Positions 1-64,000 of a stretch of DNA of 64,000 bases are shown here, in pieces (position 1 is the first letter of the stretch; each line of letters starts with the position of its first letter). The notes under the pieces are model-generated. The model was given only the letters and a program-made list of their open reading frames with translations, was not told where the DNA came from and ran no database searches. The stretch lies in NCBI GenBank assembly GCA_964388905.1, contig CAYMDG010000001.1, forward strand, positions 7,686 to 71,685, in the 5' to 3' direction. This DNA is from an uncultured Bacteriovoracaceae bacterium. GTDB lineage: Bacteria; Desulfobacterota; Desulfomonilia; UBA1062. The translations under genes were made by a program, and so were the position numbers.

Positions 1-684
1 ACCATCGATGTCGGGTATGATCCGAGTTATGTCACCTATAACGGCGCCACCTTTGTGCGGATCGGGCTCGGATCTCTCCAGGTCAGCCTGGACGCGCTGA
101 GCTTGAGGGTAGGCCTCGGCCCCGACACATCCCTTGCACAAGAGGTCGGAACGCTGAACCTCGGTCCCATGGCAGCGTACTTCAACCCTGCGAGCTATAT
201 TGATCTTTACAACCCGAGGATCGGGGTTACGAGCGCCGTGTATGTGACCATGAATGTCATTGTGGACCAGTTCGATCTGAGCTACCTGTCCTGGGGCGAC
301 AGCGACGGCCTGCCCGGCGGAAATACCGGGACCGGGGGCGTGGTGTGGATGGCCCCTGGCACCCTTTCGACAGCAGGCTACCTGGGTCTCCAGAACCTCA
401 CAATCGGCGGGCCCGTAACATTGACCGGGACCGTGAGCTTCGATGTCACCACAAGCAGAGGAGGCGTCTATGCCTCTGCAGGCGGAGGCCAGGTTACCGT
501 GTTCCACATTATTTTCCAGCGGCTGACCACCCTGAACTTCCATGGGCCCATCACGGCAAATGTACGGCTTGACAGCGTTGCGGCACTGAACAGCGCCAAC
601 GCCGGCACATTGGGGAATATCTACCTCTCGGGTGTCAACCTGGATGTGCGTGCCGGGAGCTGGATAGATATCTGGGCACATTAA
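1..684 (+). CDS. Secreted beta-rich repeat protein, 5'-truncated by the window edge. It is a paralog of 29414..30418.
   Basis: The reading frame is open from base 1 (TIDVGYDPSYVTYNGATFVRIGLG aligns to ITIDVGSSNAAGRTFVRFGLG of the 29414 gene). It shares WGD.DGLPGGNTGTGGVVWMA and the terminal GSWIDIWAH-stop with that paralog. The sequence is rich in G/T/N/S. Confidence 0.6.
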   Translation, partial: TIDVGYDPSYVTYNGATFVRIGLGSLQVSLDALSLRVGLGPDTSLAQEVGTLNLGPMAAYFNPASYIDLYNPRIGVTSAVYVTMNVIVDQFDLSYLSWGDSDGLPGGNTGTGGVVWMAPGTLSTAGYLGLQNLTIGGPVTLTGTVSFDVTTSRGGVYASAGGGQVTVFHIIFQRLTTLNFHGPITANVRLDSVAALNSANAGTLGNIYLSGVNLDVRAGSWIDIWAH

Positions 685-789
685 TTGCATTTGTATAATT
701 GATATAACAAATGGAAAAAGCTGGATATTGGGTGGCGGATGTTCTATATACAACTGAATAGGCAGTGAACTGAAAAGGTAGAGAACCGC

Positions 790-1677
790 ATGAAGAGATT
801 AGAGCAGATTCCTTTCATCGCGATAATCATATTGGCCGTCACAACACTTTCGCCCGGCATCCTTGCAGCCCAGATGAGCGTTGTCAGCGATGATGAGCTG
901 TCCTCTGTCTGCGCCCAGGCGGGCATCAATGCCAATTATGGTGATTTCGGGGTAAATATCACCACCGATTCCATTCGATTTTCCGACACCGACAACGGCA
1001 ACTGGATTGAAATGAATAACTTCTCCATCTCCGGCCCGGGGGGATATTTCAAGCTGGACTGCCCGGAAGATTCCCCCATGAGCATCGATGTGGGGACAAA
1101 GACCACCACCGACAACCTGACGAGGACCTTTATCGGTTACCAGCTGTCGGACCATATAAACACGCGAACCTGGTCAATCGGCAACTTTGTTTTCGCCAAC
1201 CAGGATCTTGGGAGTATCGTGTTTGATACCTCAACGGTGATCCCTGCCCATTTCGGCGTGTCAGCCCCCTTGGGGGCCGGTACCAGCGGAATAGAATTCG
1301 AATATCTCACCAGCTGGCTTACCCAGGATTTTACCTATGCCTACAACACAGCAGGAGGCGCCTTGAATTTACAGGGTATTCACCTTGCCCAGAGCGCTGC
1401 CGGTGCGCCTGAAAGCGACCCGTCCACGTGGGTGTTCAGCGGCCAGTTCCGGGTCGGCGATATACTCGGCGGGAATATCCATGCTGAACCGAGCCCTGCT
1501 ACCATGGATGTTGCCACAGAAATTTCAACTTCAACAACATCGTTATATGTCAACCTGCCCATGAAGGGCACGCTCAGGGTAGTGGATGTAGTACTCGGGG
1601 GAAATGATTTCGGCCCTGTTGCCATTGACGGCATCACGGTTCACCATCTCGGTTTGAGATTTAACCCGGGAAACTGA
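790..1677 (+). CDS. Secreted beta-rich protein, a distant member of the same family (signal peptide, then N-terminal D.ELS.V motif).
   Basis: ATG start with upstream AAGG. N-terminal hydrophobic signal (IPFIAIIILAVTTLSPGILAA). The mature N-terminus SVVSDDELSSVCAQAG resembles MTPVTDSDLSNVTGQSG of the paralogs. G/T/N-rich. It lies immediately upstream of the C39 peptidase gene. Confidence 0.5.
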   Translation: MKRLEQIPFIAIIILAVTTLSPGILAAQMSVVSDDELSSVCAQAGINANYGDFGVNITTDSIRFSDTDNGNWIEMNNFSISGPGGYFKLDCPEDSPMSIDVGTKTTTDNLTRTFIGYQLSDHINTRTWSIGNFVFANQDLGSIVFDTSTVIPAHFGVSAPLGAGTSGIEFEYLTSWLTQDFTYAYNTAGGALNLQGIHLAQSAAGAPESDPSTWVFSGQFRVGDILGGNIHAEPSPATMDVATEISTSTTSLYVNLPMKGTLRVVDVVLGGNDFGPVAIDGITVHHLGLRFNPGN

Positions 1678-1697
1678 GCCACTTCACTAATAACCCT

Positions 1698-2456
1698 ATG
1701 CCGATCATTGTCAGTTTCTTCATTCTCATGACATACATGGGGATCATGCACCCTCAGAGAGACATACCCAAGGGCGAGCTGAGAACAACACCTGGCATGG
1801 CAGGCATGCAGAATCTGACGCTCAGGAATAATGTCAAGCCGCTCAATGAAGGATTCACCTACAAGAATGTCGTAAAGCAGGAATTTGACTATAGTTGCGG
1901 ATCAGCGGCCCTGGCCACCCTCTTGAACTTTTACCTCGGTGAGAAATTAACCGAACAGCAGGTGATCCAGGGGCTCATGCAATACGGCGATGCGGACAAG
2001 ATACAGGAACGCAGGGCATTCTCCCTCCTGGACATGAAGCGTTTCGTTGAGGTGCTGGGGTATACGGGTGTCGGGTATAAGGCCGAACTTGATGACATCA
2101 GGTCTCTGAAAAAACCCGGGATTATCCCCATAGAATTGGCCGGTTACAAGCATTTTGTGGTATTCCGCGGAATTTACGGCAACCACATCTTTTTCGCAGA
2201 CCCGTTCAGGGGCAATACGAGCTTTACCCTTGAAACCTTCCGCGAAATCTGGAGCCAGAACATCGTATTCGTCATCTCAACGGAAAATGTTCACTTAAAG
2301 GCGCTCGCCTTGAAAGATGAAGACCTGCGCATCATTGACTTTGACATGACGCGGCATGCAATGACACAGACCCTCCCGCCCCAAATAGTGACGGATCAGC
2401 GTCAACTAACGGAATCCATAGGTGGAACGTATTATAAGACTGTAAATATAAAGTGA
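1698..2456 (+). CDS. Standalone papain-like C39-family cysteine peptidase (FapD-like architecture), probably periplasmic or membrane-anchored.
   Basis: Q-x5-C motif (VKQEFDYSCGSAALATLLNF) and a downstream catalytic His context (AGYKHFVVFRG). There is an N-terminal hydrophobic segment, and the size (~250 aa) is typical of Peptidase_C39-like domain proteins. Confidence 0.75.
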   Translation: MPIIVSFFILMTYMGIMHPQRDIPKGELRTTPGMAGMQNLTLRNNVKPLNEGFTYKNVVKQEFDYSCGSAALATLLNFYLGEKLTEQQVIQGLMQYGDADKIQERRAFSLLDMKRFVEVLGYTGVGYKAELDDIRSLKKPGIIPIELAGYKHFVVFRGIYGNHIFFADPFRGNTSFTLETFREIWSQNIVFVISTENVHLKALALKDEDLRIIDFDMTRHAMTQTLPPQIVTDQRQLTESIGGTYYKTVNIK

Positions 2457-2533
2457 CAATTGCACATGTTTTCATGTAAGGTTACATATATTGGCACTTA
2501 TTAACAATAGAGTATGCCGGGGGTAATTAAGCT

Positions 2534-3622
2534 GTGAAATTTTTTTGTATGGTTGGAATGGTTTTGTTGTTCTTGACCCTGTCGATCAGCACGCTGAATG
2601 CACAGGAGCAGGGAAATAAGGACAGTCAGGAATTGCTTGACAGGATAGAGACCCTGGAAAAGCAGCTGAAAAAACTTGAAGATGAAGGCAAGGCAAGGAA
2701 AAGCCTGGAGATAACGGAAGAAGAGAAAACTGACTCAGAGAAAGAAGTGCTCGAGGCCGTGGGCAGGGAATATTCCCTTTCACCGAAAGGCACTTTTTCC
2801 CTTGATTACAACCTGAGCTACGCCTATTCACCGGCCGAGACGTTCATCTCTCAATCACAAGCATCGCAATCGGCAACAACCCTGGAATTTCAGCGCCAGG
2901 CGGATCATACCATTACGCATTCCATATATACTTCGTACAGTATACTTGACAATCTCACCACAAGTGTGAACCTCCCCATCGTCTATCGGTACACAAAACA
3001 GGGCACCGACGATAGCCTTGACCAGTCGGATATCGGTGATATTTCCATAGGGCTTGCCGTGCAACCCCCGTCAGCCTGGTCCTGGCTTAAGCTTCCTCTC
3101 GGCATAAACGGCACGTACACTTTTGGTGGGGTGCTGCCAACGGGGCGCAGTCCGTTCAAGATCAACACCAAGACGGAGCTCTCCACAGGCAGCGGGTTAT
3201 ATCAGCTCTCGGCGGGTGGGAGTTTCAGCAAACAGATTGATCCGCTGGTATTCTTCTGGAGCCTTGGTTATTCCTATCCCTTCGACAAGAAAAATCTCAA
3301 CTACCGTGTACAGGATCAGATAACCCTGGATGAGGTGAAAACGGGTAGTTCGATTAACTTCGGTATGGGAATGGGGTATGCCATGTCCTATGCGAACTCC
3401 ATCAACATGTCTTTCAACTATTCATATCAGAAATCATCCAGCTACAAATATAATGAAGTAAAAAGCGTCCAGAAGAGTGGGGACCGCGTTTCAGCAACAT
3501 ATGGAATAGGCATGGGATTAATGGTGACACCGAAGACTGTTATCTCGGTATCGCTCGGATACAATCTCATAAGCGCCGGGTTCTCGCTGTCTGCACGGGT
3601 GCCATTTGATTTTGTTATGTGA
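2534..3622 (+). CDS. Outer-membrane beta-barrel protein with an N-terminal coiled coil (FapF-like organisation).
   Basis: Signal peptide (LFLTLSISTLNAQE), then a heptad-like charged segment (ELLDRIETLEKQLKKLEDEGKARKSLEITEEEK), then ~250 aa of alternating-hydrophobic beta strands rich in Y/S/G/N, and an aromatic C-terminus (VPFDFVM). Confidence 0.6.
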   Translation: MKFFCMVGMVLLFLTLSISTLNAQEQGNKDSQELLDRIETLEKQLKKLEDEGKARKSLEITEEEKTDSEKEVLEAVGREYSLSPKGTFSLDYNLSYAYSPAETFISQSQASQSATTLEFQRQADHTITHSIYTSYSILDNLTTSVNLPIVYRYTKQGTDDSLDQSDIGDISIGLAVQPPSAWSWLKLPLGINGTYTFGGVLPTGRSPFKINTKTELSTGSGLYQLSAGGSFSKQIDPLVFFWSLGYSYPFDKKNLNYRVQDQITLDEVKTGSSINFGMGMGYAMSYANSINMSFNYSYQKSSSYKYNEVKSVQKSGDRVSATYGIGMGLMVTPKTVISVSLGYNLISAGFSLSARVPFDFVM

Positions 3623-3634
3623 GGAGCTTATCGG

Positions 3635-5314
3635 ATGAAGAGGTTCAGTGTTATCTTCTTAATCTTAACGGTAGCGATTCCGGGGATCCCATCACTGCTA
3701 TCTGCTGCCCTGTATGAACAGCTTGTCACAAGCCCCCTTGCATCCTCCATGGGAAGTGCTGTTACGGCCTATCCGCCGGGGGCCATGGCCATACATTATA
3801 ACCCGGCAGGCCTTGCGACCATCCCTGGCACCCGTTTTGATAATGGCATCGGTTATGTTAACACCTTCAGGGAAGTTTCCTATCACCAGGCCATTGACCC
3901 AACAACGGGTAAACCCTGGGCACCCTTCGGCGGGTGGTTCAACCACGGGATAGACCCGCTTGACGGAATGAAAGGCAGGCAGTCGAGCGGGTTTACAATC
4001 ATCCCCTATATCGATTTAGAAATACCTTACCTCATTACCCCGGGAATGGGGATTTCATACAAACCACCCGACCCGAAATACTCCCGGTGGACCTTCGGTT
4101 TTGGTCAGTTCGCAACCTTTGGTGCGGGTCTGAAAAACTCAAAGGGCAATCCGATCAGTTATCTGGGTCAGAAGGCCTTTTTCATAAGGATGAGCTTTAT
4201 CACCCCTGCTATTGCCTATCAGCTCACCGACACCGTATCCATCGGGGCGGCAGTGGGGCTGGGGCCATCGGTATTCATGCTCGAGACGAACATGAGGACG
4301 CCCAATGATATGGGTGCGCTGACCGGGGCGCTCGGAGAGTCAACAAGGGGCCTCGAAATTCCTGTAGTCTCTGAGCTCACGTTACCCCCACCCTGGTTCA
4401 ATGGCGGGATGACAGCGTATGCAACCCATGGCCATGTCAAGATGATGATGGAAGACTACCTCACCACGTCCTATAACCTGGGCATGCTCTGGCAACCCTA
4501 TGACTGGTTTGCCTTCGGCGCCTGTTATCAGAGTGAGTCCGAGGCAAACATGGAAGGCAACTTCAAATTCACCTACGGATCTGAATTCCGCAGAACAGTT
4601 GACTGGTTCGGCAGATCACCCATGACCATTATTACCTCAGCGATCTTTGACCTGCCCAACAAATCAGTGCCTTTCCAGAAAGGGACAGCCACCATGGACT
4701 TGACATGGCCGGCCCGTGTCCAGCTTGGCGTCAAGCTGCGCCCTGTCAAGCAGCTGACAATGACCTGTGATGCGAACTGGACGGATTGGGCTGTGCAGAA
4801 GGCGTGGGTGTTTCAGTTCGACCAGAAGATCCAGCTCTTACGGTTTGCCCGTATGCTCGGATATAGGTATTCCCCTGATACGCAGGTTATTGTGCACAAT
4901 TTCAAGAACACCTGGCATATGACCTATGGGTTGGAGATCAGACCTGTTAACAAGTTTTATCTGCGCTTGGGGTATGATGCAAGGCCTACTTCTGTTCATA
5001 ACAATCTCTTCGGGCCGTTGCCTTTCCCGGACCTCAAGATTTACTCGGCTGGCATAGGGCTTGTGGTGGATGACAAGCCCAAGCCTTCACCAAAAAATTT
5101 CAAAGAGCTGCAAACGCAGATAGAGCACCCGAATGAAGTGAATATCGTTGTGTCCTATATAAAACTAAACGACAAGACAGTGAAGAGCAATTCAAGCGTA
5201 AACTACAATTCCACGGTATTCACCAATATCGTTTATAACCCTTACGCAGGGCTTGACGTGCACCAGGAGATGCACTTGTGGTGGTTTGCCATCAACCAGA
5301 TATTTAAATGGTAG
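3635..5314 (+). CDS. FadL/TodX-family outer-membrane channel (hydrophobic-compound transporter family).
   Basis: Signal peptide, and an N-terminal hatch-like motif with NPAGLA (GSAVTAYPPGAMAIHYNPAGLATIPG) characteristic of the FadL/Toluene_X family. Long beta-rich body ending in an aromatic residue (..IFKW). Confidence 0.7.
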   Translation: MKRFSVIFLILTVAIPGIPSLLSAALYEQLVTSPLASSMGSAVTAYPPGAMAIHYNPAGLATIPGTRFDNGIGYVNTFREVSYHQAIDPTTGKPWAPFGGWFNHGIDPLDGMKGRQSSGFTIIPYIDLEIPYLITPGMGISYKPPDPKYSRWTFGFGQFATFGAGLKNSKGNPISYLGQKAFFIRMSFITPAIAYQLTDTVSIGAAVGLGPSVFMLETNMRTPNDMGALTGALGESTRGLEIPVVSELTLPPPWFNGGMTAYATHGHVKMMMEDYLTTSYNLGMLWQPYDWFAFGACYQSESEANMEGNFKFTYGSEFRRTVDWFGRSPMTIITSAIFDLPNKSVPFQKGTATMDLTWPARVQLGVKLRPVKQLTMTCDANWTDWAVQKAWVFQFDQKIQLLRFARMLGYRYSPDTQVIVHNFKNTWHMTYGLEIRPVNKFYLRLGYDARPTSVHNNLFGPLPFPDLKIYSAGIGLVVDDKPKPSPKNFKELQTQIEHPNEVNIVVSYIKLNDKTVKSNSSVNYNSTVFTNIVYNPYAGLDVHQEMHLWWFAINQIFKW

Positions 5315-5510
5315 ATTCTTTCGATAGAACGAGGGTATGACAGGTCTTGTGGTATGATAAGAAGTGATTCATAAGCATATCCGTGCCGATATCAAAAGTG
5401 CAAAAGACATCAGTAAGCCGGGTTGTTGCATTCCTCAGTAAAAGTTTGTATATCTCACATCGGTTTCAATGAAGATCATTATAGAATCAATAAAAAGGAG
5501 AGAATCAGGA

Positions 5511-7019
5511 ATGAAAAGACATGTGTGTTATCTGACGTTGGTTCTCGTTGTTTGCACCCTTATGTCAAGCTCGGTTGTATGTGCAGAGAACAAGACACTC
5601 AAAGAAAAGATAGACATCATAGCCGAACCATCAAAGGACTGGGATATATACCTGGAGTCTGCCACACCAAGCCCTGACTCCAATCATGTGACTACCGTTG
5701 CGCGCAACAAGGCCGGTAAGTTTTGCGTTGTGTACGATGGAAAACCCCTTAAGGAATACAGTTCAATCGGCAAGGGCACCCCGGTCTTCAGCCCTGATTC
5801 GAAGCATTTTGTCTATAAGGCAAAAAAGGGCAATAAATGGCTGATGGTCTTGGACTCCAATGAGCAGAAGGCTTACGACAATGTGGGCAACCCGGTTTTC
5901 AGCCCTGACTCGAAAAGACTTGCCTATATAGCTGAAAAAGGCGGGAAATATACGGTTGTCCTGGACGGGAAAGAGATCGGTGAATATGATCTTGTCCCTT
6001 CGAAATACAACCTGATCTTCAGCGGCGACTCAAAACGCTTTGTTTTTCTCGCGCTGAAAGGCAAGAAAGGACTCATGGTTGTCGACGGTGTGGACGGGAA
6101 GATCTATGACCAGGTATCATATGCCGTCTTCAGCCCGGACTCGAAACACCTCATTTATCCGGCAACGAATAATAAGAAAATGTTTGTAGTATACGATGGA
6201 AAGGAATTGACTGCTTATGAAAAGGTCGGGGCATTTGCCTTCAGCCCCGACTCATCGCGGTTCGCCTATACCGCCAAACTCAACGACAAGGCGTTACTGG
6301 TCTCGGACGGGAAGGAAAGCCCGCGATACTCCGATATCGCCATGCCCATGTACAGCCCTGATTCAAAGACCATAGGCTATTTCGCCATAGATGGTAAGAA
6401 GACCTATATGGTCATGAACGGCAACAAGGGGAATTCCTATGACGAGGTCAGGGAGTTGCTTTTCAGCCCTGACTCTTCACGCTATACCATATCCTATCGT
6501 GATGGCAGCGACTGGTTCGCCCTCGATGAAAAGGGGAAGATAAGCGCCAAATATGACAATGTCTTCATGCCGGTCTACAGTCCGGACTCGAAGCATGTGG
6601 CCTACATGGCGCAGAAAGGGAAAAACTGGTTTATAGTACGTGATGGAAAAGAAGGTCCAAAATATGATTTTATCACCCTAGCCCAGTTCAGCAAGGACTC
6701 GAGCCGCATGGTCTATATGGCGAAGAAAGGGGAAAAGTGGCTGGTGGTCATGGATGGTAATGAATCGAAAATCTATGATGGCGTTGCCCTTCCCAAGTTC
6801 AGTGATGATTCGCGTCACTATTCATACATTGCATTAAAAGACAGTTTATGGTTCGCTGTGGTCGATGAGATTGAAAGCAAAAATAAGTTTCTCGGTTTTC
6901 TCAAGGGATCGGATGTATCATTTGATACAAATACCAGCACGCATGTCCTTGGGCTTCACGTGCCCACGGGATCAACATTACCAAACATCGTAAAATTGAA
7001 GATCGATATTGCAAACTGA
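5511..7019 (+). CDS. Secreted protein built from ~11 tandem ~40-aa WG/PD40-like beta-propeller-type repeats.
   Basis: AAGGAG RBS at 5495..5500, ATG at 5511. Signal peptide (LVLVVCTLMSSSVVCA). Recurring unit G.KW.VV.DGKE...YD.V....FSPDSK.LAY.A.K. The upstream in-frame extension in the ORF track lacks an RBS. Confidence 0.65.
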   Translation: MKRHVCYLTLVLVVCTLMSSSVVCAENKTLKEKIDIIAEPSKDWDIYLESATPSPDSNHVTTVARNKAGKFCVVYDGKPLKEYSSIGKGTPVFSPDSKHFVYKAKKGNKWLMVLDSNEQKAYDNVGNPVFSPDSKRLAYIAEKGGKYTVVLDGKEIGEYDLVPSKYNLIFSGDSKRFVFLALKGKKGLMVVDGVDGKIYDQVSYAVFSPDSKHLIYPATNNKKMFVVYDGKELTAYEKVGAFAFSPDSSRFAYTAKLNDKALLVSDGKESPRYSDIAMPMYSPDSKTIGYFAIDGKKTYMVMNGNKGNSYDEVRELLFSPDSSRYTISYRDGSDWFALDEKGKISAKYDNVFMPVYSPDSKHVAYMAQKGKNWFIVRDGKEGPKYDFITLAQFSKDSSRMVYMAKKGEKWLVVMDGNESKIYDGVALPKFSDDSRHYSYIALKDSLWFAVVDEIESKNKFLGFLKGSDVSFDTNTSTHVLGLHVPTGSTLPNIVKLKIDIAN

Positions 7020-7073
7020 ATACTTTACCCTATGAAAAAAGGCTGAGGGTGAGAAATGCCTTTGGCCATAAGC

Positions 7074-7117
7074 AAAAGGGGAAGCCCGCCGGCACGCCGG
7101 CGGGCTTCCCCTTTTCC
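7074..7117. terminator. Bidirectional rho-independent terminator between convergent genes.
   Basis: AAAA-GGGGAAGCCCGCCGGC-acg-CCGGCGGGCTTCCCC-TTTTCC. A perfect 15-16 bp GC-rich stem flanked by an A-tract and a T-tract. It lies between the stop of 5511..7019 (+) and the stop of 7125..9374 (-). Confidence 0.75.
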
Positions 7118-7124
7118 GTCTATC

Positions 7125-9374
7125 TTACGGGTGGTCCTGCATAAGCTTCTTGTAAAAGTCGGTCCCCCGTATGTTTTCAAGGTCCGGATCGTTTCTGAGC
7201 ACGGACCACTTGCTGAAACCCTTTCCGATAGCAGCCTGAAGGCTGCCCACCGCTTCATCCACCTTGTTCTGCCTGGCCTTTATGCAGGCTATGTTGTAAT
7301 ACGCATCAGGGTCATCAGGGTGTGCGGATGTCATCCTGTCGAGGTAGACCAGGGCCTTTTCATAGTCTCCTTTGCTCGAATTGAGGACTGCAAGGGCGTA
7401 CACGGCCTGCAGATCTTCCGGGTTTTTCCCCAGTGCAGCCTCTGCTGAGCGTATCTTTTTCTCGATGAGGTCCTTCTTTTGGGTTACAGCAATGAGGCCG
7501 GCAAGGGCTTCTCGAAAATCAGGCTGTACCTTGAGAATCTCGGAATATTCCCTGGCGGCAGCATCAAGCCTGTTGGACGCCGCATATGCGAATGCAAGCT
7601 TGTTCCTGACCTGAAAATTGCCGGGAATCAGAGCCAGGACATTGCGGTAATACCGGGCGGCCTGGTCGGCATCACCCATACTCATCAGGAGGTTCGCCAG
7701 GCTGTAATGGTAATCTGCCGAGCCGGGATTCAGGGCAAGGGCCGCCTTGTATTCATGCATCGAGTCTTTGAATTTCATCTGTGCCGCGAGGACAGAGGCA
7801 AGTCTTTCGTGGATCATGGGATCTTGTGGACTCAACTTCAGGGCTTCCCGGTAAAACGTTTCCGCTTCCTGGTTTCTGCCGAGCTTGTTGAGGGTATTGC
7901 CCATGCCGGTCTGTGAGGACACGTACTGCGGTCTAACCTGTATTGCCTTGGAGAAATACGACAGGGCCTTGTCATAATCGCCATTATAAAAGTAGGCGTT
8001 GCCCAGGGTGTCGTAAGAGATGAAGTTGGCCGGGTCAACATCGATCCCGTGCTCGAAGAAGGTGTAGTCATTCTTCCAGTAAGGCAGCTGAAGCGATATT
8101 TTCACCAGAAAGCCGCTGAGCACAATTGCGGTTGCGACAAGCACGCCAATCTTCAGAGCGGACCGGTTCGATACAAGATCGGCAAGGGACCAGGTGATGG
8201 CGATGAAGAGCCCGATATAGGGCACATAGGCCCAACGCTCGGCTATTGCCGGCCAGAGACCGCCTTGCATGAGTCCTGAAACAGGGACAAGGGTGCCCAG
8301 GAACCAGATCCAGCCCATGATGAGGTAAGGAGCTCTTGTCAGGAAGGCAAGGCAGACAATGGTGATGAGAAAGATGAGCAGCAGAGACCCGGTCACCTGC
8401 CATGCAGGCACAAAAACGGGGTAGGGGTAGAAAAAAGTTAAGTTTACGGGCCAGATCATTTTCCCGAGGTAGAGCGCATAGGAGACAATGGCCTGGGAAA
8501 TTCGCAGGCCCATGGGGACCTCGCCCGTAGAAATGACGAGCCCCACCGACTTGATGGATAATGACGAGAAATAGATGGCAGCAAGAGCGCCGGCGAGCAG
8601 GGGCAGCTTTTCAAGGATGACCATTGCATATGCGGATATGCCCGTTGCTCCCGGGAAATTTTTTTTATATTTCTCCGCCTGGTTCTCGCTCATGGGGAAT
8701 CCGATGCGTTTCAAAGGCCAGAAGTCCATGAGCAGGAGAACAAAGGGCAGGGTTACCAGCATGGGCTTTGCAAGGAGCCCGAGAACAAAGGTTGCTGCAA
8801 CCAGGATATATCTGCCGATGGTACTGCGTTCGGTGTAAAGGATATAGGTGTACATGGTCAGCATCCAGAAGGTGGTGCTGAGGATATTCTTTCTTTCTGC
8901 AACCCAGGCAACCGTATCTACATTTACCGGGTGGAATGCGAACAGTGCCGCAACGATGGCGCTTTTCCACACTGCGCCGGTTGCCTTTCTCAGGACAAGG
9001 AAGATCAGGAGGGCATTTATTGCATGGAAAAAGACGTTCATCAGGTGGTGCAGCCCTGCGTTCATATCGAAGAGCTGAGAGTCTATCATATGCGATATCA
9101 ATGACAGGGGGTGCCAGTAGATCTTTTCAACAGGCTTCGAGATCTGGAATGCCCAGGCGACGTTTTCAGCATTCAAACCGCTCTTCACGTGGGGATTGCC
9201 AAAGACATAGTGGTCATCGTCGAAGTGGAGAAACTCATGCCCGCCCACCGGCCAATAGACCGCAAAGGTGGTTATGAACAGGAAGAGGCATATAAGGAAG
9301 GCCTTATTTCCATCGATCATCTGTTTGAGTCCGTTCATATCAGTCATTTTTTTCATGATAACCCTATATATCAC
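7125..9374 (-). CDS. TMTC/PMT-like GT-C membrane glycosyltransferase with a C-terminal TPR array and the conserved terminal cap.
   Basis: Multi-TM N-terminal half with a first-loop acidic motif (LHFDDDHY) and the hallmark ALFAFHPVNVDTVAWVAERKN motif. C-terminal TPR repeats end in YYNIACIKARQ..EAV.SL..AIGKGF..W.VLRNDPDLENIR. Confidence 0.8.
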   Translation of the reverse strand: MIYRVIMKKMTDMNGLKQMIDGNKAFLICLFLFITTFAVYWPVGGHEFLHFDDDHYVFGNPHVKSGLNAENVAWAFQISKPVEKIYWHPLSLISHMIDSQLFDMNAGLHHLMNVFFHAINALLIFLVLRKATGAVWKSAIVAALFAFHPVNVDTVAWVAERKNILSTTFWMLTMYTYILYTERSTIGRYILVAATFVLGLLAKPMLVTLPFVLLLMDFWPLKRIGFPMSENQAEKYKKNFPGATGISAYAMVILEKLPLLAGALAAIYFSSLSIKSVGLVISTGEVPMGLRISQAIVSYALYLGKMIWPVNLTFFYPYPVFVPAWQVTGSLLLIFLITIVCLAFLTRAPYLIMGWIWFLGTLVPVSGLMQGGLWPAIAERWAYVPYIGLFIAITWSLADLVSNRSALKIGVLVATAIVLSGFLVKISLQLPYWKNDYTFFEHGIDVDPANFISYDTLGNAYFYNGDYDKALSYFSKAIQVRPQYVSSQTGMGNTLNKLGRNQEAETFYREALKLSPQDPMIHERLASVLAAQMKFKDSMHEYKAALALNPGSADYHYSLANLLMSMGDADQAARYYRNVLALIPGNFQVRNKLAFAYAASNRLDAAAREYSEILKVQPDFREALAGLIAVTQKKDLIEKKIRSAEAALGKNPEDLQAVYALAVLNSSKGDYEKALVYLDRMTSAHPDDPDAYYNIACIKARQNKVDEAVGSLQAAIGKGFSKWSVLRNDPDLENIRGTDFYKKLMQDHP

Positions 9375-9473
9375 ACTCCTGCCGGATTTGAAAAAGACTT
9401 GCCAAGGTTGTGCTTATGTATATATGCCAGAGACAGACTTACAAGACATCTCAAGAAAAACAGGAGCGGATGA

Positions 9474-10811
9474 ATGGGTAAAAAATGCCTGATTATCTCA
9501 GTAACAGCCTTTCTCTTATTTTATGCCGTGACAGTCCGGGCTCAGGACAGCCTCGCACAAAGAATAAGTACTGAAAAACCCCTCGCAGGCGTGGATACAA
9601 CCTTTTGGATTGAATCATCTTTTCAGGTGAGCCCTGATGTAAGACATACGGCATATATCGCAAAGGCAGGGGATATGCGTTACATGGTCGTGGACGGAGT
9701 AAAGGGGAAGCAGTACGATGGCGTCGCAACAGGCCGGCATGTGTTCAGCCCTGACAGCAAGCGGGTGGCATATATGGCAGTTACCGGTGAAAAGCAATGT
9801 GTAGTTGTAGATGGAAAAGAGGAGAAGCGCTACGATGGCATCTCTGTAACAGGCCCGGTATTCAGCCCTGACAATAAGCACGTGGCATACACTGCCCGGA
9901 CGGGCACAAACTGGTTTGTGGTTCACGACGGCAAGGAGGGCAAACCCTATAACGGCATCATGGATGGAACCCCCGTGTTCAGCCAGGACAGCTTGCATGT
10001 GGCATATGCAGCTGAAGTGGACTCTTTGTTTGGAGGAAAGAAATGGCTGGTGGTTGTGGATGGGAAAGAGGGAAAGCCCTACAAGGGCATTGCTGCAAGC
10101 GGCCCGGTCTTCAGCCCTGACAGCGGGAAAGTTGCATATGCAGCTCTTGCAGGGAAGAAATGGCTGATGGTGGAAGATGGTGTTGAAGGAAAGCTCTACG
10201 ATGACATCAAGGCCGGATCATACGTTTTCAGCGCAGACAGCCGGCACCTGGCATATGTGGTAAAGGTGAACGAAAGATATTCGGATAAATACCGGGTTGT
10301 GCTGGATGGGAAAGAACTGAAACTCTATGACAGCATCGGTAAGGGCACCCTGGTTTTCAGCCCTGACAGCGCTCGGTTGGCCTATGTTGCGAGCACGGGA
10401 GACAAATATTTTGTCGTTGCGGATGGGACAGAGGATGAGAAGAAGTTCCAGATCATCGGCGCTGGCAGCCTGACGATAAGTGATGACGGCAGGCACATGG
10501 CGTATGAAGTGCGGGTAGACAAAAAGTTCTCCGTAGTGCTCGATGGCAAAATGGGGAAGCTGTACGACGGTATCACCCTGAATTCACTGGTATTCAGTCC
10601 TGGCAGCGCACACCTGGCGTATGTAGCTCAAACAGAAAACAAAGAGGTTGTGGTGGTCGATGGGGTAGAGGGCAAGTCCTATGACGCGCTTGTCACTACG
10701 GGAGGGGGAAGGATTGTGTTTGATGGCCCGCATGCCTTTCATTACATTGTACGGAAAAATAAAACCCAGTTCTCTCTCATTGAAGAGAGTATCCAGGGCG
10801 GAAAGGATTAG
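9474..10811 (+). CDS. Secreted WG/PD40-like repeat protein, a paralog of 5511..7019.
   Basis: Signal peptide (LIISVTAFLLFYAVTVRAQD). ~10 tandem repeats of VFSPDSK.VAY.A..G.K...VVDGKEGK.YDGI. Confidence 0.65.
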   Translation: MGKKCLIISVTAFLLFYAVTVRAQDSLAQRISTEKPLAGVDTTFWIESSFQVSPDVRHTAYIAKAGDMRYMVVDGVKGKQYDGVATGRHVFSPDSKRVAYMAVTGEKQCVVVDGKEEKRYDGISVTGPVFSPDNKHVAYTARTGTNWFVVHDGKEGKPYNGIMDGTPVFSQDSLHVAYAAEVDSLFGGKKWLVVVDGKEGKPYKGIAASGPVFSPDSGKVAYAALAGKKWLMVEDGVEGKLYDDIKAGSYVFSADSRHLAYVVKVNERYSDKYRVVLDGKELKLYDSIGKGTLVFSPDSARLAYVASTGDKYFVVADGTEDEKKFQIIGAGSLTISDDGRHMAYEVRVDKKFSVVLDGKMGKLYDGITLNSLVFSPGSAHLAYVAQTENKEVVVVDGVEGKSYDALVTTGGGRIVFDGPHAFHYIVRKNKTQFSLIEESIQGGKD

Positions 10812-10886
10812 AACCTGTTCATTGCAATGTGGGCCAGACAGGTAGGGCTTGTGTAATAAGCTTGATCGTGATGAGCTCGAATGAAA

Positions 10887-10916
10887 AGTGCCTGTGCACA
10901 ATATCGCACAGGCACT
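10887..10916. terminator. Stem-loop (11-bp stem), a candidate terminator mainly for the minus-strand gene 10943..11608.
   Basis: AGTGCCTGTGC-acaatatc-GCACAGGCACT. On the minus strand it is followed by TTTCAT. It sits between the stops of convergent genes. Confidence 0.4.
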
Positions 10917-10942
10917 GAAATGGTAATTTCTGGCATTAAACG

Positions 10943-11608
10943 TTATTCGCTTCTCATTCTGCTTCTGAATCCTAGAAGTCCTAATATTCCTGATCCCAGC
11001 ATAATGATTGCTGGTGGGATGGGCACAGCAGGAGAGTTCGGTAGTGTGTTGGGAGGGACATATCCCAGGGTAAGCCTGAGCCGCTCAGACTGCCCGTATG
11101 TGTTCCCCAGTGTTGTCCATGTATGTAGATCTCCATCAATGGCATTTGCCACTGTGTTGGGGATTGCATTGTCGCCCAGGGCTGCAAAGCTCGCAACATA
11201 ATGGGAATAATCCTTAAGGCCGCCCAGGAAGTTCAGTTGCATTTCACAAATGTTCATTCCACCGCCATATGGGGCCTGCCCCAGGAACTGTGCCTCAATT
11301 GTAACATATTCGCCGGCCGGATTGAATGTTCCGTCTCCGTTCGAGTAGAAGACATCGTACAATTCAGAGCCGGGAACCCCCCAGAAGTCGAAGTAGCTGC
11401 TTGTAAGGGTGCCGTTCAATCTGGTCAGGAGTTGTTCACTCTGTATGTCGAAGGTATACGCCTTGGGGCCGCTTAGTAAGTTTGTGCTCTCCCAGAAGGT
11501 TATCGAGTATAAAGACGGCTTTTCATAGAACGGGGCCGCAAAAGAGATGCTTGAGACGAATATGCCTGCGAGGATTATGGTGATGACAGATAGTTTGTAC
11601 AGCCTCAT
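10943..11608 (-). CDS. Secreted protein with a PEP-CTERM-like C-terminal sorting signal (variant PIPP motif).
   Basis: N-terminal signal peptide (LSVITIILAGIFVSSISFAA). The C-terminus VPIPPAIIMLGSGILGLLGFRSRMRSE has Pro motif, hydrophobic helix and Arg-rich tail. Strong RBS (CCAAGGAGGG) upstream. Confidence 0.55.
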   Translation of the reverse strand: MRLYKLSVITIILAGIFVSSISFAAPFYEKPSLYSITFWESTNLLSGPKAYTFDIQSEQLLTRLNGTLTSSYFDFWGVPGSELYDVFYSNGDGTFNPAGEYVTIEAQFLGQAPYGGGMNICEMQLNFLGGLKDYSHYVASFAALGDNAIPNTVANAIDGDLHTWTTLGNTYGQSERLRLTLGYVPPNTLPNSPAVPIPPAIIMLGSGILGLLGFRSRMRSE

Positions 11609-11894
11609 ACTAGTTCCCTCCTTGGTACGTTAAACTTGATGTCCGTCTTGAAACTGTCTCCGTTGAAGATATCTATCGGAGAACGGAGAAGGGAACTATA
11701 AACTATTAATATATAATATTAACAATGATATGCGTGATAGCTAACTGAAAGCGACTTTTCAACTCATTGAATCCTTTGACAGAAAATAGTCGGGCTTTTA
11801 TCATGTGCGGATATTAAAAAAATTACGCATCCCTCACCTGCCCATATTTTTAAAAGAAGAGGGTTCAGGATCCCTCACGGTAGGAATATGTCCA

Positions 11895-12659
11895 TCAAGG
11901 ATTAAAGGCCATCTTGAGCTCCTCGCTGTCCGGGTAGCTGATCAGAACGGCTCGGTGAGGGCCATGAAAAACGAACATGCTGCCGGCCCCGGCTGCGGAT
12001 GCACCGCCTTCCTTTACCGATGCTTCCAAATCTTTTACACTTCCAGCCCCCCCGGAAGCTATAACGGGAATATTTACGATGCTCGTAATGCGTCTGATGA
12101 GATCGATGTCATAGCCTTTCATGGTTCCGTCGCGGTCGATTGAGTTGATGACCAGCTCACCTGCACCCATCTTTTCCATGTTTCTTGCAAAGACCGCGGG
12201 ATCGAATCCGGTTGATTTTCTGCCGCTGTGGGTGAACACCTCATACTTACCCCACAGATTTTTCTTCACATCTATTGAGACGACCACACTCTGGGAACCC
12301 ACAAGCTGTGATACCTCGGCGACGAAGGCGGGGTTCTCCACCGCAAGTGTGTTGATCACGACCTTTTCCACGCCAAGACCAAGGATAATCCTGACCTGGT
12401 CAAGATTCCTGATCCCACCGCCGTAGCCGAAGGGCATGAAGGCTTCGGTAGCAATCTTTTCGAGCAATATATATGGCGGCTCTTTGCCATCTATGGTTGC
12501 AGTAATGTCGAGGAAGACAATCTCGTCCACTTCCTTTTCATTGAAGATCTTGACAATATTGATAGGATCGCCGAGGTATTTCGGGTCTTTGAACTTAACG
12601 GTCTTGACAAGGCCCTGGTTTTTCAGAAGCAGGAAGGGTATGGCCCGGGGCATGAACAT
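11895..12659 (-). CDS. hisF: Imidazole glycerol phosphate synthase cyclase-subunit paralog (HisF/WbuZ-like) of glycan clusters.
   Basis: Clear HisF-family similarity (GGGIRNLDQVRIILGLGVEKVVINTLAVENPAFV...IPVIASGGAGS). It is paired with a HisH-like gene and lies near a WbuX-like amidotransferase. Confidence 0.85.
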   Translation of the reverse strand: MFMPRAIPFLLLKNQGLVKTVKFKDPKYLGDPINIVKIFNEKEVDEIVFLDITATIDGKEPPYILLEKIATEAFMPFGYGGGIRNLDQVRIILGLGVEKVVINTLAVENPAFVAEVSQLVGSQSVVVSIDVKKNLWGKYEVFTHSGRKSTGFDPAVFARNMEKMGAGELVINSIDRDGTMKGYDIDLIRRITSIVNIPVIASGGAGSVKDLEASVKEGGASAAGAGSMFVFHGPHRAVLISYPDSEELKMAFNP

Positions 12660-13283
12660 CTATGAGTTTTCCCATTGAGCAAAGTTATTAAGAAGAAGCA
12701 TCCCGAACTTGTGGCTCTTCTCAGGATGGAACTGAACGCCCAGAATATTCTGTTTCATGATCGCAGAAGAAAAAGAAAAGCCGTACTCTGTCCGGGCCAG
12801 TACATTCTGTTCGTGTACGCATTCCACATAGTATGAGTGGACGAAATAGAATCGGTTCTCCTTCTCAAGGCCGGCAAATACAGGATGCACTTGAGATACC
12901 TTAAGGGTGTTCCAACCCATATGGGGTATCTTGAGATTCGCGGAATCGCCTTCGAACTTGAAACGGATGCTCTCTGCATCCACCCAGCCAAGGCCGGGCA
13001 ACCCGCCTTCGGCGCTGCGGTTACCCATGAGCTGCATGCCCAAGCACACACCCAAGATGGGTGTTTTGTTTTCGAGTACCTTCTCGTTCAATACCGGGAT
13101 CAATCCCCTATCACGGATGTTTTTCATCCCGGTGTCAAAAGCGCCCACACCTGGCAGTATAAGTTTATCGGCTTTTTTAATCTCAGATACCTCTGATGTC
13201 ACCTTGGTTTTCACGCCTGCCTTCTTGAGCATGTTGGCCATGGAGCCGAGGTTGCCGAGACCGTAATCAATGATGGTAATCAT
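12660..13283 (-). CDS. hisH: Glutamine amidotransferase HisH/WbuY-like subunit.
   Basis: MITIIDYGLGNLGS...ILPGVGAF, class-I GATase motifs with a catalytic Cys context (GVCLGMQLM). Immediately adjacent to the HisF-like gene. Confidence 0.85.
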   Translation of the reverse strand: MITIIDYGLGNLGSMANMLKKAGVKTKVTSEVSEIKKADKLILPGVGAFDTGMKNIRDRGLIPVLNEKVLENKTPILGVCLGMQLMGNRSAEGGLPGLGWVDAESIRFKFEGDSANLKIPHMGWNTLKVSQVHPVFAGLEKENRFYFVHSYYVECVHEQNVLARTEYGFSFSSAIMKQNILGVQFHPEKSHKFGMLLLNNFAQWENS

Positions 13284-13370
13284 GAACGTGCCTTACCATA
13301 ACAAATGTACCAGAGCCATGCCATGTTGGAGAGGTGTGATGTTGAAAGACATCGCAGAATGCACCAGGGC

Positions 13371-14840
13371 TTATAGGAAACGCTGTCTGATCGTGGCGGC
13401 ATAGTGCTTCAGGAAAAGGACATCATCGGGTTCAAGGCAATAACGATATATAGCTGAAAGAAGGGACACAAGTATGAATGTGCCCGCAGCATACCTGTTC
13501 ATGAAAAATGAGCTTATGGCAAATATTGCAATGGCAAGGGCTGCGAGGACGGTGATATGCAGATACCATCTCAAATCTATCCGGAAATTTATGAAACGGG
13601 GCATCAAACTTGTGAACAAAAGAGTTCCGAACACCATAGAGAATGTGGTTGACAGTGCGGCCCCAGTAATCCCCATCAACGGGATCAGGATTAACATCAC
13701 GACGATGCTGGCAATCGACGCTAAGAGATCAAGGAGGAAAGCGATATTAGGCCTGCCTATGCCTGCGTAGAGACCTCCGATGGGTGCGTTGATACTGCCC
13801 CTAATTACCCTTCCTATGAGCAGAATGTACAGCGGAAGGATGGAGGGGATGAACTTATCGCCAAACAGGAGTGTAACCATGGGGATCGCGAAAAAACCGA
13901 TTGCCAGTCCCAAGGGAATATTAATCATGGTTGAGTACTTCATGCTCTTGTCCAGCATAATGTGGAACTGCTTGGCATCTGGTTTTGCGAAGAGCTCCGA
14001 GGTGGCGGGGTAGGTAATCCTCTGGATTGCAGCGGGGATAAGGTTGAGGATCAGGCTCAAGGTAATGGCCACACTGTAGAAGCCAACATCGGTTTTGGTG
14101 AGAAAAAAACCAATAAGGATAATATCGATATTCGTAGCAACGACATTCATGACATCACTGCCAAAGAGGAGGCTTCCATATCTCAGCAGGATGCAGCCCT
14201 TCTCCTTGATACCGGCGATGTCAAATCTGAATAACTGTTTTGCAGATGCGAGCGATATCAGGCTTGAACATACCATGCTGAAAACGAGCCCATAGATGGC
14301 TCCATTGAGGCCAAACCCCATACCTACGAGCACAATGGTGAACAGGATCATAGAGAGGCTCTGCAGCATGATCAGAGATGAGAAACGCCTCATCTTTCTC
14401 AATCCGTTCACAAGGGCGGCGGATGACTGGAAGATCGATGTAAAAGGGAAGATGATGGAAAGGATCTTGAGGAGACCTGCAAGCTCCGGCATATGGAAAA
14501 TCCTGGAAAATACTCCGGAGAGGATATACATTACAACACTTACAACAAGCCCAAAGAACATGGAACTCAGGATGCCGGTGGTTATATACTGGTTGAGATT
14601 TTTGTGATCGTCTAGATATTCGGCAGAAAACTTGATGATGGATGAGGGGATGCCGAAAGTAGCAGCCATAGCTGTCATGGAATAAATAGTAATGACCATC
14701 TGATAAAGGCCGAGATCCGATGCCCCGAGCCAGCGGGCGAGAAAGATCCTGAGGATGAAGCTTATGGGTATGGTGATAATTGAGCTGGCAAAGGCCCAGC
14801 TGACATCAATGGCGAATTTCCTAGCCTTAGGAGTAGTCAT
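13371..14840 (-). CDS. Wzx-like polysaccharide/oligosaccharide flippase (MOP superfamily).
   Basis: ~490 aa with 12-14 predicted TM helices. N-terminal pattern typical of the Polysacc_synt family (AIDVSWAFASSIITIPISFILRIFLARWLGASDLGLYQMV). Confidence 0.75.
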   Translation of the reverse strand: MTTPKARKFAIDVSWAFASSIITIPISFILRIFLARWLGASDLGLYQMVITIYSMTAMAATFGIPSSIIKFSAEYLDDHKNLNQYITTGILSSMFFGLVVSVVMYILSGVFSRIFHMPELAGLLKILSIIFPFTSIFQSSAALVNGLRKMRRFSSLIMLQSLSMILFTIVLVGMGFGLNGAIYGLVFSMVCSSLISLASAKQLFRFDIAGIKEKGCILLRYGSLLFGSDVMNVVATNIDIILIGFFLTKTDVGFYSVAITLSLILNLIPAAIQRITYPATSELFAKPDAKQFHIMLDKSMKYSTMINIPLGLAIGFFAIPMVTLLFGDKFIPSILPLYILLIGRVIRGSINAPIGGLYAGIGRPNIAFLLDLLASIASIVVMLILIPLMGITGAALSTTFSMVFGTLLFTSLMPRFINFRIDLRWYLHITVLAALAIAIFAISSFFMNRYAAGTFILVSLLSAIYRYCLEPDDVLFLKHYAATIRQRFL

Positions 14841-14903
14841 GGATGGCGGGATGTAAGTGTTTCAGATCTGAAGATTATCATTATGAAATTTGCTGAGTTC
14901 ACT

Positions 14904-15995
14904 TCAGGACTCAAAGATCTTTTTCCATAACTCTATGGATTTCTCTTCAGAGAACTCTCTTTTAATAATTTCCCTGTTTCTTTTACTGACTAAAGGATCG
15001 AATGCAAACAAGTCTTCCTGATTGTTGTTCAATAAGTCGACGGTGTCAAAGACCTTAACGCCCATTTTATCAAACAGATTGTAACTTACCGTACTTCTTC
15101 TGACATAGACCTTTTTCCCAAGATAGAGCAAAGCGATTATATTGCCCAATGCTTCTTGTCTAGGATGATTCATGATGGCAACGTCCACGGTCTTTAGTAA
15201 ATCAGCGTAGGCCTCAGGTTTCAGCAATTCAAATATCGGTATGAATCTCTCACCCAACACCATTTTCCCATACTCGGACACTTTAGCTGCATATTCCTGG
15301 TTGCCGTAAGACAATGGACATATTACCTTGAATGAATTATTTGACGTTTTTAACCAATCCAGAACTTCATGGTGTTGATTTGAAGATGAGGCAGCATGTC
15401 CCAGCAAGATAGTCTTTACGGGTGCATTGCCGCGTGATGCAGCTAGAGAATCCAGCATAGCGGTGTTCACGACGTTTGGATAGAATGCATAATGATATGT
15501 TGCTTTTGTGCGATACCATTTTTTTGCGAGTTCATAATCGTCTTTTACGAGACAAATTATATTGGGCATCATCCTTAGATGAAGTGATCGATATGCCTTG
15601 AAGAGATTGAATAACACATATGGCTTGATATTGAGATTGTGAAAATATAGGTCATGGCCCCAAATAACCCAGTATGTTCGCCTTTTAAAAAATGGAATGA
15701 GAGTCAGGATGGGATTGATGATGTTTATTACTTTTACGCCATGAATGAAAACCTTGTCAGCGATCCAGAGCGCTTGTATTAACCTGATATAATTTTGAAA
15801 TAAATTATGAGATCTTCCTAATACGAACAGATTTTCTTTGTTTCGGACTGCTGTGCTTAGATTCCTGCCGCTGCAAGTAAAACAATAAAGGTGCTTGAAA
15901 GTGTCTGAAAGCTCTTCATCCAACAGGGTTACATATTTTTCTGCAAAGAGCATATCATCACCAAGAATATGTAATAAAACCAATTTATTCTGCAT
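14904..15995 (-). CDS. wecF: WecF/RffT-like GT56 4-alpha-L-fucosyltransferase family (TDP-Fuc4NAc:lipid-linked acceptor transferase-like).
   Basis: Aligns to E. coli WecF landmarks: KLVLLHILGDD (MTVLIHVLGSD), YWVIWGHDLY (FWHIWGADLY), KTILLGHAASSSNQHHEVL (MTILVGNSGDRSNEHIAAL). Similar length (~360 aa). Confidence 0.7.
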   Translation of the reverse strand: MQNKLVLLHILGDDMLFAEKYVTLLDEELSDTFKHLYCFTCSGRNLSTAVRNKENLFVLGRSHNLFQNYIRLIQALWIADKVFIHGVKVINIINPILTLIPFFKRRTYWVIWGHDLYFHNLNIKPYVLFNLFKAYRSLHLRMMPNIICLVKDDYELAKKWYRTKATYHYAFYPNVVNTAMLDSLAASRGNAPVKTILLGHAASSSNQHHEVLDWLKTSNNSFKVICPLSYGNQEYAAKVSEYGKMVLGERFIPIFELLKPEAYADLLKTVDVAIMNHPRQEALGNIIALLYLGKKVYVRRSTVSYNLFDKMGVKVFDTVDLLNNNQEDLFAFDPLVSKRNREIIKREFSEEKSIELWKKIFES

Positions 15996-16077
15996 GAGAA
16001 GGGTTAAATCACTTGTATTGTCATCTTTCCGATGTGCAACAATGGCCTGGAGACGACCTGGATGATATCTTTAAGGC

Positions 16078-17283
16078 TCATATCTTTTTCCGGACATCCA
16101 TTTCATGGAGCATCGGAGGAGTCCATGGCAGAGCGAGTTTCAAAACAAGACGGACCAGGGGGAGCAGTTTCTGGAAAATGGGGTAATAAGAGGGGTAATC
16201 GTGAAATGTCTTGGGAGGAAGAGCCATTATATGTAAGAATTCTTCATGGGTCAGATTGAGTTTCTTGGTAACATATTCAAGGTCTTCATCAAGTTTATCT
16301 TTGGTATAGGGTTCTTCTTGAAGCTTTTTCAGTCCTTCTTCACGAGAGATTTCCCCGGAACGAACCAGGGCTGAGTGGGTTATGATCCTTTTATCGATGC
16401 CGAATTTCTTGGGCAGGATGTAGGAATAAGCAAACCTGGTATATATAGACTCATAATGGTGCCCCCCGTAGTATTGCCATTCGAGCTCCCTTTCCAGCAG
16501 TTCTCTTGCCCGGTCCTTATGATAATCGATGTAATTCAGTATCCTGAGCAGTTTGATGCCTCGTATGACGCTATAATATGCGAAGAGCGGCAGCGTGAGA
16601 TTGGGAAAAGTCTTTATGGGTTTTGTCCCGTACTTTTTCTGCACATGTTTGATGGTCCTCCCATCACTGTACGTCCACTCCGTGGGCATCTTGCCCTCTG
16701 TCCTGAAGTTGTTCCCGACGATTACAGACTTAATCCCGTGTTCCGCGGCAGTCCGGTAAAGTATGGAGGTGATAGCGATATCAGTGGGGGCATCAGGCCA
16801 GGGAAGGGATGCATAGAGAAAGGAGCGGAGGATATCACTGAACTCCTCCCAATCGACGATGTAAGTTATCAGATCAACATCAAGCTTTGACACAACCTTC
16901 TTGATGTTGTCATTTGCTATCAGAGAGGTCCATCCATTGTCGAAATTCACAGCAAGGGGCCTGAGACCCAGCTTCTTCACAAGATAGAGAAGGTAAGTGC
17001 TGTCGGTGCCTCCGCTTACCCCTACTACACAATCATATTGCTTGCCTTTCCCGGTTTTCTTTATCTGACCGACCAGTGCGTTCAGTGTCTTTTCCCCTTC
17101 TTTACCTATCTGCCAGGTGCCTTCGAGGATTTTATGGAGCTTGCAATAATTGCAGACCCCCTCCTCATCAAACAAAACTCCGGGGACAGTTGAATCTATG
17201 AGGCATTTCGTACATACTCTATGTTCAGTCAACTTGCTGCTCCTTGTACTCATAAATGATGATGGATGAAATCGATCATCCAT
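16078..17283 (-). CDS. N-acetyl sugar amidotransferase (WbuX/WbpG family), PP-loop ATPase.
   Basis: N-terminal Cys-rich region (CTKCLIDSTVPGV..CNYCK) and a PP-loop SGGTDS motif (VVGVSGGTDSTYLLYL). Family members act with HisH/HisF paralogs to form acetamidino sugars. Confidence 0.75.
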   Translation of the reverse strand: MDDRFHPSSFMSTRSSKLTEHRVCTKCLIDSTVPGVLFDEEGVCNYCKLHKILEGTWQIGKEGEKTLNALVGQIKKTGKGKQYDCVVGVSGGTDSTYLLYLVKKLGLRPLAVNFDNGWTSLIANDNIKKVVSKLDVDLITYIVDWEEFSDILRSFLYASLPWPDAPTDIAITSILYRTAAEHGIKSVIVGNNFRTEGKMPTEWTYSDGRTIKHVQKKYGTKPIKTFPNLTLPLFAYYSVIRGIKLLRILNYIDYHKDRARELLERELEWQYYGGHHYESIYTRFAYSYILPKKFGIDKRIITHSALVRSGEISREEGLKKLQEEPYTKDKLDEDLEYVTKKLNLTHEEFLHIMALPPKTFHDYPSYYPIFQKLLPLVRLVLKLALPWTPPMLHEMDVRKKI

Positions 17284-18263
17284 CGATTAAGGTCTTTTTT
17301 GTCAGACAGCAAACACGTTCTTCTCTCCTGCCAAATCCCTTCAGTTTCCGGATTCTCGAGTACGGACTTTACGGTCTGGATGACTACATGCTTCTGGATG
17401 GGCAGGATGCCGAAAGCCAGTTTGTATCTATTCTCCAATTCCGTGATTACCGTGCTCTTCCCCACAAAGGTGTTTACTCTTATGGCAGGGATGCCAAGTA
17501 CCGAGCCCTCGATGGTCATAGTCTGGGAATCCGATATGATCATTTTGGAGAATGCCAGGATATGATGCATATCCCATGGTTCTATAGCATGCGATTTCTG
17601 ATTTTCAATTGATTTAATTATCTGATATCCCTTCAGGAGGCCTTCCATATCACGCCACAGATCCTGAGTGATTCCTGCCGCACCGACATCGTGATGGGCC
17701 TTCAGTGCAGAGAACCGGGCAACGACATATTCTCTTTTTCTCAGGCCATATTTACGTAAAACAGTTTCATCATGCCTGAAATTGTCCGGGTGGAGATAGG
17801 CAAGCTCGTGATATGAGGGGTAGAGAACCCGCTTATTCCGCCAGCGTGAAAAAGAGATGCAGTCGGGATTAATGATCCTGTCTGCAAAAGGATATGAAAG
17901 ATATGAGAACAACGGTACCACGTCATCATCATCCTCATTGAAAACGAGCGATTTTTTGCCGATTAACCTCCCAACGTGGGTGATATTGACTGAAGTACCA
18001 ATGAGGAGATCCGGTTTTGTTGCGAGACAGATGTGATACATCCGGATATCACGGATGAGCAGCTCAAGGGCAAGCCCAGGGGTGTCATATCGGGGCTCTG
18101 TAAGCGGGTAGTAAGGCAGATGCTCATGATCCAGGAGATCAATCAAGACATCTTTTTTCCTCGTGGTAATGATAATCCTGTGCCCTTTTCCCTGCAGATC
18201 CTGCATGGCATTTTTAAAAAGGTGGAAATGCGCCGGGTGACTGATATCGAATAATATATTCAT
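17250..18263 (-). CDS. DUF354-family protein (GT-B-like, found in glycan clusters).
   Basis: N-terminal MNILFDISHPAHFHLFKNAM resembles the DUF354 start (MKIWIDIsnPpHvhfFk). ~340 aa. Overlaps the upstream gene by 34 bp. Confidence 0.5.
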   Translation of the reverse strand: MNILFDISHPAHFHLFKNAMQDLQGKGHRIIITTRKKDVLIDLLDHEHLPYYPLTEPRYDTPGLALELLIRDIRMYHICLATKPDLLIGTSVNITHVGRLIGKKSLVFNEDDDDVVPLFSYLSYPFADRIINPDCISFSRWRNKRVLYPSYHELAYLHPDNFRHDETVLRKYGLRKREYVVARFSALKAHHDVGAAGITQDLWRDMEGLLKGYQIIKSIENQKSHAIEPWDMHHILAFSKMIISDSQTMTIEGSVLGIPAIRVNTFVGKSTVITELENRYKLAFGILPIQKHVVIQTVKSVLENPETEGIWQERRTCLLSDKKDLNRWMIDFIHHHL

Positions 18264-18452
18264 ACCTGGTCCTCATGGGTAAATGAGGCCTTGCTACCGG
18301 TTCGAATACCCGTCATATATTCCTTCCATGCCTGGAGAGGGTTATCAGATAAGTCCCAGCGCCACTGTATTTTAGGGGTTCGGCTATTTTCATCAGCAGT
18401 TTCTCGTTGATATACCACAACGAGTATGCAATCTCTTCCACATGGGCTATCT

Positions 18453-20822
18453 TCAGGTCCAGTCTCTTCTTGATGATCTTAATAAAGGTTCCCGCTTCAA
18501 ACAGGTATTCATGACAATGTCCATACCCCTTAATGAGGTTAAAACAGGTTTCTCCTTGCCCTTAAAGTGGTCATGTTCAAGGGGCAAGGTATATTCGCCA
18601 CCATCTTGTGCAACTTTACCCTCATGGCTCCTCAACAGCTCGACTACATAGGCTGTGCTCCTGACATTCGCAAGATCAGGATCTTTTCTGATGAGGTCCC
18701 ACCGGTTGAAGCCTTTCTCGATTGCCTGTTTGAGCCAGGCCACGGATTCGTCCGCCCTGTTCTGTATTGCAGACAGGCATGCGAGGTTGTAGTAAATCTC
18801 TGGGTTGGCGGGCTGAAGCTGCTTCATCCTGATCAAGGTATCTGCTGCCCGGGAATATTCCTTCATATCAGAGTAAACGAGCACGAGTCCGTAAAAAGCT
18901 TTGATGGAGTCTTTCTGGAAAGAAATGGCCTTGTTGTACTGCGATATGGCATTCTCATAGTCTCCCTGCTCCCGGTAGATATCGCCCAGTCTCGTAAGCA
19001 TGATCGGGTTTCCGGGTTCTTTCTGGAGTGCGCTCTGAAGAGCGAGAATAAGTTGATCGAATTTCTGTTTTGTGATTTGAGCTTTTTCAAGGGCGCTTCT
19101 TGCTTCGCGAGAATCAGGCCTTTCATTTAAGGCCTGCCTGTAGGATTCAACTGCCCTGGCGACATTGCCTTTCTGGAGATATGCGTTACCGAGGTTGAAG
19201 TACATATTAGCCTGATGAGGATCAATCTGTAATCCTTCCAGGTAGGTTTTGATGGCTTCATTATAATATCCCATTTCCGCCATGATCATCCCAAGCCTGT
19301 TGTGGACGTTCTCTTTCCGGGGATTGACCTTTATACATTCACGATACTTCTCAGCCGCTTCGACTAGGTTGCCCTGTTCTGCCAGGACCCTGCCGAGACA
19401 GTAATAAGAGTTGTCGTAATAGGGGTTGATTCGGATCGCCTTGTGGTATTCTCTGATGGCCCCCTGGGTATCTCCATTGTAATAGAATGAATTTCCGAGA
19501 TTGCTGTGAGCAATTGCGAGCCCGATGTTGTTGAACGCCCCGTTCTTTCCGTCTATCACGGAAACGACGTGCGTAAAGAGGGTTGTACTGTCCTTCCAGT
19601 AACCGACCTGTGTCCACGCGAGGGCAGCAAAAAAAATCGTCACTCCCGTGCCAGCTATGGCAAGTGCCGGGGTTGAATGCCTCCATCGTCTCAAGATGTC
19701 AGGAATACCCCAGGCAAGGGCGATGAATATGCCAATAAAGGTGAGATAACCATACCGATCGGCCATCTCGGGCCATACACCTGACATGAAAATGCCTAGG
19801 AAAGGTGCGAGTCCGCTCAGGAACCACAGCCAGCCAACGATAAAATACGGATAACGGGCAGCAAGCCTCAGGGCAAGTACTGTAAGCACTGTCAATACCA
19901 GCAGCGCGCCTGATGTCTCCCACAAGGGGATCATTGCGGGGTATGGATAGAGTATAGACAGGTTATGAGGCCAGAACAGCATACCCAGGTATTTCACGCT
20001 TGAGACGATGGCGTTGGATATGCGCAGGCCCAGGGATATTGTCTCTGCGCCATAGAGACCCATGCGGCTTTGTGCCCCTACCATGTTGCTCAGAAAGGAC
20101 AGGAAAGCAAGGATCAGAAAGGGGGCCTTCTCAAGCATGACCCGGGAGAGTTGGGCGGTACCGGACGACTTAAGCATCTGCACGTAGCTTCCCTGCGTAT
20201 CCAAATGCATCCTTTTAAGCGGCCAGAGGTCGATGAGCAGCAGTAAGAAAGGCAGCGTCATGAGCGATGGCTTTGCGAGCAGGCCAAGCCAGAACAGAAG
20301 CAGCGCTGTCATGTACCTTTTCCATGTGGGCTGTTCTGTATAGAAGGTGTAAGCCAGAAGGGTGAGCATGAAGAAGAGGCCGCTCAGGACATTATTCAGC
20401 TCTGCAATCCAGGCGACCGACTCTACGTTGGCCGGGTGAAGGGCGAACAGGGCACTCACGAAGGCGCTCTTCCAGAATCCGCCTGTAATCCTGAAGAGCA
20501 GAATAAAGAGCAGAATGCTGTTTAATGCATGGAGTATGAGGTTCAGGACATGGAATGCACCAGGATTCAGCCCGAACAGGGCATGGCAGGCCGTATAACC
20601 GAACCAGGTGAGGGGGGAGCACCAGGACGCCGGACTGAAGGACCATATGAAGTTGCTCCAGGTGAGGCCTGTCAGGACATGTGTCTGCTCGGTCAGCTGC
20701 AGCGGGTCATCAATGTTGACAAAGTCGAAGCCTGCCGCACGGTAGTAGACGAGGATAATAAAGATGACGAGGGAAAGACAGAAAATACTATTTTTGTATT
20801 TCAATAAATGTTTGTTTAACAT
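18453..20822 (-). CDS. TMTC/PMT-like GT-C membrane glycosyltransferase with C-terminal TPR. It carries an unusual ~55-aa extension after the cap.
   Basis: FVNIDDPLQLTEQTHV loop motif, ALFALHPANVESVAWIAELNN, a TPR array, and the cap YYNLACLSAIQNRADESVAWLKQAIEKGF..W.LIRKDPDLANVR. ~70% identical to the 59200..61410 paralog in the N-terminal region. Confidence 0.8.
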   Translation of the reverse strand: MLNKHLLKYKNSIFCLSLVIFIILVYYRAAGFDFVNIDDPLQLTEQTHVLTGLTWSNFIWSFSPASWCSPLTWFGYTACHALFGLNPGAFHVLNLILHALNSILLFILLFRITGGFWKSAFVSALFALHPANVESVAWIAELNNVLSGLFFMLTLLAYTFYTEQPTWKRYMTALLLFWLGLLAKPSLMTLPFLLLLIDLWPLKRMHLDTQGSYVQMLKSSGTAQLSRVMLEKAPFLILAFLSFLSNMVGAQSRMGLYGAETISLGLRISNAIVSSVKYLGMLFWPHNLSILYPYPAMIPLWETSGALLVLTVLTVLALRLAARYPYFIVGWLWFLSGLAPFLGIFMSGVWPEMADRYGYLTFIGIFIALAWGIPDILRRWRHSTPALAIAGTGVTIFFAALAWTQVGYWKDSTTLFTHVVSVIDGKNGAFNNIGLAIAHSNLGNSFYYNGDTQGAIREYHKAIRINPYYDNSYYCLGRVLAEQGNLVEAAEKYRECIKVNPRKENVHNRLGMIMAEMGYYNEAIKTYLEGLQIDPHQANMYFNLGNAYLQKGNVARAVESYRQALNERPDSREARSALEKAQITKQKFDQLILALQSALQKEPGNPIMLTRLGDIYREQGDYENAISQYNKAISFQKDSIKAFYGLVLVYSDMKEYSRAADTLIRMKQLQPANPEIYYNLACLSAIQNRADESVAWLKQAIEKGFNRWDLIRKDPDLANVRSTAYVVELLRSHEGKVAQDGGEYTLPLEHDHFKGKEKPVLTSLRGMDIVMNTCLKREPLLRSSRRDWT

Positions 20823-20903
20823 AGCTAAAGCTCCTTAAAGGCTACGGTCTCCTCACACAGTTGATTTTGCCATTGTCGCGAATGCCCGATGAGCCCTGCA
20901 GCA

Positions 20904-21857
20904 TTACTTGCCCTTCAGGTCCTTATTCGTTTCCATGTCAAACCACATGGCAAACAAGATAAACAGACTTGCAGACATGAAGGAAAACATCGCAGCCAGG
21001 GCGTTGATGGGGGGGATATGACCATAGACGAACCAGAACCAAAACATCCTGATAAAGAGCACTATGGTGATGAGTTTGAACAGTGCCCCAAGGGCATAGA
21101 AGAAGATGAGCGGGTGGAAGTCGCGGATGACATACTTCTCTTTCATCCTCCACAAAAACATCTTCAGCAGCAGCCAGCTGATGGTGAAGATAACCTTGAA
21201 GATGTTGATCTTCGAACGCTCACCCACATTGTACACCGGCTCGATGGGGATATCGGCCACCCGGAAGTTGAAGACGTTCAGCCTCACCAGGAGGTCGTTG
21301 GGCTGCCCGAACCGTTTGTACATCTGGTCCCAGTCCACGAGCTGGAGGGCCTTTTTGTTGATGACCGTATAGCCGGACTGGAAATCGGCCACATGCCAGT
21401 AGCCCGATGCGATCTTGGTCAGCAGGGAAAGAAAGGCATTGCCGAAGTAGCGGACCTTGGGGATCTTCCGGTAGGCCTCGCCGGTGAAGAGCCGGTTGCC
21501 CTTGGAGTAGTCGGCCCTGTCTTCAACGATGGGGTCCAGCAGGGCAGGGAGGTCTGCGGGGTCCATCTGGCCGTCGCCCGCCATGACTGCCGTCGCATCA
21601 TATCCGTTGTCACGCGCCCACTTGTAGCCGGATGCAATGGCGCCGCCCACCCCCTGATTTTCAGCGTGTACGATCAGCTCGATCTTTGAATTGCTCTGCT
21701 TATATCCCCTGGCAATCTCCACGGTGCGGTCCTTGCTGCAGTCATCGATGATAACCATCCTGTCCACAAAGGCAGGCATGGTCTCGATCACATTGCCGAT
21801 CTGTGTTTCTTCATTGTAAGCAGGTATCACGACGCAGATTTTTTTGTCTTTATACAT
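20904..21857 (-). CDS. Dpm1-like GT2 polyprenyl-phosphate sugar synthase with a C-terminal multi-TM domain.
   Basis: KICVVIPAYNEE...VIIDDCSKDRT...AGDGQMDPADL GT-A DxD context, then ~4 TM helices. Adjacent to two GT-C genes. Confidence 0.8.
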   Translation of the reverse strand: MYKDKKICVVIPAYNEETQIGNVIETMPAFVDRMVIIDDCSKDRTVEIARGYKQSNSKIELIVHAENQGVGGAIASGYKWARDNGYDATAVMAGDGQMDPADLPALLDPIVEDRADYSKGNRLFTGEAYRKIPKVRYFGNAFLSLLTKIASGYWHVADFQSGYTVINKKALQLVDWDQMYKRFGQPNDLLVRLNVFNFRVADIPIEPVYNVGERSKINIFKVIFTISWLLLKMFLWRMKEKYVIRDFHPLIFFYALGALFKLITIVLFIRMFWFWFVYGHIPPINALAAMFSFMSASLFILFAMWFDMETNKDLKGK

Positions 21858-22249
21858 GATAACTCCAGAGAATAGGTATTAGGCTCATGGCATTAGGCTC
21901 TAGGTGAAGGGACATTTTTTAACCTGGTTCCTAGAGCCTGTTACCCGGAATCAGGACAGACTCCGTTCCCGGCGGGTGAAAACAGGCGTAATTTCTTAAA
22001 CTCTCCACATCTTGCCAATCGGAGTAATTATCGGGAATCATTAAAGGAGAGTCAAGGATATTGTCCTGACGCCTCCATGTTCAGGTATAGGTAAAAGCAA
22101 AGTGAAATTCTTGTCCCGGTTCCCGTCAGGGGCTATGGTCAATGGTTCGAGCATGCAGGATCAGGGGAAGACGGGAATCCCGAATAGGGCAAGTGAATAT
22201 TTTATCATTGAATATTATGCATCTATAAGGTTAAGCTTGCCCCATTGCC

Positions 22250-24823
22250 ATGGGTTTGAAGAAAGAAAAACACCAGCAGAAGAGCGAAGCCGGAAAGGGC
22301 AGTCTGGACCATCAACCTGCGGGCAAATCCCTTCTTCATTTGAATCCCAGGGGCTGGTTGTTTCTGCTGGGCCTGGCTGCAGCAATCCTGGTCATTGTCA
22401 TTTACATCCGTGTCCTGCATTCTCCGTTCCTGTTTGATGACATCCCGAATATCAGGGACAATGCCTTTATCCGGATTACTCACCTTTCGCCTGGGACACT
22501 CCTCGATGCAGGCCTGAAAAGCATTGCAGCCAACAGGCCTGTGGCAAATATCAGCTTCGCACTCAACTATTATTTCCATGGCTATAATGTTTTGGGTTAC
22601 CATATCGTGAATATCATCGTTCACCTCATGACCGGGCTGTTTCTTTTCCTGCTGCTGAAGGAGACACTTCTGTTGACGAAGAGGAATGACCTTGATCCGC
22701 CGGGATCAGCATCGATCAATGCGTCCGTGCCGGCCTTTGCAGCAGCGCTCATCTGGCTGGTGCACCCGCTGCACACGCAGTCGGTAAGCTATATTGTGCA
22801 GCGCATGACCGGCATGGCGGCCATGTTCTATGTCCTGTCCATGCTCTGCTATGTAAGGGCCCGCCTGGACACAGACAACGCACGCAAATGGATTCTGTTC
22901 GGCGCCGGCATCGTTTCAGGGGTACTTGCCATCGGCTCCAAGGAGATCTCGGTAACACTGCCCTTTTTCATCCTGCTCTATGAGTGGTATTTTTTCCAGG
23001 ATCTGGATACCGTCTGGCTCAAGCGCAGTATCCCTTATCTTGCAGGGATCATAGTCATTGGCGTTGTTCTCGGGCTGATCTTTCTGGGATCGAGCCCCTG
23101 GAGCGTCATAGAGGCCGGGTACAGGACCAGGGAGTTCACCCTTACTCAGAGGGTGCTCACGGAATTCAGGATCGTGATGATGTACCTGGGCCTCATTTTC
23201 CTTCCCTTTCCGGGAAGGCTCAGTCTCGATTATGACTTCCCGCTTTCCTCTTCGCTCATAAGCCCCCCCGCAACACTGATCTCCCTGCTGACGATAATCG
23301 CTCTCATCGGCCTTGCCGTTTTTATCGCGAAGAAAGACAGGGTCGTTTCCTTTGCCATCCTGTGGTTTTTCGGCAACCTCGTTCTGGAGTCTTCCGTCAT
23401 TTCCCTGGAGCTCGTGTATGAGCACCGCACGTACCTGCCGTCCATGTTTGTGATCTTCCTTGCGGTGGTGCTTCTTCACCGGTACCTCAAGGACAGATGG
23501 GTACAGACGGCCGTTTTCTTCAGTATAGTTGCCGTCTTTTCGCTGTGGACCTGGCAGAGGAATCTGGTCTGGCAGGACGAGCTGACGCTCTTCCAGGATT
23601 GCGTGGCCAAAGCGCCGGGCAAGGCCCGGACGCACAACAACTTTTGTCTGGCTTTGCTTGAGCGGGGAAGGGTGGATGAGGCGGTCCTGCAGTGCCGGCA
23701 GGCGGTTGATCTGGCGCCGGATACGCCCGGGGTGCATAACAGCCTGGGAACGGCACTCATGAAAAAGGGCGATCTGGGAGGCGCCATTGCCCAGTTTGAG
23801 AAGGCCATCAGCCTTGACCCGAAAAACCTGCAGTTCACCCTGAACCTGGCAAAGGCCATGGAGAAGAAAGGGCTGTCCGCCGATGCCCTGAAGCATTATG
23901 CCCAGGTGCTGGGCAAAGAACCAACGAATGTCCAGGCACTCAATGGCATGGGCGAAGCGCTGGCGGGCCAGGGGCGGTATGACGATGCAATGAGATACTT
24001 CACTGCCTCGCTGAAGGCTGCTCCGGACTCTGCCGAGACCTTCAACAACATGGGCAATGTCCTGCTCATGCAGGGCAGGATTGAAGATGCCCAGAAGCAC
24101 TACCTTGCCGCCATCCGCATGAACAGCGGCTATAAAGAGGCCTATTACAACCTTGGCATGGCGCTGCTAAATCAGGGAAGGGCCATGGAGGGGATAAAGT
24201 ACCTTGAGAAGGCAGTTGCAGCTTCCCCCTCGTACGAGCAGGCGCGTTCCAGCCTGGCAGCTGCGTATTACCGGTCATTCAACCTGAATGGCTCAATCAG
24301 GCAATTCCAGGAGGTGCTGCGCATCAATCCGGCCAATGCGGATGCTCAGAGGAATCTCAAGGCAAGCCTTGATCTCAGGGCACGCCTCGACCTTGCCATT
24401 GGAGACCTGCGCAGTCAGGTAGAGACGAACCCAGGCAATGCCGAGCTCCATTACAGGCTGGGCGATGTGCTCCAGCGCAGGGGTGACCTTGATTCCGCTG
24501 CCGTGGAACTTCAGAAAGCGCTGTCTATCCGCAGGCTTCCGCAAGCCCTTCACGGCATGGCTGTCATCCATTCACTGAAAGAGGACTACGGGAAGGCCCT
24601 TGATTATCTGGAAGAGATGCGCAGGGCCAGGCCCGATGACCCTGAGGTATACTACAACCTCGCCTGCATCTACTCCAAACAGGGTAACGATGATGATGCG
24701 CTGCGGAACCTTCAGGACGCAGTGAAAAAAGGCTTTAACAAATGGGATGTCCTCAAAACCGACCCGGACCTGTGGAACGTGCGCCGGTCCCAAGGGTATA
24801 ACGAGCTTATTAAAAGGAAATGA
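22250..24823 (+). CDS. TMTC-like (DUF1736-type) GT-C membrane glycosyltransferase with C-terminal TPR and cap.
   Basis: LFDDIPNIRDN..RPVANISFALNYYFHGYNVLGYHIVNIIVHL, which is the TMTC/DUF1736 signature. ~9 TPRs. Cap YYNLACIYSKQGNDDDALRNLQDAVKKGFNKWDVLKTDPDLWNVR. Confidence 0.8.
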   Translation: MGLKKEKHQQKSEAGKGSLDHQPAGKSLLHLNPRGWLFLLGLAAAILVIVIYIRVLHSPFLFDDIPNIRDNAFIRITHLSPGTLLDAGLKSIAANRPVANISFALNYYFHGYNVLGYHIVNIIVHLMTGLFLFLLLKETLLLTKRNDLDPPGSASINASVPAFAAALIWLVHPLHTQSVSYIVQRMTGMAAMFYVLSMLCYVRARLDTDNARKWILFGAGIVSGVLAIGSKEISVTLPFFILLYEWYFFQDLDTVWLKRSIPYLAGIIVIGVVLGLIFLGSSPWSVIEAGYRTREFTLTQRVLTEFRIVMMYLGLIFLPFPGRLSLDYDFPLSSSLISPPATLISLLTIIALIGLAVFIAKKDRVVSFAILWFFGNLVLESSVISLELVYEHRTYLPSMFVIFLAVVLLHRYLKDRWVQTAVFFSIVAVFSLWTWQRNLVWQDELTLFQDCVAKAPGKARTHNNFCLALLERGRVDEAVLQCRQAVDLAPDTPGVHNSLGTALMKKGDLGGAIAQFEKAISLDPKNLQFTLNLAKAMEKKGLSADALKHYAQVLGKEPTNVQALNGMGEALAGQGRYDDAMRYFTASLKAAPDSAETFNNMGNVLLMQGRIEDAQKHYLAAIRMNSGYKEAYYNLGMALLNQGRAMEGIKYLEKAVAASPSYEQARSSLAAAYYRSFNLNGSIRQFQEVLRINPANADAQRNLKASLDLRARLDLAIGDLRSQVETNPGNAELHYRLGDVLQRRGDLDSAAVELQKALSIRRLPQALHGMAVIHSLKEDYGKALDYLEEMRRARPDDPEVYYNLACIYSKQGNDDDALRNLQDAVKKGFNKWDVLKTDPDLWNVRRSQGYNELIKRK

Positions 24824-24923
24824 GAGTTCAGTTTTTCAGGTCTGTATTTGTGGCCACAGGTCTTAAGATTATTCTTGAGAGAAGGCAGTGCCGGGTGATG
24901 CGAGACTGAGACCATCTTAACTG

Positions 24924-27104
24924 ATGAAAATAAATCTATCTCATCGAAAATCGGTCGTCGGGTGGATGCTTCCGCTTGCATCCATACTCTTCCTTGCCGT
25001 TGTGTTCATCCGTTACGCAGAGCCCGTGAAGGACGGTGATATCTGGTTCCACATGGCCTATGGCCGGTACATGCTGGAGAACCACACCCTCGTTCCCGAT
25101 CATGCCATCTACAGCTGGACCCCGGCGGTGAACAGCCAGATCTATTGCGCCTGGTTGCCGGAGATCATTCTTTATCTTCTCTATACCGCAGGCGGGGTGA
25201 GTGCATTCTTTGTTCTCAGGTATGCGTGCATCCTCGTGTTCCTGGGGTTTGCCCTGCATTTCATGAAAAGAAACAATGCATCCCTCAATCCTCTGGCCTG
25301 GTTGACCACCCTGACCGGGGTGCTGATGTGTCAAGCTGCAATGGATATAAAGCCCGAGATCTTTTCCTTTATCTTCATGACAGGAACGGTATGGGCATGG
25401 CTCATGGTGAGGTCCTCGCGGGAAAGTGGATGGAGGTATTGCTACCTTATCCCGCTGATCATGCTTCTGTGGGTGAACAGCCACGGTGGTTTCATATTCG
25501 GCCTGGTCTTTCTTGCGCTGGTTTCAGCGGGAGAAATAGTGAACTGCTCCTTCTCCCCGGAGGAAAGGCTCGATGCAAGGACGCTGCGGCATTTTTTCTT
25601 CTCGATGCTGCTGAGTTTCATCGTGATATTCATCACACCCTACGGGTGGGAATACCCGGCGCAGCTCTTTCATGACCTCCTCCTCAACAGCCAGGCCCAG
25701 GTGAGAGAATTCAGGACCGTCGGTGCGTACCAGTCGATTTTCCACCCTGAGGCAAAGGGGCATCATTTCATTGATTATCTCGTAGTCTCAGGCTCGGCTC
25801 TGGTTTTTCTGTTCTGGTCAGCCATGAAGAAGAAAAGACTGAACTGGTCGCTGATTTTTGCGAATACGGGGATGATATGGCTATACACCCAGTTCATACG
25901 GACCACCTATTTCTGGGGAGTGCTCAGTGTTTTCAGCTCGCTGGCCATCATGGGCCAGGCCGGCATAAGCCTCAGGATGAAAGAGGGGAAGATTCAGAAA
26001 TACCTGGGAATATTTTTCATCATGCTGTGCATGTTCATTTCCGGAAGAGAAGTTTATCAGTCCTTGTGCAAACCGCTTTCCGGGTTCTGGATAAACTACT
26101 ACAGTCCCATTGAGGAAGCCGAGTATATCCGCACCAGGCTGCCGGGATACCGGCTGGGCAATGATTATAACTGCGGGACATATCTGCTCTGGAAGCTGTG
26201 GCCAGAACAGAAGGTCTTCATCGATGCGCGGTATTTTCCCTATAAGAAGTGGTATCATGAGTATGCAAACTTTGTGTACGGCAAGGACCGTCGATACAAA
26301 GATGACTTCCTCGCCAGGTATGGGTGTGATGTCTGGTGTGCCACCTATGATTTTCCCCAGCTTACCTATTTTGTCAAATCCCCGGACTGGCGCCTGGTGC
26401 ATTACGGGCCTTCGGCCTGCATCTTTGTAAGGAATGGGCTGGATGTTCCCCGGGACGGGAAAGGCCTCTTTAAGTCACCCGCCAAGGTAAGAACCCACCA
26501 GGCCCTGAAGATAATCGATTTTTCAATATCTGTGGGGGATCTTGACAATGCGGTATCCCTGGCAGGGGGTCTCAAGAAAAGCCTTATCTGCCCGGGGCTC
26601 AATAAGCAGATCGCCCTGTCATGCATCAAACTCGGTGATGCCCTGAGCAGGAAAAACCGGACCGATGAGTCGATTGCGTTTTTCGAACAGGCCTTAGAGG
26701 TTTTTCCCCTACGCGAAGCAGGTGTTCATAACACCCTTGGCAGCCTGTACCGCAATAAGGGCGAACTTGACAAGGCTTTACAGGAGTACGGGAATGCCTT
26801 GCAGATTCAGCCTGATTACGTGCCGGCTCTGCATAACATGGGGGTTGTTTACTCCCAGAAGGGAGACCTTGACCGTGCCCTGACATACCTGAAGAAGCTC
26901 TCTGAGATCCATCCGGAAAATCCGGACAACTACTATAACATCTCCTGTATATATGCCAGGCAGCGGAAAACAGGCGAATCAGTAGCCTGGCTCGATAGGG
27001 CGGTTAAGAAAGGCTTTCAAAACTGGAAGCTGCTCAAGACTGATCCTGATCTTGATAATATCCGGGGATCCGGGTACTACCAGGGGCTTGTTCAGGGGAA
27101 ATAA
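24924..27104 (+). CDS. Polytopic membrane protein (GT-C/ArnT-like or O-antigen-ligase-like) with C-terminal TPR and cap.
   Basis: ~12 TM helices. Acidic first-loop motif (VKDGDIWFHMAYGRYM) and a WVNSHGGFIFG element. C-terminal TPRs end in YYNISCIYARQRKTGESVAWLDRAVKKGFQNWKLLKTDPDLDNIR. Confidence 0.55.
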   Translation: MKINLSHRKSVVGWMLPLASILFLAVVFIRYAEPVKDGDIWFHMAYGRYMLENHTLVPDHAIYSWTPAVNSQIYCAWLPEIILYLLYTAGGVSAFFVLRYACILVFLGFALHFMKRNNASLNPLAWLTTLTGVLMCQAAMDIKPEIFSFIFMTGTVWAWLMVRSSRESGWRYCYLIPLIMLLWVNSHGGFIFGLVFLALVSAGEIVNCSFSPEERLDARTLRHFFFSMLLSFIVIFITPYGWEYPAQLFHDLLLNSQAQVREFRTVGAYQSIFHPEAKGHHFIDYLVVSGSALVFLFWSAMKKKRLNWSLIFANTGMIWLYTQFIRTTYFWGVLSVFSSLAIMGQAGISLRMKEGKIQKYLGIFFIMLCMFISGREVYQSLCKPLSGFWINYYSPIEEAEYIRTRLPGYRLGNDYNCGTYLLWKLWPEQKVFIDARYFPYKKWYHEYANFVYGKDRRYKDDFLARYGCDVWCATYDFPQLTYFVKSPDWRLVHYGPSACIFVRNGLDVPRDGKGLFKSPAKVRTHQALKIIDFSISVGDLDNAVSLAGGLKKSLICPGLNKQIALSCIKLGDALSRKNRTDESIAFFEQALEVFPLREAGVHNTLGSLYRNKGELDKALQEYGNALQIQPDYVPALHNMGVVYSQKGDLDRALTYLKKLSEIHPENPDNYYNISCIYARQRKTGESVAWLDRAVKKGFQNWKLLKTDPDLDNIRGSGYYQGLVQGK

Positions 27105-27123
27105 TCTTTTCTATGAGTGATCA

Positions 27124-29175
27124 ATGAAAAAGAAACCTGTCTCTCAAAAGACCATGCCCGCAACGGGTGTTGAAGAATATCCCCTCCTGGGCAGTGCACT
27201 TTTATTGGCGGGAATTTCTCTCCCCTACTTATATCTCATATATCATCTGCCGGTTTCCCAGATTGCAGGCTTTCTGACCGGACTTGTTCTGTTCCTGTAT
27301 CTCCCCGGATCATTCGTCCTGGAACTCTTGGAGTGGAAAGACAATCCTGTTTCCCTGGCGGTCCTATCTCTGCTTGCCGGTATGGCCATTTCTCCGATTC
27401 TTTATTACCTTGCGGCAGTAGCAGGCTTGCAGGGCGCCTTTATTCTGCCGATTGCATGCATTTCGCTGTATGTGCTCTATAAAAAGCTGCCTGCGTTGAA
27501 CTACAAAGAGAGCTTGAGGCTGCCCCGCGGATGGTGGAAGGCTGCAGCCGTACTCTTTGCTGTCCTTATGGTCCTTCACCTCAGTCATTTCACCGACCTG
27601 AATCTTGCCAGGGGCGGCGGATATCAGCTCAGGACGACAAACTATACCGAGACCATCTATCATCTCGGGATAATCAATGCGGCCGGGTATGCCGTACCAC
27701 CTTCCTTCCCCTATGCGAGCGGGTACTCATTCTCTGAATATCACATAGATATGCACCTCCTTGCCGTCATCTTCTGCAAGTACCTGGGAATAGATACGAC
27801 CATAATGACGTTCTATTTCCTTCCACTTCTCCTGATGGGCATGATCATAGCAGTGCCGGCGGTTTTCTTTTATGAACTTCATGGAGATATAAATCTTAGC
27901 CTCTTTTTTGGCCTGCTCATGCTTGGGGCGGATCTCTCCTTTGTCCCCGCCCTGTGGGAGGGATGGAATGAAACATACCCCTGGACCCTGACCTTCTGCA
28001 CAACGATATGGAGTCTGTTCACCCTCAACGGGATCATGGCGGCTATTCCTCTCTTCTTTGGCTCCGCATTGGCGTTCCAACGTTTTTTTACCTCTCGGAA
28101 CATAAGGCATCTTATTGTTTTCTCTTTGCTGACGATTGCCTCCTTCCGGGTGAAAAGTTCCATGGGCCTCCAGGTGATAGGGGTGGCGTTCCCGGCTCTG
28201 GCATTCATCGAATGGAAGTATCGTACCGGGATATGGAAGAAGGCCTTGCCGGTTCTGGTGCTTACGGCTGTGCTCATCTGTGCAGATATCTTTCTGAAGT
28301 CGTCCTCGTCCGGCAGCAGCTTTGTCGTGAAATGGGATTTGTTCAACGGACTGATCCAGTCCGCAGGCTACCTGGCTATGGAGCAGTGGCGTAACGCAGC
28401 CCTGGCCCCATTGGAGCACCCTCTCACCTTGCTGCTGGCAGTGGCTTTTTATTTCTTCGGCTTCATGGGTGTCCGTATTGTTTTCCTTAAGTATGGCTAC
28501 AAAGTGCTGAAGCCCGGGGACCGTTCAGCGCCGGTCGTTCCTTTTCTTATTTTATTTATCATCGGAGGAATAGTTCTCTCGGAGATGATCTACCTGGGCG
28601 GGAAGTATGACAGGATAAATAACGCCGTGTGGTTCAGGGTTCAATCCATTCTTGCAGCCACCTATTTTGTGGCGGCTTTCATTTCATCTTTGCATGTCAG
28701 AAGGCATAAGGTTGCAGCTGTGTTCGTTGTTGTATTGCTGACGTTTCCTACCACGATCGATTTCCTCAGATTGAGGTATGACGATACCTATACGGATATT
28801 ACGAAAAACCAGCTCCTTGCCGTTGATTATATTAACAAAACAGTGCCTGGGGATGCTACCATATTGGAATACCCGAACTGGAACGGACCGTCGCTGTCGT
28901 CCAATCTGGCAGGGAGGAGTACAGTTCTCGCCTATTTCAGGACTTTCGTCGGGGCAAGGGTGGAGCCGAAGACCATTGCAGAACGCAACAGTGACATCAA
29001 GGCCTTCTTTATGGTCGATCAGGAGGATAGCCGCAAGATGATTTTAAGGAAATACGGTGTAGGATATCTCGTGCTGCCGGCACAGAAGGCAGGAGTTATA
29101 TCCCATTATCCCTGGGCAGCATTATCATACAGTAATCCGGAAGTGGTGATCTACAAGGTCAGCCTACCCCGGTAA
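27124..29175 (+). CDS. Large polytopic membrane protein of unknown function (possibly a Wzy/GT-C-like glycan-processing enzyme) with a C-terminal soluble domain and no TPR cap.
   Basis: ~16 hydrophobic segments over 683 aa. Tightly linked (19 bp) downstream of 24924..27104. Confidence 0.45.
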   Translation: MKKKPVSQKTMPATGVEEYPLLGSALLLAGISLPYLYLIYHLPVSQIAGFLTGLVLFLYLPGSFVLELLEWKDNPVSLAVLSLLAGMAISPILYYLAAVAGLQGAFILPIACISLYVLYKKLPALNYKESLRLPRGWWKAAAVLFAVLMVLHLSHFTDLNLARGGGYQLRTTNYTETIYHLGIINAAGYAVPPSFPYASGYSFSEYHIDMHLLAVIFCKYLGIDTTIMTFYFLPLLLMGMIIAVPAVFFYELHGDINLSLFFGLLMLGADLSFVPALWEGWNETYPWTLTFCTTIWSLFTLNGIMAAIPLFFGSALAFQRFFTSRNIRHLIVFSLLTIASFRVKSSMGLQVIGVAFPALAFIEWKYRTGIWKKALPVLVLTAVLICADIFLKSSSSGSSFVVKWDLFNGLIQSAGYLAMEQWRNAALAPLEHPLTLLLAVAFYFFGFMGVRIVFLKYGYKVLKPGDRSAPVVPFLILFIIGGIVLSEMIYLGGKYDRINNAVWFRVQSILAATYFVAAFISSLHVRRHKVAAVFVVVLLTFPTTIDFLRLRYDDTYTDITKNQLLAVDYINKTVPGDATILEYPNWNGPSLSSNLAGRSTVLAYFRTFVGARVEPKTIAERNSDIKAFFMVDQEDSRKMILRKYGVGYLVLPAQKAGVISHYPWAALSYSNPEVVIYKVSLPR

Positions 29176-29331
29176 TCAACACAGTCAGGATCAGTGCGAA
29201 GAGAGCAGTAAGGACGACATGCACGGGGGCATTAACAGATGATCGCTGATCTTCCAGGGCCTGTCAGGGGCTGAAAGAGGTTCAGTGGGTAGCCACTCCG
29301 GAAGGTATGCCCAAAGGGGACCACCCGGATA

Positions 29332-29375
29332 AAAAAAGGAATGGGAGAGATCGTGTCCCTTCCATTCCTTTCATG
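29332..29375. terminator. Bidirectional rho-independent terminator between convergent genes.
   Basis: AAAAAAA-GGAATGGGA-gagatcgtg-TCCCttCCATTCC-TTTCAT. An imperfect ~10-bp stem with an A-tract and a T-tract, located between the stops of 27124..29175 (+) and 29414..30418 (-). Confidence 0.55.
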
Positions 29376-29413
29376 GTTAACGTCAATCAGAATTATTGAT
29401 GCATGTCACCTGC

Positions 29414-30418
29414 TTAGTGAGCCCAGATGTCTATCCAGCTTCCGCTGCCGATATCAAGGTTAAACCCTGAGATGAAGATATCCCCGAGCGTTCCGGCATT
29501 GGGACCGGCCAGAGTGTGAAGGTCGGAAAGCCTCACATTTGCCGTGATCGGACCCGCTACATTTACATTGAACAGGTTCGGGAAGGAGATGTGGCATATC
29601 GTCAGAGAGGGTGCCCCATGGTTGTAGACCCCTGCCAGCTGGTTGGCAACGTCGATTGCAACGGTGCCGGTGATGGAGATCGGGCCGCCGATTGAAAGGT
29701 TCTGGAGACCGATGTAACCCCGCGTGCTGTTCGTCCCGCCTGCCATCCAGACAACCCCGCCGGTTCCCGTGTTTCCACCGGGCAGGCCGTCAACGTCACC
29801 CCATGCGATGTAGCTCAAATTGAACTGGTCAATGATGATGTTCAAGTCCATCGACACGCCGCTGCCGCCATGGGAGTAGATATCAACATAGCTGTCGGGA
29901 TTAAAGTATATACCCATTGCGCCGATGACAACTGTCCCGAGTAGCTGGTTGATGGTATAGGTCGGTCCCATGGCAACCCCGATAGCTATTTGATTCATGG
30001 TGATCTGAAGGGCGCCGAGCCCGAAGCGCACGAAGGTGCGGCCGGCTGCATTGGAGCTGCCAACATCGATGGTGATGGGCTTCAGGTAAGCAGTTCCGTA
30101 AGAGCCTGAATAGACCGTGCCGTAACCGACGCCGTAATGATCGGTTTCACGGGCCTTGATCCTGAGGTTGGTGATGTCGAACCATCTGACTCCGACATAT
30201 CCTCTGCCGTTGATGCCGGCGGTGGGCCAATATGCATTTACGCCGTCTGCGTCACCCCAGGCCAAGGTTCCGATGCCGATGTTCATCGTCAGGTCGGCAT
30301 TGATGCTCACGCCGGACTGGCCGGTGACATTCGACAGGTCGGAATCAGTGACCGGGGTCATGGCCCAGACGGAAAGGGGTAATAATAGTATTACCAGAAT
30401 AGTAACAACTCTCTTCAT
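29414..30418 (-). CDS. Secreted beta-rich repeat protein, full-length paralog of the window-start gene.
   Basis: Start re-set to the MKRVVTILVILLLPLSVWA signal peptide (RBS AAGGAG upstream). Mature N-terminus MTPVTDSDLSNVTGQSG. Internal duplicated AWGD.DG segments. C-terminus GSWIDIWAH identical to gene 1. Confidence 0.6.
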   Translation of the reverse strand: MKRVVTILVILLLPLSVWAMTPVTDSDLSNVTGQSGVSINADLTMNIGIGTLAWGDADGVNAYWPTAGINGRGYVGVRWFDITNLRIKARETDHYGVGYGTVYSGSYGTAYLKPITIDVGSSNAAGRTFVRFGLGALQITMNQIAIGVAMGPTYTINQLLGTVVIGAMGIYFNPDSYVDIYSHGGSGVSMDLNIIIDQFNLSYIAWGDVDGLPGGNTGTGGVVWMAGGTNSTRGYIGLQNLSIGGPISITGTVAIDVANQLAGVYNHGAPSLTICHISFPNLFNVNVAGPITANVRLSDLHTLAGPNAGTLGDIFISGFNLDIGSGSWIDIWAH

Positions 30419-30616
30419 AATGGTGCTCCTTTTGCCTAGATGCTCGTTAACGTATTGTTTATTTTGTTTAAATGTTGGTGAGTTCACCCGGTGGTACACT
30501 GCCTTCGGAAAGATAATCCTTTGAACAACCGGGAATCTCGCCCAGTCCAACGATAACAAGGATATAATATTAATGCAATATAAGTACCAAAAATACAAAA
30601 AAAAGAAAAACAGCAA

Positions 30617-30879
30617 AATAAGTAACTTATGATAATTTAATTAAATTAAAAATACAGAGTGATGAAAACAAGTAATGATTAATGGAAAATAAATTCCGCT
30701 CATGTGAGAAAACGATTGGAGCCTGACTCATTCGGAAGGCCAGAGGTATTTGGACGGTTAAAGCAGATGTTAAGGAAAAAAACGACCACATTCCTTAAGA
30801 CCTGATCAGTGATGACACCTGGGAGGATACAATTTCTCCAGTTGTGAAGAAGCGAATTTTCATTTAAAGCTGTACTATT
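30617..30879. promoter_or_regulatory. AT-rich divergent intergenic region, likely carrying promoters for 29414..30418 (-) and 30880..32301 (+).
   Basis: A 260-bp non-coding stretch with long A/T runs (aaaaaagaaaaacagcaaaataagtaacttatgataatttaattaaattaaaaataca) between divergently oriented genes. Confidence 0.35.
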
Positions 30880-32301
30880 ATGCTTTTTAATTACTGGTTC
30901 ATCTTTGTTGTGATTCTGGCCCTTCCGGTCTACTACTCCCTTTCGCGGATATGGCAGAACGCATTTCTGATTGCTGCGAGCTATGCCTTCTACAGCTACT
31001 GGGACTACCGGTTCCTCTCCCTCATCGTCATATCGACGGTGTTCAATTTCTATTTCGGCTCGAAGATCCATGCATCCCGGAACCCGGCGACGAAAAGGAC
31101 ATGGTTACTCATCAGCCTGGTTCTCAACCTGGGCATCCTGGGATTCTTCAAATACTACAACTTCTTCATAACCTCATTTACTGCCGCGTTCCAGCCCTTT
31201 GGATTCGTGCCCCAGGCAAGCATATTGAAAATCATATTACCCCTGGGGATCAGTTTCTTTACGTTCAAGATCATGGGCTACCTCATCGATGTTTACCGGG
31301 ACAGGCAGACGCCCGCTGACATTGTTTCCTTCGCTTTGTTCGTGGGCTATTTCCCCGAGATATCGGCAGGGCCCATAGGAAGGGCCGGCACCTTTCTGCC
31401 CCAGATAGACAAGAAACGGACCTTTGCACAGGAACGGATATTTGCCGGCCTGCAGCTCATCCTGCTCGGCTATTTCAAGAAGAAGGTGATAGCGGACGCG
31501 GTGGCGCCCTATGTGGACCAGTTGTTCACGGAGACAGGGCAATTCATGAGCCTCGATCTCCTGTGCGGGATGTACCTTTACACCATCCAGATCTATGCGG
31601 ACTTTTCGGGCTACACGGACTTAGTAAGGGGCATCAGCAAGCTGCTGGGCATAGAGATCATGGAGAATTTCAAGCAGCCATACCTCTCGCGGAACATCGC
31701 CGAATTCTGGAGGAGATGGCACATCTCCCTGTCCACCTGGCTCAGGGACTACCTCTACATACCCCTGGGAGGCAGCCGCAGGGGCAATGCCCGGACATAC
31801 GCGAACATCATGGTCACCATGCTCCTGTGCGGCCTCTGGCACGGGGCCTCATGGGTGTTCGTGGCCTGGGGAGGCTTGCACGGGGTTTACATCGTGGTCA
31901 ACCGGTTTTTCAGGGACGGCGTGAAGAAGACTGCCTCAGCCAGGGAAGAAGGGCAGGGCATTATAAGGTCCGCAGTGTCGGTTTTCATAACGTTCCATGT
32001 GGTCGCCCTGGCCTGGATATTTTTCCGGGCACCTGATTTCAGCACGGCATGGACATACATCTCTTCCCTGGCGGATATGTCGCGTTTCGGGTATGTGTCG
32101 TCCTCGCTCATACTGATTACGCTCTTTTATGTGGTCCTGACCCTGGTAATTGATCTCCCCATGTACAGATCGAACAGGGAACTGCTCGTAACACATGAAA
32201 CCCCATGGCCCTGGCGGGCAGTGGTGTATGCCCTGCTCATCCTGTGCATCTCATTCCTGGGCGAAGCGTATGTCCAGCCGTTCATCTACTTCCAGTTCTG
32301 A
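30880..32301 (+). CDS. MBOAT-family membrane O-acyltransferase (AlgI/DltB-like).
   Basis: Canonical MBOAT core WHISLSTWLRDYLYIPLGGSRRG...LLCGLWHGASWVFVAWGGLHG, ~470 aa, multi-TM. Confidence 0.85.
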   Translation: MLFNYWFIFVVILALPVYYSLSRIWQNAFLIAASYAFYSYWDYRFLSLIVISTVFNFYFGSKIHASRNPATKRTWLLISLVLNLGILGFFKYYNFFITSFTAAFQPFGFVPQASILKIILPLGISFFTFKIMGYLIDVYRDRQTPADIVSFALFVGYFPEISAGPIGRAGTFLPQIDKKRTFAQERIFAGLQLILLGYFKKKVIADAVAPYVDQLFTETGQFMSLDLLCGMYLYTIQIYADFSGYTDLVRGISKLLGIEIMENFKQPYLSRNIAEFWRRWHISLSTWLRDYLYIPLGGSRRGNARTYANIMVTMLLCGLWHGASWVFVAWGGLHGVYIVVNRFFRDGVKKTASAREEGQGIIRSAVSVFITFHVVALAWIFFRAPDFSTAWTYISSLADMSRFGYVSSSLILITLFYVVLTLVIDLPMYRSNRELLVTHETPWPWRAVVYALLILCISFLGEAYVQPFIYFQF

Positions 32302-32314
32302 TACGGGCAAACAC

Positions 32315-33814
32315 ATGAGCCAATCCTTCAAAGTCATGATCTTAACTCTTTTCATCCTGGCCTGTGCCGGTGGCGCCCTTTCCTTGAGCCGGGATGTATT
32401 GGAGAAGATATCTCCAAGATCTTTTATGACACCTGTCTTCTCATATCTTGAAACAAAGAAACCGAATGATTTACAGGCTGTTTTCCTGGGGAGTTCTCGT
32501 ATTCAATCCTGTATCAAAAGGGATCTCTTTGCCACGTTGACAGGTATTGAGCAGTCGAAGATCCTTCTCCTCGAAGTTGATGGTTCCGGCACCTGGGAAG
32601 AATTCTCTATCTGCAGGAGATTTCCAGGTTTGCTTGACTCTGCACCTCTGGTCATTATCGAGGTAGAACCTTGGATGTTCAACAATAATTATTTCTCCCA
32701 GGGAGGCACTCTCTTCATTCAACCGGGCTTTTACCAATGGGCTACTATTCAGGATAGACTTGAGTTCCCGGACCTGAAGATCAGGGCTCTCTCAACCGTA
32801 GATTATATCTGGCCCATTTCCGAGCGACGTTCTCTTCAGGGATGGAGCAGCGTCATTGATGGATTCATTCATAAAAGATATCCAGAACCGATGAACCCGG
32901 ACGATATCCCCAAATACCACTACGATGCAGCTGCATACAGGAAGGTTGCGGAAGAACCGAAAGGCACGGCCCAGTTTCAAGCACACGCCGCTCTGAATAA
33001 TTTCGAATTTTCCAGTTATAAAGCGGAATATCTTGAGCGCCTTGTGCGTCTGGCAGAAAAAAAATCAAAGAAGATAGTACTCCTGCAGCCTCCATTGCAA
33101 AATGAGTATATCGACATAATGTTTGATAACCCGAAGTATCTCGAAGGGCACATACGGGTAATTAAGTTTTTGCACAGCCTTGAGAACAAGAATGTCAGCA
33201 CCATAATATGGGAGAGGCCTGAAGACTGCGGCCTGAACGACGCCGTGTTCATTGATTATGGGCATTTCAACAGGGAAGGGGCGTATATGTTTACGCAAAG
33301 GCTGTACAATGAGCTGAACAGCCGGGGCCTTACCGAAACCCATGACCCTGTTGGAACGTCATCCGATACCGAACTTAAGGGGAATATCCTGAAGCTTGAG
33401 AAATTTGTACAGGTGCATCCTGGGGATTACGATGCGCTCCACCAACTGGGGAACCTGTATTACCGGATAAACATTGACAAGGCCCTTGATTACTATCAGG
33501 CGGCATTGCTGATACGTCCGGAATCGATGAAGACCATGGAAAAAATAGTCATGTTGTACTCAAAAAAAGGTGATTATGAAATATCGCTTGCTGTTCTTAA
33601 CCGTATGCAAGCATTGCACCCGGAAAACGCGAACACCTACTACAATATCGCATGTATAAAGGCAAAGCAGAACAGGCACAGTGAGTCTGTCGAATGGTTG
33701 AAGAAGGCAGTATCGAAAGGATTTCATGACCGAAGTCTTTTAGTGACTGATAAAGATCTGGATAATATTAAAGGGGATCCGGGGTATATTGGCCTGTTGA
33801 AGAGCTCCAATTGA
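32315..33814 (+). CDS. Membrane-anchored SGNH-like (AlgJ/AlgX/DltD-type) partner protein fused to the C-terminal TPR cap.
   Basis: Start re-set to the ATG 11 nt after the MBOAT stop (MSQSFKVMILTLFILACAG); the track's longer N-extension is an out-of-frame read of the MBOAT tail. Motifs AVFLGSSR (GDS-like) and FIDYGHFN (DxxH). Cap YYNIACIKAKQNRHSESVEWLKKAVSKGF. Confidence 0.55.
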   Translation: MSQSFKVMILTLFILACAGGALSLSRDVLEKISPRSFMTPVFSYLETKKPNDLQAVFLGSSRIQSCIKRDLFATLTGIEQSKILLLEVDGSGTWEEFSICRRFPGLLDSAPLVIIEVEPWMFNNNYFSQGGTLFIQPGFYQWATIQDRLEFPDLKIRALSTVDYIWPISERRSLQGWSSVIDGFIHKRYPEPMNPDDIPKYHYDAAAYRKVAEEPKGTAQFQAHAALNNFEFSSYKAEYLERLVRLAEKKSKKIVLLQPPLQNEYIDIMFDNPKYLEGHIRVIKFLHSLENKNVSTIIWERPEDCGLNDAVFIDYGHFNREGAYMFTQRLYNELNSRGLTETHDPVGTSSDTELKGNILKLEKFVQVHPGDYDALHQLGNLYYRINIDKALDYYQAALLIRPESMKTMEKIVMLYSKKGDYEISLAVLNRMQALHPENANTYYNIACIKAKQNRHSESVEWLKKAVSKGFHDRSLLVTDKDLDNIKGDPGYIGLLKSSN

Positions 33815-33880
33815 ATCTTCGGATGGATCACGCTTTATGTGTCAAACAATACATTCCCAGTAAGGATATCAAGCGAGATC

Positions 33881-33970
33881 ATGAAAAATATCAAGTATGC
33901 CGTGCTCTTCCTGTGCATCTCGTTCCTGGGTGAAACGTATGTCAAGCCATTCATCTACTTACAGTTCTGA
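33881..33970 (+). pseudogene. Duplicated remnant of the MBOAT gene 3' end, marking a tandem-duplication junction.
   Basis: tatgccgtgctcttcctgtgcatctcgttcctgggtgaaacgtatgtcaagccattcatctacttacagttctga differs at only ~9 positions from the last 75 nt of 30880..32301. Encodes ..YAVLFLCISFLGETYVKPFIYLQF*. Confidence 0.65.
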
Positions 33971-33974
33971 CGCC

Positions 33975-35384
33975 ATGAAGAATATGCCCGAGTCTTTAAA
34001 AGTTGCTCTGGTCACCTGTGCGATACTAATTATTATATGTATTCCGCTGTCCATCAATCGGGAGCCGTTGGAGAAGGTCACACAGCGGTCGAACCTGACA
34101 ATGATCTTTTCCTTTCTCGACCGTTATAAACCTCATGATCTGAAAGCGATATTCTTTGGAAGTTCCCGTTTTGTTTACTGCATTAAAAGCGATATTTTTG
34201 CTAGGCAGATGGGGATAGATCAGTCGAAAGTGATCAATCTCGCCACCGAGGGCGGAGGAGCCTGGGAAGAGTTGCTTGTCTGCAGAAAATACCCCGGATT
34301 GATCAACTCGTCTTCCCTGGTCGTCATCGAGGTGGAGCCATGGATGTTCAACATGAATCCGATTCACCCTATCTATAAAAGACCTCATCCTTTCGAGTCT
34401 CATTTTTATATGTGGGCAACTCTTCAGGAACGGTGGGAGTACCCGGACTTGAAAACAAGGGTTCTCCTTCTGGCAGATTACGTATGGCCCTTTTCCGAGC
34501 GCCGTTCTCTCATGGACTGGGGTTCTGCTCTTCGTTTAATCATCAAAGCGCCCTATGCAGATCCGCACCTAAGTCTCCCGGTATATCAGTTCGATCCCCA
34601 AGCTTATCAGGCAATGGCGAACGACCCTAACTTTACAGCAGGTCAGATTACCCGCTATCAACTGAATGATTTCAAATTTGCCCCATACAAGGCCGAGTAT
34701 TTCAAGCGCCTGATCAAACTTGCTGAGAAGAACGCAAAGAAGATAGTCCTCCTGCAGCCACCGGTTCGCAAGGAATATATCGAAGCAATCTATAATAACC
34801 CCAAGTATTTCAATACCTATATACAGTATGTGCAGTTCATCCACGGCCTGGAAAATGAAAAGATCAGTTCTATAATCTGGCAGACACCTGAAGACTGCGG
34901 ATTGAACGAGTCCATATTCATTGATTATGGCCACTTCAACGCACAGGGAGCACATGTCTTTACGCAAAGATTATCTCAGGAACTGAAAGCTTCAGGGTTT
35001 GCAGGAACAGATACAGCCGGCGGTACAGGGCCGGCAAGTAATGGACAAGATGATATACGCAGGTTCGTAGAGGCACTGAAAACCAACCCGGACTCAATAA
35101 CTGTCATGCAGTCGTTGGCGATAGCCTACTCGAATAATGGAGATTATGAAAACGCACTCAGGGTGCTTAATAAAATGAGAGAAATCCACCCGAATAAAGC
35201 GGACATTTACTATAATATCTCGTGCATAAAGGCAAAGCAGGGCAGTTTGAAAGAGTCTGTTGAATGGTTGAGGCTGGCTCTTTCAAAAGGTTTCAAAAAC
35301 CGCAGCCTCCTGGTGACGGATAAAGACCTGGACGCCATTAAAGGTACTCAGGGGTTCAGGGAGATAGTGCAGAAAATGAATTAG
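33975..35384 (+). CDS. Second SGNH-like partner paralog with TPR cap (tandem duplicate of 32315..33814).
   Basis: Start set at MKNMPESLKVALVTCAILIIICIP, downstream of the MBOAT-tail remnant. It has the same FFGSSR, FIDYGHFN and cap motifs (YYNISCIKAKQGSLKESVEWLRLALSKGF). Confidence 0.55.
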   Translation: MKNMPESLKVALVTCAILIIICIPLSINREPLEKVTQRSNLTMIFSFLDRYKPHDLKAIFFGSSRFVYCIKSDIFARQMGIDQSKVINLATEGGGAWEELLVCRKYPGLINSSSLVVIEVEPWMFNMNPIHPIYKRPHPFESHFYMWATLQERWEYPDLKTRVLLLADYVWPFSERRSLMDWGSALRLIIKAPYADPHLSLPVYQFDPQAYQAMANDPNFTAGQITRYQLNDFKFAPYKAEYFKRLIKLAEKNAKKIVLLQPPVRKEYIEAIYNNPKYFNTYIQYVQFIHGLENEKISSIIWQTPEDCGLNESIFIDYGHFNAQGAHVFTQRLSQELKASGFAGTDTAGGTGPASNGQDDIRRFVEALKTNPDSITVMQSLAIAYSNNGDYENALRVLNKMREIHPNKADIYYNISCIKAKQGSLKESVEWLRLALSKGFKNRSLLVTDKDLDAIKGTQGFREIVQKMN

Positions 35385-36049
35385 CGGGTCTTTATGTCCA
35401 CCCAGCTGTTCGGACGGATGGTAGAGTTCGTATCATTGGTGTAATAAGTGCGAAGCAGGGTGTTCCCGTCAGGTTTGACATGGACGATGACAGGGGAATT
35501 TGAACTGGTCGAGAGGCCGGTCGGATAGACAAAGCTGCGCGTCGGTTTATCACTGATAGTGTATTGGTTGTGATCGTCAGCAGAGGAGCCAATTGTATAG
35601 GCGTCTTTCAGGGTGATCGGATCGATCAGGAAGTTTTTGATGCTTTTATCATCATTTCTATTACCTGAAGACACATAGAAGAATGAGAACCGGTTAAAGG
35701 CTTCGGATTCTTCCGCTGCCTCAACGGCACTATCAGGGAGCTGAAGGCGGGCTTTGCTCCAACGTTTGATGGCGAACAGCAGGAACCTGCTCATGTCGCC
35801 ATCATCCCAATCCATGGTTTCATTGTTGATATCTGTTACCTGCACGGGATTGATGCTCAGGCTGAGAGGGTTGTTGACATTGCCAAGGTCTAAATCCGTC
35901 AGGGGCGTCATGGCCCACACTGACAGAGGGAACAGCAGCCAGATCCAGAAAATAATAATCTTCTTCAACAACACGTCTGTCCTCATCATGGGATATTGCA
36001 TACAATACACACTTTTATGTGTTGAAAATATAAGCAATATAAATGCCAT
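35381..36049 (-). CDS. Short secreted protein of the same family (shares the N-terminal LSVWAMTPLTDLDLGNV motif).
   Basis: Signal peptide IIIFWIWLLFPLSVWA followed by MTPLTDLDLGNVNNP. C-terminus ..SWVDIKTR resembles SWIDIWAH. The exact start Met is ambiguous (MQYPMM). Confidence 0.5.
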   Translation of the reverse strand: MAFILLIFSTHKSVYCMQYPMMRTDVLLKKIIIFWIWLLFPLSVWAMTPLTDLDLGNVNNPLSLSINPVQVTDINNETMDWDDGDMSRFLLFAIKRWSKARLQLPDSAVEAAEESEAFNRFSFFYVSSGNRNDDKSIKNFLIDPITLKDAYTIGSSADDHNQYTISDKPTRSFVYPTGLSTSSNSPVIVHVKPDGNTLLRTYYTNDTNSTIRPNSWVDIKTR

Positions 36050-36216
36050 GATACATCATGCATAAATTCAGCTGGTTGAATTCCCGGGAGATGCATCAGT
36101 TCAATAAAAGGGTAAATAATATTACTCTTAAATGGAAATATATTGCTCCAGCAGTCAATGTTTGCCCTGCACAACGTCGTAACAGGGAACAGGGTCATGA
36201 CCTATGAAACGGAACC

Positions 36217-37314
36217 TTATTCGTCCTTTTCCGAGACGATTTCCCGGGAATGCAAGCCTGCCTGCATGAGGTTCACACCTGTCACCCATGCAGAAAAGAT
36301 CCCGATCACGATGAGCGGTGCGATGGCCAGGAAATGGTTCGTGAGCGTCAGCCCTGCGGCCTCTGTCTTGGGAACCCCGAAGATCATCAGGCCATAGATG
36401 CCGCCAACCTCCCAGATGCCCCAGTAGCCGGGCACCGAGGGCAGCATGATGAAAAAGCACATGATGATGATGGATGCCGAAGCCTGGAGAAAGGTGATTT
36501 TTACGCCCTGGCAGCCGAAGGTGAATATATAAAATGCATAAAAGGTCATCAACCACACCACCACGGAAAGACCGAGGCAGGCGAGAATCTTGGATGGTTT
36601 TTTCAGCACCTCAAAACCCAGGGCAATATTGTCCAGGACAGCCTGCGAACGCGAGTGCAGCCTCTCGGACATGCGCTGCCGGAAATGGGACGACGTGAAA
36701 AAGAGCAGTTTCGGCAGCCAGGAGATGAAGCGGCCTAATGCACGCCTGGTAACGGGCAGCATGAACATGAAGATAAGGGTCAACAGCACCATGCCGGCAA
36801 CCATGGTCTTTGACCGTATGCCCAGAAGCGTTGCCTGGTTTATCTGGTGGCCATTGAAGCTGAGGCTCAAGGATGGATCGATCTCGATGCTGCCCATGAT
36901 GAGGACAAAGAGGCAGAGCAGGGTTGCGATATCGAAGATCCTCTCTACGGCGACGGTTGCAAGCACTTTTGAAAAATCCACCTTGTCCCTCTTGTAGAGG
37001 ATAGCCGGCCTTGCAAGCTCGCCCAGCCGGCCAGGAAGAATGCAATTGATGGTGAACCCTATGACAAGGGGATGGAAGGCATGCCAGAAACCGATCTTCT
37101 TGATTGGTTTCAAGATGATCTTCCATCTCAGCGCCCTGACCAGGTAGGTGGATTGTGCGATAAGCGCAGAGGGTATGATCCACCAGAAGTTGATGGTTTT
37201 TATATAATCCAGGAGCTCTGCAATGGGGACATTCCTGAAGGAGATATACACAGCCGCACCGGAGAAGACGATGCCGATCATGAGTGAGAGGAGGATCTTT
37301 CTATTCTGCTGCAT
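36217..37314 (-). CDS. UPF0104 / lysylphosphatidylglycerol-synthase-TM-like 'flippase-like' membrane protein.
   Basis: 8 TM helices and the family motif ILPGRLGELARP, ~365 aa. It is commonly co-encoded with lipid-linked glycosyltransferases. Confidence 0.65.
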   Translation of the reverse strand: MQQNRKILLSLMIGIVFSGAAVYISFRNVPIAELLDYIKTINFWWIIPSALIAQSTYLVRALRWKIILKPIKKIGFWHAFHPLVIGFTINCILPGRLGELARPAILYKRDKVDFSKVLATVAVERIFDIATLLCLFVLIMGSIEIDPSLSLSFNGHQINQATLLGIRSKTMVAGMVLLTLIFMFMLPVTRRALGRFISWLPKLLFFTSSHFRQRMSERLHSRSQAVLDNIALGFEVLKKPSKILACLGLSVVVWLMTFYAFYIFTFGCQGVKITFLQASASIIIMCFFIMLPSVPGYWGIWEVGGIYGLMIFGVPKTEAAGLTLTNHFLAIAPLIVIGIFSAWVTGVNLMQAGLHSREIVSEKDE

Positions 37315-37542
37315 GTTTCTTTCACCAGTGATTGAGTCTGCGCGATCTTAATACAGGGAAGTATGGATTTGCAAATAAATTGGGTTAAGGGAATCAGGAC
37401 GAAGGTATAAGATTTCTTTCATCAAGGCCTGTGATCTTTAACCTGCCTTGCAGAAAACTTTTCCAGAGAGTGACAAAAAAACAGTTAAGTGATAATAGCT
37501 GTAGTTCCGAAGAGATAGTGTAAGTAACAGGGAGGGTGTGAA

Positions 37543-38661
37543 ATGAAGAAGGCCTTGATCACCGGCGTTACCGGCCAGGATGGTGCATATCTTTCTGAGT
37601 TTCTCCTGGGCAAGGGTTACATGGTGCACGGCATCAAGAGGAGGTCATCGAGTTTCAATACCTACCGCGTTGACCACCTCTATCAGGACCCGCACGACAA
37701 GGATGTGCGGTTTCTCATGCACTATGGCGACCTGACGGATTCCACGAATATAATCCGTATTATCCAGGATGTTGAACCCGATGAGATCTACAACCTGGGG
37801 GCCCAGAGCCATGTCCAGGTATCTTTCGAGACCCCGGAATACACTGCCCAGACGGATGCCTTGGGGACCTTGCGGGTGCTGGAGGCATTACGTATCCTGG
37901 GAATGGAGAAGAAGGTGCGGTTCTATCAGGCCTCAACCAGCGAGCTGTTCGGAAAAGTCCAAAAGATACCTCAGGATGAAGAGACGCCGTTTTACCCCAG
38001 GAGCCCTTATGCAGTGGCAAAGCTGTACGCCTTCTGGATAGCCGTGAATTACCGAGAGGCCTATGGCATGTATGCCTGCAACGGAATCCTCTTCAACCAC
38101 GAATCTCCCATCCGGGGCGAGACCTTTGTCACCAGAAAGGTGACCCGGGCGGCCAGCAGGATTGCACTGGGTTTGCAGACAAAGCTCTATGTGGGTAACC
38201 TGGGAGCGTTACGCGACTGGGGGCATGCAAAGGACTTTGTAAAGGCCCAGTGGCTCATGCTCCAGCAGGACACACCGCAGGACTTTGTCATAGCTACCGG
38301 CAGGCAGTATTCGGTGCGGCAGCTCTGTGATGAGGCCTTCTCAAGCGTTGGCATCGAGATCGACTGGCAGGGCACAGGTGTGGATGAAAAGGGTGTGGCC
38401 AGGTCGGTAAAGCCTCTTGAAGGGGAGACGAATGTCCGGCCGGGTGATGTGATCGTGCAGGTCGATCCGCATTATTTCAGGCCTACCGAGGTGGAGACAC
38501 TTCTGGGAGACCCAACCAAAGCGAAGAAGATCCTTGGTTGGGAACCGCAGATTACCTTCCAGGAGATGATCGCCGAGATGGTGGAGCACGACATACAGGA
38601 GACCAGGATGGATGTGCTCTGCAAGAACAGCGGCTTCACCGTCATGAACCGCCATGAATAG
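37543..38661 (+). CDS. gmd: GDP-mannose 4,6-dehydratase.
   Basis: Near-colinear identity to E. coli Gmd motifs ([55 protein letters not shown]). GGGAGGG RBS. Confidence 0.9.
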
Positions 38662-39604
38662 GGACTCGAAGATTTTCATCGCCGGCCACACCGGCCTTGT
38701 GGGCTCTGCCATGAAAAGGAGGCTCGAGAATGAGGGCTATGGGAACCTCATCACCCGTTCCTGGCCTGACATGGACCTTACCAGCCAAAAGGATGTGGAT
38801 GAATTCTTTTCCCGGGAAAGGCCCGAATGCGTTTTTCTCTGTGCTGCCAGGGTGGGCGGGATCCTTGCCAACAGCACCTATCCGGCCGAGTTCATCTATC
38901 AGAATATCATGATTGCTACCAATGTCATCCATGCCAGCTATAAGCACGGGGTGAAAAAGCTCCTGAACCTCGGATCGTCCTGCATCTATCCAAAGCTTGC
39001 ACCGCAGCCTCTCAAAGAAGAATACCTTCTCACCGGCGAACTGGAACCCACCAATGAGCCCTATGCCATAGCCAAGATAACGGCCATCAAGATGTGCCGG
39101 TATTACAATCAGCAGTATGGGACGAATTATATCTCGGTTATGCCCACGAACCTCTTCGGACCCAATGACAATTTCAACCTTGAGACATCACATGTGCTGC
39201 CTGCTCTCATCAGGCGGTTTCACGAGGCAAAGGAGCAGGGGAAGGCCGCTGTAACCCTCTGGGGCACCGGCAGTCCCAGGCGTGAATTCCTCTATGTGGA
39301 CGACCTTGCGGGCGCCTGCGTGTATCTCATGAGCAGCTGTGATGCAGTAGCCATAGGCGAGTTCGTGAATATCGGGTCAGGCAGGGACATGACCATCAGC
39401 GAGCTCGCTGAACTCGTCAGCGGAATAATCGGATACCGCGGAGACATCCGATGGGATTCCACCAAGCCCGACGGCACACCCCAGAAGCTTCTGGATGTCA
39501 GCCGGATCGGCTCCCTTGGATGGAATGCAGGCACCAGCCTGAAAGAGGGCATTCAGAAGACTTATGCCTGGTATTTACATACAATCAACCGCACACAGGG
39601 ATGA
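38654..39604 (+). CDS. fcl: GDP-L-fucose synthase (GDP-4-keto-6-deoxymannose 3,5-epimerase/4-reductase).
   Basis: [13 protein letters not shown]..., [55 protein letters not shown]. 8-bp overlap with gmd. Confidence 0.9.
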
Positions 39605-41061
39605 AGAGCATGAAACCAACTGACTCTGCCTCAGCAAAACAGACTCCCGCCCTCAAATACCGTACCGCACGGCGGAACCACTGGGACGCCATTGCCCGCA
39701 GGAAAGACACGTGGCAGTCAATGGGAAGCTATTACCACAAGAGATTGGGTGAAATTTATACCCATGTTGTCTCGCCGGGACAGAAGGTTCTGGAGCTCGG
39801 GTGCGGAACAGGCGACCTTCTGGCGTCTCTGAATCCCTCATGCGGGGTAGGCGTGGATCTCTCGGGTGAGATGCTGAAACGTGCGGCACAGCGACACCCG
39901 GGCCTCAGGTTCATCGAGGCCGATGCGCACGAACTCAACCTTGATGAGACCTTCGATGTCATCATCCTTTCAGACCTTGTGAACGACATCTGGGACGTGC
40001 AGGCCCTGCTCAAGGGACTTCGTAAGTATTCGACCCCTGAAACACGCATCGTCATAAACATGTACAGCCGGCTCTGGGAGCTCCCGCTCCTGCTCGGCAA
40101 GACGTTCGGCCTCTCGACACCATTCCTGCCCCAGAACTGGCTCACGGTTGAGGATGTCACGAACATGCTCAACCTGGCTGGATTCGAGGTCATCAGGAAC
40201 TGGCGTGAAATACTCTGGCCCATGGAAACACCGGCCGTCTCGACCCTGCTCAATACCTATGCCGTAAGGCTGTGGCCGTTCTCGTACCTTTCACTGACGA
40301 ATTTCATGGTGGCGCGGATGAAGCCTGCGCAGGCAAAAGAAGATGTCCTGGTATCGGTCGTCGTACCTGCCCGAAACGAGGCGGGCAACATTGAAGAGAT
40401 CTTCAGGCGCACACCCGAGATGGGCATCGGCACCGAGCTGATCTTTGTGGAGGGGAACTCCAAGGACAACACCTATGAGGCCATCGAGAAGGCCATTGCC
40501 GCCCACCCGCAGAGAAGGTGCAAACTGTTCAAGCAGGCCGGCAAGGGCAAGGGAGATGCCGTGCGCCTGGGATACCGGAATGCTTCGGGCGATATCTTCA
40601 TGATTCTCGATGCCGATATGACGGTGCCCCCTGAGGACCTCCCGCGGTTCTACGAGGCCATAATCTCAGGCAGCGGGGAATTCATCAACGGAGTGAGGCT
40701 GATCTACCCCATGGAAAAACAGGCCATGCGCTACCTGAACCTGCTGGGCAACAAATTTTTCTCGCTGGCTTTCTCCTGGCTGCTGGGGCAGCCTATCAAG
40801 GACACCCTGTGCGGGACAAAGGTGCTGAGCAGGAAAGACTATGACAAGATCGCCAGGAACCGCTCCTACTTCGGTGATTTCGACCCGTTCGGTGATTTCG
40901 ACCTCCTGTTCGGGGCTGCCAGGCAGAACATGAAGATCGTTGAGATGCCCATCCGCTACGCAGAAAGGAAATACGGCGAGACCAACATCGACCGGTGGAG
41001 ACACGGGTGGCTGCTTCTGAAGATGACGGTGTTCGCCATGAAGAAGATCAAGTTCAGATAA
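39601..41061 (+). CDS. Fusion protein: N-terminal class-I SAM methyltransferase joined to a C-terminal Dpm1-like GT2 glycosyltransferase.
   Basis: Start ATG overlaps the fcl stop (ATGA). Methyltransferase motif I VLELGCGTGDLLASL. GT2 core VSVVVPARNEAGNIEE...MILDADMTVPPEDL. The ORF-track start at 39451 lies inside fcl. Confidence 0.75.
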   Translation: MKSMKPTDSASAKQTPALKYRTARRNHWDAIARRKDTWQSMGSYYHKRLGEIYTHVVSPGQKVLELGCGTGDLLASLNPSCGVGVDLSGEMLKRAAQRHPGLRFIEADAHELNLDETFDVIILSDLVNDIWDVQALLKGLRKYSTPETRIVINMYSRLWELPLLLGKTFGLSTPFLPQNWLTVEDVTNMLNLAGFEVIRNWREILWPMETPAVSTLLNTYAVRLWPFSYLSLTNFMVARMKPAQAKEDVLVSVVVPARNEAGNIEEIFRRTPEMGIGTELIFVEGNSKDNTYEAIEKAIAAHPQRRCKLFKQAGKGKGDAVRLGYRNASGDIFMILDADMTVPPEDLPRFYEAIISGSGEFINGVRLIYPMEKQAMRYLNLLGNKFFSLAFSWLLGQPIKDTLCGTKVLSRKDYDKIARNRSYFGDFDPFGDFDLLFGAARQNMKIVEMPIRYAERKYGETNIDRWRHGWLLLKMTVFAMKKIKFR

Positions 41062-41062
41062 G

Positions 41063-41656
41063 GTGAGGATGGATCATTGCATGGGTCCCATAGAACGATT
41101 CATAAAAAAATACCGGGGCAACCTGTTCCATCTGGTGCTCGAGGAGTATGCCGGATTTTTTACCAGGAATCTTCCGAGTATCGAAGGGATCATGATAAGG
41201 AAGGTGCTTTATAGAGCACTGTGCAAGGGCCTTGGCAAAGATGCCCTCATCTACCCGGGGGTATACCTTACTCACACCTACGGCTTGGAGATCGGTGAGC
41301 GGTTCTCCGTGAACTCCGGGGCAGTCCTTGATGGGAGAGGCGGGATAAGGATAGGAGATTCGGTCATGGTGGGACCCCATGCGGTGCTGGTGTCCTCGGC
41401 TCATCAGCACAGGAATATCGACACCCCCATGAGTTCGCGGGACCACACCATGCAGCCGCTTGTGATCGGCGATGATGTCTGGATAGGTGCGAATGCCTTC
41501 ATCAAGGGGGGCATCACCATCAGCCGGGGAGTAGTGGTAGCGGCAGGCTCCAGTGTCTTGAATGACATTGAGGAGTACAAAATAGCAGGAGGAACACCTG
41601 CACGGGTCATCGGCGACAGAAGGGATATCAGGAAAGAGCAGAACCACATCTCATGA
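41063..41656 (+). CDS. Left-handed beta-helix (hexapeptide-repeat) acetyltransferase, WbbJ/WcaF-like sugar O-acetyltransferase.
   Basis: Hexapeptide repeats (IGERFSVNSGAVLDGRGGIRIGDSVMVGPHAVL...IGDDVWIGANAFIKGGITISRGVVVAAGSSV). Confidence 0.75.
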   Translation: MRMDHCMGPIERFIKKYRGNLFHLVLEEYAGFFTRNLPSIEGIMIRKVLYRALCKGLGKDALIYPGVYLTHTYGLEIGERFSVNSGAVLDGRGGIRIGDSVMVGPHAVLVSSAHQHRNIDTPMSSRDHTMQPLVIGDDVWIGANAFIKGGITISRGVVVAAGSSVLNDIEEYKIAGGTPARVIGDRRDIRKEQNHIS

Positions 41657-41680
41657 AATGAAAATCTTCGTTCACGACAG

Positions 41681-43897
41681 ATGATTATGGATTATCTCAA
41701 GAAGACAGCAACGGAACCCTATAAATCACTCCTGATCATTGGGTTCATCATAGCCATGACCGCAGGGGTCTACTGGCAGGTCGGCAGCCATCAGTTCATA
41801 ACCTTCGATGATGACATGTATATTACCTTAAACGAAAAGGTAAAAACAGGACTGTCCTGGCAGGGGCTGAAATATGCCTTCGGTTTCTCAAAGGTAACCT
41901 ACTGGCATCCCGTAACATGGCTGTCCCATCAGCTCGACTGTGAACTATTCGGTTTGAATGCGGGCATACATCACCTGATAAACGCCCTGTTCCATATACT
42001 GAACAGCATCCTGCTGTTTATTGTCCTGAAGAAGATGACAGGCTCTCACTGGAGAAGCGCCTTTGCAGCAGCCCTGTTTGCGCTGCACCCGGTGAACGTG
42101 GATACCGTGGCATGGGTTGCAGAGCGGAAGAATGTCCTGAGCACCTTTTTCTGGATGCTCACCATGCTGACATATTTTTATTATCTCGAGAATCCGCGTT
42201 TGACTAAATATTTCCTCATGCTCTTTCTGTTCATTCTCGGCCTTCTATCAAAGCCCATGCTCGTGACCCTGCCGTTTGTTCTTCTGCTGATGGATTACTG
42301 GCCTCTGAAAAGGATCAGATTCGATTTTATCCAGCAGGACAAGAAGAAGGGTGCAAACCCCCAATTCAGCTATCAGGGCGTTGCTGTCTCCCGCTTGATA
42401 GCCGAGAAGATACCCCTGTTGGTTTTCTCTTTAGGCGCAATAATCGTTGCCTCACTGTCTATCCGGTGGGGCGGCTTTAATGTTGGTGTTGCGTATGTGC
42501 CAATGGGGCTCCGCATTGAAAATGCCGTTGTGTCGTATGTGTTGTATCTGTGGAAGATGATCTGTCCGATGAATCTCTCCTTCTATTATCCTTACCCTAA
42601 ATCAATTCCTTTCTGGGAGGTTGCCGGAGCCGGCGCACTGCTTATAGGAATTTCAGCAGTGGTCCTGAGATTGATTTTCCGCGCTCCCTATCTCTTTGTC
42701 GGGTGGCTGTGGTTTCTTGGCACCCTCGTTCCGGTGTCAGGCATCATGCAGGGCGGTTTATGGCCTGAGATAGCCGAGAGATGGGCATATGTCCCATACA
42801 TCGGTTTATTTATAACCGTCTCATGGGGCATGCATGATATTGTCCATGGCCGGCGTTATGAAAGGGAAACCCTTTCGGTTGCTGCATCTGCTGTTCTGCT
42901 GCTCCTCATGATGCTTACCTGGAGGCAGGCAGGATACTGGATCAATGACATGACCTTATACTCGCACGCCCTCAAGGCAAACCCGGATAACTTCGTTGCC
43001 CACGCAAATATTGGAAACGTTTACGTGTCAAAGAAGAAATATGATCTGGCTGCCGATCATTTCAAAGCGGCGCTGAGATTGAACTATAATGATGTGCTGC
43101 TGTTGAATAACCTGGGCAATCTCTATTATGAAACCGGGGACAAAACGAAATCGATTTATTATTACTCCGAAGCACTCCGGTATGTCCCCGATGATTTAAA
43201 GGCAAACTTCAGGCTGGGGATAATCTATTCGGAACTGGGGGAGACAGACAAGGCAATAAACCAGTTCTACCACCTGATCAAGATTGATCCGGAATATCCG
43301 GATGGTTATTACAACCTGGGAGTGGTTCTCGCCAAGAAGGGAGACAAAGAGAAGGCAAAAACATATCTGCTCACTGCCATCAGGATTAATCCCCAAGATG
43401 CAGAGAGCCATTATTCCCTTGGCATAATACTCATGAACCAGGGCAAGGTGAACGACGCCGTTAAGCATTTCGAACAGGCGGTAAAGATTGATCCGAAGCA
43501 CAAAGACGCCCGCAACGCTTTAAGCATGGCCCTGGCTATCAAGAATAAGATAGGTGAGGATATTGTTTCAAAACTGGAGCAGATAAGCTTGAAGGATCCC
43601 GATAATCCGGAATTGCTGCAAAAACTGGCCGTTGCTTATTCCATGAGAGGCAATAATACAAAGGCCCTTGAAATCCTTAATAGATTCGTGAAGCTTAAAC
43701 CTGATGATCCCAACGGATATTACAATATTGCATGCTTATATTCCAAGCAGGGAAAGGTTGATGATGCAGCCAGATGGCTGACAAAATCAATGGATAAGGG
43801 TTTCAAGGACTGGAAGCTTCTGAAGCAGGATGAGGACCTCAATAATCTTCGGACTACGACATTCTATAAGGATTTGATCAAGAGAATCCACGGTTGA
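41681..43897 (+). CDS. TMTC/PMT-like GT-C membrane glycosyltransferase with TPR and cap.
   Basis: ITFDDDMYI, ALFALHPVNVDTVAWVAERKN, TPRs, cap YYNIACLYSKQGKVDDAARWLTKSMDKGFKDWKLLKQDEDLNNLR. Confidence 0.8.
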   Translation: MIMDYLKKTATEPYKSLLIIGFIIAMTAGVYWQVGSHQFITFDDDMYITLNEKVKTGLSWQGLKYAFGFSKVTYWHPVTWLSHQLDCELFGLNAGIHHLINALFHILNSILLFIVLKKMTGSHWRSAFAAALFALHPVNVDTVAWVAERKNVLSTFFWMLTMLTYFYYLENPRLTKYFLMLFLFILGLLSKPMLVTLPFVLLLMDYWPLKRIRFDFIQQDKKKGANPQFSYQGVAVSRLIAEKIPLLVFSLGAIIVASLSIRWGGFNVGVAYVPMGLRIENAVVSYVLYLWKMICPMNLSFYYPYPKSIPFWEVAGAGALLIGISAVVLRLIFRAPYLFVGWLWFLGTLVPVSGIMQGGLWPEIAERWAYVPYIGLFITVSWGMHDIVHGRRYERETLSVAASAVLLLLMMLTWRQAGYWINDMTLYSHALKANPDNFVAHANIGNVYVSKKKYDLAADHFKAALRLNYNDVLLLNNLGNLYYETGDKTKSIYYYSEALRYVPDDLKANFRLGIIYSELGETDKAINQFYHLIKIDPEYPDGYYNLGVVLAKKGDKEKAKTYLLTAIRINPQDAESHYSLGIILMNQGKVNDAVKHFEQAVKIDPKHKDARNALSMALAIKNKIGEDIVSKLEQISLKDPDNPELLQKLAVAYSMRGNNTKALEILNRFVKLKPDDPNGYYNIACLYSKQGKVDDAARWLTKSMDKGFKDWKLLKQDEDLNNLRTTTFYKDLIKRIHG

Positions 43898-43999
43898 AGG
43901 CCGGAGGGCATCGGGATGATCTCATCCGGGCTCTGTCCTGCCCGGAAATGATACTGCGCAGAATAAAATTCCGCAGGTGATGACGCATAAGGGCTGATC

Positions 44000-46228
44000 A
44001 TGAATCCATCAACCGATGAAACCAGGAATTTGCCACCCATATATAAAGACGGCATCACCTGTGCCTTCATCATAATAACGACCGTGCTGGTTTACTGGCA
44101 GATCGGAAGCCACGAGTTCATCAATTTCGACGATCAGCTGTATGTGTCGGACAATCCCATGGTCAAGGCAGGGATTTCCTGGGAAGGGATCAAGTGGGCA
44201 TTCAGCTTCACCGGAAGATCCTACTGGCATCCGGTAACGTGGCTGTCTCACATGCTGGACTGTGAGCTTTTCGGGACAGACCCCGGTATGCACCACCTCA
44301 TGAACATGGCGCTTCACCTGGTAAACAGTCTCCTGTTGTATGCCGCCTTGAGAATTATGACCGGCTCCCATGGAAGCAGTTCTTTCGCAGCACTGCTTTT
44401 TGCATTGCACCCCGTGAACGTGGATTCCGTTGCATGGCTGGCGGAGCGTAAGAATCTGCTGAGTGCTACATTCTCGATACTCACCATCCTGTCCCATATC
44501 TACTATTCGCGAAAACCCGGCATAACCCGTTATCTCATGACCCTGTGCGTATATCTCCTCGGGATCCTGGCAAAGCCCCCGACGCTTGTTGCCTTGCCTT
44601 TTGTTCTGCTCCTGCTCGATTACTGGCCTTTGAGAAGAATCACTCTTGATTTCAGATTGAAAGATATCTTCAGCCAGCTGAAGGCTAAGGAATATCAGAA
44701 ACTGATTTTCAGGCTGATACTTGAAAAGATCCCGCTCCTGATCATGAGCGTGGCCATTGTTTTCATTTCCCTGAAATCCTCCCGCCAAAATGTGGATGTC
44801 ATTACCCCGGAGATGGTCGGCTACTCGTTACGCATAGAAAATGCCCTGATATCCTATGTGCTTTATATCGGGAAAATGTTCTGGCCTGCGAACCTGACCA
44901 TCTATTACCCTTACCCTCAGAGTCTGCCACCGGCGAATGCTGTTCTTGCAGGTATAGTGCTCCTGGGCATTACAGCCGCATCATTGCTCTTCATAAGGAA
45001 TAAACCCTACCTCTTTACGGGCTGGTTCTGGTACCTCGGCACGCTGGTCCCGGTAAGCGGCCTGTTGCAGGTAGGGCTCTGGCCGGCAATGGCTGAGCGA
45101 TGGGTCTATGTCCCTGCAATAGGATTGTTCATCATCATCGGCTGGCTCATTCCGGATCTGTTATCCGGACTGAAGCAGGCAAAGGCCGTACTGTACAGCC
45201 TGGCAGTGCCGGTCCTCGTCATATGTGCGATACTTTCTTGGAAGCAGGCGGCCTACTGGAAGAATGATCTCACTCTTTTCACCCATGCAGTCAAGGTCAA
45301 CGACCGAAACAGTGTAGCATACTGCTGTCTGGGCGATTATTTTACCGGCAAAGGGGATCTCGTCAGTGCCATAGCAAACTATAATGCCGCCATGGAGATC
45401 AATCCGGGTGATCCCACTTCAAACTATAATCTGGGAATAGTGCTCATACAGACAGGAAGGTTTGACGAGGCGGTCGGTCACCTCATGAAGGCGGTACAGA
45501 AATTTTCCGGTGATGAACAACTGTATATCGGACTGGGTATTGCCTTTACCCATCAGCAGAAGTTCAATGAGGCTCGCATCAACTTTGCAAAAGCCGTTGA
45601 GATAAATCCTGCCAACGCTGATACGCATTTCCAGCTCGCCATGATCCTGGAAAAGACCGGCAGGGCGGGTGAGGCCATAAAGCAATATCAGGAAGTACTC
45701 AGGCTGAACCCCGGGGATGTCAAGGCAAGAGAAAATATCCAGATCCTGCGGCATCAGGGTCAGGGCATGGATGACGCAGTTTCCCTGCTGGAAAAGAAAA
45801 TTGAAGAAAGTCCCCAGGATCCGATACCGTATTACAGGCTGGGGAGAAAATATCTGGAACAGAACAAGGTGGATGACGCAATTTCCCAGATGAAAAGGGC
45901 GCTGGCAATCAGGCCGCACTTTGCGGCAGCCCTGAATGACATTGCTGTGGCATACGGTCGCAAGGGAGAGTACGACTCATCGTTGTCGTACCTCAAGAAA
46001 CACCTTGAAATACAACCGGACAATCCGGACAATTATTATAATATTGCCTGTGTATATGCCAGAAAGAACATGCCTGATGAATCCGTAGCTTGGCTGAAGA
46101 AGGCAATGCAAAAGGGATTTAAAAAGGTTGAACTGATAAAAACAGATCCTGATCTGGAGAGTATCAGGAATACTGAATTTGTAAAAAAATTAATGATTTC
46201 TGCCGATCCAAGTGGTACAACAAATTGA
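44000..46228 (+). CDS. TMTC/PMT-like GT-C membrane glycosyltransferase with TPR and cap.
   Basis: INFDDQLYV, LLFALHPVNVDSVAWLAERKN, TPRs, cap YYNIACVYARKNMPDESVAWLKKAMQKGFKKVELIKTDPDLESIR. Confidence 0.8.
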   Translation: MNPSTDETRNLPPIYKDGITCAFIIITTVLVYWQIGSHEFINFDDQLYVSDNPMVKAGISWEGIKWAFSFTGRSYWHPVTWLSHMLDCELFGTDPGMHHLMNMALHLVNSLLLYAALRIMTGSHGSSSFAALLFALHPVNVDSVAWLAERKNLLSATFSILTILSHIYYSRKPGITRYLMTLCVYLLGILAKPPTLVALPFVLLLLDYWPLRRITLDFRLKDIFSQLKAKEYQKLIFRLILEKIPLLIMSVAIVFISLKSSRQNVDVITPEMVGYSLRIENALISYVLYIGKMFWPANLTIYYPYPQSLPPANAVLAGIVLLGITAASLLFIRNKPYLFTGWFWYLGTLVPVSGLLQVGLWPAMAERWVYVPAIGLFIIIGWLIPDLLSGLKQAKAVLYSLAVPVLVICAILSWKQAAYWKNDLTLFTHAVKVNDRNSVAYCCLGDYFTGKGDLVSAIANYNAAMEINPGDPTSNYNLGIVLIQTGRFDEAVGHLMKAVQKFSGDEQLYIGLGIAFTHQQKFNEARINFAKAVEINPANADTHFQLAMILEKTGRAGEAIKQYQEVLRLNPGDVKARENIQILRHQGQGMDDAVSLLEKKIEESPQDPIPYYRLGRKYLEQNKVDDAISQMKRALAIRPHFAAALNDIAVAYGRKGEYDSSLSYLKKHLEIQPDNPDNYYNIACVYARKNMPDESVAWLKKAMQKGFKKVELIKTDPDLESIRNTEFVKKLMISADPSGTTN

Positions 46229-46327
46229 AAGGTGGAGGTTTTTCATTGTTGTTATGGAATTTGGGATGTTTAAGAAATCAAGGCAGGCCTCCCGGAATAA
46301 GGTACAAAAAGAGGGACTAGTGCACGC

Positions 46328-47275
46328 ATGAATGTCTCGGTGGTCATACCTGTCTATAACAGCAGCCCTGTTCTTGCAGACCTTGTAAACCGCCTCAAGC
46401 CAGTGCTCGAAGCGCATTTTAAAGCATATGAGCTGATCCTGGTAAACGATGGGAGCCGGGATTCAAGCTGGGACGTAATCTGCTCCCTGGTAAGGAACGA
46501 CAATTGGATATGCGGCGTGAATCTGATGCGGAACTACGGGCAGCACAATGCGCTGCTCTGCGGCATCAGGAAGGCGCGTTACGAGGTGATCGTCACCATG
46601 GACGATGACCTGGAGCATCCGCCCGAAGAGATCCCTAAACTGACAGAGAAACTTGATCAGGGATTTGATGTAGTGTATGGCCCACCCCTTCAACAACAGC
46701 ACGGCCTGTGGAGAGACATGGCTTCGATCATTACGAAAAGCGCACTGGAGGCCACCGTCGGGGCCCAGACCGCCCGGATGGTGAGCGCATTCAGAGCCTT
46801 ACGCACCCAGGTGCGTGATGCCTTTGCCGATTACCGGGGATCATACGTTTCTCTCGATGTGCTGCTCACCTGGGGCACGACGCGTTTCACTGCTGTTCCT
46901 GTACGGCATGATCCGCGCAAGGCCGGTGTCTCAAACTATACCATTTGGAAACTCGCTACACATGCCTTCAACATGATTACCGGGTTCAGCCCGCTGCCGC
47001 TGCAGCTTGCAAGCATCCTCGGATTCATATTTACCATATTCGGGTTTATGATAATGATCTATGTAGTCGGCAACTATGTTATTCACGGGGGCAGTGTACC
47101 GGGATTCTCCTTCCTTGCATGCATCATAGCCATTTTCTCAGGGGTGCAGCTTCTGATGCTTGGCATTTTCGGAGAATACCTGGGTCGTATTCACTTCAGG
47201 ACAATTGATCGGCCCAGTAGTATCATTCGCGAGATAGTGAAGCCATTGATTGACAAAAACCCGGACAAGCCATGA
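46328..47275 (+). CDS. GtrB/ArnC-like GT2 polyprenyl-phosphate sugar synthase (two C-terminal TM helices).
   Basis: VSVVIPVYNS...LILVNDGSRDSS...TMDDDLEHPPEEI, and a C-terminal GxxGEYLGR motif within TM helices. Confidence 0.8.
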   Translation: MNVSVVIPVYNSSPVLADLVNRLKPVLEAHFKAYELILVNDGSRDSSWDVICSLVRNDNWICGVNLMRNYGQHNALLCGIRKARYEVIVTMDDDLEHPPEEIPKLTEKLDQGFDVVYGPPLQQQHGLWRDMASIITKSALEATVGAQTARMVSAFRALRTQVRDAFADYRGSYVSLDVLLTWGTTRFTAVPVRHDPRKAGVSNYTIWKLATHAFNMITGFSPLPLQLASILGFIFTIFGFMIMIYVVGNYVIHGGSVPGFSFLACIIAIFSGVQLLMLGIFGEYLGRIHFRTIDRPSSIIREIVKPLIDKNPDKP

Positions 47276-48015
47276 CCAAAGCTGCACAGTATGTCTCCCT
47301 GTCTGCCATGGATGAAGAACGCTTCGGCATAAAGACTGCCAAAACAACCGACTTCAACAGTGATCGCATACCCCTGATTCTGGAGTATTGTGAAGAAAAC
47401 ATGGTGGAGCTTCTCATTGCACGATGTGATACATCTGACTTTAAAGTAGTCCATGAGTTGGAGCGGCTGGGTTTCTTACTCATGGATACACTTATCTACT
47501 TTTCCTGCGACCTGACAAGGAAGGAAATACCGGTTGATGATCGTGAATTTCAGGTCAGAGCATTCAGGCCCGGTGAAGAACAAACTGTAAAGTCTATAGC
47601 AGGAAGATCTTTTCATGGTTACCTCAGTCACTATCATGCGGACAGCAGGCTTGATAAAAGAATGTCTGATGAGGTTTATGCCGATTGGGCCTATAAGTCC
47701 TGCCTCTCCCGTAAGGTGACAGAGCAGGTACTCGTTGCAGAATCAGGAAATGAGATCATCGGATTCGGAACCATGCGCATCAATGATCACAGGGAAGGAG
47801 AGGGTCTTCTTTTCGGGGTGGCACCCCCATATCAAGGAAGAGGTGCCTATCGATCGATCATGGTAAACTGCATGCGGTGGTGTGTGACAAGAGACCTCGG
47901 AAAGATGACCATTTCTACCCAGATCACAAATCTGGTAAGCCAGCATACTTGGATACGCCTCGGATTCGTGCCCTTTTATTCATGCTATACATTTCACAAG
48001 TGGTTTGATCGATGA
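47272..48015 (+). CDS. WecD-like GNAT N-acetyltransferase (dTDP-4-amino-4,6-dideoxy sugar acetyltransferase-like).
   Basis: Two-domain layout like E. coli WecD, with matching blocks (ELERLGF, YADWAYKSC vs YAQWIENAV, GKMTISTQITN vs GKTTLRVATQMGN). 4-bp overlap with the upstream GT2. Confidence 0.6.
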   Translation: MTKAAQYVSLSAMDEERFGIKTAKTTDFNSDRIPLILEYCEENMVELLIARCDTSDFKVVHELERLGFLLMDTLIYFSCDLTRKEIPVDDREFQVRAFRPGEEQTVKSIAGRSFHGYLSHYHADSRLDKRMSDEVYADWAYKSCLSRKVTEQVLVAESGNEIIGFGTMRINDHREGEGLLFGVAPPYQGRGAYRSIMVNCMRWCVTRDLGKMTISTQITNLVSQHTWIRLGFVPFYSCYTFHKWFDR

Positions 48016-48036
48016 AGAATAGAAGGTCGTGAAGGC

Positions 48037-48918
48037 ATGAAGATATGTATTGTATGCCACCAGCGATTTGAATCTGTTGAGTGGGGCTGTCCCAACTGTG
48101 GACATACTCCTCCTGTTAGGTCGGGGTTCTTTTCCTTCCTTGAAGACAATCTTTACCGGCATGAATCCTTTGACAGGAATTATTTTCCAGGACTGTACCA
48201 ACTTGAAAAGGATAATTTCTGGTTCATATACCGCAACAGGCTAATCTTAAGGGCCATTGGAAACAACTTTCCCGAGGTGCGACTTGTGATGGAAATAGGG
48301 TGCGGGACTGGATTTGTCCTCTCTGAAATCCGCAGAAGACATCAGCAGTTCAAGCTTTGTGGGAGTGATTTATACCTAGAAGGCCTGCAGTTTGCCAGCG
48401 CAAGAGTGCCGGATGCGGACTTCTATCAGATCGATGCATGCAAGATGCCTTTTATTGAGGAGTTCGACCTTATCCTGGCATTGGACATTCTTGAACACAT
48501 AGAAGATGATGATAAGGCACTTGAAGAGATATACAAATCGCTCGTGCCCGGAGGGGGACTGATTATTACGGTACCCCAGCATCAGTGGCTATGGTCCAAG
48601 CAGGATGAGAAAGCCTTTCACAGGCGAAGGTATGGGAAAAAGGAATTAATGCAGAAGCTAATGGATAGTGGTTTCCGGATTGTCCATATGACCTCATTCA
48701 TTACCCTTCTGCTCCCTCTCATGATATTTTCAAGGCTGTATGCACAACTTGCTGTGAGTAAGCAGAAGGAATATGATCCTCTGCGTGAGTTAAGGATTGC
48801 ATCTTCAATCAACCGTATCCTGAGTCAGGTATGTGGTGTTGAAGGGCGTATGTTAGAAAGAGGTAAATCTCTCCCAATCGGAGGGTCGTTGATCTGTATA
48901 GCAAGAAAAGGATCATGA
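48037..48918 (+). CDS. Class-I SAM-dependent methyltransferase with an N-terminal CxxC..CxxC zinc ribbon.
   Basis: CIVCHQRF..WGCPNCGH, then motif I VMEIGCGTGFVLS, and LDILEHIEDD. Confidence 0.7.
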   Translation: MKICIVCHQRFESVEWGCPNCGHTPPVRSGFFSFLEDNLYRHESFDRNYFPGLYQLEKDNFWFIYRNRLILRAIGNNFPEVRLVMEIGCGTGFVLSEIRRRHQQFKLCGSDLYLEGLQFASARVPDADFYQIDACKMPFIEEFDLILALDILEHIEDDDKALEEIYKSLVPGGGLIITVPQHQWLWSKQDEKAFHRRRYGKKELMQKLMDSGFRIVHMTSFITLLLPLMIFSRLYAQLAVSKQKEYDPLRELRIASSINRILSQVCGVEGRMLERGKSLPIGGSLICIARKGS

Positions 48919-48919
48919 T

Positions 48920-50071
48920 ATGGACCAAAAAGATATAAGGATACCGTTCAATAAACCTTTCATTGTGGGCAAGGAGCTCTACTATATCGCACAGGCAGTC
49001 ATAAAAGGACAGCTTGCCGGTGATGGGTATTATACTAAATTATGTCATGAATGGCTCGAGTGGAAGCTCGGCTGCAGGAAAGCCCTGCTGACACATTCAT
49101 GCACTGCTGCGCTTGAAATGTGCGCGATTCTCCTTGACATTCAACCTGGAGATGAGGTGATCTTGCCCTCTTTCACTTTTGTCTCGACAGCAAATGCCTT
49201 TGTGCTTCGAGGCGGGGTACCTGTGTTTGTGGATATCAGGCCCGATACCCTCAACATGGATGAAAACAGGATTGGAGAGGCAATTACGGACAAAACAAAA
49301 GCCATTGTTCCAGTTCACTATGCAGGGGTGCCTTGTTCGATGGATGAGATCATGTGCATAGCAGAGAAAAGCCATCTGTTTGTAGTGGAGGATGCTGCCC
49401 AAGCCCTTCTTTCCTCCTACCAAGGCAGACATCTCGGAACAATTGGCCACTTGGGCACCTTGAGCTTTCATGAGACAAAGAACATCATAAGCGGTGAGGG
49501 TGGAGCGCTCCTGATAAACGATGAGCAGTTCGTAAATAGGGCCGAAATCATCAGGGAGAAGGGTACTGATCGAGCTCGGTTCTTCAGGGGTGAGATCGAC
49601 AAGTATACATGGATGGACATCGGGTCGTCTTATCTTCCCAGTGAGCTTGTCAGTGCCTTTCTCTATGCCCAGATGGAGCAGGCGGAGCAGACCATTGAAA
49701 AACGGTGCAGGCTGTTCAACCTTTACTACAAGCAGCTCAGGACACTCGAGGATCAGGGTATTATCAGGCTTCCCTACATAGATGAGAATTGTTCAGGGAA
49801 TGCCCACATATTCTATATTATAACCGGTTCGCTTGATGAACGGACCCGGTTGATTCAATCTTTGAGAGAAGCCGGAATATTAACGGTATTTCACTATGTG
49901 CCCCTCCATTCGTCCCCTGCCGGCATGCACTATGGGAGGTCTGCCGGGGATATGAGGTATACGAACGACCTGAGCAACAGACTGCTCAGGCTGCCCTTGT
50001 ACTATGAGATGAATGATGAAGATGGAGAGTATATCGTGGGTCAGATCATGAGATTCTACGGTCAGGGCTGA
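48920..50071 (+). CDS. wecE: dTDP-4-keto-6-deoxy-D-glucose 4-aminotransferase (WecE, DegT family).
   Basis: Block-by-block match to E. coli WecE (IPFNKPFIVGKEL, LLTHSCTAALEMCAILLDIQPGDEVILPSFTFVSTANAFVLRG, FHETKNI, IREKGTDRARFFRGEIDKYTWMDIGSSYL, VFHYVPLHSSPAG). Confidence 0.85.
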   Translation: MDQKDIRIPFNKPFIVGKELYYIAQAVIKGQLAGDGYYTKLCHEWLEWKLGCRKALLTHSCTAALEMCAILLDIQPGDEVILPSFTFVSTANAFVLRGGVPVFVDIRPDTLNMDENRIGEAITDKTKAIVPVHYAGVPCSMDEIMCIAEKSHLFVVEDAAQALLSSYQGRHLGTIGHLGTLSFHETKNIISGEGGALLINDEQFVNRAEIIREKGTDRARFFRGEIDKYTWMDIGSSYLPSELVSAFLYAQMEQAEQTIEKRCRLFNLYYKQLRTLEDQGIIRLPYIDENCSGNAHIFYIITGSLDERTRLIQSLREAGILTVFHYVPLHSSPAGMHYGRSAGDMRYTNDLSNRLLRLPLYYEMNDEDGEYIVGQIMRFYGQG

Positions 50072-50110
50072 TCCCTCGATTTGTTTTGTTATGCACAGTG
50101 AAAAAGTAAG

Positions 50111-52387
50111 ATGAAAAAAGAAACCACCCCTTCAAAAAACATTCTCACGCAGCAGCATGGGCTGTTTATCCTCTCTCTGATCGTATTCTTGGCAGCAGCC
50201 ATTGGCGGCTGGATAAGACTCCGGTATGGTTTCAATTTCACGGATGAAGGGTACCATATGACCGAAAGCTGGAGGCTTGCGGCAGGAGACCATTTTCTCC
50301 ATGACAAGATCACAGGGGCCTTACTTCACTATACCCTGATCAATAAGATTGTATTTGATATCATTCCGGATATTACCCTGCTGGGTTTCAGAAGACTGCA
50401 GTTTTTACTGACTATCACGGCGGTGGCAATTTTTGCCGGTGCACTTTCGCGTACTCAGAAGGAATCTTGGCATCTTCCCTTTGTTTTTTCGATCATCGCC
50501 TTCACAGGGTTGAATGCTATCGGCGGCATACCCAACTTATATTATCAGACCTATCCTCACTTGTTCTTGACCTTGTACATCGGTTTTTTCATCTTCGGAT
50601 TGTATCAGCAGTCCCGCAAAGCAAGGTTTGCTTTTTTTCTTTTCTCCGGCCTATCACTGTGGGCGATGAGTCTGAGTGCACTCTATACGAGCACCATCAT
50701 TGCAGCGCCCATGGTTTTTTATTTCATGAACAAGAAACTGCTCCATGAAAGATTCAAGTTCAGTATTATGGATGTGTCCCTGGTCCTTATCCCCTTTGTC
50801 CTGTGCTGGGGTGTGTTCCTGGGAGTTTATGGCCGGGAATATATTCTCAATCTTATTAATTCCGCAAAGATGATGCAATCGATAGGGATCTTTTCCACCC
50901 ATACCCTGCTTCATATCAACTGGGGTCTTCTCACGCTCATTGGCATTGCCTCAGTTCTTCTTCTCGGTGCCGCCGCCATTATCCGGCAACCGAACAGGTA
51001 TCTGTTCTATTGCGGAGTCCTGATCTTCCCGGTCCTGATTTATGCGCTGGTCGGCTTCCCCTTCTGGAGTTACCTGTCAGGGAATATCACCACGGGTAAT
51101 GTTTATAATACCCCATGGGCGTGTTCAGCATTTCTCGCCTCGTTCCTTGTCCTGTTCTGGTCATCTGTCGCTTTCAAAACATTCAGAAAGCACGACCTCA
51201 GCCCATGTGAAGAAACCGGTATCATACTCATGGTGCCTGCAACGATTCTTGCCCTGTCAACCAGTCTGTTCTCCAGCCTCGGAATGCTTACCGTACTTCT
51301 GTCCTCCATACCCATCCTTGCCGTTATAGGATCATGGATACTGGGGACTCGAAAGATCACAGGGCTCTCGCCCGCCTATCAGTTTATTCTTCTCTTGCTT
51401 TTACTGGGACCCTTTTATCTCCGTCTCGCCTGGTTCGACTGGCAGTATCTGTTTACTGATGTCATCCCGTCACAGGCAACTTCCATAATCGAAGAAGGAT
51501 TCGGAAGGGGAATACGGACAAATTCCATGTACCTTGAGGTTTATGACTGGATAGAAGATACATCAGGCACGTATTCGAAAAAGGGGGATTTCATCATAGC
51601 CTACCCCATGTCGCCCATGGCACATATGATTGCAAAACGAAGGCCATCAATGGATGATACCTTCATCCACTTCGGTCTCAAAGGCCGGGGATACTATGAT
51701 GAGTCCATTGAATTCATGATGAAGCACAAACGCAAGCCCAGACTGGCCTTTGTTTTTGACCGGCCCATGACCCTTGTTCCCATATCCCCGCAACAGGGAA
51801 AGTATGGCTGGCCGCCTTCACAACTCGACCCTAAGCTTCAGGACCCCATCTCCGTTTATGTAAGAAGCACGATGTACGTACTTGACCGGTTCAAGGTCGA
51901 TGATGATTTCAGCATCACCTGCTATGTCGATAATCAGATAGATCCAGCCATTGCGCAGATACAAAAACTTACGGGAGTTGATCCTGAAAACCCTCAATTA
52001 TTTATTCAACTCGGCAACCTGTATAGGAAGAAGTCGGATTATCAGTCGGCCATCGACTCTTACCAGAGGTCGCTATCGCTGGATCCGCATTCGGCGGTTG
52101 TGCTTAACCAGCTTGCCAGGCTTTATACGCAACAGAAAAAAATGGATGACGCCGTTGCCATAATGAATAAACTGATTGCACTGAAGCCCGATGCACCTGA
52201 AACGTACTACAATCTTGCCTGTATGCATGCCATGTCAGGCAACCGCGAGGAGTCACTCAGGGCTTTGAAACGCGCGATAGACCTAGGTTTTAGTGACTGC
52301 AATCTGTTGAAGACGGACCATGACCTTGTGAATATCCGCAAGACCTCTCAATTCATGCAGATAATCACAGGCCGCTGCAGGCAATGA
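50111..52387 (+). CDS. Polytopic membrane protein (putative GT-C/ArnT-like) with C-terminal TPR and cap. Paralog of 56322..58568.
   Basis: ~13 TM helices. Post-TM1 acidic motif GFNFTDEGYHMTESWRLAAGD. Cap YYNLACMHAMSGNREESLRALKRAIDLGFSDCNLLKTDHDLVNIR. Confidence 0.6.
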   Translation: MKKETTPSKNILTQQHGLFILSLIVFLAAAIGGWIRLRYGFNFTDEGYHMTESWRLAAGDHFLHDKITGALLHYTLINKIVFDIIPDITLLGFRRLQFLLTITAVAIFAGALSRTQKESWHLPFVFSIIAFTGLNAIGGIPNLYYQTYPHLFLTLYIGFFIFGLYQQSRKARFAFFLFSGLSLWAMSLSALYTSTIIAAPMVFYFMNKKLLHERFKFSIMDVSLVLIPFVLCWGVFLGVYGREYILNLINSAKMMQSIGIFSTHTLLHINWGLLTLIGIASVLLLGAAAIIRQPNRYLFYCGVLIFPVLIYALVGFPFWSYLSGNITTGNVYNTPWACSAFLASFLVLFWSSVAFKTFRKHDLSPCEETGIILMVPATILALSTSLFSSLGMLTVLLSSIPILAVIGSWILGTRKITGLSPAYQFILLLLLLGPFYLRLAWFDWQYLFTDVIPSQATSIIEEGFGRGIRTNSMYLEVYDWIEDTSGTYSKKGDFIIAYPMSPMAHMIAKRRPSMDDTFIHFGLKGRGYYDESIEFMMKHKRKPRLAFVFDRPMTLVPISPQQGKYGWPPSQLDPKLQDPISVYVRSTMYVLDRFKVDDDFSITCYVDNQIDPAIAQIQKLTGVDPENPQLFIQLGNLYRKKSDYQSAIDSYQRSLSLDPHSAVVLNQLARLYTQQKKMDDAVAIMNKLIALKPDAPETYYNLACMHAMSGNREESLRALKRAIDLGFSDCNLLKTDHDLVNIRKTSQFMQIITGRCRQ

Positions 52388-52430
52388 ATTTTGCGGGCCG
52401 GCAAGAGAGCTCACCCAAGGTTATCTGTGC

Positions 52431-53111
52431 TTATGCAAGACTATCCCTGGTGTTTTCCTGGCGCGGAGCATTCTTATAGCACCTCATGAAACACCCGGTT
52501 TGCGGCCGGTTGCTCACATTGTGAATGACATGGGCTTCTACATGAGGGAATATATCTTGTGCAATTCTCTTGTAGTCATCAGGAGACCTGACATGTTTTC
52601 CCCTATCCGTCAGGCTGATCCATCGTGAAATAAATCCCTGATTTTCGATTAAGGTGGGGTCTGCCGTAAACATGAACCCTGTGTCGCACAGGACCTTGGA
52701 CCCTAAGGCAAAGAGTTCCGCGGCCTCGAAGTCGTTAAGATGATGGAGAAGACCGTCAGCTATCACAATGTCGAACAGAGCGCTGCCGGAGATGGTGATG
52801 TCATTCACCCGCTGATTATAAAATACTGCCCGGCTACCGAATTTATTCCGGGCATATGCAATATATTCGGCGCTCAGATCATATCCCACATAGTGGACAT
52901 CAGGGGGCAGGAGGGTGAGGATATCGGCACAACCGCAACCGATATCCAGTATCCTTTTCCCGTGAACGGGTTTCAGAAATCGCTCCAGGCACATCCGGTA
53001 CTTCCCATGGCTGTTCATGAGGTATTGGAAAAAAAGGTAAACGGCCGGGAGTCTGAGTAATGAACGGAGCCCGCTTGTTACCTGGTCATTATTGTCAGGC
53101 ATCGATCCCAT
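52431..53111 (-). CDS. Class-I SAM-dependent methyltransferase.
   Basis: Motif I ILDIGCGCADIL and motif II/III context (DIVIADGLLHHL). Confidence 0.7.
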   Translation of the reverse strand: MGSMPDNNDQVTSGLRSLLRLPAVYLFFQYLMNSHGKYRMCLERFLKPVHGKRILDIGCGCADILTLLPPDVHYVGYDLSAEYIAYARNKFGSRAVFYNQRVNDITISGSALFDIVIADGLLHHLNDFEAAELFALGSKVLCDTGFMFTADPTLIENQGFISRWISLTDRGKHVRSPDDYKRIAQDIFPHVEAHVIHNVSNRPQTGCFMRCYKNAPRQENTRDSLA

Positions 53112-53147
53112 TGACTCGCTTTTAGCTATCTCCTGTTCTTGGCGGCA

Positions 53148-54122
53148 TCAGTCGAATATCTTCTCGATGATGTATGCTTGCCTGTTCCGGACCTGATCAA
53201 GGGTCCTCCATAAATACTCTCCGATAATCCCGAGCATGAGCATCTGAATCCCGGATAACACCAGAACGATGATCATGAGAGGCGCCCATCCTTGAATGGG
53301 CACTGAGCCGAAAATCCTTCCGAAAAATATAACGAAGGCATAGAGAAAACCGAACAGGGCTACAATCAAACCGGTTACTGACATGGCCCTCAGGGGGAAG
53401 TAGGAATAGCTCATCACGCCGTCAATGAGATATTTAAGCTTTTTGCTGAATGTCCACCTGGATATGCCGATAGAGCGTTTTTCCCTTTTATAGGGGATGA
53501 ATTTGATATCATACCCTGTCCACAATATCTGGCCCTGAAAGAAGGCATTGGTTTCCTGGTTTTCCAGGATGATGTTTTTTACCTTCTCACTCAGGAGAAC
53601 GTAATCAAATCCCTTTGCAGGCATGTTTGAAAAACTTAACCGTTTCATGATGTAGTAAAACACCTCAGAGGTGCCCCGCCTGAAGAGGGATTCGTCACGG
53701 GATTCTCGAGAGCATACAACGATGTGATAACCGTCCCTGAAGTGATGATCGAGCATGTCATTGATCAATTCGGGGGGGTCCTGCAGGTCGGCTGAGATCG
53801 AGATGACACACTTCCCCTTGGCAAGCTTATACCCCGCCATGATCGCCTGAAGTTGCCCGAAGTTTCGCACGAATTTGATTACCTTTACCACGCCGGGGTG
53901 TTCATTGCGAATTTCCATCAGCTCAGTAAAAGAATTGTCACCTGAACCGTCGTCTACAAAGATGACCTCTCCGGTTCTTCCAGGGTTTTTTCTGATGACC
54001 TTTTCTTCTATGGCCCGATAGATTGGTTTCAGGCTTCCCTCGTTGAAGTAAACCGGTATGACAATTGAGAAATCCACGTGCTCTTCACTCACCTGGCATC
54101 TTCTCCTTGATCTCTTTGCCAT
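53148..54122 (-). CDS. ArnC/GtrB-like GT2 polyprenyl-phosphate sugar synthase (two C-terminal TM helices).
   Basis: FSIVIPVYFNEGSL...VIFVDDGSGDNS...SADLQDPPELI and a C-terminal GIIGEYLWR. ATG chosen at 54122 because the track's first codon is TTG. Overlaps the upstream aminotransferase stop. Confidence 0.75.
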   Translation of the reverse strand: MAKRSRRRCQVSEEHVDFSIVIPVYFNEGSLKPIYRAIEEKVIRKNPGRTGEVIFVDDGSGDNSFTELMEIRNEHPGVVKVIKFVRNFGQLQAIMAGYKLAKGKCVISISADLQDPPELINDMLDHHFRDGYHIVVCSRESRDESLFRRGTSEVFYYIMKRLSFSNMPAKGFDYVLLSEKVKNIILENQETNAFFQGQILWTGYDIKFIPYKREKRSIGISRWTFSKKLKYLIDGVMSYSYFPLRAMSVTGLIVALFGFLYAFVIFFGRIFGSVPIQGWAPLMIIVLVLSGIQMLMLGIIGEYLWRTLDQVRNRQAYIIEKIFD

Positions 54123-55329
54123 GAAGAACAATAAAGCGCATCAGCGAGCATATTGAATCGATATCGTCATGGCTCACCGATGACCCTGTCGGGAGACTTA
54201 TTACGCGTGAGAGGACCTTGTCCGTGCTTGGCAACAAAAGACCTGCATGGGGGAAATATGATCGGTAAGGTTCCATTTTATGGCAGCCGGGATAGAAATA
54301 GCGTCTGACCAGGATATTCTCACCCTGGAGTATCCTGACGATCTGATCGCGTGAAAGGTGCATCTGATTCTCGTCAACCTCGATTATAACATACTGATAG
54401 TTAGGCAGATTATCCGGTATGTACGCCAGGCATGTCAACCCGGGGACGGTTTCCAGGTTGTCCCGGTACCGGAAGTAATTCACACGATTGATCGCCACTA
54501 CCTCATCAAGGCTGTCGATGGATGCCAAACCCATTGCAGCCGACACCTCGTTCATCTTTCCGTTCGTGCCTATGTATATGACATTGTCATAGCCCATGAA
54601 CCCGAAGTTTTTCATCAGGCGTACCTTCAAGGCCAGATCATCATTGTTGGTGACCACGGCACCGCCTTCCAAGGTATTGATGAATTTCGTGGCATGGAAA
54701 CTGAAGACCTCGGCTTCCCCGAAATTACCCACCATCTTTCCGTTATGCCTGCATGAAAAGGCATGGGCGGCATCGTAGAGTACCTTCAGGTGATGCCTGC
54801 GCGCGATCTCATCGATGGCTTGTGTATCGCAGGGACGTCCCCAGAGGTGGACCCCGATTATCCCGGTCGTCCGGGGAGTTATCATGCGCTCAATCTGAGC
54901 GGGGTCGATGGTATGGGTCCTTTCATCTATGTCGCAAAAGACAGGGGTGATGGCCTGCCACTGCAAGGCGTGCGCTGTAGCAATAAAGGTGGCTGAAGGG
55001 ATGATCACTTCACCGGTCAGCCCAAGTGCACGGATCACAATTTCCAGAGCCACAGTACCGTTGCACATGGCGATGCAGTGTTTTACGCCGATCAATTCCG
55101 CGACCCTCTTTTCAAACTCCTGAACAAAGGGACCGTTGTTGGTAAGCCACTGGTTGTCTATGATGGTATTGATGCGATCGAGAAATCCTTTACGGTTGAT
55201 AATGTTCGGACGGCCGACATGAATCTTCTCTGAAAAGGCCGCCGGGCCGCCGAATATCTCCAGGTCTGCTATATTCTTTTTGACAGCGTTTTCGCGGGGC
55301 AAGGCATTCTCCCTTTCAAATAAAGTCAA
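54085..55329 (-). CDS. DegT/DnrJ/EryC1/StrS-family sugar aminotransferase (ArnB/PglE-like).
   Basis: PLP-enzyme motifs (HCIAMCNGTVALEIV, IPSATFIATAHAL, SFHATKFINTLEGGAVV). Confidence 0.85.
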   Translation of the reverse strand: MTLFERENALPRENAVKKNIADLEIFGGPAAFSEKIHVGRPNIINRKGFLDRINTIIDNQWLTNNGPFVQEFEKRVAELIGVKHCIAMCNGTVALEIVIRALGLTGEVIIPSATFIATAHALQWQAITPVFCDIDERTHTIDPAQIERMITPRTTGIIGVHLWGRPCDTQAIDEIARRHHLKVLYDAAHAFSCRHNGKMVGNFGEAEVFSFHATKFINTLEGGAVVTNNDDLALKVRLMKNFGFMGYDNVIYIGTNGKMNEVSAAMGLASIDSLDEVVAINRVNYFRYRDNLETVPGLTCLAYIPDNLPNYQYVIIEVDENQMHLSRDQIVRILQGENILVRRYFYPGCHKMEPYRSYFPHAGLLLPSTDKVLSRVISLPTGSSVSHDDIDSICSLMRFIVLHGKEIKEKMPGE

Positions 55330-55427
55330 ATTTCACACAAACCAGTGAAAGGACAGTCCTTTCTTACTCTAACGGATCGGTTAAACTGAAAAAAATATCA
55401 AATAATAATCTGTGAATCCTGATAACC

Positions 55428-56027
55428 TCAAAGTTTCCTGCGCAGACCTCTGGGGATGTAATCCCCCTGATCGTCGAATAATTCTCTCATCAGACGATCC
55501 TCCAGTTGAAGGATCTCATCCTTTGGTCTTGGCTTGATCTCTTTGCATGGGGAGCCCGCATAGACTGTCCAGGCCCTGCAATCTTTTGTTACCAGTGAAT
55601 TAGCGCCGATTGCGGCACCTTCACCGATAGTGATTCCAGGCAGTACTACGGAATTCGCCCCGATTATTGCATGCTTCCCTATGTGCACAAAGGACCGGAC
55701 AGGTACCCGGTATGGATGCGGAACAGACGGGTTTGTGAGGTATTTCCCTGAATAATCCTCATTGCCGGTATAGATCCTTACCCCGCTTGAAAGTCCGGCA
55801 AAGTCATGCATCGTGAATTCGCCGCCGCCGGTTATGGAGGTGAAGGATCCGATATGAATGAAATTGCCCAGAATGCTTTTTTTGCCTCCCATGAAAAATA
55901 CAAAATCATCTATGATGACAGAGTTCCCAATGAAAATTACCTCGGGATAAATGATTTTTGCCTGGGGCCAGATGAGAACATCCTGGCCTCTGGCTGCAAG
56001 AGGTAGTGACTCGGCTTGATTTGTCAT
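55428..56027 (-). CDS. Hexapeptide-repeat (LbH) acetyltransferase, PglD/WbpD-like amino-sugar N-acetyltransferase candidate.
   Basis: IGNSVIIDDFVFF..IGKHAIIGANSVVLPGITIGEGAAIGANSLV repeats, ~200 aa. First gene of a minus-strand operon with the aminotransferase and GT2. Confidence 0.7.
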   Translation of the reverse strand: MTNQAESLPLAARGQDVLIWPQAKIIYPEVIFIGNSVIIDDFVFFMGGKKSILGNFIHIGSFTSITGGGEFTMHDFAGLSSGVRIYTGNEDYSGKYLTNPSVPHPYRVPVRSFVHIGKHAIIGANSVVLPGITIGEGAAIGANSLVTKDCRAWTVYAGSPCKEIKPRPKDEILQLEDRLMRELFDDQGDYIPRGLRRKL

Positions 56028-56321
56028 GAACCTCCAAAGTTCTCTATCAAATACAGGTTATTTGCCAGGTAATTATGCATAACTATCTTTTCAGCATCAA
56101 GATAATAATCGTGCTGGTGTGTTTCTTGACAAGGGGATTTGCCCGATGATAAGCAGGCATAGGTGTTCGAATCTATGTCAGGGTATTTTTTTATTGGCAG
56201 CTGTGATCATCGATCATTGCAGGGAGGCTTTCAAGAAATGGACTGTGGCAGTGAAAATCATCATGTCATTATTCAATTTAATCGCATTTTGAACCAGAAC
56301 AAATCGATAGCCGGGTAGCAT

Positions 56322-58568
56322 ATGGATAATATCGAAATGTCAACCGACAAGCAGCAGCGTCTCGTTTTTGGCTTATCGCTCATCATCTTTTGTATTGCCG
56401 CTGTTACCGGGTGGGTGAAACTTCGCTATGGTTTCAATTTCATTGATGAGGGCTATCACATGACCGAGGCCTGGCGGCTTACCGCAGGCGATGATTTCTT
56501 CAAGGACAAATTCACCGGGGCATTGAGGGCTTCAACATTGTTGAATTACCTCGTTTTCAAGGTTTACCCGGCAATTACCTTGCTTGGGTTTCGTGAGCTT
56601 CAGCATGTTCTTACCCTTGCGTCATTGTTGCTCCTGAGTTACGCGCTTTTCCTTGTCAACAGGCAATACTGGTATCAGCCGCTCATTTTTTCCGTTTTTG
56701 CCTTTGTCGGACTTGACCCTGTCGGCATGATATCCAACATCTATTATCAGACATATCCGCACCTGTTTATCACCGTGCATCTGGCTTTTTTCATCATGGG
56801 ATTGCACCAGGAATCTCAGACGGCCAAAAGGGTGTTATATGTCATGTCGGGCATTTCCCTGTGGCTTATCAGTTTCAGCCTGCTGCATATGAGTCTTGTT
56901 GTCCTCTCTCCGGTAGCGGTGTTTCTCCTATTCAAAGCCCTGAAGATAAAATCTCCGGACTTCTCTTTTTCAGATCTCTGTTTTGTCCTGGCCCCGGTTC
57001 TCCTTTTTTGGGCATTTTTCATCGGGCTCTTCAATAAACCGTTTATTGATAATGTACTCTCATCGATTCAGTTGATCCTCTCTACATCGACCCATGCCGC
57101 CGGAACACTTGTCTCGATTAACAAGGAGGCGATGAAACATATAGGCATTACCGTACCTTTTATTATTGCCGGCATTTTTATCTTGAAGATAAACAAAATA
57201 GCCGTTCTCTGCGGTGCAATGAGCATTCTTGCACTCTTAATGTATTTCGTCATCGATACGGCATTCTTCGGATTGATTAACCCTTACTATAACGGCTGGT
57301 TTGACCGGCCCATGTGGCTGGTAGCACTGCTGGTATCATCGTACTTCATTTCATTGTGTTATTTCATGTGGAAGGTTCTGAACAGGAAGCAACTGGACAA
57401 CCTTGAGATATATTCCATGATCCTGTTTATTCCCGGCATCATCATGGCGATAAGCAGCAGCATTTTTTCCGCTCTGGGCATCCTGACCGTGCTGCATGCA
57501 TCCATACCTGCTGTTGCAGCCATAACGCTTTTATTCCTGTCCATGAAGACCATAACAAAGCGATCATATATGGAGAAGTTCATTGTCCTTCTCTTGTTTT
57601 TTGCACCTTTTTATTACACAAGCGCATGGTCCGACTGGAGATTCACCTTTTTCGATGTAACCCCTGAACAAGCCACGGTTGAGATAGATAAAGGGTTCGG
57701 CAGAGGAATAAAGACGAATCAGGTTTACAAGGATCTCTACGAGTGGATCGGTAACATCTCGGAAAAGTACTCGAAGAAAGATGATTTTATTATTTCCTAT
57801 GTCGTCTCTCCCATGGTGCACATGATTTCCCGGCGAAGACCTTCACTGGATGATCCATTTATAAATTTCATAGAGGTTCCCCCGGATTACTATGTAAAGG
57901 CAATTGCCTTCATGAGAGAAAGAAGGCGCGAACCACGGCTGGCATTCGTGTTTGAGGGAATGCCCGGACTTTTGCCCATTTCTCTGGAAGATGGCACCTT
58001 CAAGTGGATCGACAAACAGTTCTCTTTCCCTTCCAGAGAGCCGGTGTCGGACTATGTAGCGAAGAATATGATCCCTCTCGATATGTTTCACCTCACCGAT
58101 GGCCTGAACGTGAAATGCTTTATCGACAGATCGTACGCATTGGAAGAAGGCTTAAAATCCAATCCTGCCAATCCGGAGCTTAATGTACGGTTGGGAATCC
58201 TGTATCAGAAACGAGGGGATATCGATAATGCTCTCCGGTTCTACAAGACAGCCCTGGAGTCCAATCCCGGCTTTATTCAGGCGCTCCAGAACCTGGCAGC
58301 AGCGTATTCCCTCAAAGGGAATAATGAAGCGGCACTGCAGGCCTTGAAACGGATCATCACTATCGACCCGGACCGCAATGACACGTATTATAATATTGCG
58401 TGCCTCTATGCGAAGCAGCGGCAAACCGATGTTTCGGTTGCCTGGCTCCGGAAGGCTGTGGAGAAAGGCTTCAAGGATTGGCACCTCCTCAAGACTGACC
58501 ATGATGTGGATAACATCAGAACCACTGAATATTACAAGGAAATCATGATCAAAAATGCTGCTGAATAA
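56322..58568 (+). CDS. Polytopic membrane protein (putative GT-C/ArnT-like) with TPR and cap. Paralog of 50111..52387.
   Basis: GFNFIDEGYHMTEAWRLTAGDD. Cap YYNIACLYAKQRQTDVSVAWLRKAVEKGFKDWHLLKTDHDVDNIR. Confidence 0.6.
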   Translation: MDNIEMSTDKQQRLVFGLSLIIFCIAAVTGWVKLRYGFNFIDEGYHMTEAWRLTAGDDFFKDKFTGALRASTLLNYLVFKVYPAITLLGFRELQHVLTLASLLLLSYALFLVNRQYWYQPLIFSVFAFVGLDPVGMISNIYYQTYPHLFITVHLAFFIMGLHQESQTAKRVLYVMSGISLWLISFSLLHMSLVVLSPVAVFLLFKALKIKSPDFSFSDLCFVLAPVLLFWAFFIGLFNKPFIDNVLSSIQLILSTSTHAAGTLVSINKEAMKHIGITVPFIIAGIFILKINKIAVLCGAMSILALLMYFVIDTAFFGLINPYYNGWFDRPMWLVALLVSSYFISLCYFMWKVLNRKQLDNLEIYSMILFIPGIIMAISSSIFSALGILTVLHASIPAVAAITLLFLSMKTITKRSYMEKFIVLLLFFAPFYYTSAWSDWRFTFFDVTPEQATVEIDKGFGRGIKTNQVYKDLYEWIGNISEKYSKKDDFIISYVVSPMVHMISRRRPSLDDPFINFIEVPPDYYVKAIAFMRERRREPRLAFVFEGMPGLLPISLEDGTFKWIDKQFSFPSREPVSDYVAKNMIPLDMFHLTDGLNVKCFIDRSYALEEGLKSNPANPELNVRLGILYQKRGDIDNALRFYKTALESNPGFIQALQNLAAAYSLKGNNEAALQALKRIITIDPDRNDTYYNIACLYAKQRQTDVSVAWLRKAVEKGFKDWHLLKTDHDVDNIRTTEYYKEIMIKNAAE

Positions 58569-58595
58569 TCAATCCAACCTAGTGGGGGACAGGGT

Positions 58596-59195
58596 ATGAA
58601 GCGAAGACTTCCTTACATGATTACATTGATGTTGTTGGTCCTGTCGGCATGCTCCAAACAACAGACCCAGGAGGGTGAGGCCTATTTCCCCAGGGTCACC
58701 AAGGGGGCGCAATGGGAATATTTATTGAAGTATGTAACCCCAAAAGGTGACGTGGTCGACGGAAGGTTGTTGGTCCGGGTTGAAGGGGAGGAAACCATAG
58801 GGGGGAAAAAGTATCAGAAAAATATCAGCACCATCACCGGGTTACCCGGCGCTAAACCTCAATCCACCTACACAAGAAGGACTGAAAAGGGCATCTACAG
58901 GTTAGAAGGAGACAAGCAGGACTATCTAGTTACACCCTTTCCGGTTTCAGTCGGAAACACATGGAAAACGCAGTCACCCGATGGAGAGATCCAATTTATG
59001 GCAGAGAAAATTGAGACGGTGAAAATATTGAACAAGGAATATAAAGATGCCCTCAAAGTATCTTTTCACGGTGAAAAAAAATCGAGCCATATAGAAGGCT
59101 ACTCATACTTTTCAGCAGGTGTGGGTGAACTCATGACCAATATGAAAGTAGGAGATGCCATTATAGAGTATGTCCTGGATAAGTATAAATTATAA
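58596..59195 (+). CDS. Predicted lipoprotein of unknown function.
   Basis: Signal peptide with lipobox (LLVLSAC-S), ~200 aa, soluble. Confidence 0.5.
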   Translation: MKRRLPYMITLMLLVLSACSKQQTQEGEAYFPRVTKGAQWEYLLKYVTPKGDVVDGRLLVRVEGEETIGGKKYQKNISTITGLPGAKPQSTYTRRTEKGIYRLEGDKQDYLVTPFPVSVGNTWKTQSPDGEIQFMAEKIETVKILNKEYKDALKVSFHGEKKSSHIEGYSYFSAGVGELMTNMKVGDAIIEYVLDKYKL

Positions 59196-59199
59196 TAAA

Positions 59200-61410
59200 C
59201 TAATGGGTAGAAGCGGGAATCTGTTCATTCATCAGATCCCTGACAAAGGCAGTCTTTCTGATATTCTCAAGGTCAGGGTCTTTCTTGATCAGATCCCAGT
59301 TATTAAAGCCTTTTTCAATTGACTGTTTCAACCACCTGATGGATTCATCGGGCATGTCCTGTTTCGCATAGAGGCAGGCAAGATTATAATAGACTTCGGG
59401 GTTGTCAGGCTGTGAGAGTTTCATTTCAAGCAATACATCAAGAGCCTTAGCGTATTCCTGCCTTTGCGAATAGACGAGAACAAGTCCATAGGAGGCCTTG
59501 ACAGAGTCGGATTGAACCGAGATAGCCGCGTGATAACGGGCAATTGCCTGATCGTCTTCACCCAGCTGGCGATAAACATCTCCAAGCCTGGTGAGAAGAA
59601 CAGGATTACGGGGTTGAATCTTCAGCTCTTCCAGTATTCTTGTGATCAGTCCTTCAAGGTTTCTCTGTGCTGCCCTGGCTTTTTCCAAGTCGTTCATTGC
59701 TTCAACATACCCCGGCTTCTCGTGAATCGCTTTCTCATAATATTCTATGGCCTTTTTTAAGTTGCCTTTCCTGAAAAATGCTATCCCAATATTATAATAT
59801 ATACCAGGCTGATGCGGATCCATCCTCGCTTGTTCCAGATAGCTCTTGATCGCTTCATCATAATTCCCTTTTGCAATCAGAACATTCCCGAGGTTGTTAC
59901 GGATATAGCCACTTTGTTGTGGGTTGATCCTTAAACAAGTGCGGTATTCAGCAGCGGCCTCATCGTAGTGGCCGCCGCTGTAGAGGGCGTTCCCGAGATT
60001 ATAATGTGCGTCAAGATAATAAGGTTTGATCTTTACAGATTGACGGTACTCGTGAATGGCACCCTCTATATCTCCTTTCTGAGAAAGGGCAAGCCCAAGG
60101 CCATTATGTGCCATAAAGTTGTCCCTGGTTACCGCAAGGGTGTGGGTGAAGAGCATTTCGGAATTTTTCCAATACCCCACCTGAATCCAGGTCAGTACCA
60201 TCAGAACAAGGAGGATTCCAGGCATTGCTATTACGGCGGCAGTCTTAAAATATCTCCATCTTCCCAACAGTTCGGGTACCCCCCAGCAGACAGCAATGAA
60301 TACGCCGATATACGTGAGGTATGCATAACGGTCTGCAAGTTCAGGCCACAAGCCTGCCTGGAAAAGGCCGAGGAAGGGGACAAGGCCGCCGAGAAACCAA
60401 AGCCAGCCCACAAGAAGATACGGATGACTCAGTACAGTCCGCAGGGCAAGTATTGTCACCAGCACCAGGACAAGAACCGCACCGGTAATCTGCCAGAAGG
60501 GGATCATGTCGGGGTAGGGATAGAAAACCGCCAGATTAGCGGGCCAGAAGAGATTGCCCAGGTATTTTATAGTGGAGACCAGTGCATTTGAAATGCGAAG
60601 ACCCATGGGCGCAAACTCGGCGCCATATAAACCCATACGCTGGTTGGCACCGAGCAGGTTGCTTGCCAGGGAGGCAAATGAGAGAGCCAGGAAAGGGATC
60701 TTTTCAATTATCAGGTTCAAAATGGGCGTGCCTGAGGTTCTCAGCGCCCAAGACTTATCATTTTCATCTTTCCTTTCGATTTGAAGCCTCTTGAGAGGCC
60801 AGAGATCAAGCAGCAGCATGATAAAAGGGAGAGTCATGATAGCGGGCTTGGCCAGCAGACCGAGTTCGAATATCAGCAGAACCAGGAGGTACCTTTTCCA
60901 GCCGGATTTCCTGACATAAAAGAGGTATGCCAGCAATGTCAGCATAAAGAAGAGGCCGCTCAGGACATTGTTCAGTTCCGCTATCCATGCGACCGACTCC
61001 ACATTAATGGGGTGGAGGGCGAACAAGGCACCTACAAAAGCACTCTTCCAGAATTCTCCGGTCGTGTTTTTCAGCAGGGAAAATAGCAGAGCACTGCTGG
61101 CGACATGAAGGGCAAGCATCAGAACATGGAATGCTCCCGGATTTAATCCGAAGACCGCATGGAACGCGGTGTAGGCAAACCAGGTGAGCGGCGCACACCA
61201 GGATTCTGGGCTGAAAGACCAAACAAGATTCTTCCAGCTGAGCCCTGAAAGGACATGGACCTGTTCGGTAAGCTGCAAAGGGTCGTCTATGTGAACAAAG
61301 CCATTGCCGGCCATTCGGGAATATACGAGAGTCGTAGATAGGGTCAAGAAGAGATAGAACAGGAGATTTTGATAACTGACTACGAGCCGGCGGATGGTTC
61401 CCATCTTCAT
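59200..61410 (-). CDS. TMTC/PMT-like GT-C membrane glycosyltransferase with TPR and cap. Closest paralog of 18453..20822.
   Basis: FVHIDDPLQLTEQVHV, ALFALHPINVESVAWIAELNN, cap YYNLACLYAKQDMPDESIRWLKQSIEKGFNNWDLIKKDPDLENIR. Confidence 0.8.
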   Translation of the reverse strand: MKMGTIRRLVVSYQNLLFYLFLTLSTTLVYSRMAGNGFVHIDDPLQLTEQVHVLSGLSWKNLVWSFSPESWCAPLTWFAYTAFHAVFGLNPGAFHVLMLALHVASSALLFSLLKNTTGEFWKSAFVGALFALHPINVESVAWIAELNNVLSGLFFMLTLLAYLFYVRKSGWKRYLLVLLIFELGLLAKPAIMTLPFIMLLLDLWPLKRLQIERKDENDKSWALRTSGTPILNLIIEKIPFLALSFASLASNLLGANQRMGLYGAEFAPMGLRISNALVSTIKYLGNLFWPANLAVFYPYPDMIPFWQITGAVLVLVLVTILALRTVLSHPYLLVGWLWFLGGLVPFLGLFQAGLWPELADRYAYLTYIGVFIAVCWGVPELLGRWRYFKTAAVIAMPGILLVLMVLTWIQVGYWKNSEMLFTHTLAVTRDNFMAHNGLGLALSQKGDIEGAIHEYRQSVKIKPYYLDAHYNLGNALYSGGHYDEAAAEYRTCLRINPQQSGYIRNNLGNVLIAKGNYDEAIKSYLEQARMDPHQPGIYYNIGIAFFRKGNLKKAIEYYEKAIHEKPGYVEAMNDLEKARAAQRNLEGLITRILEELKIQPRNPVLLTRLGDVYRQLGEDDQAIARYHAAISVQSDSVKASYGLVLVYSQRQEYAKALDVLLEMKLSQPDNPEVYYNLACLYAKQDMPDESIRWLKQSIEKGFNNWDLIKKDPDLENIRKTAFVRDLMNEQIPASTH

Positions 61411-61711
61411 AGTGTTTTCATTCCATTTTATTCATTTTTAAAGGCATAACTCTTTTAATGACTTGAGTATAGCTGACTATTGAATGCTGTAACAATAAAA
61501 ATATATGGAGGGAATCGGAAATTATCCAGCTCCTTTTAAAAGTCGGAATACAGTTCCATGTACATATGGAGTGATTTATTTTCCTACAATTAAGGACAAA
61601 GGAGACTAAAGGTGTTTATGCCAAGCATTATTCAAGGCTGTGCCTTCTCGGCCCCTTTGTGAGACAAGTTTCTCTGTGAAAACTATACGGTAAGGAGGTT
61701 ATCAGTATGAA

Positions 61712-61987
61712 GTGAGCACATATTCCAACAATCCAGTTTCCATCAATTATATCGACGAAAACGGTAAAATTATTGATCTTCCAAGTGTAAATGTCATCAT
61801 CAAGTCCTGGGCGTGTACCTTTACTGTAAAGAGCGGTACACGGTTGTATTATTCTGCAGCACTTCAGGGTGGAAGCGATGATATATTTTATGCGACGATT
61901 ACTGTCGATACTTTACAAGTAGATACCTTATCTCAAAAAGGATCAATTGGGCCGGATGTTCTTGAGTTTACGATCCCTCCTGAATGA
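61712..61987 (+). CDS. Small hypothetical protein (91 aa) in an AT-rich region.
   Basis: GTG start 14 nt after a strong TAAGGAGG RBS. An alternative ATG at 61707 gives only MK-stop. No recognisable motifs. Confidence 0.3.
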   Translation: MSTYSNNPVSINYIDENGKIIDLPSVNVIIKSWACTFTVKSGTRLYYSAALQGGSDDIFYATITVDTLQVDTLSQKGSIGPDVLEFTIPPE

Positions 61988-62374
61988 AATACCCCAAATC
62001 AAACCGCAGGGGAATGCATTTAGAAGGGAACTACAGATAACGTGTAGATAACGCGAAACCGGCTTACGCAAGTTCAGAGAGAAAGCGCAGCAGAAATCGG
62101 CGCTTCTGTCAATGCAGTAAAGTCCTGTAATGTGTGAAATAGGATTGCTGTCAATGTGTCGGAAAATTACGTCATGAGAACCTGCGATGCAGTTCCATTT
62201 TTGTGAGTTAACACATATTCCCGGATAAAGAGCAATTCATATCCTTATAGATGAATTCCAAATAACTTCTCATTATTATTGACTCTGGGTTAGATACCTC
62301 ACATTATATCTATAGCGTGTCTTGCAGGTATTATTCTAATCTTAAATTATCTGACTGCGGGGAGGATTGCTGTT

Positions 62375-63367
62375 ATGAAGAAGGCTTTGGTTACCGGCGC
62401 TGCGGGATTTATTGGTTCTCATGTCGTCAGAGAGCTGCTTGATGAAGGTGTGCAGGTGAGGTGCCTGATACGTCCAGGCGAGGCTACAAGTAATCTGGTC
62501 GGGCTTGATATAGAAATGATAACAGGTGACATCCTTGATTCTTCGGCAGTTGAGAAAGCACTTGAAGGGGTGGACACGGTCTTTCACCTTGCCGCCATAT
62601 ACTCCATCTGGATGAAAGACTGGAGCAGGATATACGAGGTCAACATCCAGGGTTCCCGGAATATTTTATGGGCCTGCCTTAAGAAAAACGTTGAAAAGGT
62701 AGTCTATACTAGCTCTATTGCAGCTATCGGTACAGCACAGGGAAAGTCGCTCAGCACAGAGGAGACACCGTTTAATCAGTATACCCTGGGCAATCACTAT
62801 GTTCTCACCAAATACCTATCACAGCAGGAGGCGTTGGGATTTGCGCATAACGGGCTTGATCTTGTAGTGGTGAATCCCTGCTTCCCCTTCGGGCCCATGG
62901 ACTTACCCCCCACACCTACCGGGCAGATTATTGTGGATGTGCTCAAGGGCATAAACCGGTTTTCCTTCAATGGCGGGATCAATATCGCTGATGTCCGTGA
63001 TGTGGCAAAGGGGCATGTCCTTGCTGCCAGGAAGGGCAGGGCAGGGAACCTGTATATTCTGGGCAACAGGAATATCCCCATGGAGGATTTCATGAGGCTG
63101 GTCTGCAAGACAGCAGGGTTTGACGGCAGAATGATCTTGAAACTACCCATCCCTTTGATGAAGGTGAGCACTGCATTTCTCAAGTGGCTGTCTGACCAGG
63201 TGATTCACAAGCCCCCCATGTCTACACCGGCTGAGATCGCCTATGCCTCGCAATACCTCTACTTTAACAACTTGAAAACGGTCAAAGAGCTTGGCCTCAG
63301 TTTCAGGCCGGTGGAGGACTCTCTGCGTGAGTCCATTCAATGGTTCAGAGAGAATGGGTATGCGTAA
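62375..63367 (+). CDS. NAD(P)-dependent epimerase/dehydratase-family protein (extended SDR).
   Basis: ALVTGAAGFIGSHVV Rossmann motif and YxxxK context (YVLTKYL), ~330 aa. Confidence 0.8.
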   Translation: MKKALVTGAAGFIGSHVVRELLDEGVQVRCLIRPGEATSNLVGLDIEMITGDILDSSAVEKALEGVDTVFHLAAIYSIWMKDWSRIYEVNIQGSRNILWACLKKNVEKVVYTSSIAAIGTAQGKSLSTEETPFNQYTLGNHYVLTKYLSQQEALGFAHNGLDLVVVNPCFPFGPMDLPPTPTGQIIVDVLKGINRFSFNGGINIADVRDVAKGHVLAARKGRAGNLYILGNRNIPMEDFMRLVCKTAGFDGRMILKLPIPLMKVSTAFLKWLSDQVIHKPPMSTPAEIAYASQYLYFNNLKTVKELGLSFRPVEDSLRESIQWFRENGYA

Positions 63368-63477
63368 TTGGAGAATATTGAATTAGTTGAAAGACTGGAT
63401 TCCCGCCTTCGCGGGAATGACGCGCAGGTGGGATCTTGCTTTTACAGGAAGGGTTAACATGGGAGGACAGGTAATCA

Positions 63478-64000
63478 TGAACAGGACCGGTCTGAACGAC
63501 AAGCTCCAGAAGATGTTCCATCCTTCCTCGGTTGCAGTAGTAGGCGCATCCGAGGTACCAGTGAAATGGGGAAACCTTATCCTCACATCCATCCTTGGGT
63601 GGGAATACAAGGGGAAGGTGTTCCCGGTGAATCCCAAGAAAGAGCAGATCCTGGGGATCAAGTGCTACCCGAGCATCACTGCCATTCCGGATGCGGTCGA
63701 CCTGGCCGTGCTCGTCATCCCGGCCCAGCATATACCCGCTGCCATGAGGGAATGCGTTGCCAAGGGCATCCCTGCTGTTGTGGTTGTTTCGGCCGGGTTT
63801 AAGGAGATGGGCGAAGAAGGCGCGCTAATTGAAAAAGAGATCGTAGATATTGCCGTCAAGGGCGGCCTTGTATTCATAGGGCCCAACACCATGGGGATAG
63901 CATCGGCCCACAGTCATCTCGAGGCCTTGCCTACTCCGACAGCTCCGAAGCCGGGGGGGCTCGCCATCATCTCACAGAGCGGTAACCTGGGCCTTCAGAT
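63478..64000 (+). CDS. Acyl-CoA synthetase (NDP-forming)/CoA-binding-domain protein, 3'-truncated by the window edge.
   Basis: MFHPSSVAVVGASEVPVKWGN...VFPVNPK...VDLAVLVIPAQ...IGPNTMG matches the succinyl-CoA-synthetase-like CoA-binding fold. Not in the ORF track because no stop is reached. Confidence 0.6.

Follow-up and report, generated by a model that had tools for sequence, protein, structure and literature searches.

The window analysed here, a stretch of 64,000 nucleotides, opens with five genes on the forward strand (g1 to g5, positions 1 to 5314). As stated in the preliminary description, these genes are co-directional and closely packed; in the list of open reading frames, the gaps g1/g2, g2/g3, g3/g4 and g4/g5 amount to 105, 20, 77 and 12 nt, and the reading frames on the reverse strand beneath them are short and nested. 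The start of g1 lies outside the window, and the locus is cut by the window edge, with its distal part inside. The DNA stems from an uncultured bacterium of the sulfate-reducer type, which belongs to the phylum Desulfobacterota. The following features were assigned at the locus and downstream of it:

1..684, forward strand: g1, putative class-A DUF6160 fibre subunit, 3' 227 codons (translation and the overlapping contig L001)
790..1677, forward strand: g2, class-B DUF6160 secreted subunit, 295 aa, C-terminus ...RFNPGN (Pfam DUF6160)
790..870, forward strand: predicted Sec signal peptide of g2, aa 1-27, MKRLEQ followed by a hydrophobic core and ILAA (read from the sequence)
874..924, forward strand: leader-like motif of g2, aa 29-45, MSVVSDDELSSVCAQAG, conserved core of DUF6160 (alignment)
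1698..2456, forward strand: g3, stand-alone C39 cysteine peptidase of the FilB/FapD type, 252 aa (Pfam, NCBIfam)
1896..1898, forward strand: codon of the catalytic Cys67 of g3 in SCGSAAL (matches the active-site Cys of solved C39 domains in alignment)
1878..1880, 2151..2153 and 2199..2201, forward strand: codons of Q61, H152 and D168 of g3 (conservation)
2534..3622, forward strand: g4, FapF/FilC-like outer-membrane transporter, 362 aa (NCBIfam, AF2 model, Foldseek)
2627..2704, forward strand: predicted periplasmic coiled-coil helix of g4, aa 32-57 (model helix and heptad pattern)
2717..2761, forward strand: second helix of g4 (aa 62-76), which immediately precedes the barrel (secondary structure of the model)
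2792..3616, forward strand: beta-barrel domain of g4, aa 87-361 (model, Foldseek and alignments)
3635..5314, forward strand: g5, FadL/TodX-family outer-membrane barrel of the FilD type, 559 aa (Toluene_X and FilD model)
5469..7019, forward strand: g6, secreted PD40 (TolB-like) beta-propeller repeat protein, outside positions 1 to 5314 (PD40, 1e-13; TolB-like)
7125..9374, reverse strand: g7, membrane protein combining TPR repeats with a PMT_2-like glycosyltransferase region (family scan)

The Logan contig L001 overlaps the start of the window and supplies the full-length g1 together with an upstream paralogue, g0. Two substrates, as counted in the preliminary description, are therefore too few: at least three subunit genes (g0, g1 and g2) are arranged in tandem. 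A strong hairpin terminator is located 3' of g0 on this contig, as expected for a major-subunit gene. Further upstream of the window, a lipoprotein gene and a 253-aa protein bearing the leader-like motif are encoded. The full-length g1 gene product (350 aa) ends in ...GSWIDIWAH, and class-A orthologues with a SWVDIWAH terminus are found in many loci. The gene product of g2 matches Pfam DUF6160 with 39.1 bits (cutoff 27). In both proteins, G, T, S, L and V are frequent (G 10-14%, T about 10%), in agreement with the G- and T-rich composition claimed before, but the N-richness claimed along with it applies to g1 only (5.4%). They are alike only over the N-terminal ~58 residues (36% identity), and no internal repeats were found in either by self-BLAST, so the description of the substrates as beta-repeat proteins was not confirmed. 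The structure model of g2 is a confident, all-beta antiparallel meander (pLDDT 81, pTM 0.70), neither a solenoid nor a FapC-like repeat, which speaks against the amyloid or solenoid substrate considered earlier. Among solved structures, no relative of the g2 model was found, and its resemblance to membrane barrels is weak. As a predicted folded-sheet monomer, the model gives no direct sign of the mode of polymerisation. No enzyme family was matched by the substrates in family scans and structure searches, which had been a point to be checked.

Directly after the Sec signal, the subunits carry the motif M-x-x-V-S-D-x-x-L-S-x-V-x-(G/A)-Q-x-G. In the alignment, small residues immediately precede its conserved Met; the signal peptide of g2 is predicted to end at aa 27. 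M29, L37, S38 and G45 of g2 are invariant or nearly so. Counted from the G/A-Q position, the hydrophobic residues of the motif are found at positions -15, -12, -7 and -4, D or E at -8 and -10, and G or A at -2. Among 71 distinct motif-bearing ORFs from the loci, M or L is present at -15 in 65 and L, V, M or I at -12 in 66; these two positions were not fixed by the search pattern. The motif is common to different subunit classes and phyla: the FilA protein of A. baumannii carries it as MQSMDDAALSAATGQDGI (preceded by AMA), and g1 as MTPVSDTDLSTVTGQSGV (preceded by WA). Double-glycine leaders follow the consensus LSxxELxxIxGG, with the same hydrophobic spacing. This spacing suggests cleavage by a periplasmic C39 peptidase, which makes the leader-like motif a candidate recognition or cleavage site for g3. 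At -2/-1, however, the motif has G/A-Q (or G-R) instead of the canonical G-G/A/S, and no bacteriocin-type leader model matched the N-terminal peptides of the subunits, the FilA model being the only one that did.

The profile search proposed for g3 gave a match to Pfam Peptidase_C39 (1.2e-15, 57.9 bits, cutoff 22). The protein opens with a hydrophobic stretch, consistent with the N-terminal anchor claimed before, and aligns with the peptidase domains of PCAT1 (4RY2) and of other ABC transporters. Q61, C67, H152 and D168 are each kept in at least 97% of 77 g3 homologues and FilB. Several g3 homologues are annotated as 'predicted double-glycine peptidase' by JGI. The likeness to the double-glycine processing of the PCAT1 type comprises the catalytic Gln, Cys, His and Asp, which align with those of g3, as well as the hydrophobic spacing and the G/A at -2 of the subunit motif. 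In contrast to PCAT1, g3 is free-standing and, by analogy with FapD, would be located on the periplasmic side of the membrane; the motif stands behind a Sec signal and not at the start of the protein, and its -1 residue is Q or R rather than G, A or S. FapD is periplasmic, and its catalytic Cys is needed for the secretion of FapC, the suspected targets in the Fap system being FapE and the FapF linker rather than the main subunit (PMC5557850).

The structure model of g4 (AF2, pLDDT 82) consists of a coiled-coil helix, a second helix and a barrel. In Foldseek, FapF chains occupy the first 18 places (E about 1e-20, TM to target 0.77-0.86), followed by the COG4313 channel 4RL8 (E 1e-12); g4 is thus predicted to form a FapF-like barrel and no unrelated porin. 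FapF in the PDB is also matched by sequence (1e-8). The N-terminal coiled coil noted before is seen in the model as a helix of residues 32-57, with I and L at the heptad a/d positions of ELLDRIETLEKQLKKLE. Its heptad pattern is compatible with a trimer, and g4 presumably forms one. The second helix occupies the place of the FapF plug helix and by analogy may serve as a plug; L73, A75 and Y80 are conserved. The conserved pair P202-T-G204 ... S217-T218-G219 (3137..3196) matches the two PTG motifs of FapF, which have been described together with the plug position (PMC5557850).

The assignment of g5 to the FadL/TodX-type outer-membrane proteins was borne out by its match to Toluene_X (4.4e-34, 118 bits, cutoff 29.7) and by an N-terminal NPAG hatch motif (residues 56-59, 3800..3811). 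No solved relative was found by sequence. Besides FilD, weaker matches to the NCBIfam models of PorV/PorQ (9e-8) and BamG were obtained. g5 resembles PorV of type IX secretion in its FadL-type barrel and in being encoded together with a pore for protein secretion, and a comparable function of g5 is conceivable by analogy. However, the PorV match is confined to the N-terminal ~50 residues and falls short of the cutoff, and both the components of type IX secretion and its C-terminal sorting domains are missing here.

In 75 of 81 related loci (Desulfobacterota and Noviherbaspirillum), the genes g3, g4 and g5 lie side by side in the same direction, an arrangement far beyond chance; the synteny, which had been a point to be checked, is conserved. 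The g5 homologue always directly follows that of g4. Subunit genes are located near the core in 53 of the loci, and a g6 orthologue adjoins it in 39, mostly just 3' of g5. Relatives of g7 were found within 10 kb in 18 of the 81 loci, in varying orientation. Since the g7 family is highly paralogous in the window, this linkage is weak, and an association of g7 with the locus is possible but unproven.

The core proteins score better against the NCBIfam models of FilB, FilC and FilD (3e-63, 1e-48 and 9e-77 for g3, g4 and g5, respectively) than against FapD (g3, 6e-33) and FapF (g4, 3.4e-16), although the Fil scores (models NF050077-NF050081 and NF033645) are far below the narrow curated 'exception' cutoffs, so that the proteins are homologues rather than equivalogs. 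The locus of A. baumannii encodes FilA to FilF in this order, and all of them but a truncated FilD exceed the cutoff of their model; the identities to its proteins are 45% (g3/FilB), 33% (g4/FilC) and 31% (g5/FilD). Like g2, FilA exceeds the gathering score of Pfam DUF6160 (37.1 bits), and the N-terminus of g1 shares 30% identity with that of FilA (E 6e-4). NCBIfam's own model of FilA, which is narrow, was not reached by the subunits (13 bits, cutoff 220). Fil fimbriae are known from Acinetobacter sp. Tol 5, where FilA is the monomer (PMC3498257; PMC11784438).

The present locus and the fil operon share the four core families in identical order (DUF6160 subunit or subunits, C39 peptidase, FapF-like barrel and FadL-family barrel) as well as the N-terminal subunit motif, and FilA and the class-A subunits alike have a C-terminal His preceded by a small residue. 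They differ in other respects: the machinery is only 31-45% identical, the subunit bodies are unrelated to FilA beyond the first ~60-80 residues, and three or more subunit classes are present instead of a single FilA, in a host from the Desulfobacterota instead of Acinetobacter. Neither in the window nor in the related loci did any gene match FilE, FilF or Pfam FilE_C (PF22881). At the position of FilE and FilF lies g6, which shows no similarity to either, with the lipoprotein and the 253-aa motif-bearing protein encoded upstream. Given the better Fil scores, the common DUF6160 module and the filA-B-C-D order, the cluster is a divergent Fil-type locus and not the undescribed system considered in the preliminary description, the Acinetobacter fil operon being the closest known system. 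It is distantly related to this operon and to the Pseudomonas Fap exporter. Probably, the window contains the distal part of a Fil-type locus for the biogenesis of cell-surface fibres (pili); fibre formation in this lineage is suggested by analogy with Acinetobacter only.

The parallel to fapBCDF drawn earlier stands for the homology of g3 to FapD and of g4 to FapF, the fold of g4 and the order of two substrates, C39 peptidase and pore, which resembles fapBCD(E)F. A periplasmic-type C39 peptidase, a barrel with N-terminal coiled coil, pre-barrel helix and PTG motifs (FapF structures 5O65, 5O67 and 5O68) and Sec-dependent substrates encoded upstream are common to both systems, and homologues of fapD and fapF located together have already been reported beyond Fap, from five further phyla (PMC6173800). 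A functional amyloid of the Fap type, i.e. disordered subunits exported unfolded via a FapF-like pore and assembled into cross-beta fibrils outside the cell, is nevertheless very unlikely. The models of FapA, FapB, FapC and FapE did not match any gene of the window (g1, g2 and g6 at E<=0.1), in line with the statement that the substrates are unrelated to FapC. The imperfect repeats of amyloid substrates are missing, g2 is predicted to be folded rather than disordered, and every core protein is scored higher by the Fil models. Moreover, the FadL-family barrel, always adjacent here, is missing from the two true Fap-type loci compared, those of Cupriavidus and Polymorphobacter, which also lack DUF6160 subunits. 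Export of bacteriocins or peptides, with the C39 peptidase trimming double-glycine leaders from small toxins, would correspond to the classic role of C39 domains and to the JGI annotation of g3 homologues. This is extremely improbable and effectively refuted by gene content: an ABC transporter is neither fused to nor beside the peptidase in the 81 loci, the candidate substrates are 150-450 aa long and carry Sec signals, immunity genes were not seen, and leader models remained unmatched.

The import of hydrocarbons, lipids or aromatics through g5 and g4, with the secreted proteins acting as surface binders or biosurfactant-like capture proteins and no pilus being formed, is unlikely as well. 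It is favoured by the Toluene_X match of g5, by PF13557 (Phenol_MetA_deg), which many g4 homologues carry, and by the COG4313 channel as next best fold match of g4; COG4313-like and FadL-family barrels otherwise serve as channels through which hydrophobic compounds are taken up (PMC6173800). Among the hosts are Desulfatibacillum alkenivorans, Desulfosudis oleivorans, Smithella and MAGs from tar biofilms, and Tol 5 cells grown with triacylglycerol carry Fil fimbriae in abundance (PMC3498257). However, the link to hydrocarbon degraders is anecdotal, g4 resembles FapF more than COG4313 and has the coiled coil and second helix in addition, and an invariantly linked, intact C39 peptidase with tandem Sec-exported leader-module proteins would have no function in simple diffusion channels. 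Fibre biogenesis and hydrophobic uptake could also coexist.

For the Fil-type fibre locus, the following pathway is proposed. The paralogous subunits g0, g1 and g2 and the further motif-bearing protein encoded upstream of the window would be exported by Sec, each subunit with a DUF6160 N-terminal module composed of signal peptide and leader-like motif. In the periplasm, the membrane-anchored g3, with its Gln/Cys/His/Asp site intact, would process a component of the system, most likely the leader-like segment of the subunits. These would then cross the outer membrane via g4, the presumably trimeric FapF-like barrel with its coiled coil and plug-like helix. As a partner of g4, g5 may dock, anchor or shuttle subunits, comparable to PorV in type IX secretion, or alternatively import hydrophobic molecules. 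The putatively periplasmic PD40 propeller g6 would be a lineage-specific accessory protein in place of FilE and FilF of Acinetobacter. The pathway builds on the gene content and order, the homologies, the g4 fold, the catalytic residues, the conservation of the motif and the synteny, all of which are shown here; from these we infer the localisation of the components, the cleavage site, the trimer, the formation of fibres and the roles of g5 and g6.

It is possible, if doubtful, that Fil fibres represent a distinct pilus pathway, in which the C39 peptidase removes a double-glycine-like propeptide of ~15 residues after Sec export and thereby licenses export via a trimeric FapF-like pore that has a FadL-fold barrel as its partner. 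In addition, the cut might open up a groove in which the conserved C-terminal strand (...SWVDIWAH) of the following subunit is received and so set off polymerisation, similar to the action of Arg-gingipain on type V pili. In a bolder variant, the curved-sheet subunits would form a hydrophobic conduit feeding lipids or hydrocarbons to the FadL channel. New in this study is a variant of the named, little-studied Fil system outside Acinetobacter, whose leader-like subunit motif may be the missing target of the protease of Fil-type systems. If true, propeptide cleavage would show which kind of substrate FapD-type peptidases act on, a question of long standing.

Five co-directional genes on the plus strand occupy the initial 5.3 kb of the window, as the preliminary description had it, separated by gaps of 105, 20, 77 and 12 nt; the ORFs on the opposite strand beneath them are short and nested. 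Its assignment of a C39 peptidase, an outer-membrane barrel and a FadL-type barrel was borne out by Pfam and NCBIfam profile scans.

Genes of the locus and its neighbourhood in the window
1..684, plus: g1, subunit gene (DUF6160), 3' portion, cut at the window edge
790..1677, plus: g2, subunit, 295 aa, DUF6160 (39 bits, cutoff 27)
1698..2456, plus: g3, 252 aa, Peptidase_C39 (1e-15)
2534..3622, plus: g4, 362 aa, outer-membrane barrel
3635..5314, plus: g5, 559 aa, Toluene_X/FadL barrel (4e-34)
5469..7019, plus: g6, secreted PD40 (TolB-like) beta-propeller, about ten FSPDSK-type repeats
7125..9374, minus: g7, large TPR-repeat protein, weak PMT_2 (GT-C glycosyltransferase) match
9474..10811, plus: second secreted PD40 (TolB-like) propeller protein, about ten FSPDSK-type repeats
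13371..14840, minus: polysaccharide flippase (Polysacc_synt)
14904..15995, minus: GT56-like glycosyltransferase
18453..20822, minus: large TPR-repeat protein
22250..24823, plus: large TPR-repeat protein
24924..27104, plus: large TPR-repeat protein

The substrates had been described as two beta-repeat proteins. Internal repeats were not detectable in g1 or g2 by self-BLAST, and two is an undercount: on L001, a Logan contig overlapping the window start, g1 reads as a full-length gene of 350 aa, and ahead of it lies g0, a paralogue that shares its C-terminus (SWVDIWAH). Directly after g0 and just upstream of g1 lies a 15-bp GC-rich hairpin with a T run (L001 196..229; dG -33 kcal/mol, z -4.6), resembling the attenuator that typically follows a major-subunit gene. 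No comparable terminator was found between g1 and g2 or within the window portion of the operon. The architecture upstream of the window is taken from L001 and from relatives at 54-62% identity; a JGI relative with 87% identity starts inside the C39 gene, and the Logan contigs carrying g2 and g3 are all short.

Conservation was assessed in 81 loci, 80 found by scanning a single genome from each species and one of metagenomic origin. The hosts belong to the Desulfomonilia, Syntrophia/Smithella, Desulfobacterales (including the cultured Desulfoluna, Desulfatibacillum alkenivorans and Desulfosudis oleivorans) and the betaproteobacterial Noviherbaspirillum. Synteny is kept in these relatives, with g3, g4 and g5 adjacent and co-directional in 75 of the 81 loci; most of the other six are cut by a contig end, and one has fragmented genes. 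Genes similar to g1 or g2 occur within 10 kb in 53/81 loci. Since a g6-like propeller gene is present in 39/81 loci, usually right after g5, the operon extends to at least position 7019 and includes g6. Immediately upstream of the subunit genes, 40 loci encode a 253-aa secreted protein without a Pfam match (e.g. L003 5750..6511), and eight encode a 290-aa lipoprotein further upstream (e.g. L003 4617..5489); both are probably further components of the locus beyond the window.

The products of g6 and of the second propeller gene, which sits just past the convergent TPR gene, are paralogues (42% identical). A g7-like PMT_2/TPR gene lies nearby in 18/81 loci, sometimes as two or three in tandem (L003, L004, L032). 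The family is highly paralogous, with four or more copies in a 30-kb part of the window, and its members might glycosylate the Ser/Thr-rich subunits or might merely be abundant paralogues. The flippase and glycosyltransferase genes add to the impression that the whole left third of the window is concerned with cell-surface biogenesis.

The preliminary description considered the system possibly undescribed; the locus is a divergent relative of a named operon, filABCDEF of Acinetobacter, which is mechanistically unstudied (no mechanistic study of Fil was found in the literature searched). In the NCBIfam scan the Fil model outscored the Fap model for g3 (FilB 3e-63, FapD 6e-33), g4 (FilC 1e-48, FapF 3.4e-16) and g5 (FilD 9e-77, no Fap model); none of these scores reaches the curated cutoff, the models being of the narrow 'exception' type. 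The reference region from A. baumannii (L084, NZ_CP104448.1 1796528..1815148) contains six ORFs, with matches above the model cutoffs for FilA, FilB, FilC, FilE and FilF; filD is disrupted, its frame stopping at 12131 and the remainder lying in another ORF (12330..12635). PLSDB lists this 4.09-Mb record as a 'plasmid'; the size points to a chromosome. The order filA-B-C-D-E-F matches that of g0, g1 and g2 followed by g3, g4 and g5, and pairwise identities to L084 are 45% (g3/FilB), 33% (g4/FilC) and 31% (g5/FilD). FilA is itself a DUF6160 member, and g1 shares 30% identity with it over the first 83 residues of g1.

In contrast to Fil, several subunit classes are encoded here, their bodies unrelated to FilA beyond the N-terminal module; FilE and FilF are missing, the PD40 propeller and the upstream components are gained, and the host belongs to a different phylum. 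In Acinetobacter sp. Tol 5, the Fil fimbriae are built from FilA monomers (PMC3498257; PMC11784438); these long, curved fibres are plentiful when the cells grow on triacylglycerol (PMC3498257). The product of filF, the '6th ORF in the fil operon', is an uncharacterised putative pilus assembly protein and a vaccine candidate (PMC4751259). The comparison shows that the triad of C39, FapF-like and FadL-like genes is an ancient, strictly syntenic module, which spans Desulfobacterota, Beta- and Gammaproteobacteria and serves several unrelated subunit bodies.

What the otherwise unrelated subunits have in common is one short, sharply conserved motif immediately behind the A-x-A-type end of the signal peptide; the similarity between g1 and g2 is confined to the first ~58 residues (self/pairwise BLAST). 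Class A subunits carry M-T-P-V-S-D-x-x-L-S-x-V-T-G-Q-A-G-V at this place and end in SWVDIWAH, whereas class B subunits, to which g2 belongs, carry A-Q-M-x-E-V-S-E-x-x-L-S-x-V-x-A-Q-A-G-I and end in PGN. In A. baumannii FilA, AMA is followed by MQSMDDAALSAATGQDGI, and the C-terminal end is SGH. Counted from the G/A-Q pair, M or L stands at -15 in 65 and an aliphatic residue at -12 in 66 of 71 distinct motif-bearing ORFs, both positions having been left free by the search pattern that gathered them; of the remaining positions, -10 and -8 are acidic, -7 is L, -4 is V or I and -2 is G or A. Taken with -15 and -12, this pattern has the spacing of double-glycine leaders (consensus LSxxELxxIxGG). It departs from them in having Q or R at -1, and in an NCBIfam scan the N-terminal peptides matched no bacteriocin-type leader model, FilA being the sole model returned. 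The 253-aa upstream protein has a variant, MVELADADLSEVYAEGF, after a longer linker. The g2-type family is small (351 representatives among 1.84 billion). In Desulfatibacillum and relatives (L060, L063, L073), three to four small motif-bearing subunit genes (150-200 aa) with products ending in PH or AH replace the classes of 300-400 aa. Subunit size thus varies widely, while the N-terminal motif and the C-terminal His stay constant.

The peptidase g3 has a hydrophobic N-terminus and aligns to solved C39 domains; Q61, C67, H152 and D168 are conserved to at least 97% in 77 homologues and FilB, within a large C39 family of 5469 clusters (E<=1e-3). The homologue FapD resides in the periplasm, and FapC secretion depends on the catalytic Cys of FapD (PMC5557850); the FapD substrate is 'yet to be determined', with FapE or the FapF linker as current suspects (PMC5557850, PMC6173800). 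We tentatively propose, at slightly less than even chances, that g3 cuts the leader-like segment of the subunits. A candidate C39 site in the g4 linker (EVLEAVGREY) was dropped, being out of register with the subunit motif.

For g4, a PDB sequence search returned FapF crystal sequences (E 1e-8). Its AF2 model (pLDDT 82, pTM 0.70) comprises a signal peptide, a helix with an I/L heptad pattern (32-57), a second helix (62-76) just before the barrel, and the barrel itself (87-361). The likeness to FapF, rather than to an unrelated porin, held up: FapF chains take the first 18 places among the PDB fold matches (E about 1e-20, TM to target 0.77-0.86), ahead of the COG4313 channel 4RL8 and autotransporter barrels. 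The conserved P202-T-G204 and S217-T218-G219 correspond to the two PTG motifs of FapF (PMC5557850).

Taken together, the locus probably encodes a Fil-type fibre pathway. Sec would export several subunit classes, a processing step by g3, a predicted membrane-anchored periplasmic peptidase, would follow, and the subunits would pass the FapF-like barrel g4, presumably trimeric and plug-gated, with the FadL-fold barrel g5 as its partner and the putatively periplasmic propeller g6 as a lineage-specific helper. The analysis establishes the gene content, the homologies, the fold of g4, the catalytic residues, the motif and the synteny; where the proteins reside, the cleavage, the oligomeric state, the formation of fibres and what g5 and g6 do are inferred. 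For g5, a sequence search of the PDB gave no match, and weak NCBIfam matches to PorV/PorQ and BamG suggest that it may be a protein-handling partner. Alternatively, it may be a true channel for hydrophobic substrates: uptake of such compounds is known from FadL and COG4313 relatives (PMC6173800), degradation of alkanes or fatty acids is found in many of the hosts, and growth on triacylglycerol induces the Fil fimbriae (PMC3498257). Uptake could coexist with fibre formation; a primarily uptake system is unlikely, however, as it accounts for neither the peptidase nor the secreted proteins encoded in tandem.

The proposed parallel to the Pseudomonas Fap amyloid exporter stands for g3 and g4, homologues of FapD and FapF, but the rest of Fap is not present, with no NCBIfam model match for FapA, FapB, FapC or FapE. 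That homologues of fapD and fapF occur together in other phyla has already been reported (PMC6173800). Fap-type loci of Cupriavidus and Polymorphobacter likewise have the C39 and FapF-like genes, but neither the FadL gene nor a DUF6160 subunit. On a Polymorphobacter plasmid (L086 10745..14461) such a locus adjoins four PEPxxWA-CTERM sorting-domain proteins, which hints that this secretion module is also paired with a different class of cargo. A Fap-type amyloid system is very unlikely here, since the subunit features contradict it. Bacteriocin export was considered as well. With no ABC transporter at the loci and large Sec-dependent proteins as substrates, this explanation is highly implausible.

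The value of the Fil-type locus lies in its comparative signal, a strictly conserved three-gene machinery and a short motif common to unrelated subunits, which together make the target of the periplasmic C39 peptidase directly testable. The locus also points to a probable system of surface fibres in anaerobes, both syntrophs and sulfate reducers, that degrade hydrocarbons and fatty acids and for which adhesion to hydrophobic substrates is important.

Follow-up and report, generated by a model that had tools for sequence, protein, structure and literature searches.

A PD40 propeller gene closes a Fil/Fap-like operon and adjoins a candidate periplasmic glycosylation island

A membrane enzyme of TMTC-like architecture whose gene lies between two genes for secreted repeat proteins raises the question of what that enzyme modifies. 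The window, which is the whole stretch of 64 kb that was analysed, carries the enzyme gene at 7125..9356 (minus strand), with gene A (5511..7019, plus strand) on one side and gene B (9474..10811, plus strand) on the other. An earlier note had described the products of A and B as Ser-rich WG/PD40-like repeat proteins and proposed that they and the enzyme form an enzyme/substrate pair. The arrangement of two repeat ORFs (11 repeats in A, 9 in B) flanking the enzyme gene was borne out, and predicted signal peptides, of Sec type in A, agreed with the description of both proteins as secreted.

Read from the Met codon at 5511, A has 502 aa with copies of its motif at residues 53, 93, 130, 170, 207, 244, 281, 318, 356, 393 and 430 (a spacing of 37–40 aa), while B has 445 aa with copies every 39–44 aa; each repeat of the two proteins (37–44 aa) bears the motif [FY]SPDS[KS][RH]. 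The Pfam family PD40 (PF07676) matched A at 51.1 bits (E 1e-13) and B at 38.4 bits (E 1e-9), both above the cutoff of 20.9 and therefore far beyond chance, and a six-frame scan of the window confined runs of SPD[SGN] to these two ORFs. The PD40 part of the earlier description therefore holds, whereas the WG part does not: Pfam WG_beta_rep had no match in either protein, and at E ≤ 0.01 only PD40 and a sub-threshold Peptidase_S9_N were found. Ser-rich was an overstatement, serine making up 10% of A and 7.4% of B, nearly all of it the two motif serines. The top NCBIfam match of both proteins, TmcD_fam (NF045725), scored 139.6 bits for A and 132.1 bits for B against an equivalog cutoff of 440, and TolB (TIGR02800) scored 33.9 and 32.9 bits against 343. 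The AlphaFold (AF2) model of A (pLDDT 93.7) was all-beta with three to four strands per repeat, and Foldseek retrieved propellers exclusively, yet with low global TM-scores (0.2–0.37). A shares the PD40 blade with its SPD(G/S) turn with TolB, the S9-peptidase propellers and Desulfovibrio TmcD, but differs in those TM-scores, in its 11 short 37-aa blades and in its surroundings, which include no Tol-Pal context and, within the window, no tmcABC genes. A and B are ordinary PD40 proteins and predicted beta-propellers, A being of the soluble periplasmic type. Among the best 120 PD40 homologues, SPDS (597 copies) outnumbered SPDG (215) and many proteins carried an esterase, peptidase or sigma-factor fusion; across thousands of homologues whose fusion partners are unrelated, SPDS is the usual form of the PD40 signature. 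In the model of A, SPDSK occupies a six-residue inter-blade loop and no beta-strand. FSPDSK is a structural blade-junction loop, and its role as an acceptor is only putative.

The enzyme has an exact database copy (P0121; 743 aa) whose start lies at 9356, compared to 9374 in the earlier note. A helical membrane region extends to about residue 432 and is followed by about nine TPR hairpins and a TPR_END domain (TPR_END_plus, 75.9 bits); the match to PMT_2 was weak (25.3 bits against a cutoff of 26.1). The conserved DD motif of the first extracytoplasmic loop is a defining trait of TMTC proteins (PMC7801869). In the window enzyme it corresponds to D51-D52 (HFDDDHY), invariant in 43 homologues and paralogues, four of them from the window. 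The TMTC-like architecture was borne out by the multi-TM N-domain, the C-terminal TPR and the DD motif, and the membrane domain is a candidate GT-C fold. TMTC1–4 likewise combine an N-terminal GT-C membrane domain with a C-terminal TPR region on the lumenal/periplasmic side, and YWHPLS and AKPMLVT of the window enzyme resemble their SHKSYRP and KExxT motifs. The enzyme differs from TMTC1–4 in that no DUF1736 loop (TM7–TM8) was detected, PMT_2, just sub-threshold, being the sole Pfam match of the N-domain at E ≤ 1. The candidate acceptor sites differ as well: TMTC1–4 act on cadherin EC domains, a repeated folded beta acceptor, and modify them on beta-strands, but in the model of A the FSPDSK serines are loop residues. 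The AF2 model of the enzyme (pLDDT 90.3) drew Foldseek matches mostly to its TPR part, and no sequence relative was found in the PDB. Among the 8000 candidates that were scored, 7948 had E ≤ 1e-10, and bacterial membrane proteins of this GT-C-like, TPR-bearing family number in the thousands. The window alone holds 11 TPR-tagged enzymes, all with a TPR_END tail but with different catalytic domains. Five are DD-type paralogues with [FI]DD in the first loop (18453..20822 and 59200..61410 on the minus strand; 22250..24823, 41681..43897 and 44000..46228 on the plus strand), with 23–43% full-length similarity to 7125..9374. P0128 was considered as a distant orthologue of the 7125..9356 enzyme and rejected, being by synteny the orthologue of 41681..43897.

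Gene A closes a conserved five-gene, same-strand Fil/Fap-like secretion operon that the earlier note had not recognised. The window edge truncates the first gene, FilA-like and of DUF6160 type, leaving its 3' part (1..684, plus strand); the C-terminus ...SGSWIDIWAH matches that of another ORF (29414..30616), which hits DUF6160 and FilA. It is followed by a complete FilA-like gene (790..1677; Pfam DUF6160 39.1 bits against a cutoff of 27) coding for a secreted candidate fibre subunit with 18% S+T, in which the signal peptide precedes a segment M(T/S)x(V/I)(S/T)DxxLSxV(T/S)(G/A)Q(A/S)G(V/I) conserved in 20 orthologues and paralogues. Next come a FilB/FapD-like C39 cysteine peptidase (1698..2456; Pfam Peptidase_C39 E 1e-15; pilus_FilB 213.7 against a cutoff of 475, FapD 114 against 330), a FilC/FapF-like outer-membrane barrel with an N-terminal coiled coil (2534..3622; pilus_FilC 166.6 against 630, FapF 59.1 against 700, Pfam OMP_b-brl 26.4 against 28.7) and a FilD-like outer-membrane barrel of the FadL/TodX family (3635..5314; Pfam Toluene_X E 4e-34; pilus_FilD 258.6 against 970). 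The gene order A-B-C-D of the Fil system is kept on one strand (790..5314, plus) and in more than 30 loci. FilB, FilC, FilD, FapD and FapF are the top NCBIfam matches of these proteins, but the scores fall far below the equivalog cutoffs, which makes the proteins distant relatives; by its profile matches the operon is a predicted distant relative of the Acinetobacter filABCDEF and Pseudomonas Fap fibre systems. It differs from both in its appended PD40 propeller and the adjacent glycosylation genes. NCBIfam gave no FilE or FilF match in A, B or the neighbouring ORFs, the PD40 gene occupying that position, and no FapA, FapB, FapC or FapE match besides the sub-threshold FapD and FapF. The Fil system is barely characterised: the literature knows it solely as a 'putative pilus', and a search for DUF6160 returned a single, unrelated paper.

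Orthologous loci open with one to four tandem DUF6160 genes, and in nearly all loci with a FadL-like protein at least 58% identical and with downstream DNA present, an A orthologue lies directly 3' of the FadL-like gene. A profile scan with a four-sequence PD40 alignment gave 10 loci. The operon DUF6160(x1-4)-C39-OMP-FadL-PD40 was intact wherever the contig permitted, in 18 lineages whose PD40 proteins are less than 90% identical to each other and 40–73% identical to A; in L088 a cassette stands between the FadL-like and PD40 genes. The junction between this operon and the enzyme genes is conserved as well. Each of the 14 lineages that could be assessed (37–73% identity to A) had at least one sampled contig with an A-type PD40 gene within 2 kb of a membrane-plus-TPR enzyme gene. 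In 13 of 13 lineages the enzyme gene lay beyond the PD40 end of the operon, at most 2 kb away, and L088, the fourteenth, has a different arrangement in which GT2, epimerase, flippase-like and GT-C-TPR genes form the cassette between FadL and PD40. Strains differed in one lineage, where the enzyme was at 1.4 kb in L035, at 6.5 kb in L030 and not found within 4–5.6 kb in L033 and L034. In eight lineages the contig reaches more than 2.7 kb upstream of the operon, and no membrane-plus-TPR enzyme gene was found on that side. The genes intervening between PD40 and the enzyme were GT2, NTP-transferase, flippase-like or another GT-C, and Fil-like operons that have no PD40 gene also have no enzyme gene. 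Conserved co-occurrence, the check that the earlier note had proposed, was thus found, and the lack of conservation that it had named as refuting its reading was not.

The same comparisons narrow what this adjacency can mean. The enzyme adjoining PD40 belonged to at least five paralogue types across lineages, so a fixed one-to-one pair of PD40 and GT-C orthologues was rejected. A general tendency of PD40 genes to travel with GT-C genes was rejected too, on L008–L011, L013 and L090: PD40 homologues in L008, L011, L013 and L090 had no GT-C neighbour, the neighbour in L009 was a kinase-TPR protein, and a PMT_2 gene in L010 was set off by unrelated genes. B, about 40% identical to A-type orthologues, was kept solely in the locus of the closest relative (83% identical) and so is no conserved partner of the enzyme; its nearest relatives are PD40-esterase fusions (P0001, 50%) with the S9 domain order, and it is probably a recently acquired, lineage-specific paralogue. 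Between the convergent genes of A and the enzyme lies a bidirectional intrinsic terminator (7074..7115), a perfect GC-rich hairpin between A4 and T4 (dG -39.9 kcal/mol) whose short loop caused it to be missed by a consensus terminator scan and which was found by eye and folded; Rfam had zero matches in the window. The earlier pairing therefore survives as adjacency, whereas its specific one-enzyme/one-substrate form is unsupported: FSPDS(K/R) is a family-wide signature, A belongs to a five-gene operon, the adjoining paralogue varies among many in the window, B is retained in one close locus alone, and the two genes converge on a strong terminator. The variation in paralogue type, the 11 enzymes and the narrow retention of B indicate a link of operon to island, not of single enzyme to single substrate.

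The island beside the operon contains the components expected for periplasmic glycosylation from lipid-linked sugars. Four GT2 genes are candidate polyprenyl-phosphate-sugar synthases: 46328..47275 (plus strand; top NCBIfam match ArnC, 190.8 bits), 53148..54131 (minus; PgfS, 192.5 bits), 20904..21857 (minus) and 39451..41061 (plus), with AglJ and a dolichyl-P-hexose transferase also among the GT2s' top matches and all scores under the equivalog cutoffs. A flippase-like membrane protein of the LPG_synthase_TM type (36217..37314, minus strand; TIGR00374 89.7 bits against a cutoff of 43.2, Pfam E 3e-45) has counterparts beside the PD40 gene in L030–L035 and L088. The window further holds genes for a Wzx flippase, a WecF-like GT56, WbuX/Y/Z-like amidotransferases, DegT aminotransferases and GDP-mannose dehydratase, and for a secreted protein (10943..11608, minus strand) with a signal peptide and a PEP-CTERM-like tail ending VPIPPAIIMLGSGILGLLGFRSRMRSE that matched no Pfam or NCBIfam family.

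This inventory would also suit the edge of a large envelope-polysaccharide island of O-antigen, EPS or PEP-CTERM type, whose TPR enzymes would have polysaccharide, lipid or other proteins as substrates, the operon being adjacent through shared ancestry alone. The Wzx, GT56, WbuX/Y/Z-like, DegT, dehydratase and PEP-CTERM-like genes are what such an island would carry, only one of the 11 TPR enzymes touches a PD40 gene, and the varying paralogue and the terminator fit as well, as do the positive lineages, all of them uncultured and apparently related deltaproteobacterial-type contigs. However, the junction has outlasted rearrangements (PD40 and enzyme genes are convergent in six lineages and co-directional in eight, with differing insertions), persists where PD40 identity has fallen to 37–40%, and places the enzyme on the PD40 side every time and never upstream. 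We regard adjacency without a functional link as unlikely, and a functional link between operon and island as likely, with the propellers as candidate acceptors.

A link that ran through the propellers would make A, and B where present, the acceptors, the TPR region of the enzyme docking the folded propeller and the membrane domain transferring a polyprenyl-phosphate sugar to one or more exposed FSPDSK serines per loop. The motif forms a surface loop recurring round the predicted propeller, donor-synthesis genes are at hand, PD40 adjoins an enzyme gene in all 14 lineages, and the PD40-esterase relatives of B have a PMT_2 GT-C gene 0.7–0.8 kb away. PD40 and the enzyme are jointly missing from the deeper Fil-like operons, in L088 PD40 has stayed beside the enzyme and not beside FadL, and of 150 repeats in A orthologues 140 retain the second serine of the motif (one has Gly); these three points favour a direct tie of PD40 to the enzyme over a tie of FilA to the enzyme. 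Homologues with no such neighbours have 38 Ser and 30 Gly among 75 residues at this position, although that comparison is confounded by phylogeny. SPDS is, moreover, the majority form of the whole family, and L008 and L090 are all-Ser yet have no GT-C neighbour. In PD40 and Asp-box turns the motif's Ser and Asp play a structural part, the enzyme beside PD40 is no fixed orthologue, B is not conserved, and A has no sign of surface export. On balance, the propellers are unlikely to be the acceptors. A bolder form assigns an SPDS-type propeller to a multi-paralogue TMTC/TfpW-like GT-C-TPR family hard-wired to a Fap/Fil-like fibre machine, either as its dedicated folded-domain acceptor or as its obligatory adaptor, with the one kept serine per blade as the modification site. 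This form seems distinctly unlikely; if true, it would be a bacterial counterpart of domain-specific O-glycosylation as in TMTC-cadherin and TMEM260-IPT.

PD40 propellers such as TolB serve as protein-binding platforms, and A could alternatively be a docking hub at the Fil-like channel, binding the TPR/TPR_END tails of the enzymes so that passing subunits become modified. One C-terminal module common to 11 enzymes with different catalytic domains would fit such a hub, as would a natural fusion (P0003) of an A-like PD40 domain (47% identical) to a FilB-like C39 domain (47% identical). The idea is purely inferential, however, and neither PD40-TPR nor PD40-GT-C fusions occurred among the best 120 homologues of either family; we consider it a long shot.

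The reading that we prefer, at a probability of roughly 0.55, is that the island at the PD40 end of the Fil-like operon, with its GT2 synthases, sugar-nucleotide enzymes, flippase-like proteins and TPR/TPR_END membrane enzymes, would modify a product that the Fil-like system exports. The likeliest acceptors would be the FilA-like subunits in transit through the periplasm, and A would act as a periplasmic accessory, a binding or holding component. By analogy with TfpW and PilA, the FilA-like subunits appear at least as plausible as acceptors as the propellers. TfpW of group IV Pseudomonas aeruginosa is a GT-C enzyme whose N-terminus is cytoplasmic; it has about 11 TM segments, a DDX motif in a loop on the periplasmic side, where its C-terminal TPR domain also lies, and it glycosylates the pilin PilA, encoded beside tfpW, from a lipid-linked sugar (bioRxiv 10.1101/2020.04.19.049825). 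The likeness, which is one of architecture and neighbourhood, lies in the GT-C-like, DD and TPR parts of the 7125..9356 enzyme and in the nearby FilA-like genes, whereas the TfpW system has a type IV pilus, D-arabinofuranose, no PD40 gene and one enzyme compared to the many paralogues here.

In the literature searched, TfpW was the only member of the GT-C-like membrane-plus-TPR family with a known acceptor. The module described here yields a short list of candidate acceptors, the FilA-like DUF6160 proteins and the PD40 propeller, fixed by a gene order conserved in at least 14 lineages, and with likely donor-synthesis genes alongside, the question of the acceptor becomes directly testable. It also connects a little-studied Fil/Fap-like secretion system with periplasmic glycosylation and, if the fibre is glycosylated, would bear on surface building in the deltaproteobacteria of anaerobic digesters and sediments.

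The clustering of a GT2 polyprenyl-P-sugar synthase with flippase-like, epimerase and GT-C membrane transferase genes also recalls the Pgf system of Streptococcus mutans and the three-component Gtr and Arn systems, as do the sub-cutoff top matches of two window GT2s to PgfS and ArnC. Pgf targets Gram-positive adhesins, Arn and Gtr target lipid A and O-antigen, and we know of no TPR tail in any of the three. The L088 cassette consists of exactly these four kinds of gene, GT2, flippase-like, epimerase and GT-C.

Two secreted repeat proteins flank a membrane+TPR gene (7125..9356, minus strand), as the earlier note had described. Protein A is encoded by ORF 5469..7019 (likely start Met 5511; 502 aa) and protein B by ORF 9474..10811 (445 aa), both on the plus strand. 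Each carries a Sec-type signal peptide at its N-terminus, with the remainder made up almost wholly of tandem repeats. The motif [FYP]S(P/x)DS[KSN][RHT] occurs 11 times in A (spacing 37-40 aa) and nine copies are present in B (spacing 39-44 aa), with no other SPDS-type motif runs in a six-frame scan of the 64 kb window. The label 'WG/PD40-like' was half right: both proteins match Pfam PD40 (WD40-like beta-propeller repeat; 51.1 bits for A and 38.4 bits for B, cutoff 20.9 bits) and neither matches the WG repeat in Pfam. 'Ser-rich' applies modestly, with 10% Ser in A and 7.4% in B. TmcD is the top NCBIfam match of both but falls far under its cutoff (140 and 132 bits compared to 440), and TolB scores are weaker still.

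The earlier note had pointed to eukaryotic TMTC enzymes, which modify Ser/Thr on beta-strands of cadherin domains. AlphaFold modelling of A (pLDDT 93.7, pTM 0.84) places SPDSK in a six-residue loop linking consecutive blades and not on a strand. Foldseek searches with this model returned beta-propellers only, yet at low global TM-scores (0.2-0.37). More than 2,600 PD40 homologues were recovered at E<=1e-10, many fused to esterase/S9, C39 peptidase, sigma-70, FGE-sulfatase, HEAT, PDZ or TIR domains, and among the best 120 of these SPDS occurred 597 times compared to 215 for SPDG. These counts, together with the varied domain fusions, indicate that FSPDS(K/R) characterises a large subfamily of PD40 proteins irrespective of genomic context.

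The start of the enzyme between A and B was taken from an identical database protein (P0121). In this enzyme a polytopic helical N-terminal domain is followed by roughly nine TPRs and then by TPR_END. PMT_2 was the sole Pfam match of the N-terminal domain, at 25.3 bits just below the cutoff of 26.1, which the paralogue 41681..43897 exceeds (34.2 bits). Within the first loop, D51-D52 of HFDDDHY show no variation across 43 sequences. The segments YWHPLS and AKPMLVT resemble motifs M2 and M4 of TMTC (PMC7801869), but the DUF1736 loop, which defines that family, was not detected in the N-terminal domain by Pfam. Profile searches found no PDB relative of this domain, and structure-search matches with the enzyme were dominated by the TPR part, saying little of the membrane fold. 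The enzyme is therefore TMTC/TfpW-like in architecture and a candidate family member. A perfect 19-bp stem-loop including flanking A/T runs (7074..7115; -39.9 kcal/mol) separates the convergent A and enzyme genes; a consensus terminator scan overlooked it because its loop is too short.

The same C-terminal TPR + TPR_END module closes 11 of 11 such proteins in the window (7125..9356, 18453..20822, 22250..24823, 24924..27104, 32195..33814, 33897..35384, 41681..43897, 44000..46228, 50111..52387, 56322..58568 and 59200..61410), which carry at least four different N-terminal catalytic/membrane domains. Six of them are GT-C-TPR paralogues of the DD type and three are other membrane+TPR enzymes; the remaining two are TPR_END proteins beside a DltB-like MBOAT. 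Their last ~110 aa are 26-44% identical to 7125..9374 in pairwise alignments, which suggests one common targeting domain for a suite of envelope-modifying enzymes. The GT2 enzymes of the surrounding island have ArnC, PgfS, AglJ and dolichyl-P-hexose transferases as top matches, and the island also encodes numerous sugar-nucleotide enzymes along with one flippase-like protein. Judged by sequence, these are the predicted elements of a three-component system for periplasmic glycosylation that uses lipid-linked monosaccharides.

The gene for A occupies fifth or sixth place in a plus-strand operon, where it is preceded by a partial FilA-like gene (1..684), a DUF6160 protein (790..1677; Pfam 39 bits, cutoff 27), a C39 peptidase (1698..2456; top NCBIfam match pilus_FilB, 214 bits), an outer-membrane barrel with an N-terminal coiled coil (2534..3622; FilC, 167 bits) and a FadL/TodX barrel (3635..5314; FilD, 259 bits). 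Second-choice NCBIfam matches were FapD (114 bits) and FapF (59 bits), and a DUF6160 paralogue (29414..30616) matches FilA. As every Fil/Fap score was under its curated cutoff, the operon is distantly related to the fil fibre system of Acinetobacter and the fap fibre system of Pseudomonas, without being a member of either; the literature describes Fil as a 'putative pilus' only. Directly after the signal peptide, the DUF6160 proteins share an almost invariant MTP(V/I)(T/S)DSDLSNVTGQ(A/S)GV (790..1677, 29414..30616, 35381..36049 and 1..684 in the window, and loci L003-L051), a segment that, we infer, resembles the double-glycine leaders cleaved by C39 peptidases. The C39 gene directly follows the FilA-like gene in the operon. 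In a 735-aa protein from a Deltaproteobacteria MAG (P0003; MBW2597007.1), an A-like PD40 part (47% identical to A), a TM helix and a FilB-like C39 part (47% identical) occur in that order. This is either a genuine fusion or a case where the gene order differs and the PD40 gene sits beside the peptidase gene. Two contigs carrying this outer-membrane operon (L006, L007) were assigned to MAGs labelled 'Methanobacteriota archaeon' and 'Methanomicrobiales archaeon', probably by mis-binning, since L006 is near-identical to a contig of a Deltaproteobacteria MAG (L005).

Conservation was assessed by searching for enzyme orthologues, scanning genomes with A and scanning metagenomes with the FadL-like protein (70 loci). 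An A orthologue directly follows the FadL-like gene in nearly every locus with FadL at least 58% identical and downstream DNA. The PD40 orthologues represent 18 lineages (<90% identity to one another), which share 40-73% identity with A. All 13 lineages with enough DNA have a gene for a membrane+TPR enzyme no more than 2 kb downstream of the PD40 gene, convergent with it in six and co-directional in seven; any intervening genes encode GT2, NTP-transferase, flippase-like or another GT-C protein. One of these lineages varies between strains, with the enzyme at 1.4 kb (L035) or 6.5 kb (L030), and no enzyme within the available 4-5.6 kb of downstream DNA in L033 and L034. L088 (P0010) adds a fourteenth lineage, where FadL and PD40 are separated by a same-strand cassette that encodes GT2, epimerase, flippase-like and GT-C-TPR proteins. 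No membrane+TPR enzyme was found upstream of the operon in eight lineages with >2.7 kb of upstream DNA. Deeper Fil-like operons (FadL 30-42% identical) have neither an adjacent PD40 gene nor the enzyme, and distant PD40 homologues (Planctomycetota, Parcubacteria and others) have no consistent GT-C neighbour. The earlier note had taken unconserved adjacency as one point that would count against its proposal; as the adjacency is conserved across lineages, that objection falls away.

The partners themselves are less constant. Apart from the window, only its three closest relatives have the 7125-type enzyme next to PD40; elsewhere the position is held by an 18453/59200-type, 24924-type, 41681/44000-type or 22250-type. 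B was kept only in an 83%-identical locus, with another TPR gene in its place in L003 and an esterase in L004. Given the varying paralogue, the 11 such proteins in the window, the retention of B in a single locus outside it, the terminator between the convergent genes and the inconsistent neighbours of distant PD40 genes, the conserved relation is between the Fil-like/PD40 operon and the glycosylation island. The proposed enzyme/substrate pair thus survives as an operon-island link, not as one enzyme serving one flanking protein. That A and B are themselves acceptors is unlikely, even though PD40 gene and enzyme occur or are missing together, remain neighbours in L088, and a PMT_2 gene neighbours B's PD40-esterase relatives; the second motif serine is also retained in 140 of 150 repeats of A orthologues compared to 38 Ser and 30 Gly of 75 elsewhere, a contrast confounded by phylogeny. 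Adjacency through nothing more than hitchhiking in a polysaccharide island appears improbable.

We favour, at a probability of roughly 0.55, a reading in which the island would modify the exported product of the Fil-like system, with FilA-like subunits as leading candidate acceptors and A as a putative periplasmic accessory propeller. The choice of FilA-like subunits is made by analogy to TfpW, which combines GT-C and TPR parts and glycosylates a pilin whose gene adjoins its own (bioRxiv 10.1101/2020.04.19.049825); the enzyme here neighbours the operon of FilA-like genes. A role for A as a docking hub seems very improbable. The individual parts are of known kinds, and literature searches returned no description of a junction of Fap/Fil-like operon, PD40 propeller and multi-paralogue TPR-tagged glycosylation island. 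While A and B are ordinary as repeat proteins, the locus is a useful starting point, open to direct test, in the search for what bacterial GT-C-TPR enzymes modify.

Several further features were observed. The DltB-like MBOAT (30880..32301; 192 bits, DltB cutoff 375) is followed by the paralogues 32195..33814 and 33897..35384 (47% identical, both ending in TPR_END), which may together form an arm of the island for periplasmic acylation. A HisF/HisH-like pair and a WbuX-type N-acetyl-sugar amidotransferase (11895..13283 and 16078..17283, minus strand; 273.8 bits, cutoff 203) make up a WbuXYZ-type set for acetamidino sugars, adjoining a Wzx flippase and a WecF-like GT56. ORF 27124..29175 (plus strand), with the gene of a membrane+TPR enzyme on one side and a FilA-like gene on the other, encodes a polytopic membrane protein of 683 aa that matched nothing in Pfam or NCBIfam; it may represent a further glycosyltransferase or polymerase that has escaped recognition. 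A small secreted protein (10943..11608, minus strand) with a PEP-CTERM-like C-terminus (VPIPP, TM helix, RSRMR) and no family match adjoins B, also in the 83% locus. B's closest relatives are PD40 + esterase/S9 fusions (L086 8001..12954; L087 7001..11903), followed 0.7-0.8 kb on by genes for a PMT_2 GT-C without TPRs, a UbiA prenyltransferase and a radical-SAM protein, with identical synteny in the two genomes.

Follow-up and report, generated by a model that had tools for sequence, protein, structure and literature searches.

A candidate envelope-glycosylation island with TMTC-like transferases in an uncultured Bacteriovoracaceae bacterium

Introduction

Why should a bacterium gather, in a single locus, a series of TPR-bearing membrane proteins related to the animal TMTC enzymes together with putative lipid-sugar synthases? 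TMTC1-4 (CAZy family GT105) are protein O-mannosyltransferases of the ER with cadherins as substrates, and DUF1736 is their hallmark in Pfam. The locus lies within a stretch of 64,000 nucleotides from an uncultured Bacteriovoracaceae bacterium (hereafter, the window), which an initial annotation had read as encoding multi-donor, multi-transferase periplasmic glycosylation. The present analysis, which directly establishes homology, fold, predicted topology, and gene order with its conservation, supports that reading at the level of sequence. We hold with moderate confidence that the region is an envelope-glycosylation island with several "three-component-like" periplasmic cassettes, the acceptors of which are most likely proteins. 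Such an island would offer a testable bacterial counterpart of the TMTC pathway, which has to date been investigated in animals alone.

Results

Organization of the locus

All 13 open reading frames of the initial annotation were present with the ends it had assigned, and chance is not at issue for them because the genes are homologous. The window encodes at least eight GT-C membrane sugar-transferases, six of which are relatives of animal TMTC, and genes for likely lipid-linked donors are interspersed among them. Genes 37543 to 52387 (named here by first coordinate) run in one direction with intergenic gaps of ~100 bp or less.

Table 1. Features of the window, in order of position.
Coordinates	Strand	Assignment	Remarks
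7125-9374	-	TMTC-like GT-C + TPR protein A, 749 aa	Subfamily 1; TMTC profile E 7e-15; TPR Pfam matches
11895-17283	-	Conventional glycan-assembly genes: HisF/HisH-like pair, Wzx flippase, GT56 (WecF-like), WbuX amidotransferase	
18453-20822	-	TMTC-like GT-C + TPR protein D, 789 aa	Subfamily 2; TMTC profile E 3e-16
20904-21857	-	GT2, three C-terminal hydrophobic segments	Pfam GT2 E 1e-25
22250-24823	+	TMTC-like GT-C + TPR protein F, 857 aa	Subfamily 3; TMTC profile E 4e-23 (best)
24924-27104	+	Family G: polytopic + soluble domain + TPR, 726 aa	Candidate glycosyltransferase
27124-29175	+	Family J polytopic protein, 683 aa	Starts 19 bp after 24924
30880-35384	+	MBOAT acyltransferase + two paralogous proteins with TPR "end-of-group" module	
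36217-37314	-	Flippase-like domain protein (LPG_synthase_TM); candidate lipid-linked-sugar flippase	Pfam PF03706 E 3e-45
37543-38661	+	GDP-mannose 4,6-dehydratase (Gmd)	TIGR01472 581 bits, cut-off 415
38654-39604	+	GDP-L-fucose synthase-like (Fcl)	NF047922 480 bits, cut-off 500
39601-41061	+	SAM-methyltransferase fused to DPMS-like GT2, 486 aa	Pfam methyltransferase + GT2
41063-41656	+	Hexapeptide (WcaF-family) acetyltransferase	
41681-43897	+	TMTC-like GT-C + TPR protein B, 738 aa	Subfamily 1; structure modelled
44000-46228	+	TMTC-like GT-C + TPR protein C, 742 aa	Subfamily 1; TMTC profile E 3e-18; motifs present
46328-47275	+	ArnC/GtrB-type polyprenyl-phosphate glycosyltransferase	GT2 + 2 C-terminal membrane helices
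47272-48015	+	GNAT acetyltransferase, weakly WecD-like	
48037-48918	+	SAM-dependent methyltransferase	
48920-50071	+	dTDP-4-amino-4,6-dideoxygalactose transaminase (WecE)	NF008687 609 bits, cut-off 375
50111-52387	+	Family H GT-C + periplasmic alpha/beta domain + TPR, 758 aa	13 helices
52431-53111	-	SAM-dependent methyltransferase	
53148-54131	-	GtrB/ArnC-type polyprenyl-phosphate glycosyltransferase	GT2 + 2 C-terminal membrane helices
54085-55329	-	DesI/VioA-like dTDP-4-keto-6-deoxyglucose 4-aminotransferase	TIGR04427 528 bits, cut-off 650
55428-56027	-	Hexapeptide acetyltransferase	
56322-58568	+	Family H paralogue, 748 aa	41% identical to 50111; divergent from 53148 cassette
59200-61410	-	TMTC-like GT-C + TPR protein E, 736 aa	Subfamily 2; TMTC profile E 5e-17

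Six TMTC-like proteins

A profile built from animal TMTC N-domains matched all six TMTC-like proteins (E 4e-23 to 7e-15), and their alignment with the animal enzymes is colinear. A model of 41681 (pLDDT 90) has a GT-C fold. Of the profiles named in the initial annotation, DUF1736 matched none of the six, its DNPA-containing core being absent by Pfam search and TMTC alignment, and PMT_2 reaches threshold in only two (59200 exceeds the cut-off with 26.5 bits; 7125 lies slightly below it with 25.4). Three subfamilies had been proposed, and N-domain identities uphold them: 45-52% within 7125/41681/44000, 61% between 18453 and 59200, and 21-23% between 22250 and the others. The loop-1 motif F.DD occurs in every member, ~40-65 residues from the N-terminus, and the presumed hallmark HP.NV[DE][ST]VAW.AE in five, 44000 having Leu where Val or Ile was expected. 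Among them, 7125 carries DD and HPVNVDTVAWVAE, and 18453 carries IDD and HPANVESVAWIAE; 22250 has HPLHTQSVSYIVQR in place of the hallmark. The latter protein is the nearest of the six to animal TMTCs and retains KE (KEISVT), HPLHTQSV, LDYDF, and EHRTY.

The loop-1 DD, the phosphate-binding Lys of M4, and the Arg/Tyr of (E/D)RxxY in M7 are kept in all six. The other five proteins have KP rather than KE, with Pro replacing the metal-binding Glu, and in them neither DW nor DNPA is present; by alignment, both proposed TMTC metal ligands are missing, and their chemistry may therefore differ from that of TMTC. These losses, with that of the DUF1736 core, could mean that the five HP.NV-type proteins are uncoupled from the neighboring GT2s and perhaps unconventional, serving as scaffolds, chaperones, or users of a housekeeping donor made elsewhere, in which case their presence in the island would reflect that members of this family generally tend to cluster in tandem. 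We regard this as unlikely, given that Asp43, Asp44, Lys191, and Tyr370 are invariant among 62 homologues and Arg367 is at least 90% conserved, a pattern that points to persisting catalysis and phosphate binding.

Families G, H, and J

The model of 50111 likewise has a GT-C fold (pLDDT 92). The acidic motifs noted earlier were located in the expected proteins: DE at residues 45-46 of 50111 and 42-43 of 56322, and DGD at residues 37-39 of 24924, after the first membrane helix. In the predicted topologies, 41681 has 11 helices and 50111 has 13, each with the N-terminus inside; Lys and Arg make up 12 of 55 residues on the cytoplasmic side versus 9 of 128 on the other in 41681, and 10 of 44 versus 4 of 102 in 50111. 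This positive-inside bias places loop 1 and the TPRs in the predicted periplasm, as the initial annotation had supposed. TPRs cap the C-terminus of all nine large proteins to which they had been ascribed (Pfam E 1e-14 to 1e-52), and a common C-terminal module of ~55 residues ("end-of-group") is found in all 11 TPR proteins of the window.

The membrane part of 24924, with 247 homologues, has no match in Pfam, NCBIfam, or the PDB, and 27124, with 212 representative clusters of homologues at E ≤ 1e-3, has none in Pfam or the PDB. Some of 24924, 27124, 50111, and 56322 could be polymerases, ligases, or oligosaccharyltransferases of the Wzy, WaaL, PglB, or PglL type, which move whole undecaprenyl-diphosphate-linked oligosaccharides rather than single sugars. 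The island does contain Wzx and no recognised Wzy or WaaL, and the profile of 27124 and its homologues (A7) gave an insignificant match (E 0.28) to the AglB C-terminal domain. We nevertheless judge such roles highly improbable: the best structural matches of 50111 (Pmt4, ArnT, and Pmt2) are monosaccharide transferases with phosphate-linked donors, its conserved neighbor is always an ArnC-type monophosphate-donor synthase, even one fused to an aminotransferase, and by-eye inspection of the sequences in which the DD, DE, and DGD motifs were located revealed no WWDxG-type motif.

Donor genes

Each of the four proteins annotated as lipid-sugar synthases matches Glycos_transf_2 above threshold, and three are clear ArnC/GtrB/DPMS kin. 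Over their full lengths, 46328 matches ArnC (9bhc, E 3e-51) and GtrB (5ekp, E 2e-40), and 53148 matches GtrB (5ekp, E 8e-59), with ArnC at E 3e-35. The GT2 domain of 39601, which has no membrane helix, is nearest the Dol-P-Man synthase of P. furiosus (5mlz, E 6e-19), followed by ArnC; the longest reading frame here is 39451-41061, and the start at 39601 is likelier because its ATGA overlaps the stop of 38654-39604. The fourth, 20904, lies directly upstream of 18453 on the same strand and has no solved relative by PDB comparison. It scores 78 bits over its full length against NCBIfam AglJ and 62 against PpgS, both far below the cut-offs, and is at most a weakly AglJ/PpgS-like candidate polyprenyl-phosphate hexose synthase.

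The neighbors of the GT-C genes probably provide GDP-fucose, dTDP-Fuc4NAc, and an N-acetyl-viosamine-type sugar, donors suggested by gene content in which Gmd and WecE exceed their NCBIfam cut-offs. The window lacks a GtrA, EamA, ArnEF, or MATE flippase gene; 36217 matches the NCBIfam "flippase-like domain" TIGR00374 with 89.7 bits (cut-off 43).

Conservation of the cassettes

Island cassettes recur in related genomes, and this conservation of gene neighborhoods underlies the functional tie that we draw between GT2 and GT-C. Orthologues of 39601 (59-70% identical) adjoin TMTC-like genes in seven loci (L003, L005, L006, L014, L030, L040, and L085) that span Desulfobacterales and Smithella/Syntrophales, which argues against uncoupling of the HP.NV-type proteins; the downstream hexapeptide acetyltransferase is kept in L003 and L085. 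L085 also has a 20904 orthologue (77% identical) divergent from a 22250-like gene and, as in the window, a divergent pair of a 36217-type flippase-like gene and gmd. Family H adjoins an ArnC-like GT2 and DegT, fused into one protein of 689 aa in L001 and L002; in L001, an MBOAT and TPR pair adjoins the family-H genes. Family G follows ArnC-like GT2-GNAT-WecE in L085 and forms an isolated four-gene cassette with them in L086, so that in relatives 24924 takes the slot of 50111. Flippase-type genes in relatives are GtrA (L003) and EamA (L085).

Across phyla, a Dpm1/ArnC-like GT2 lies within 10 kb of a TMTC-like gene in only 12 of 80 loci, and the linkage is limited to Thermodesulfobacteriota and Syntrophia among the loci surveyed. 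Uncoupling is favored by the commonness of tandem arrays without GT2 (among loci of at least 15 kb, 21 of 51 have two or more TMTC-like copies and only 5 of 51 a nearby GT2) and by solitary copies in unrelated contexts, often distant from any glycan locus (e.g., L004).

Discussion

We propose five steps for the island, in which the identity of the donors, their flipping, catalysis, and the kind of acceptor are inferred. Cytoplasmic enzymes would produce activated sugars: GDP-L-fucose by Gmd and Fcl, dTDP-Fuc4NAc by WecE and GNAT, and an N-acetyl-viosamine-type sugar by the DesI-like aminotransferase and a hexapeptide acetyltransferase. Each dedicated GT2 would then load one sugar onto undecaprenyl phosphate; the enzymes assigned to this step are the two of ArnC/GtrB type (46328 and 53148), the fusion of a methyltransferase with a DPMS-like GT2 (39601), and perhaps 20904. 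The lipid-linked monosaccharide would be flipped, possibly by 36217, or in relatives by GtrA or EamA proteins. An acceptor would then receive the sugar at the periplasmic face, by means of the Asp pair in loop 1 of the GT-C enzymes, for which all six TMTC-like proteins, both members of family H, and probably family G are proposed. Finally, the C-terminal TPR array with its "end-of-group" module would choose the acceptor, most likely a periplasmic or surface protein by analogy with TMTC and TfpW.

The same machinery might instead act on glycans, the GT-C/TPR enzymes decorating exported O-antigen/EPS repeat units, core, or lipid A as Gtr and ArnT do, with TPRs docked on polysaccharide assembly or export machinery rather than on substrate proteins. 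TPR domains also serve as scaffolds in polysaccharide export, and the acceptor of the island GT-Cs may therefore not be a protein. Wzx, the WecF-like GT56, the WbuX amidotransferase trio, and MBOAT lie in the same island, families G and H interchange behind one donor cassette like serotype-specific Gtr enzymes, the overall build of family H resembles ArnT, and ArnC/GtrB-type GT2s classically pair with glycan- or lipid-A-modifying GT-Cs (PMC11127046). We consider a glycan acceptor possible but doubtful, since the characterised TPR-bearing GT-Cs, TMTC1-4 and TfpW, modify proteins (PMC7801869; bioRxiv 10.1101/2020.04.19.049825), characterised glycan-modifying GT-Cs have carbohydrate-binding or no extra domains (PMC11127046), and TMTC-like genes often lie far from glycan loci, as in L004.

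Such systems had been called uncharacterised in Gram-negative bacteria, which is an overstatement given TfpW and the well-studied Gtr, Arn, and pentofuranose three-component systems (PMC11127046). In GtrA/GtrB/Gtr, ArnC/ArnEF/ArnT, and the GT136 pentofuranose systems, as proposed for the island, an ArnC/GtrB-type GT2 makes a lipid-monophosphate sugar for a periplasmic GT-C; in both cases, the genes are tightly linked and the GT-C partner changes behind a conserved donor cassette (PMC11127046; compare L085 and L086); ArnB/ArnC/ArnT shares the aminotransferase, GT2, and GT-C logic. The island differs in having several cassettes and at least nine candidate transferases in one place, in lacking GtrA, ArnEF, and MATE genes within the window, in GT-C families absent from Pfam (H, and G if confirmed), and in TPR arrays, which Gtr and Arn enzymes do not have. 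In its modelled structure, family H is similar in overall build to ArnT (GT83) and PMT (GT39), although its sequence matches neither PMT_2 nor ArnT nor any PDB chain, identity in structural alignments is only 8-10%, and it bears an added TPR tail.

Among characterised GT-Cs, TfpW of Pseudomonas aeruginosa is a pilin D-arabinofuranosyltransferase with ~11 membrane helices. Its loop 1 is of the DD type and faces the periplasm, as does the TPR domain at its C-terminus; the enzyme transfers a monosaccharide from a polyprenyl-phosphate donor, supplied by neighboring genes, to a protein (bioRxiv 10.1101/2020.04.19.049825). By description rather than sequence, the island GT-Cs resemble it in build, predicted periplasmic TPR, and proposed donor logic, although the donor pathways differ and TfpW adjoins pilA, whereas no pilin gene is adjacent in the island. 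Full-length TMTC homologues in prokaryotes have been noted previously (PMC7801869). The six island proteins share with TMTC a GT-C part of ~11 membrane helices and, C-terminal to it, a TPR array on the lumenal or periplasmic side, homology across the entire N-domain, and the loop-1 DD, HPxH/N motif, Lys of M4, and Arg/Tyr of M7. They differ in lacking DUF1736 with its DNPA and DW motifs, in having KP for KE in five of six, in an identity of just 21-33%, and in being bacterial and arranged in paralogue arrays, and instead of Dol-P-Man they probably use 6-deoxy or amino sugars linked to undecaprenyl phosphate.

Sequence relationships of the TMTC-like proteins

Every ORF listed in the initial annotation was recovered in the window with the same ends; ORFs are named here by their start positions. 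Nine large proteins consist of a hydrophobic N-terminal part of ~430–600 residues followed by TPR repeats (Pfam E values of 1e-14 to 1e-52). Six of them had been described as TMTC-like GT-C enzymes of at least three subfamilies, sharing a hallmark HP.NV(D/E)(T/S)VAW(V/I)AE sequence and a first-loop DD motif. The subfamilies are borne out by N-domain identities of 45–52% among 7125, 41681 and 44000, 61% between 18453 and 59200, and 21–23% between 22250 and the rest, and an F.DD sequence lies a short way past the first hydrophobic helix in all six. In the form HP.NV[DE][ST]VAW.AE, the hallmark is present in five proteins; 22250 carries HPLHTQSVSYIVQR instead. After removal of the TPRs, 41681 (35.5 bits) and 59200 (26.5 bits) exceed the Pfam PMT_2 cut-off of 26.1 bits, 7125 falls just under it (25.4 bits), 22250 gives a sub-threshold match to DUF6056, and 44000 and 18453 are without any Pfam match; DUF1736 (PF08409) was found in none of the six at E ≤ 1. 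NCBIfam holds no model for these proteins, and neither single-sequence nor profile searches matched the TMTC-like family to PDB sequences, a full-length profile retrieving TPR proteins only.

Because the Pfam matches were weak, NCBIfam lacked a model and the PDB sequence searches were empty, a profile was built from six animal TMTC1-4 N-domain sequences (supplement 2 of PMC7801869). This profile matches all six TMTC-like proteins with E values of 4e-23 to 7e-15, calculated as for a database of one million sequences, and does not match 24924, 50111, 56322 or 27124, the large polytopic proteins discussed below. A combined alignment of the animal and window proteins is colinear across the whole N-domain. 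Among the motifs named in PMC7801869, M1 (DD) is retained in all six proteins, the Arg of M3 in four of the six, and M7 (ERxxY) as ERWAY, DRYxY or EHRTY, and the animal HPxHTEAV sequence corresponds to the HP.NV(D/E)(T/S)VAW hallmark. In M4, KE(T/Q)xxT, the Lys has been proposed to bind phosphate and the Glu to bind metal in TMTC (PMC7801869); the Lys is present in all six, the Glu only in 22250 (KEISVT), with Pro in the other five (AKPxxxTLPF). M5 (DW) is absent from these five and reads DY in 22250, and the DNPA core of DUF1736 is absent throughout. D43, D44, K191 and Y370 do not vary across 62 homologues, in which R367 shows at least 90% conservation. The profile matches, colinear alignment and conserved motifs argue that the six proteins belong to the TMTC lineage as a divergent bacterial branch. 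Judged from sequence, they retain the positions predicted for catalysis and phosphate binding; all six lack the DUF1736 region, and five lack the proposed metal site as well.

An AlphaFold2 model of 41681 (62 sequences, mean pLDDT 90.2) predicts a multi-pass N-domain with a GT-C fold, as in TMTC (GT105), and eleven membrane helices. Placing the N-terminus inside gives 12 Lys or Arg among the 55 residues of the cytoplasmic loops versus 9 among the 128 of the opposite loops. The model helices and this positive-inside count would place the C-terminus, the conserved motifs and the entire TPR array on the outer side, in line with the periplasmic TPRs supposed initially, and this predicted topology agrees with the 11-helix, lumenal-TPR model of TMTC (PMC7801869). 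Membrane helices were read from models, a crude hydropathy counter having been dropped for its inconsistent helix numbers.

Predicted donor synthases and sugar cassettes

Of the four GT2 proteins proposed as lipid-sugar synthases, three have clear relatives among solved enzymes of this kind. Full-length alignments with solved structures relate 46328 to ArnC (E 3e-51) and GtrB (E 2e-40), and 53148 to GtrB (E 8e-59) and ArnC (E 3e-35); each has two C-terminal membrane helices, as in the ArnC/GtrB family. In the third protein a SAM-methyltransferase and a GT2 domain are fused, and the GT2 domain has its best match in the Dol-P-Man synthase of Pyrococcus (E 6e-19) and its second best in ArnC; the likeliest start of the protein remains 39601, the first in-frame start being 39451. 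The remaining protein, 20904, is weakly AglJ/PpgS-like and has no relative among solved structures. The gene order around these synthases is given in the table. No ORF for a dedicated small flippase (GtrA, ArnE/F or MATE) was recognized in the window, and a search of the intergenic gaps for small GtrA-like ORFs gave none; the only candidate for such a role is the protein at 36217. A promoter and terminator scan of 36–53 kb was uninformative, and Rfam and tRNA scans gave no match.

Features of the window and of two related loci (a single number is an ORF start)
Position	Strand	Feature	Observations
790-1677	+	DUF6160 protein	
1698-7019, 9474-10811	+	Flanking genes	C39-peptidase-like (stand-alone), outer-membrane beta-barrel, FadL/TodX-type channel, two PD40 (beta-propeller repeat) proteins
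10943-11608	-	221-aa protein	Signal-like N-terminus; C-terminal hydrophobic helix, then RSRMRSE
11895-17283	-	HisF/HisH-like pair, WbuX N-acetyl-sugar amidotransferase, Wzx, WecF-like GT56	WbuX 274 bits, cut-off 203
20904		GT2	Immediately upstream of TMTC-like 18453; divergent from run 22250-24924-27124
27124-29175	+	Family J, 683-aa polytopic protein	Starts 19 bp past 24924
29414-30616	-	DUF6160 protein inside the island	Weak NCBIfam match, 'putative pilus system protein FilA' (38 bits, far under cut-off)
30880-32301	+	MBOAT acyltransferase	
32195-33814, 33897-35384	+	Paralogous proteins following MBOAT	~500 aa each
36217		Flippase-like-domain protein	Divergent from gmd; TIGR00374, 89.7 bits, cut-off 43
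37543-52387	+	Co-directional run, gaps ~100 bp or less	Gmd (581 bits, cut-off 415), Fcl-like gene (480 bits, cut-off 500), methyltransferase-GT2 39601, WcaF-type acetyltransferase, TMTC-like 41681, TMTC-like 44000, ArnC-like 46328, GNAT, methyltransferase, WecE (609 bits, cut-off 375), family-H 50111
52431-56027	-	Cassette divergent from family-H 56322	Acetyltransferase, DesI-like aminotransferase (528 bits, cut-off 650), GtrB-like 53148, methyltransferase
58596-59195	+	199-aa predicted lipoprotein	28 bp past family-H 56322; signal sequence ends LSAC; no family match
61411-62374		964 bp after the last TMTC-like gene	No ORF >91 aa, no Rfam match, no tRNA
62375-63367		HpnA-like (hopanoid-associated) sugar epimerase	
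L001, 5452-7521		GT2-DegT fusion	
L002, 502-2571		GT2-DegT fusion	

Conservation of gene linkage

The GT2 genes had been described as interleaved with GT-C genes, and this arrangement is both present in the window, where the two are adjacent, and kept in related loci of other genomes (L001-L003, L005, L006, L014, L030, L040, L085 and L086). In L001 and L002, genes of family H, the family of 50111 and 56322, adjoin an ArnC-type GT2 and a DegT aminotransferase fused in one 689-aa protein, a fusion in which sugar amination is coupled to the loading of the lipid; the neighborhood also includes methyltransferase, acetyltransferase, FdtA or WbqC genes and an MBOAT+TPR pair. Orthologues of the methyltransferase-GT2 protein (59–70% identical) adjoin TMTC-like genes in L003, L005, L006, L014, L030 (Smithellaceae, with five TMTC-like genes), L040 (Smithella) and L085, and L014 keeps the order of the window, GT2c...WecE-gmd-fcl-methyltransferase/GT2-TMTC-like, GT2c being a relative of 46328. 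In L085 and L086, GT2c (77% identical to 46328), GNAT and WecE genes are followed by a gene of family G, the family of 24924, in the slot that family H occupies in the window; in L086 this is an isolated four-gene cassette in unrelated context. Flippase-type candidates seen in relatives, GtrA in L003 and EamA in L085, have no equivalent in the window.

The HP.NV-type family comprises at least 8,000 candidates, the best 120 matches listed being at least 49% identical, and at least 597 TMTC-like relatives were confirmed at one genome per species. Relatives among the matches listed come from Desulfobacterales, Syntrophia, Nitrospina, Planctomycetota, Verrucomicrobiota, Acidobacteriota, Chlorobiaceae and Geobacter; those closest to the window are named Desulfobacteraceae, Desulfobacterales or Thermodesulfobacteriota. 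Of 80 loci in all, 51 offer at least 15 kb of sequence, and in 21 of these a 10-kb span contains two or more TMTC-like genes, in 14 three or more. Paralogue arrays are therefore normal for this family, and the idea that six clustered paralogues are remarkable in themselves was rejected. Such arrays are also carried by a Geobacter MAG (L075) and by Smithella MAGs (L040, L060). A Dpm1/ArnC-like GT2 lies within 10 kb of a TMTC-like gene in 5 of these 51 loci (12 of all 80), always in Thermodesulfobacteriota/Syntrophia-type genomes, and donor-synthase linkage is therefore lineage-specific.

Membrane families H, G and J and a shared TPR module

The position equivalent to F.DD is occupied by DE in 50111 and 56322 and by DGD in 24924. 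The two family-H proteins are 41% identical to each other, and nearly all of the 91 homologues found are in Desulfobacterales-type MAGs. Their membrane part has no Pfam or NCBIfam model (E ≤ 1 or ≤ 0.01), PMT_2, PMT and ArnT models match neither protein nor any of 33 family-H members, and the family profile finds no PDB sequence. A model of 50111 predicts a GT-C fold in which an acidic pair follows membrane helix 1 and the C-terminal domain is periplasmic. Family H thus shares the predicted build of ArnT/PMT_2 (GT83/GT39) enzymes without a match to their sequence models.

Families G (247 homologues found) and J (27124; 212 representative clusters) are without Pfam matches. Family G finds no PDB sequence and family J gives insignificant matches only (E ≥ 0.28), among them the archaeal AglB C-terminal domain (E 0.28); one family-J homologue matches DUF2298. 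None of the profile-profile comparisons between the TMTC-like, G, H and J families reached significance. From its gene context family G is probably a GT-C, and it is read as a transferase mainly because the GT-C partner varies behind a constant donor cassette in L085 and L086.

All eleven TPR proteins of the window, namely the six TMTC-like proteins, 24924, the two family-H paralogues and the two proteins past the MBOAT gene, share a C-terminal module of ~55 residues, P(D/E)xP..YYN(I/L)(A/S)C...WL..A..KGF..W.LL..D.DL.N(I/L)R, which in 18453 lies ~60 residues short of the end. The two MBOAT-associated proteins match NCBIfam 'TPR end-of-group' at 59–60 bits (cut-off 32); in the other nine the module was matched by eye. 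A single targeting-type module is thus carried by membrane enzymes of unrelated sequence families, consistent with a shared partner or class of acceptors. No family match was obtained for the N-terminal ~390 aa of the 32195 and 33897 proteins. The family-H genes of L001 likewise have an MBOAT+TPR pair beside them.

Neighboring genes

The minus-strand genes at 11895-17283 resemble an ordinary Wzx-type pathway for a glycan that contains an acetamidino sugar; neither Wzy nor WaaL was recognized in the window. The DUF6160 proteins are possible secreted fiber subunits and so candidate acceptors. The C-terminus of the 221-aa protein resembles a PEP-CTERM/VPDSG-CTERM-like sorting signal (Pfam E 0.08), and a PEP-CTERM protein is encoded near the family-H genes of L002.

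Discussion

On the present evidence the window is best read as encoding several three-component-like cassettes for periplasmic glycosylation. A GT2 would load a nucleotide sugar onto undecaprenyl phosphate, the lipid-linked sugar would be flipped to the periplasm, and a GT-C would transfer it there to an acceptor chosen by the TPRs. Proteins are favored as the probable acceptors because the characterized TPR-bearing GT-Cs, TMTC1-4 and TfpW, act on proteins. Transfer to glycans is a strong rival; in the serotype-specific Gtr enzymes, too, a varying GT-C partner stands behind a constant donor cassette, as with families G and H. Protein acceptors would imply general O-glycosylation from monosaccharide lipid donors in diderm bacteria and would have a bearing on how the TMTC pathway of animals arose. 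Glycan acceptors would extend three-component seroconversion to TPR-bearing enzymes and amino-deoxy sugars.

A more ambitious picture, which we consider rather unlikely as a whole, is a TPR-guided periplasmic protein-modification network in which at least nine GT-Cs of at least three sequence-unrelated families, together with MBOAT acylation and united by the common TPR module, would use at least three or four undecaprenyl-phosphate monosaccharides as dedicated donors (of fucose/methyl-fucose, Fuc4NAc and Qui4NAc type) to O-glycosylate distinct sets of envelope proteins. The network would then be the bacterial counterpart of TMTC O-mannosylation in metazoans, and perhaps its ancestor.

Such systems had initially been called uncharacterized in Gram-negative bacteria, which is an overstatement. 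TfpW is a characterized GT-C+TPR enzyme of a Gram-negative (bioRxiv 10.1101/2020.04.19.049825), full-length TMTC homologues have already been noted in prokaryotes (PMC7801869) and three-component systems are an established principle (PMC11127046); the window therefore does not define a new category. No experimental work on bacterial TMTC homologues, a group with at least 8,000 close relatives in many Gram-negative phyla, was found in the literature searches. Beyond these precedents, the analysis provides concrete candidate donor cassettes for bacterial TMTC-like enzymes, naming as one candidate donor the product of the methyltransferase-DPMS fusion beside the GDP-fucose genes. It offers an Arn-like logic for two membrane families outside Pfam, of which H is a GT-C family by its predicted fold and G is a probable second. 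It also indicates that most of the TMTC-like paralogues have lost the proposed metal site and brings to light a C-terminal module, common to the TPR proteins of the window, with a candidate role in targeting.
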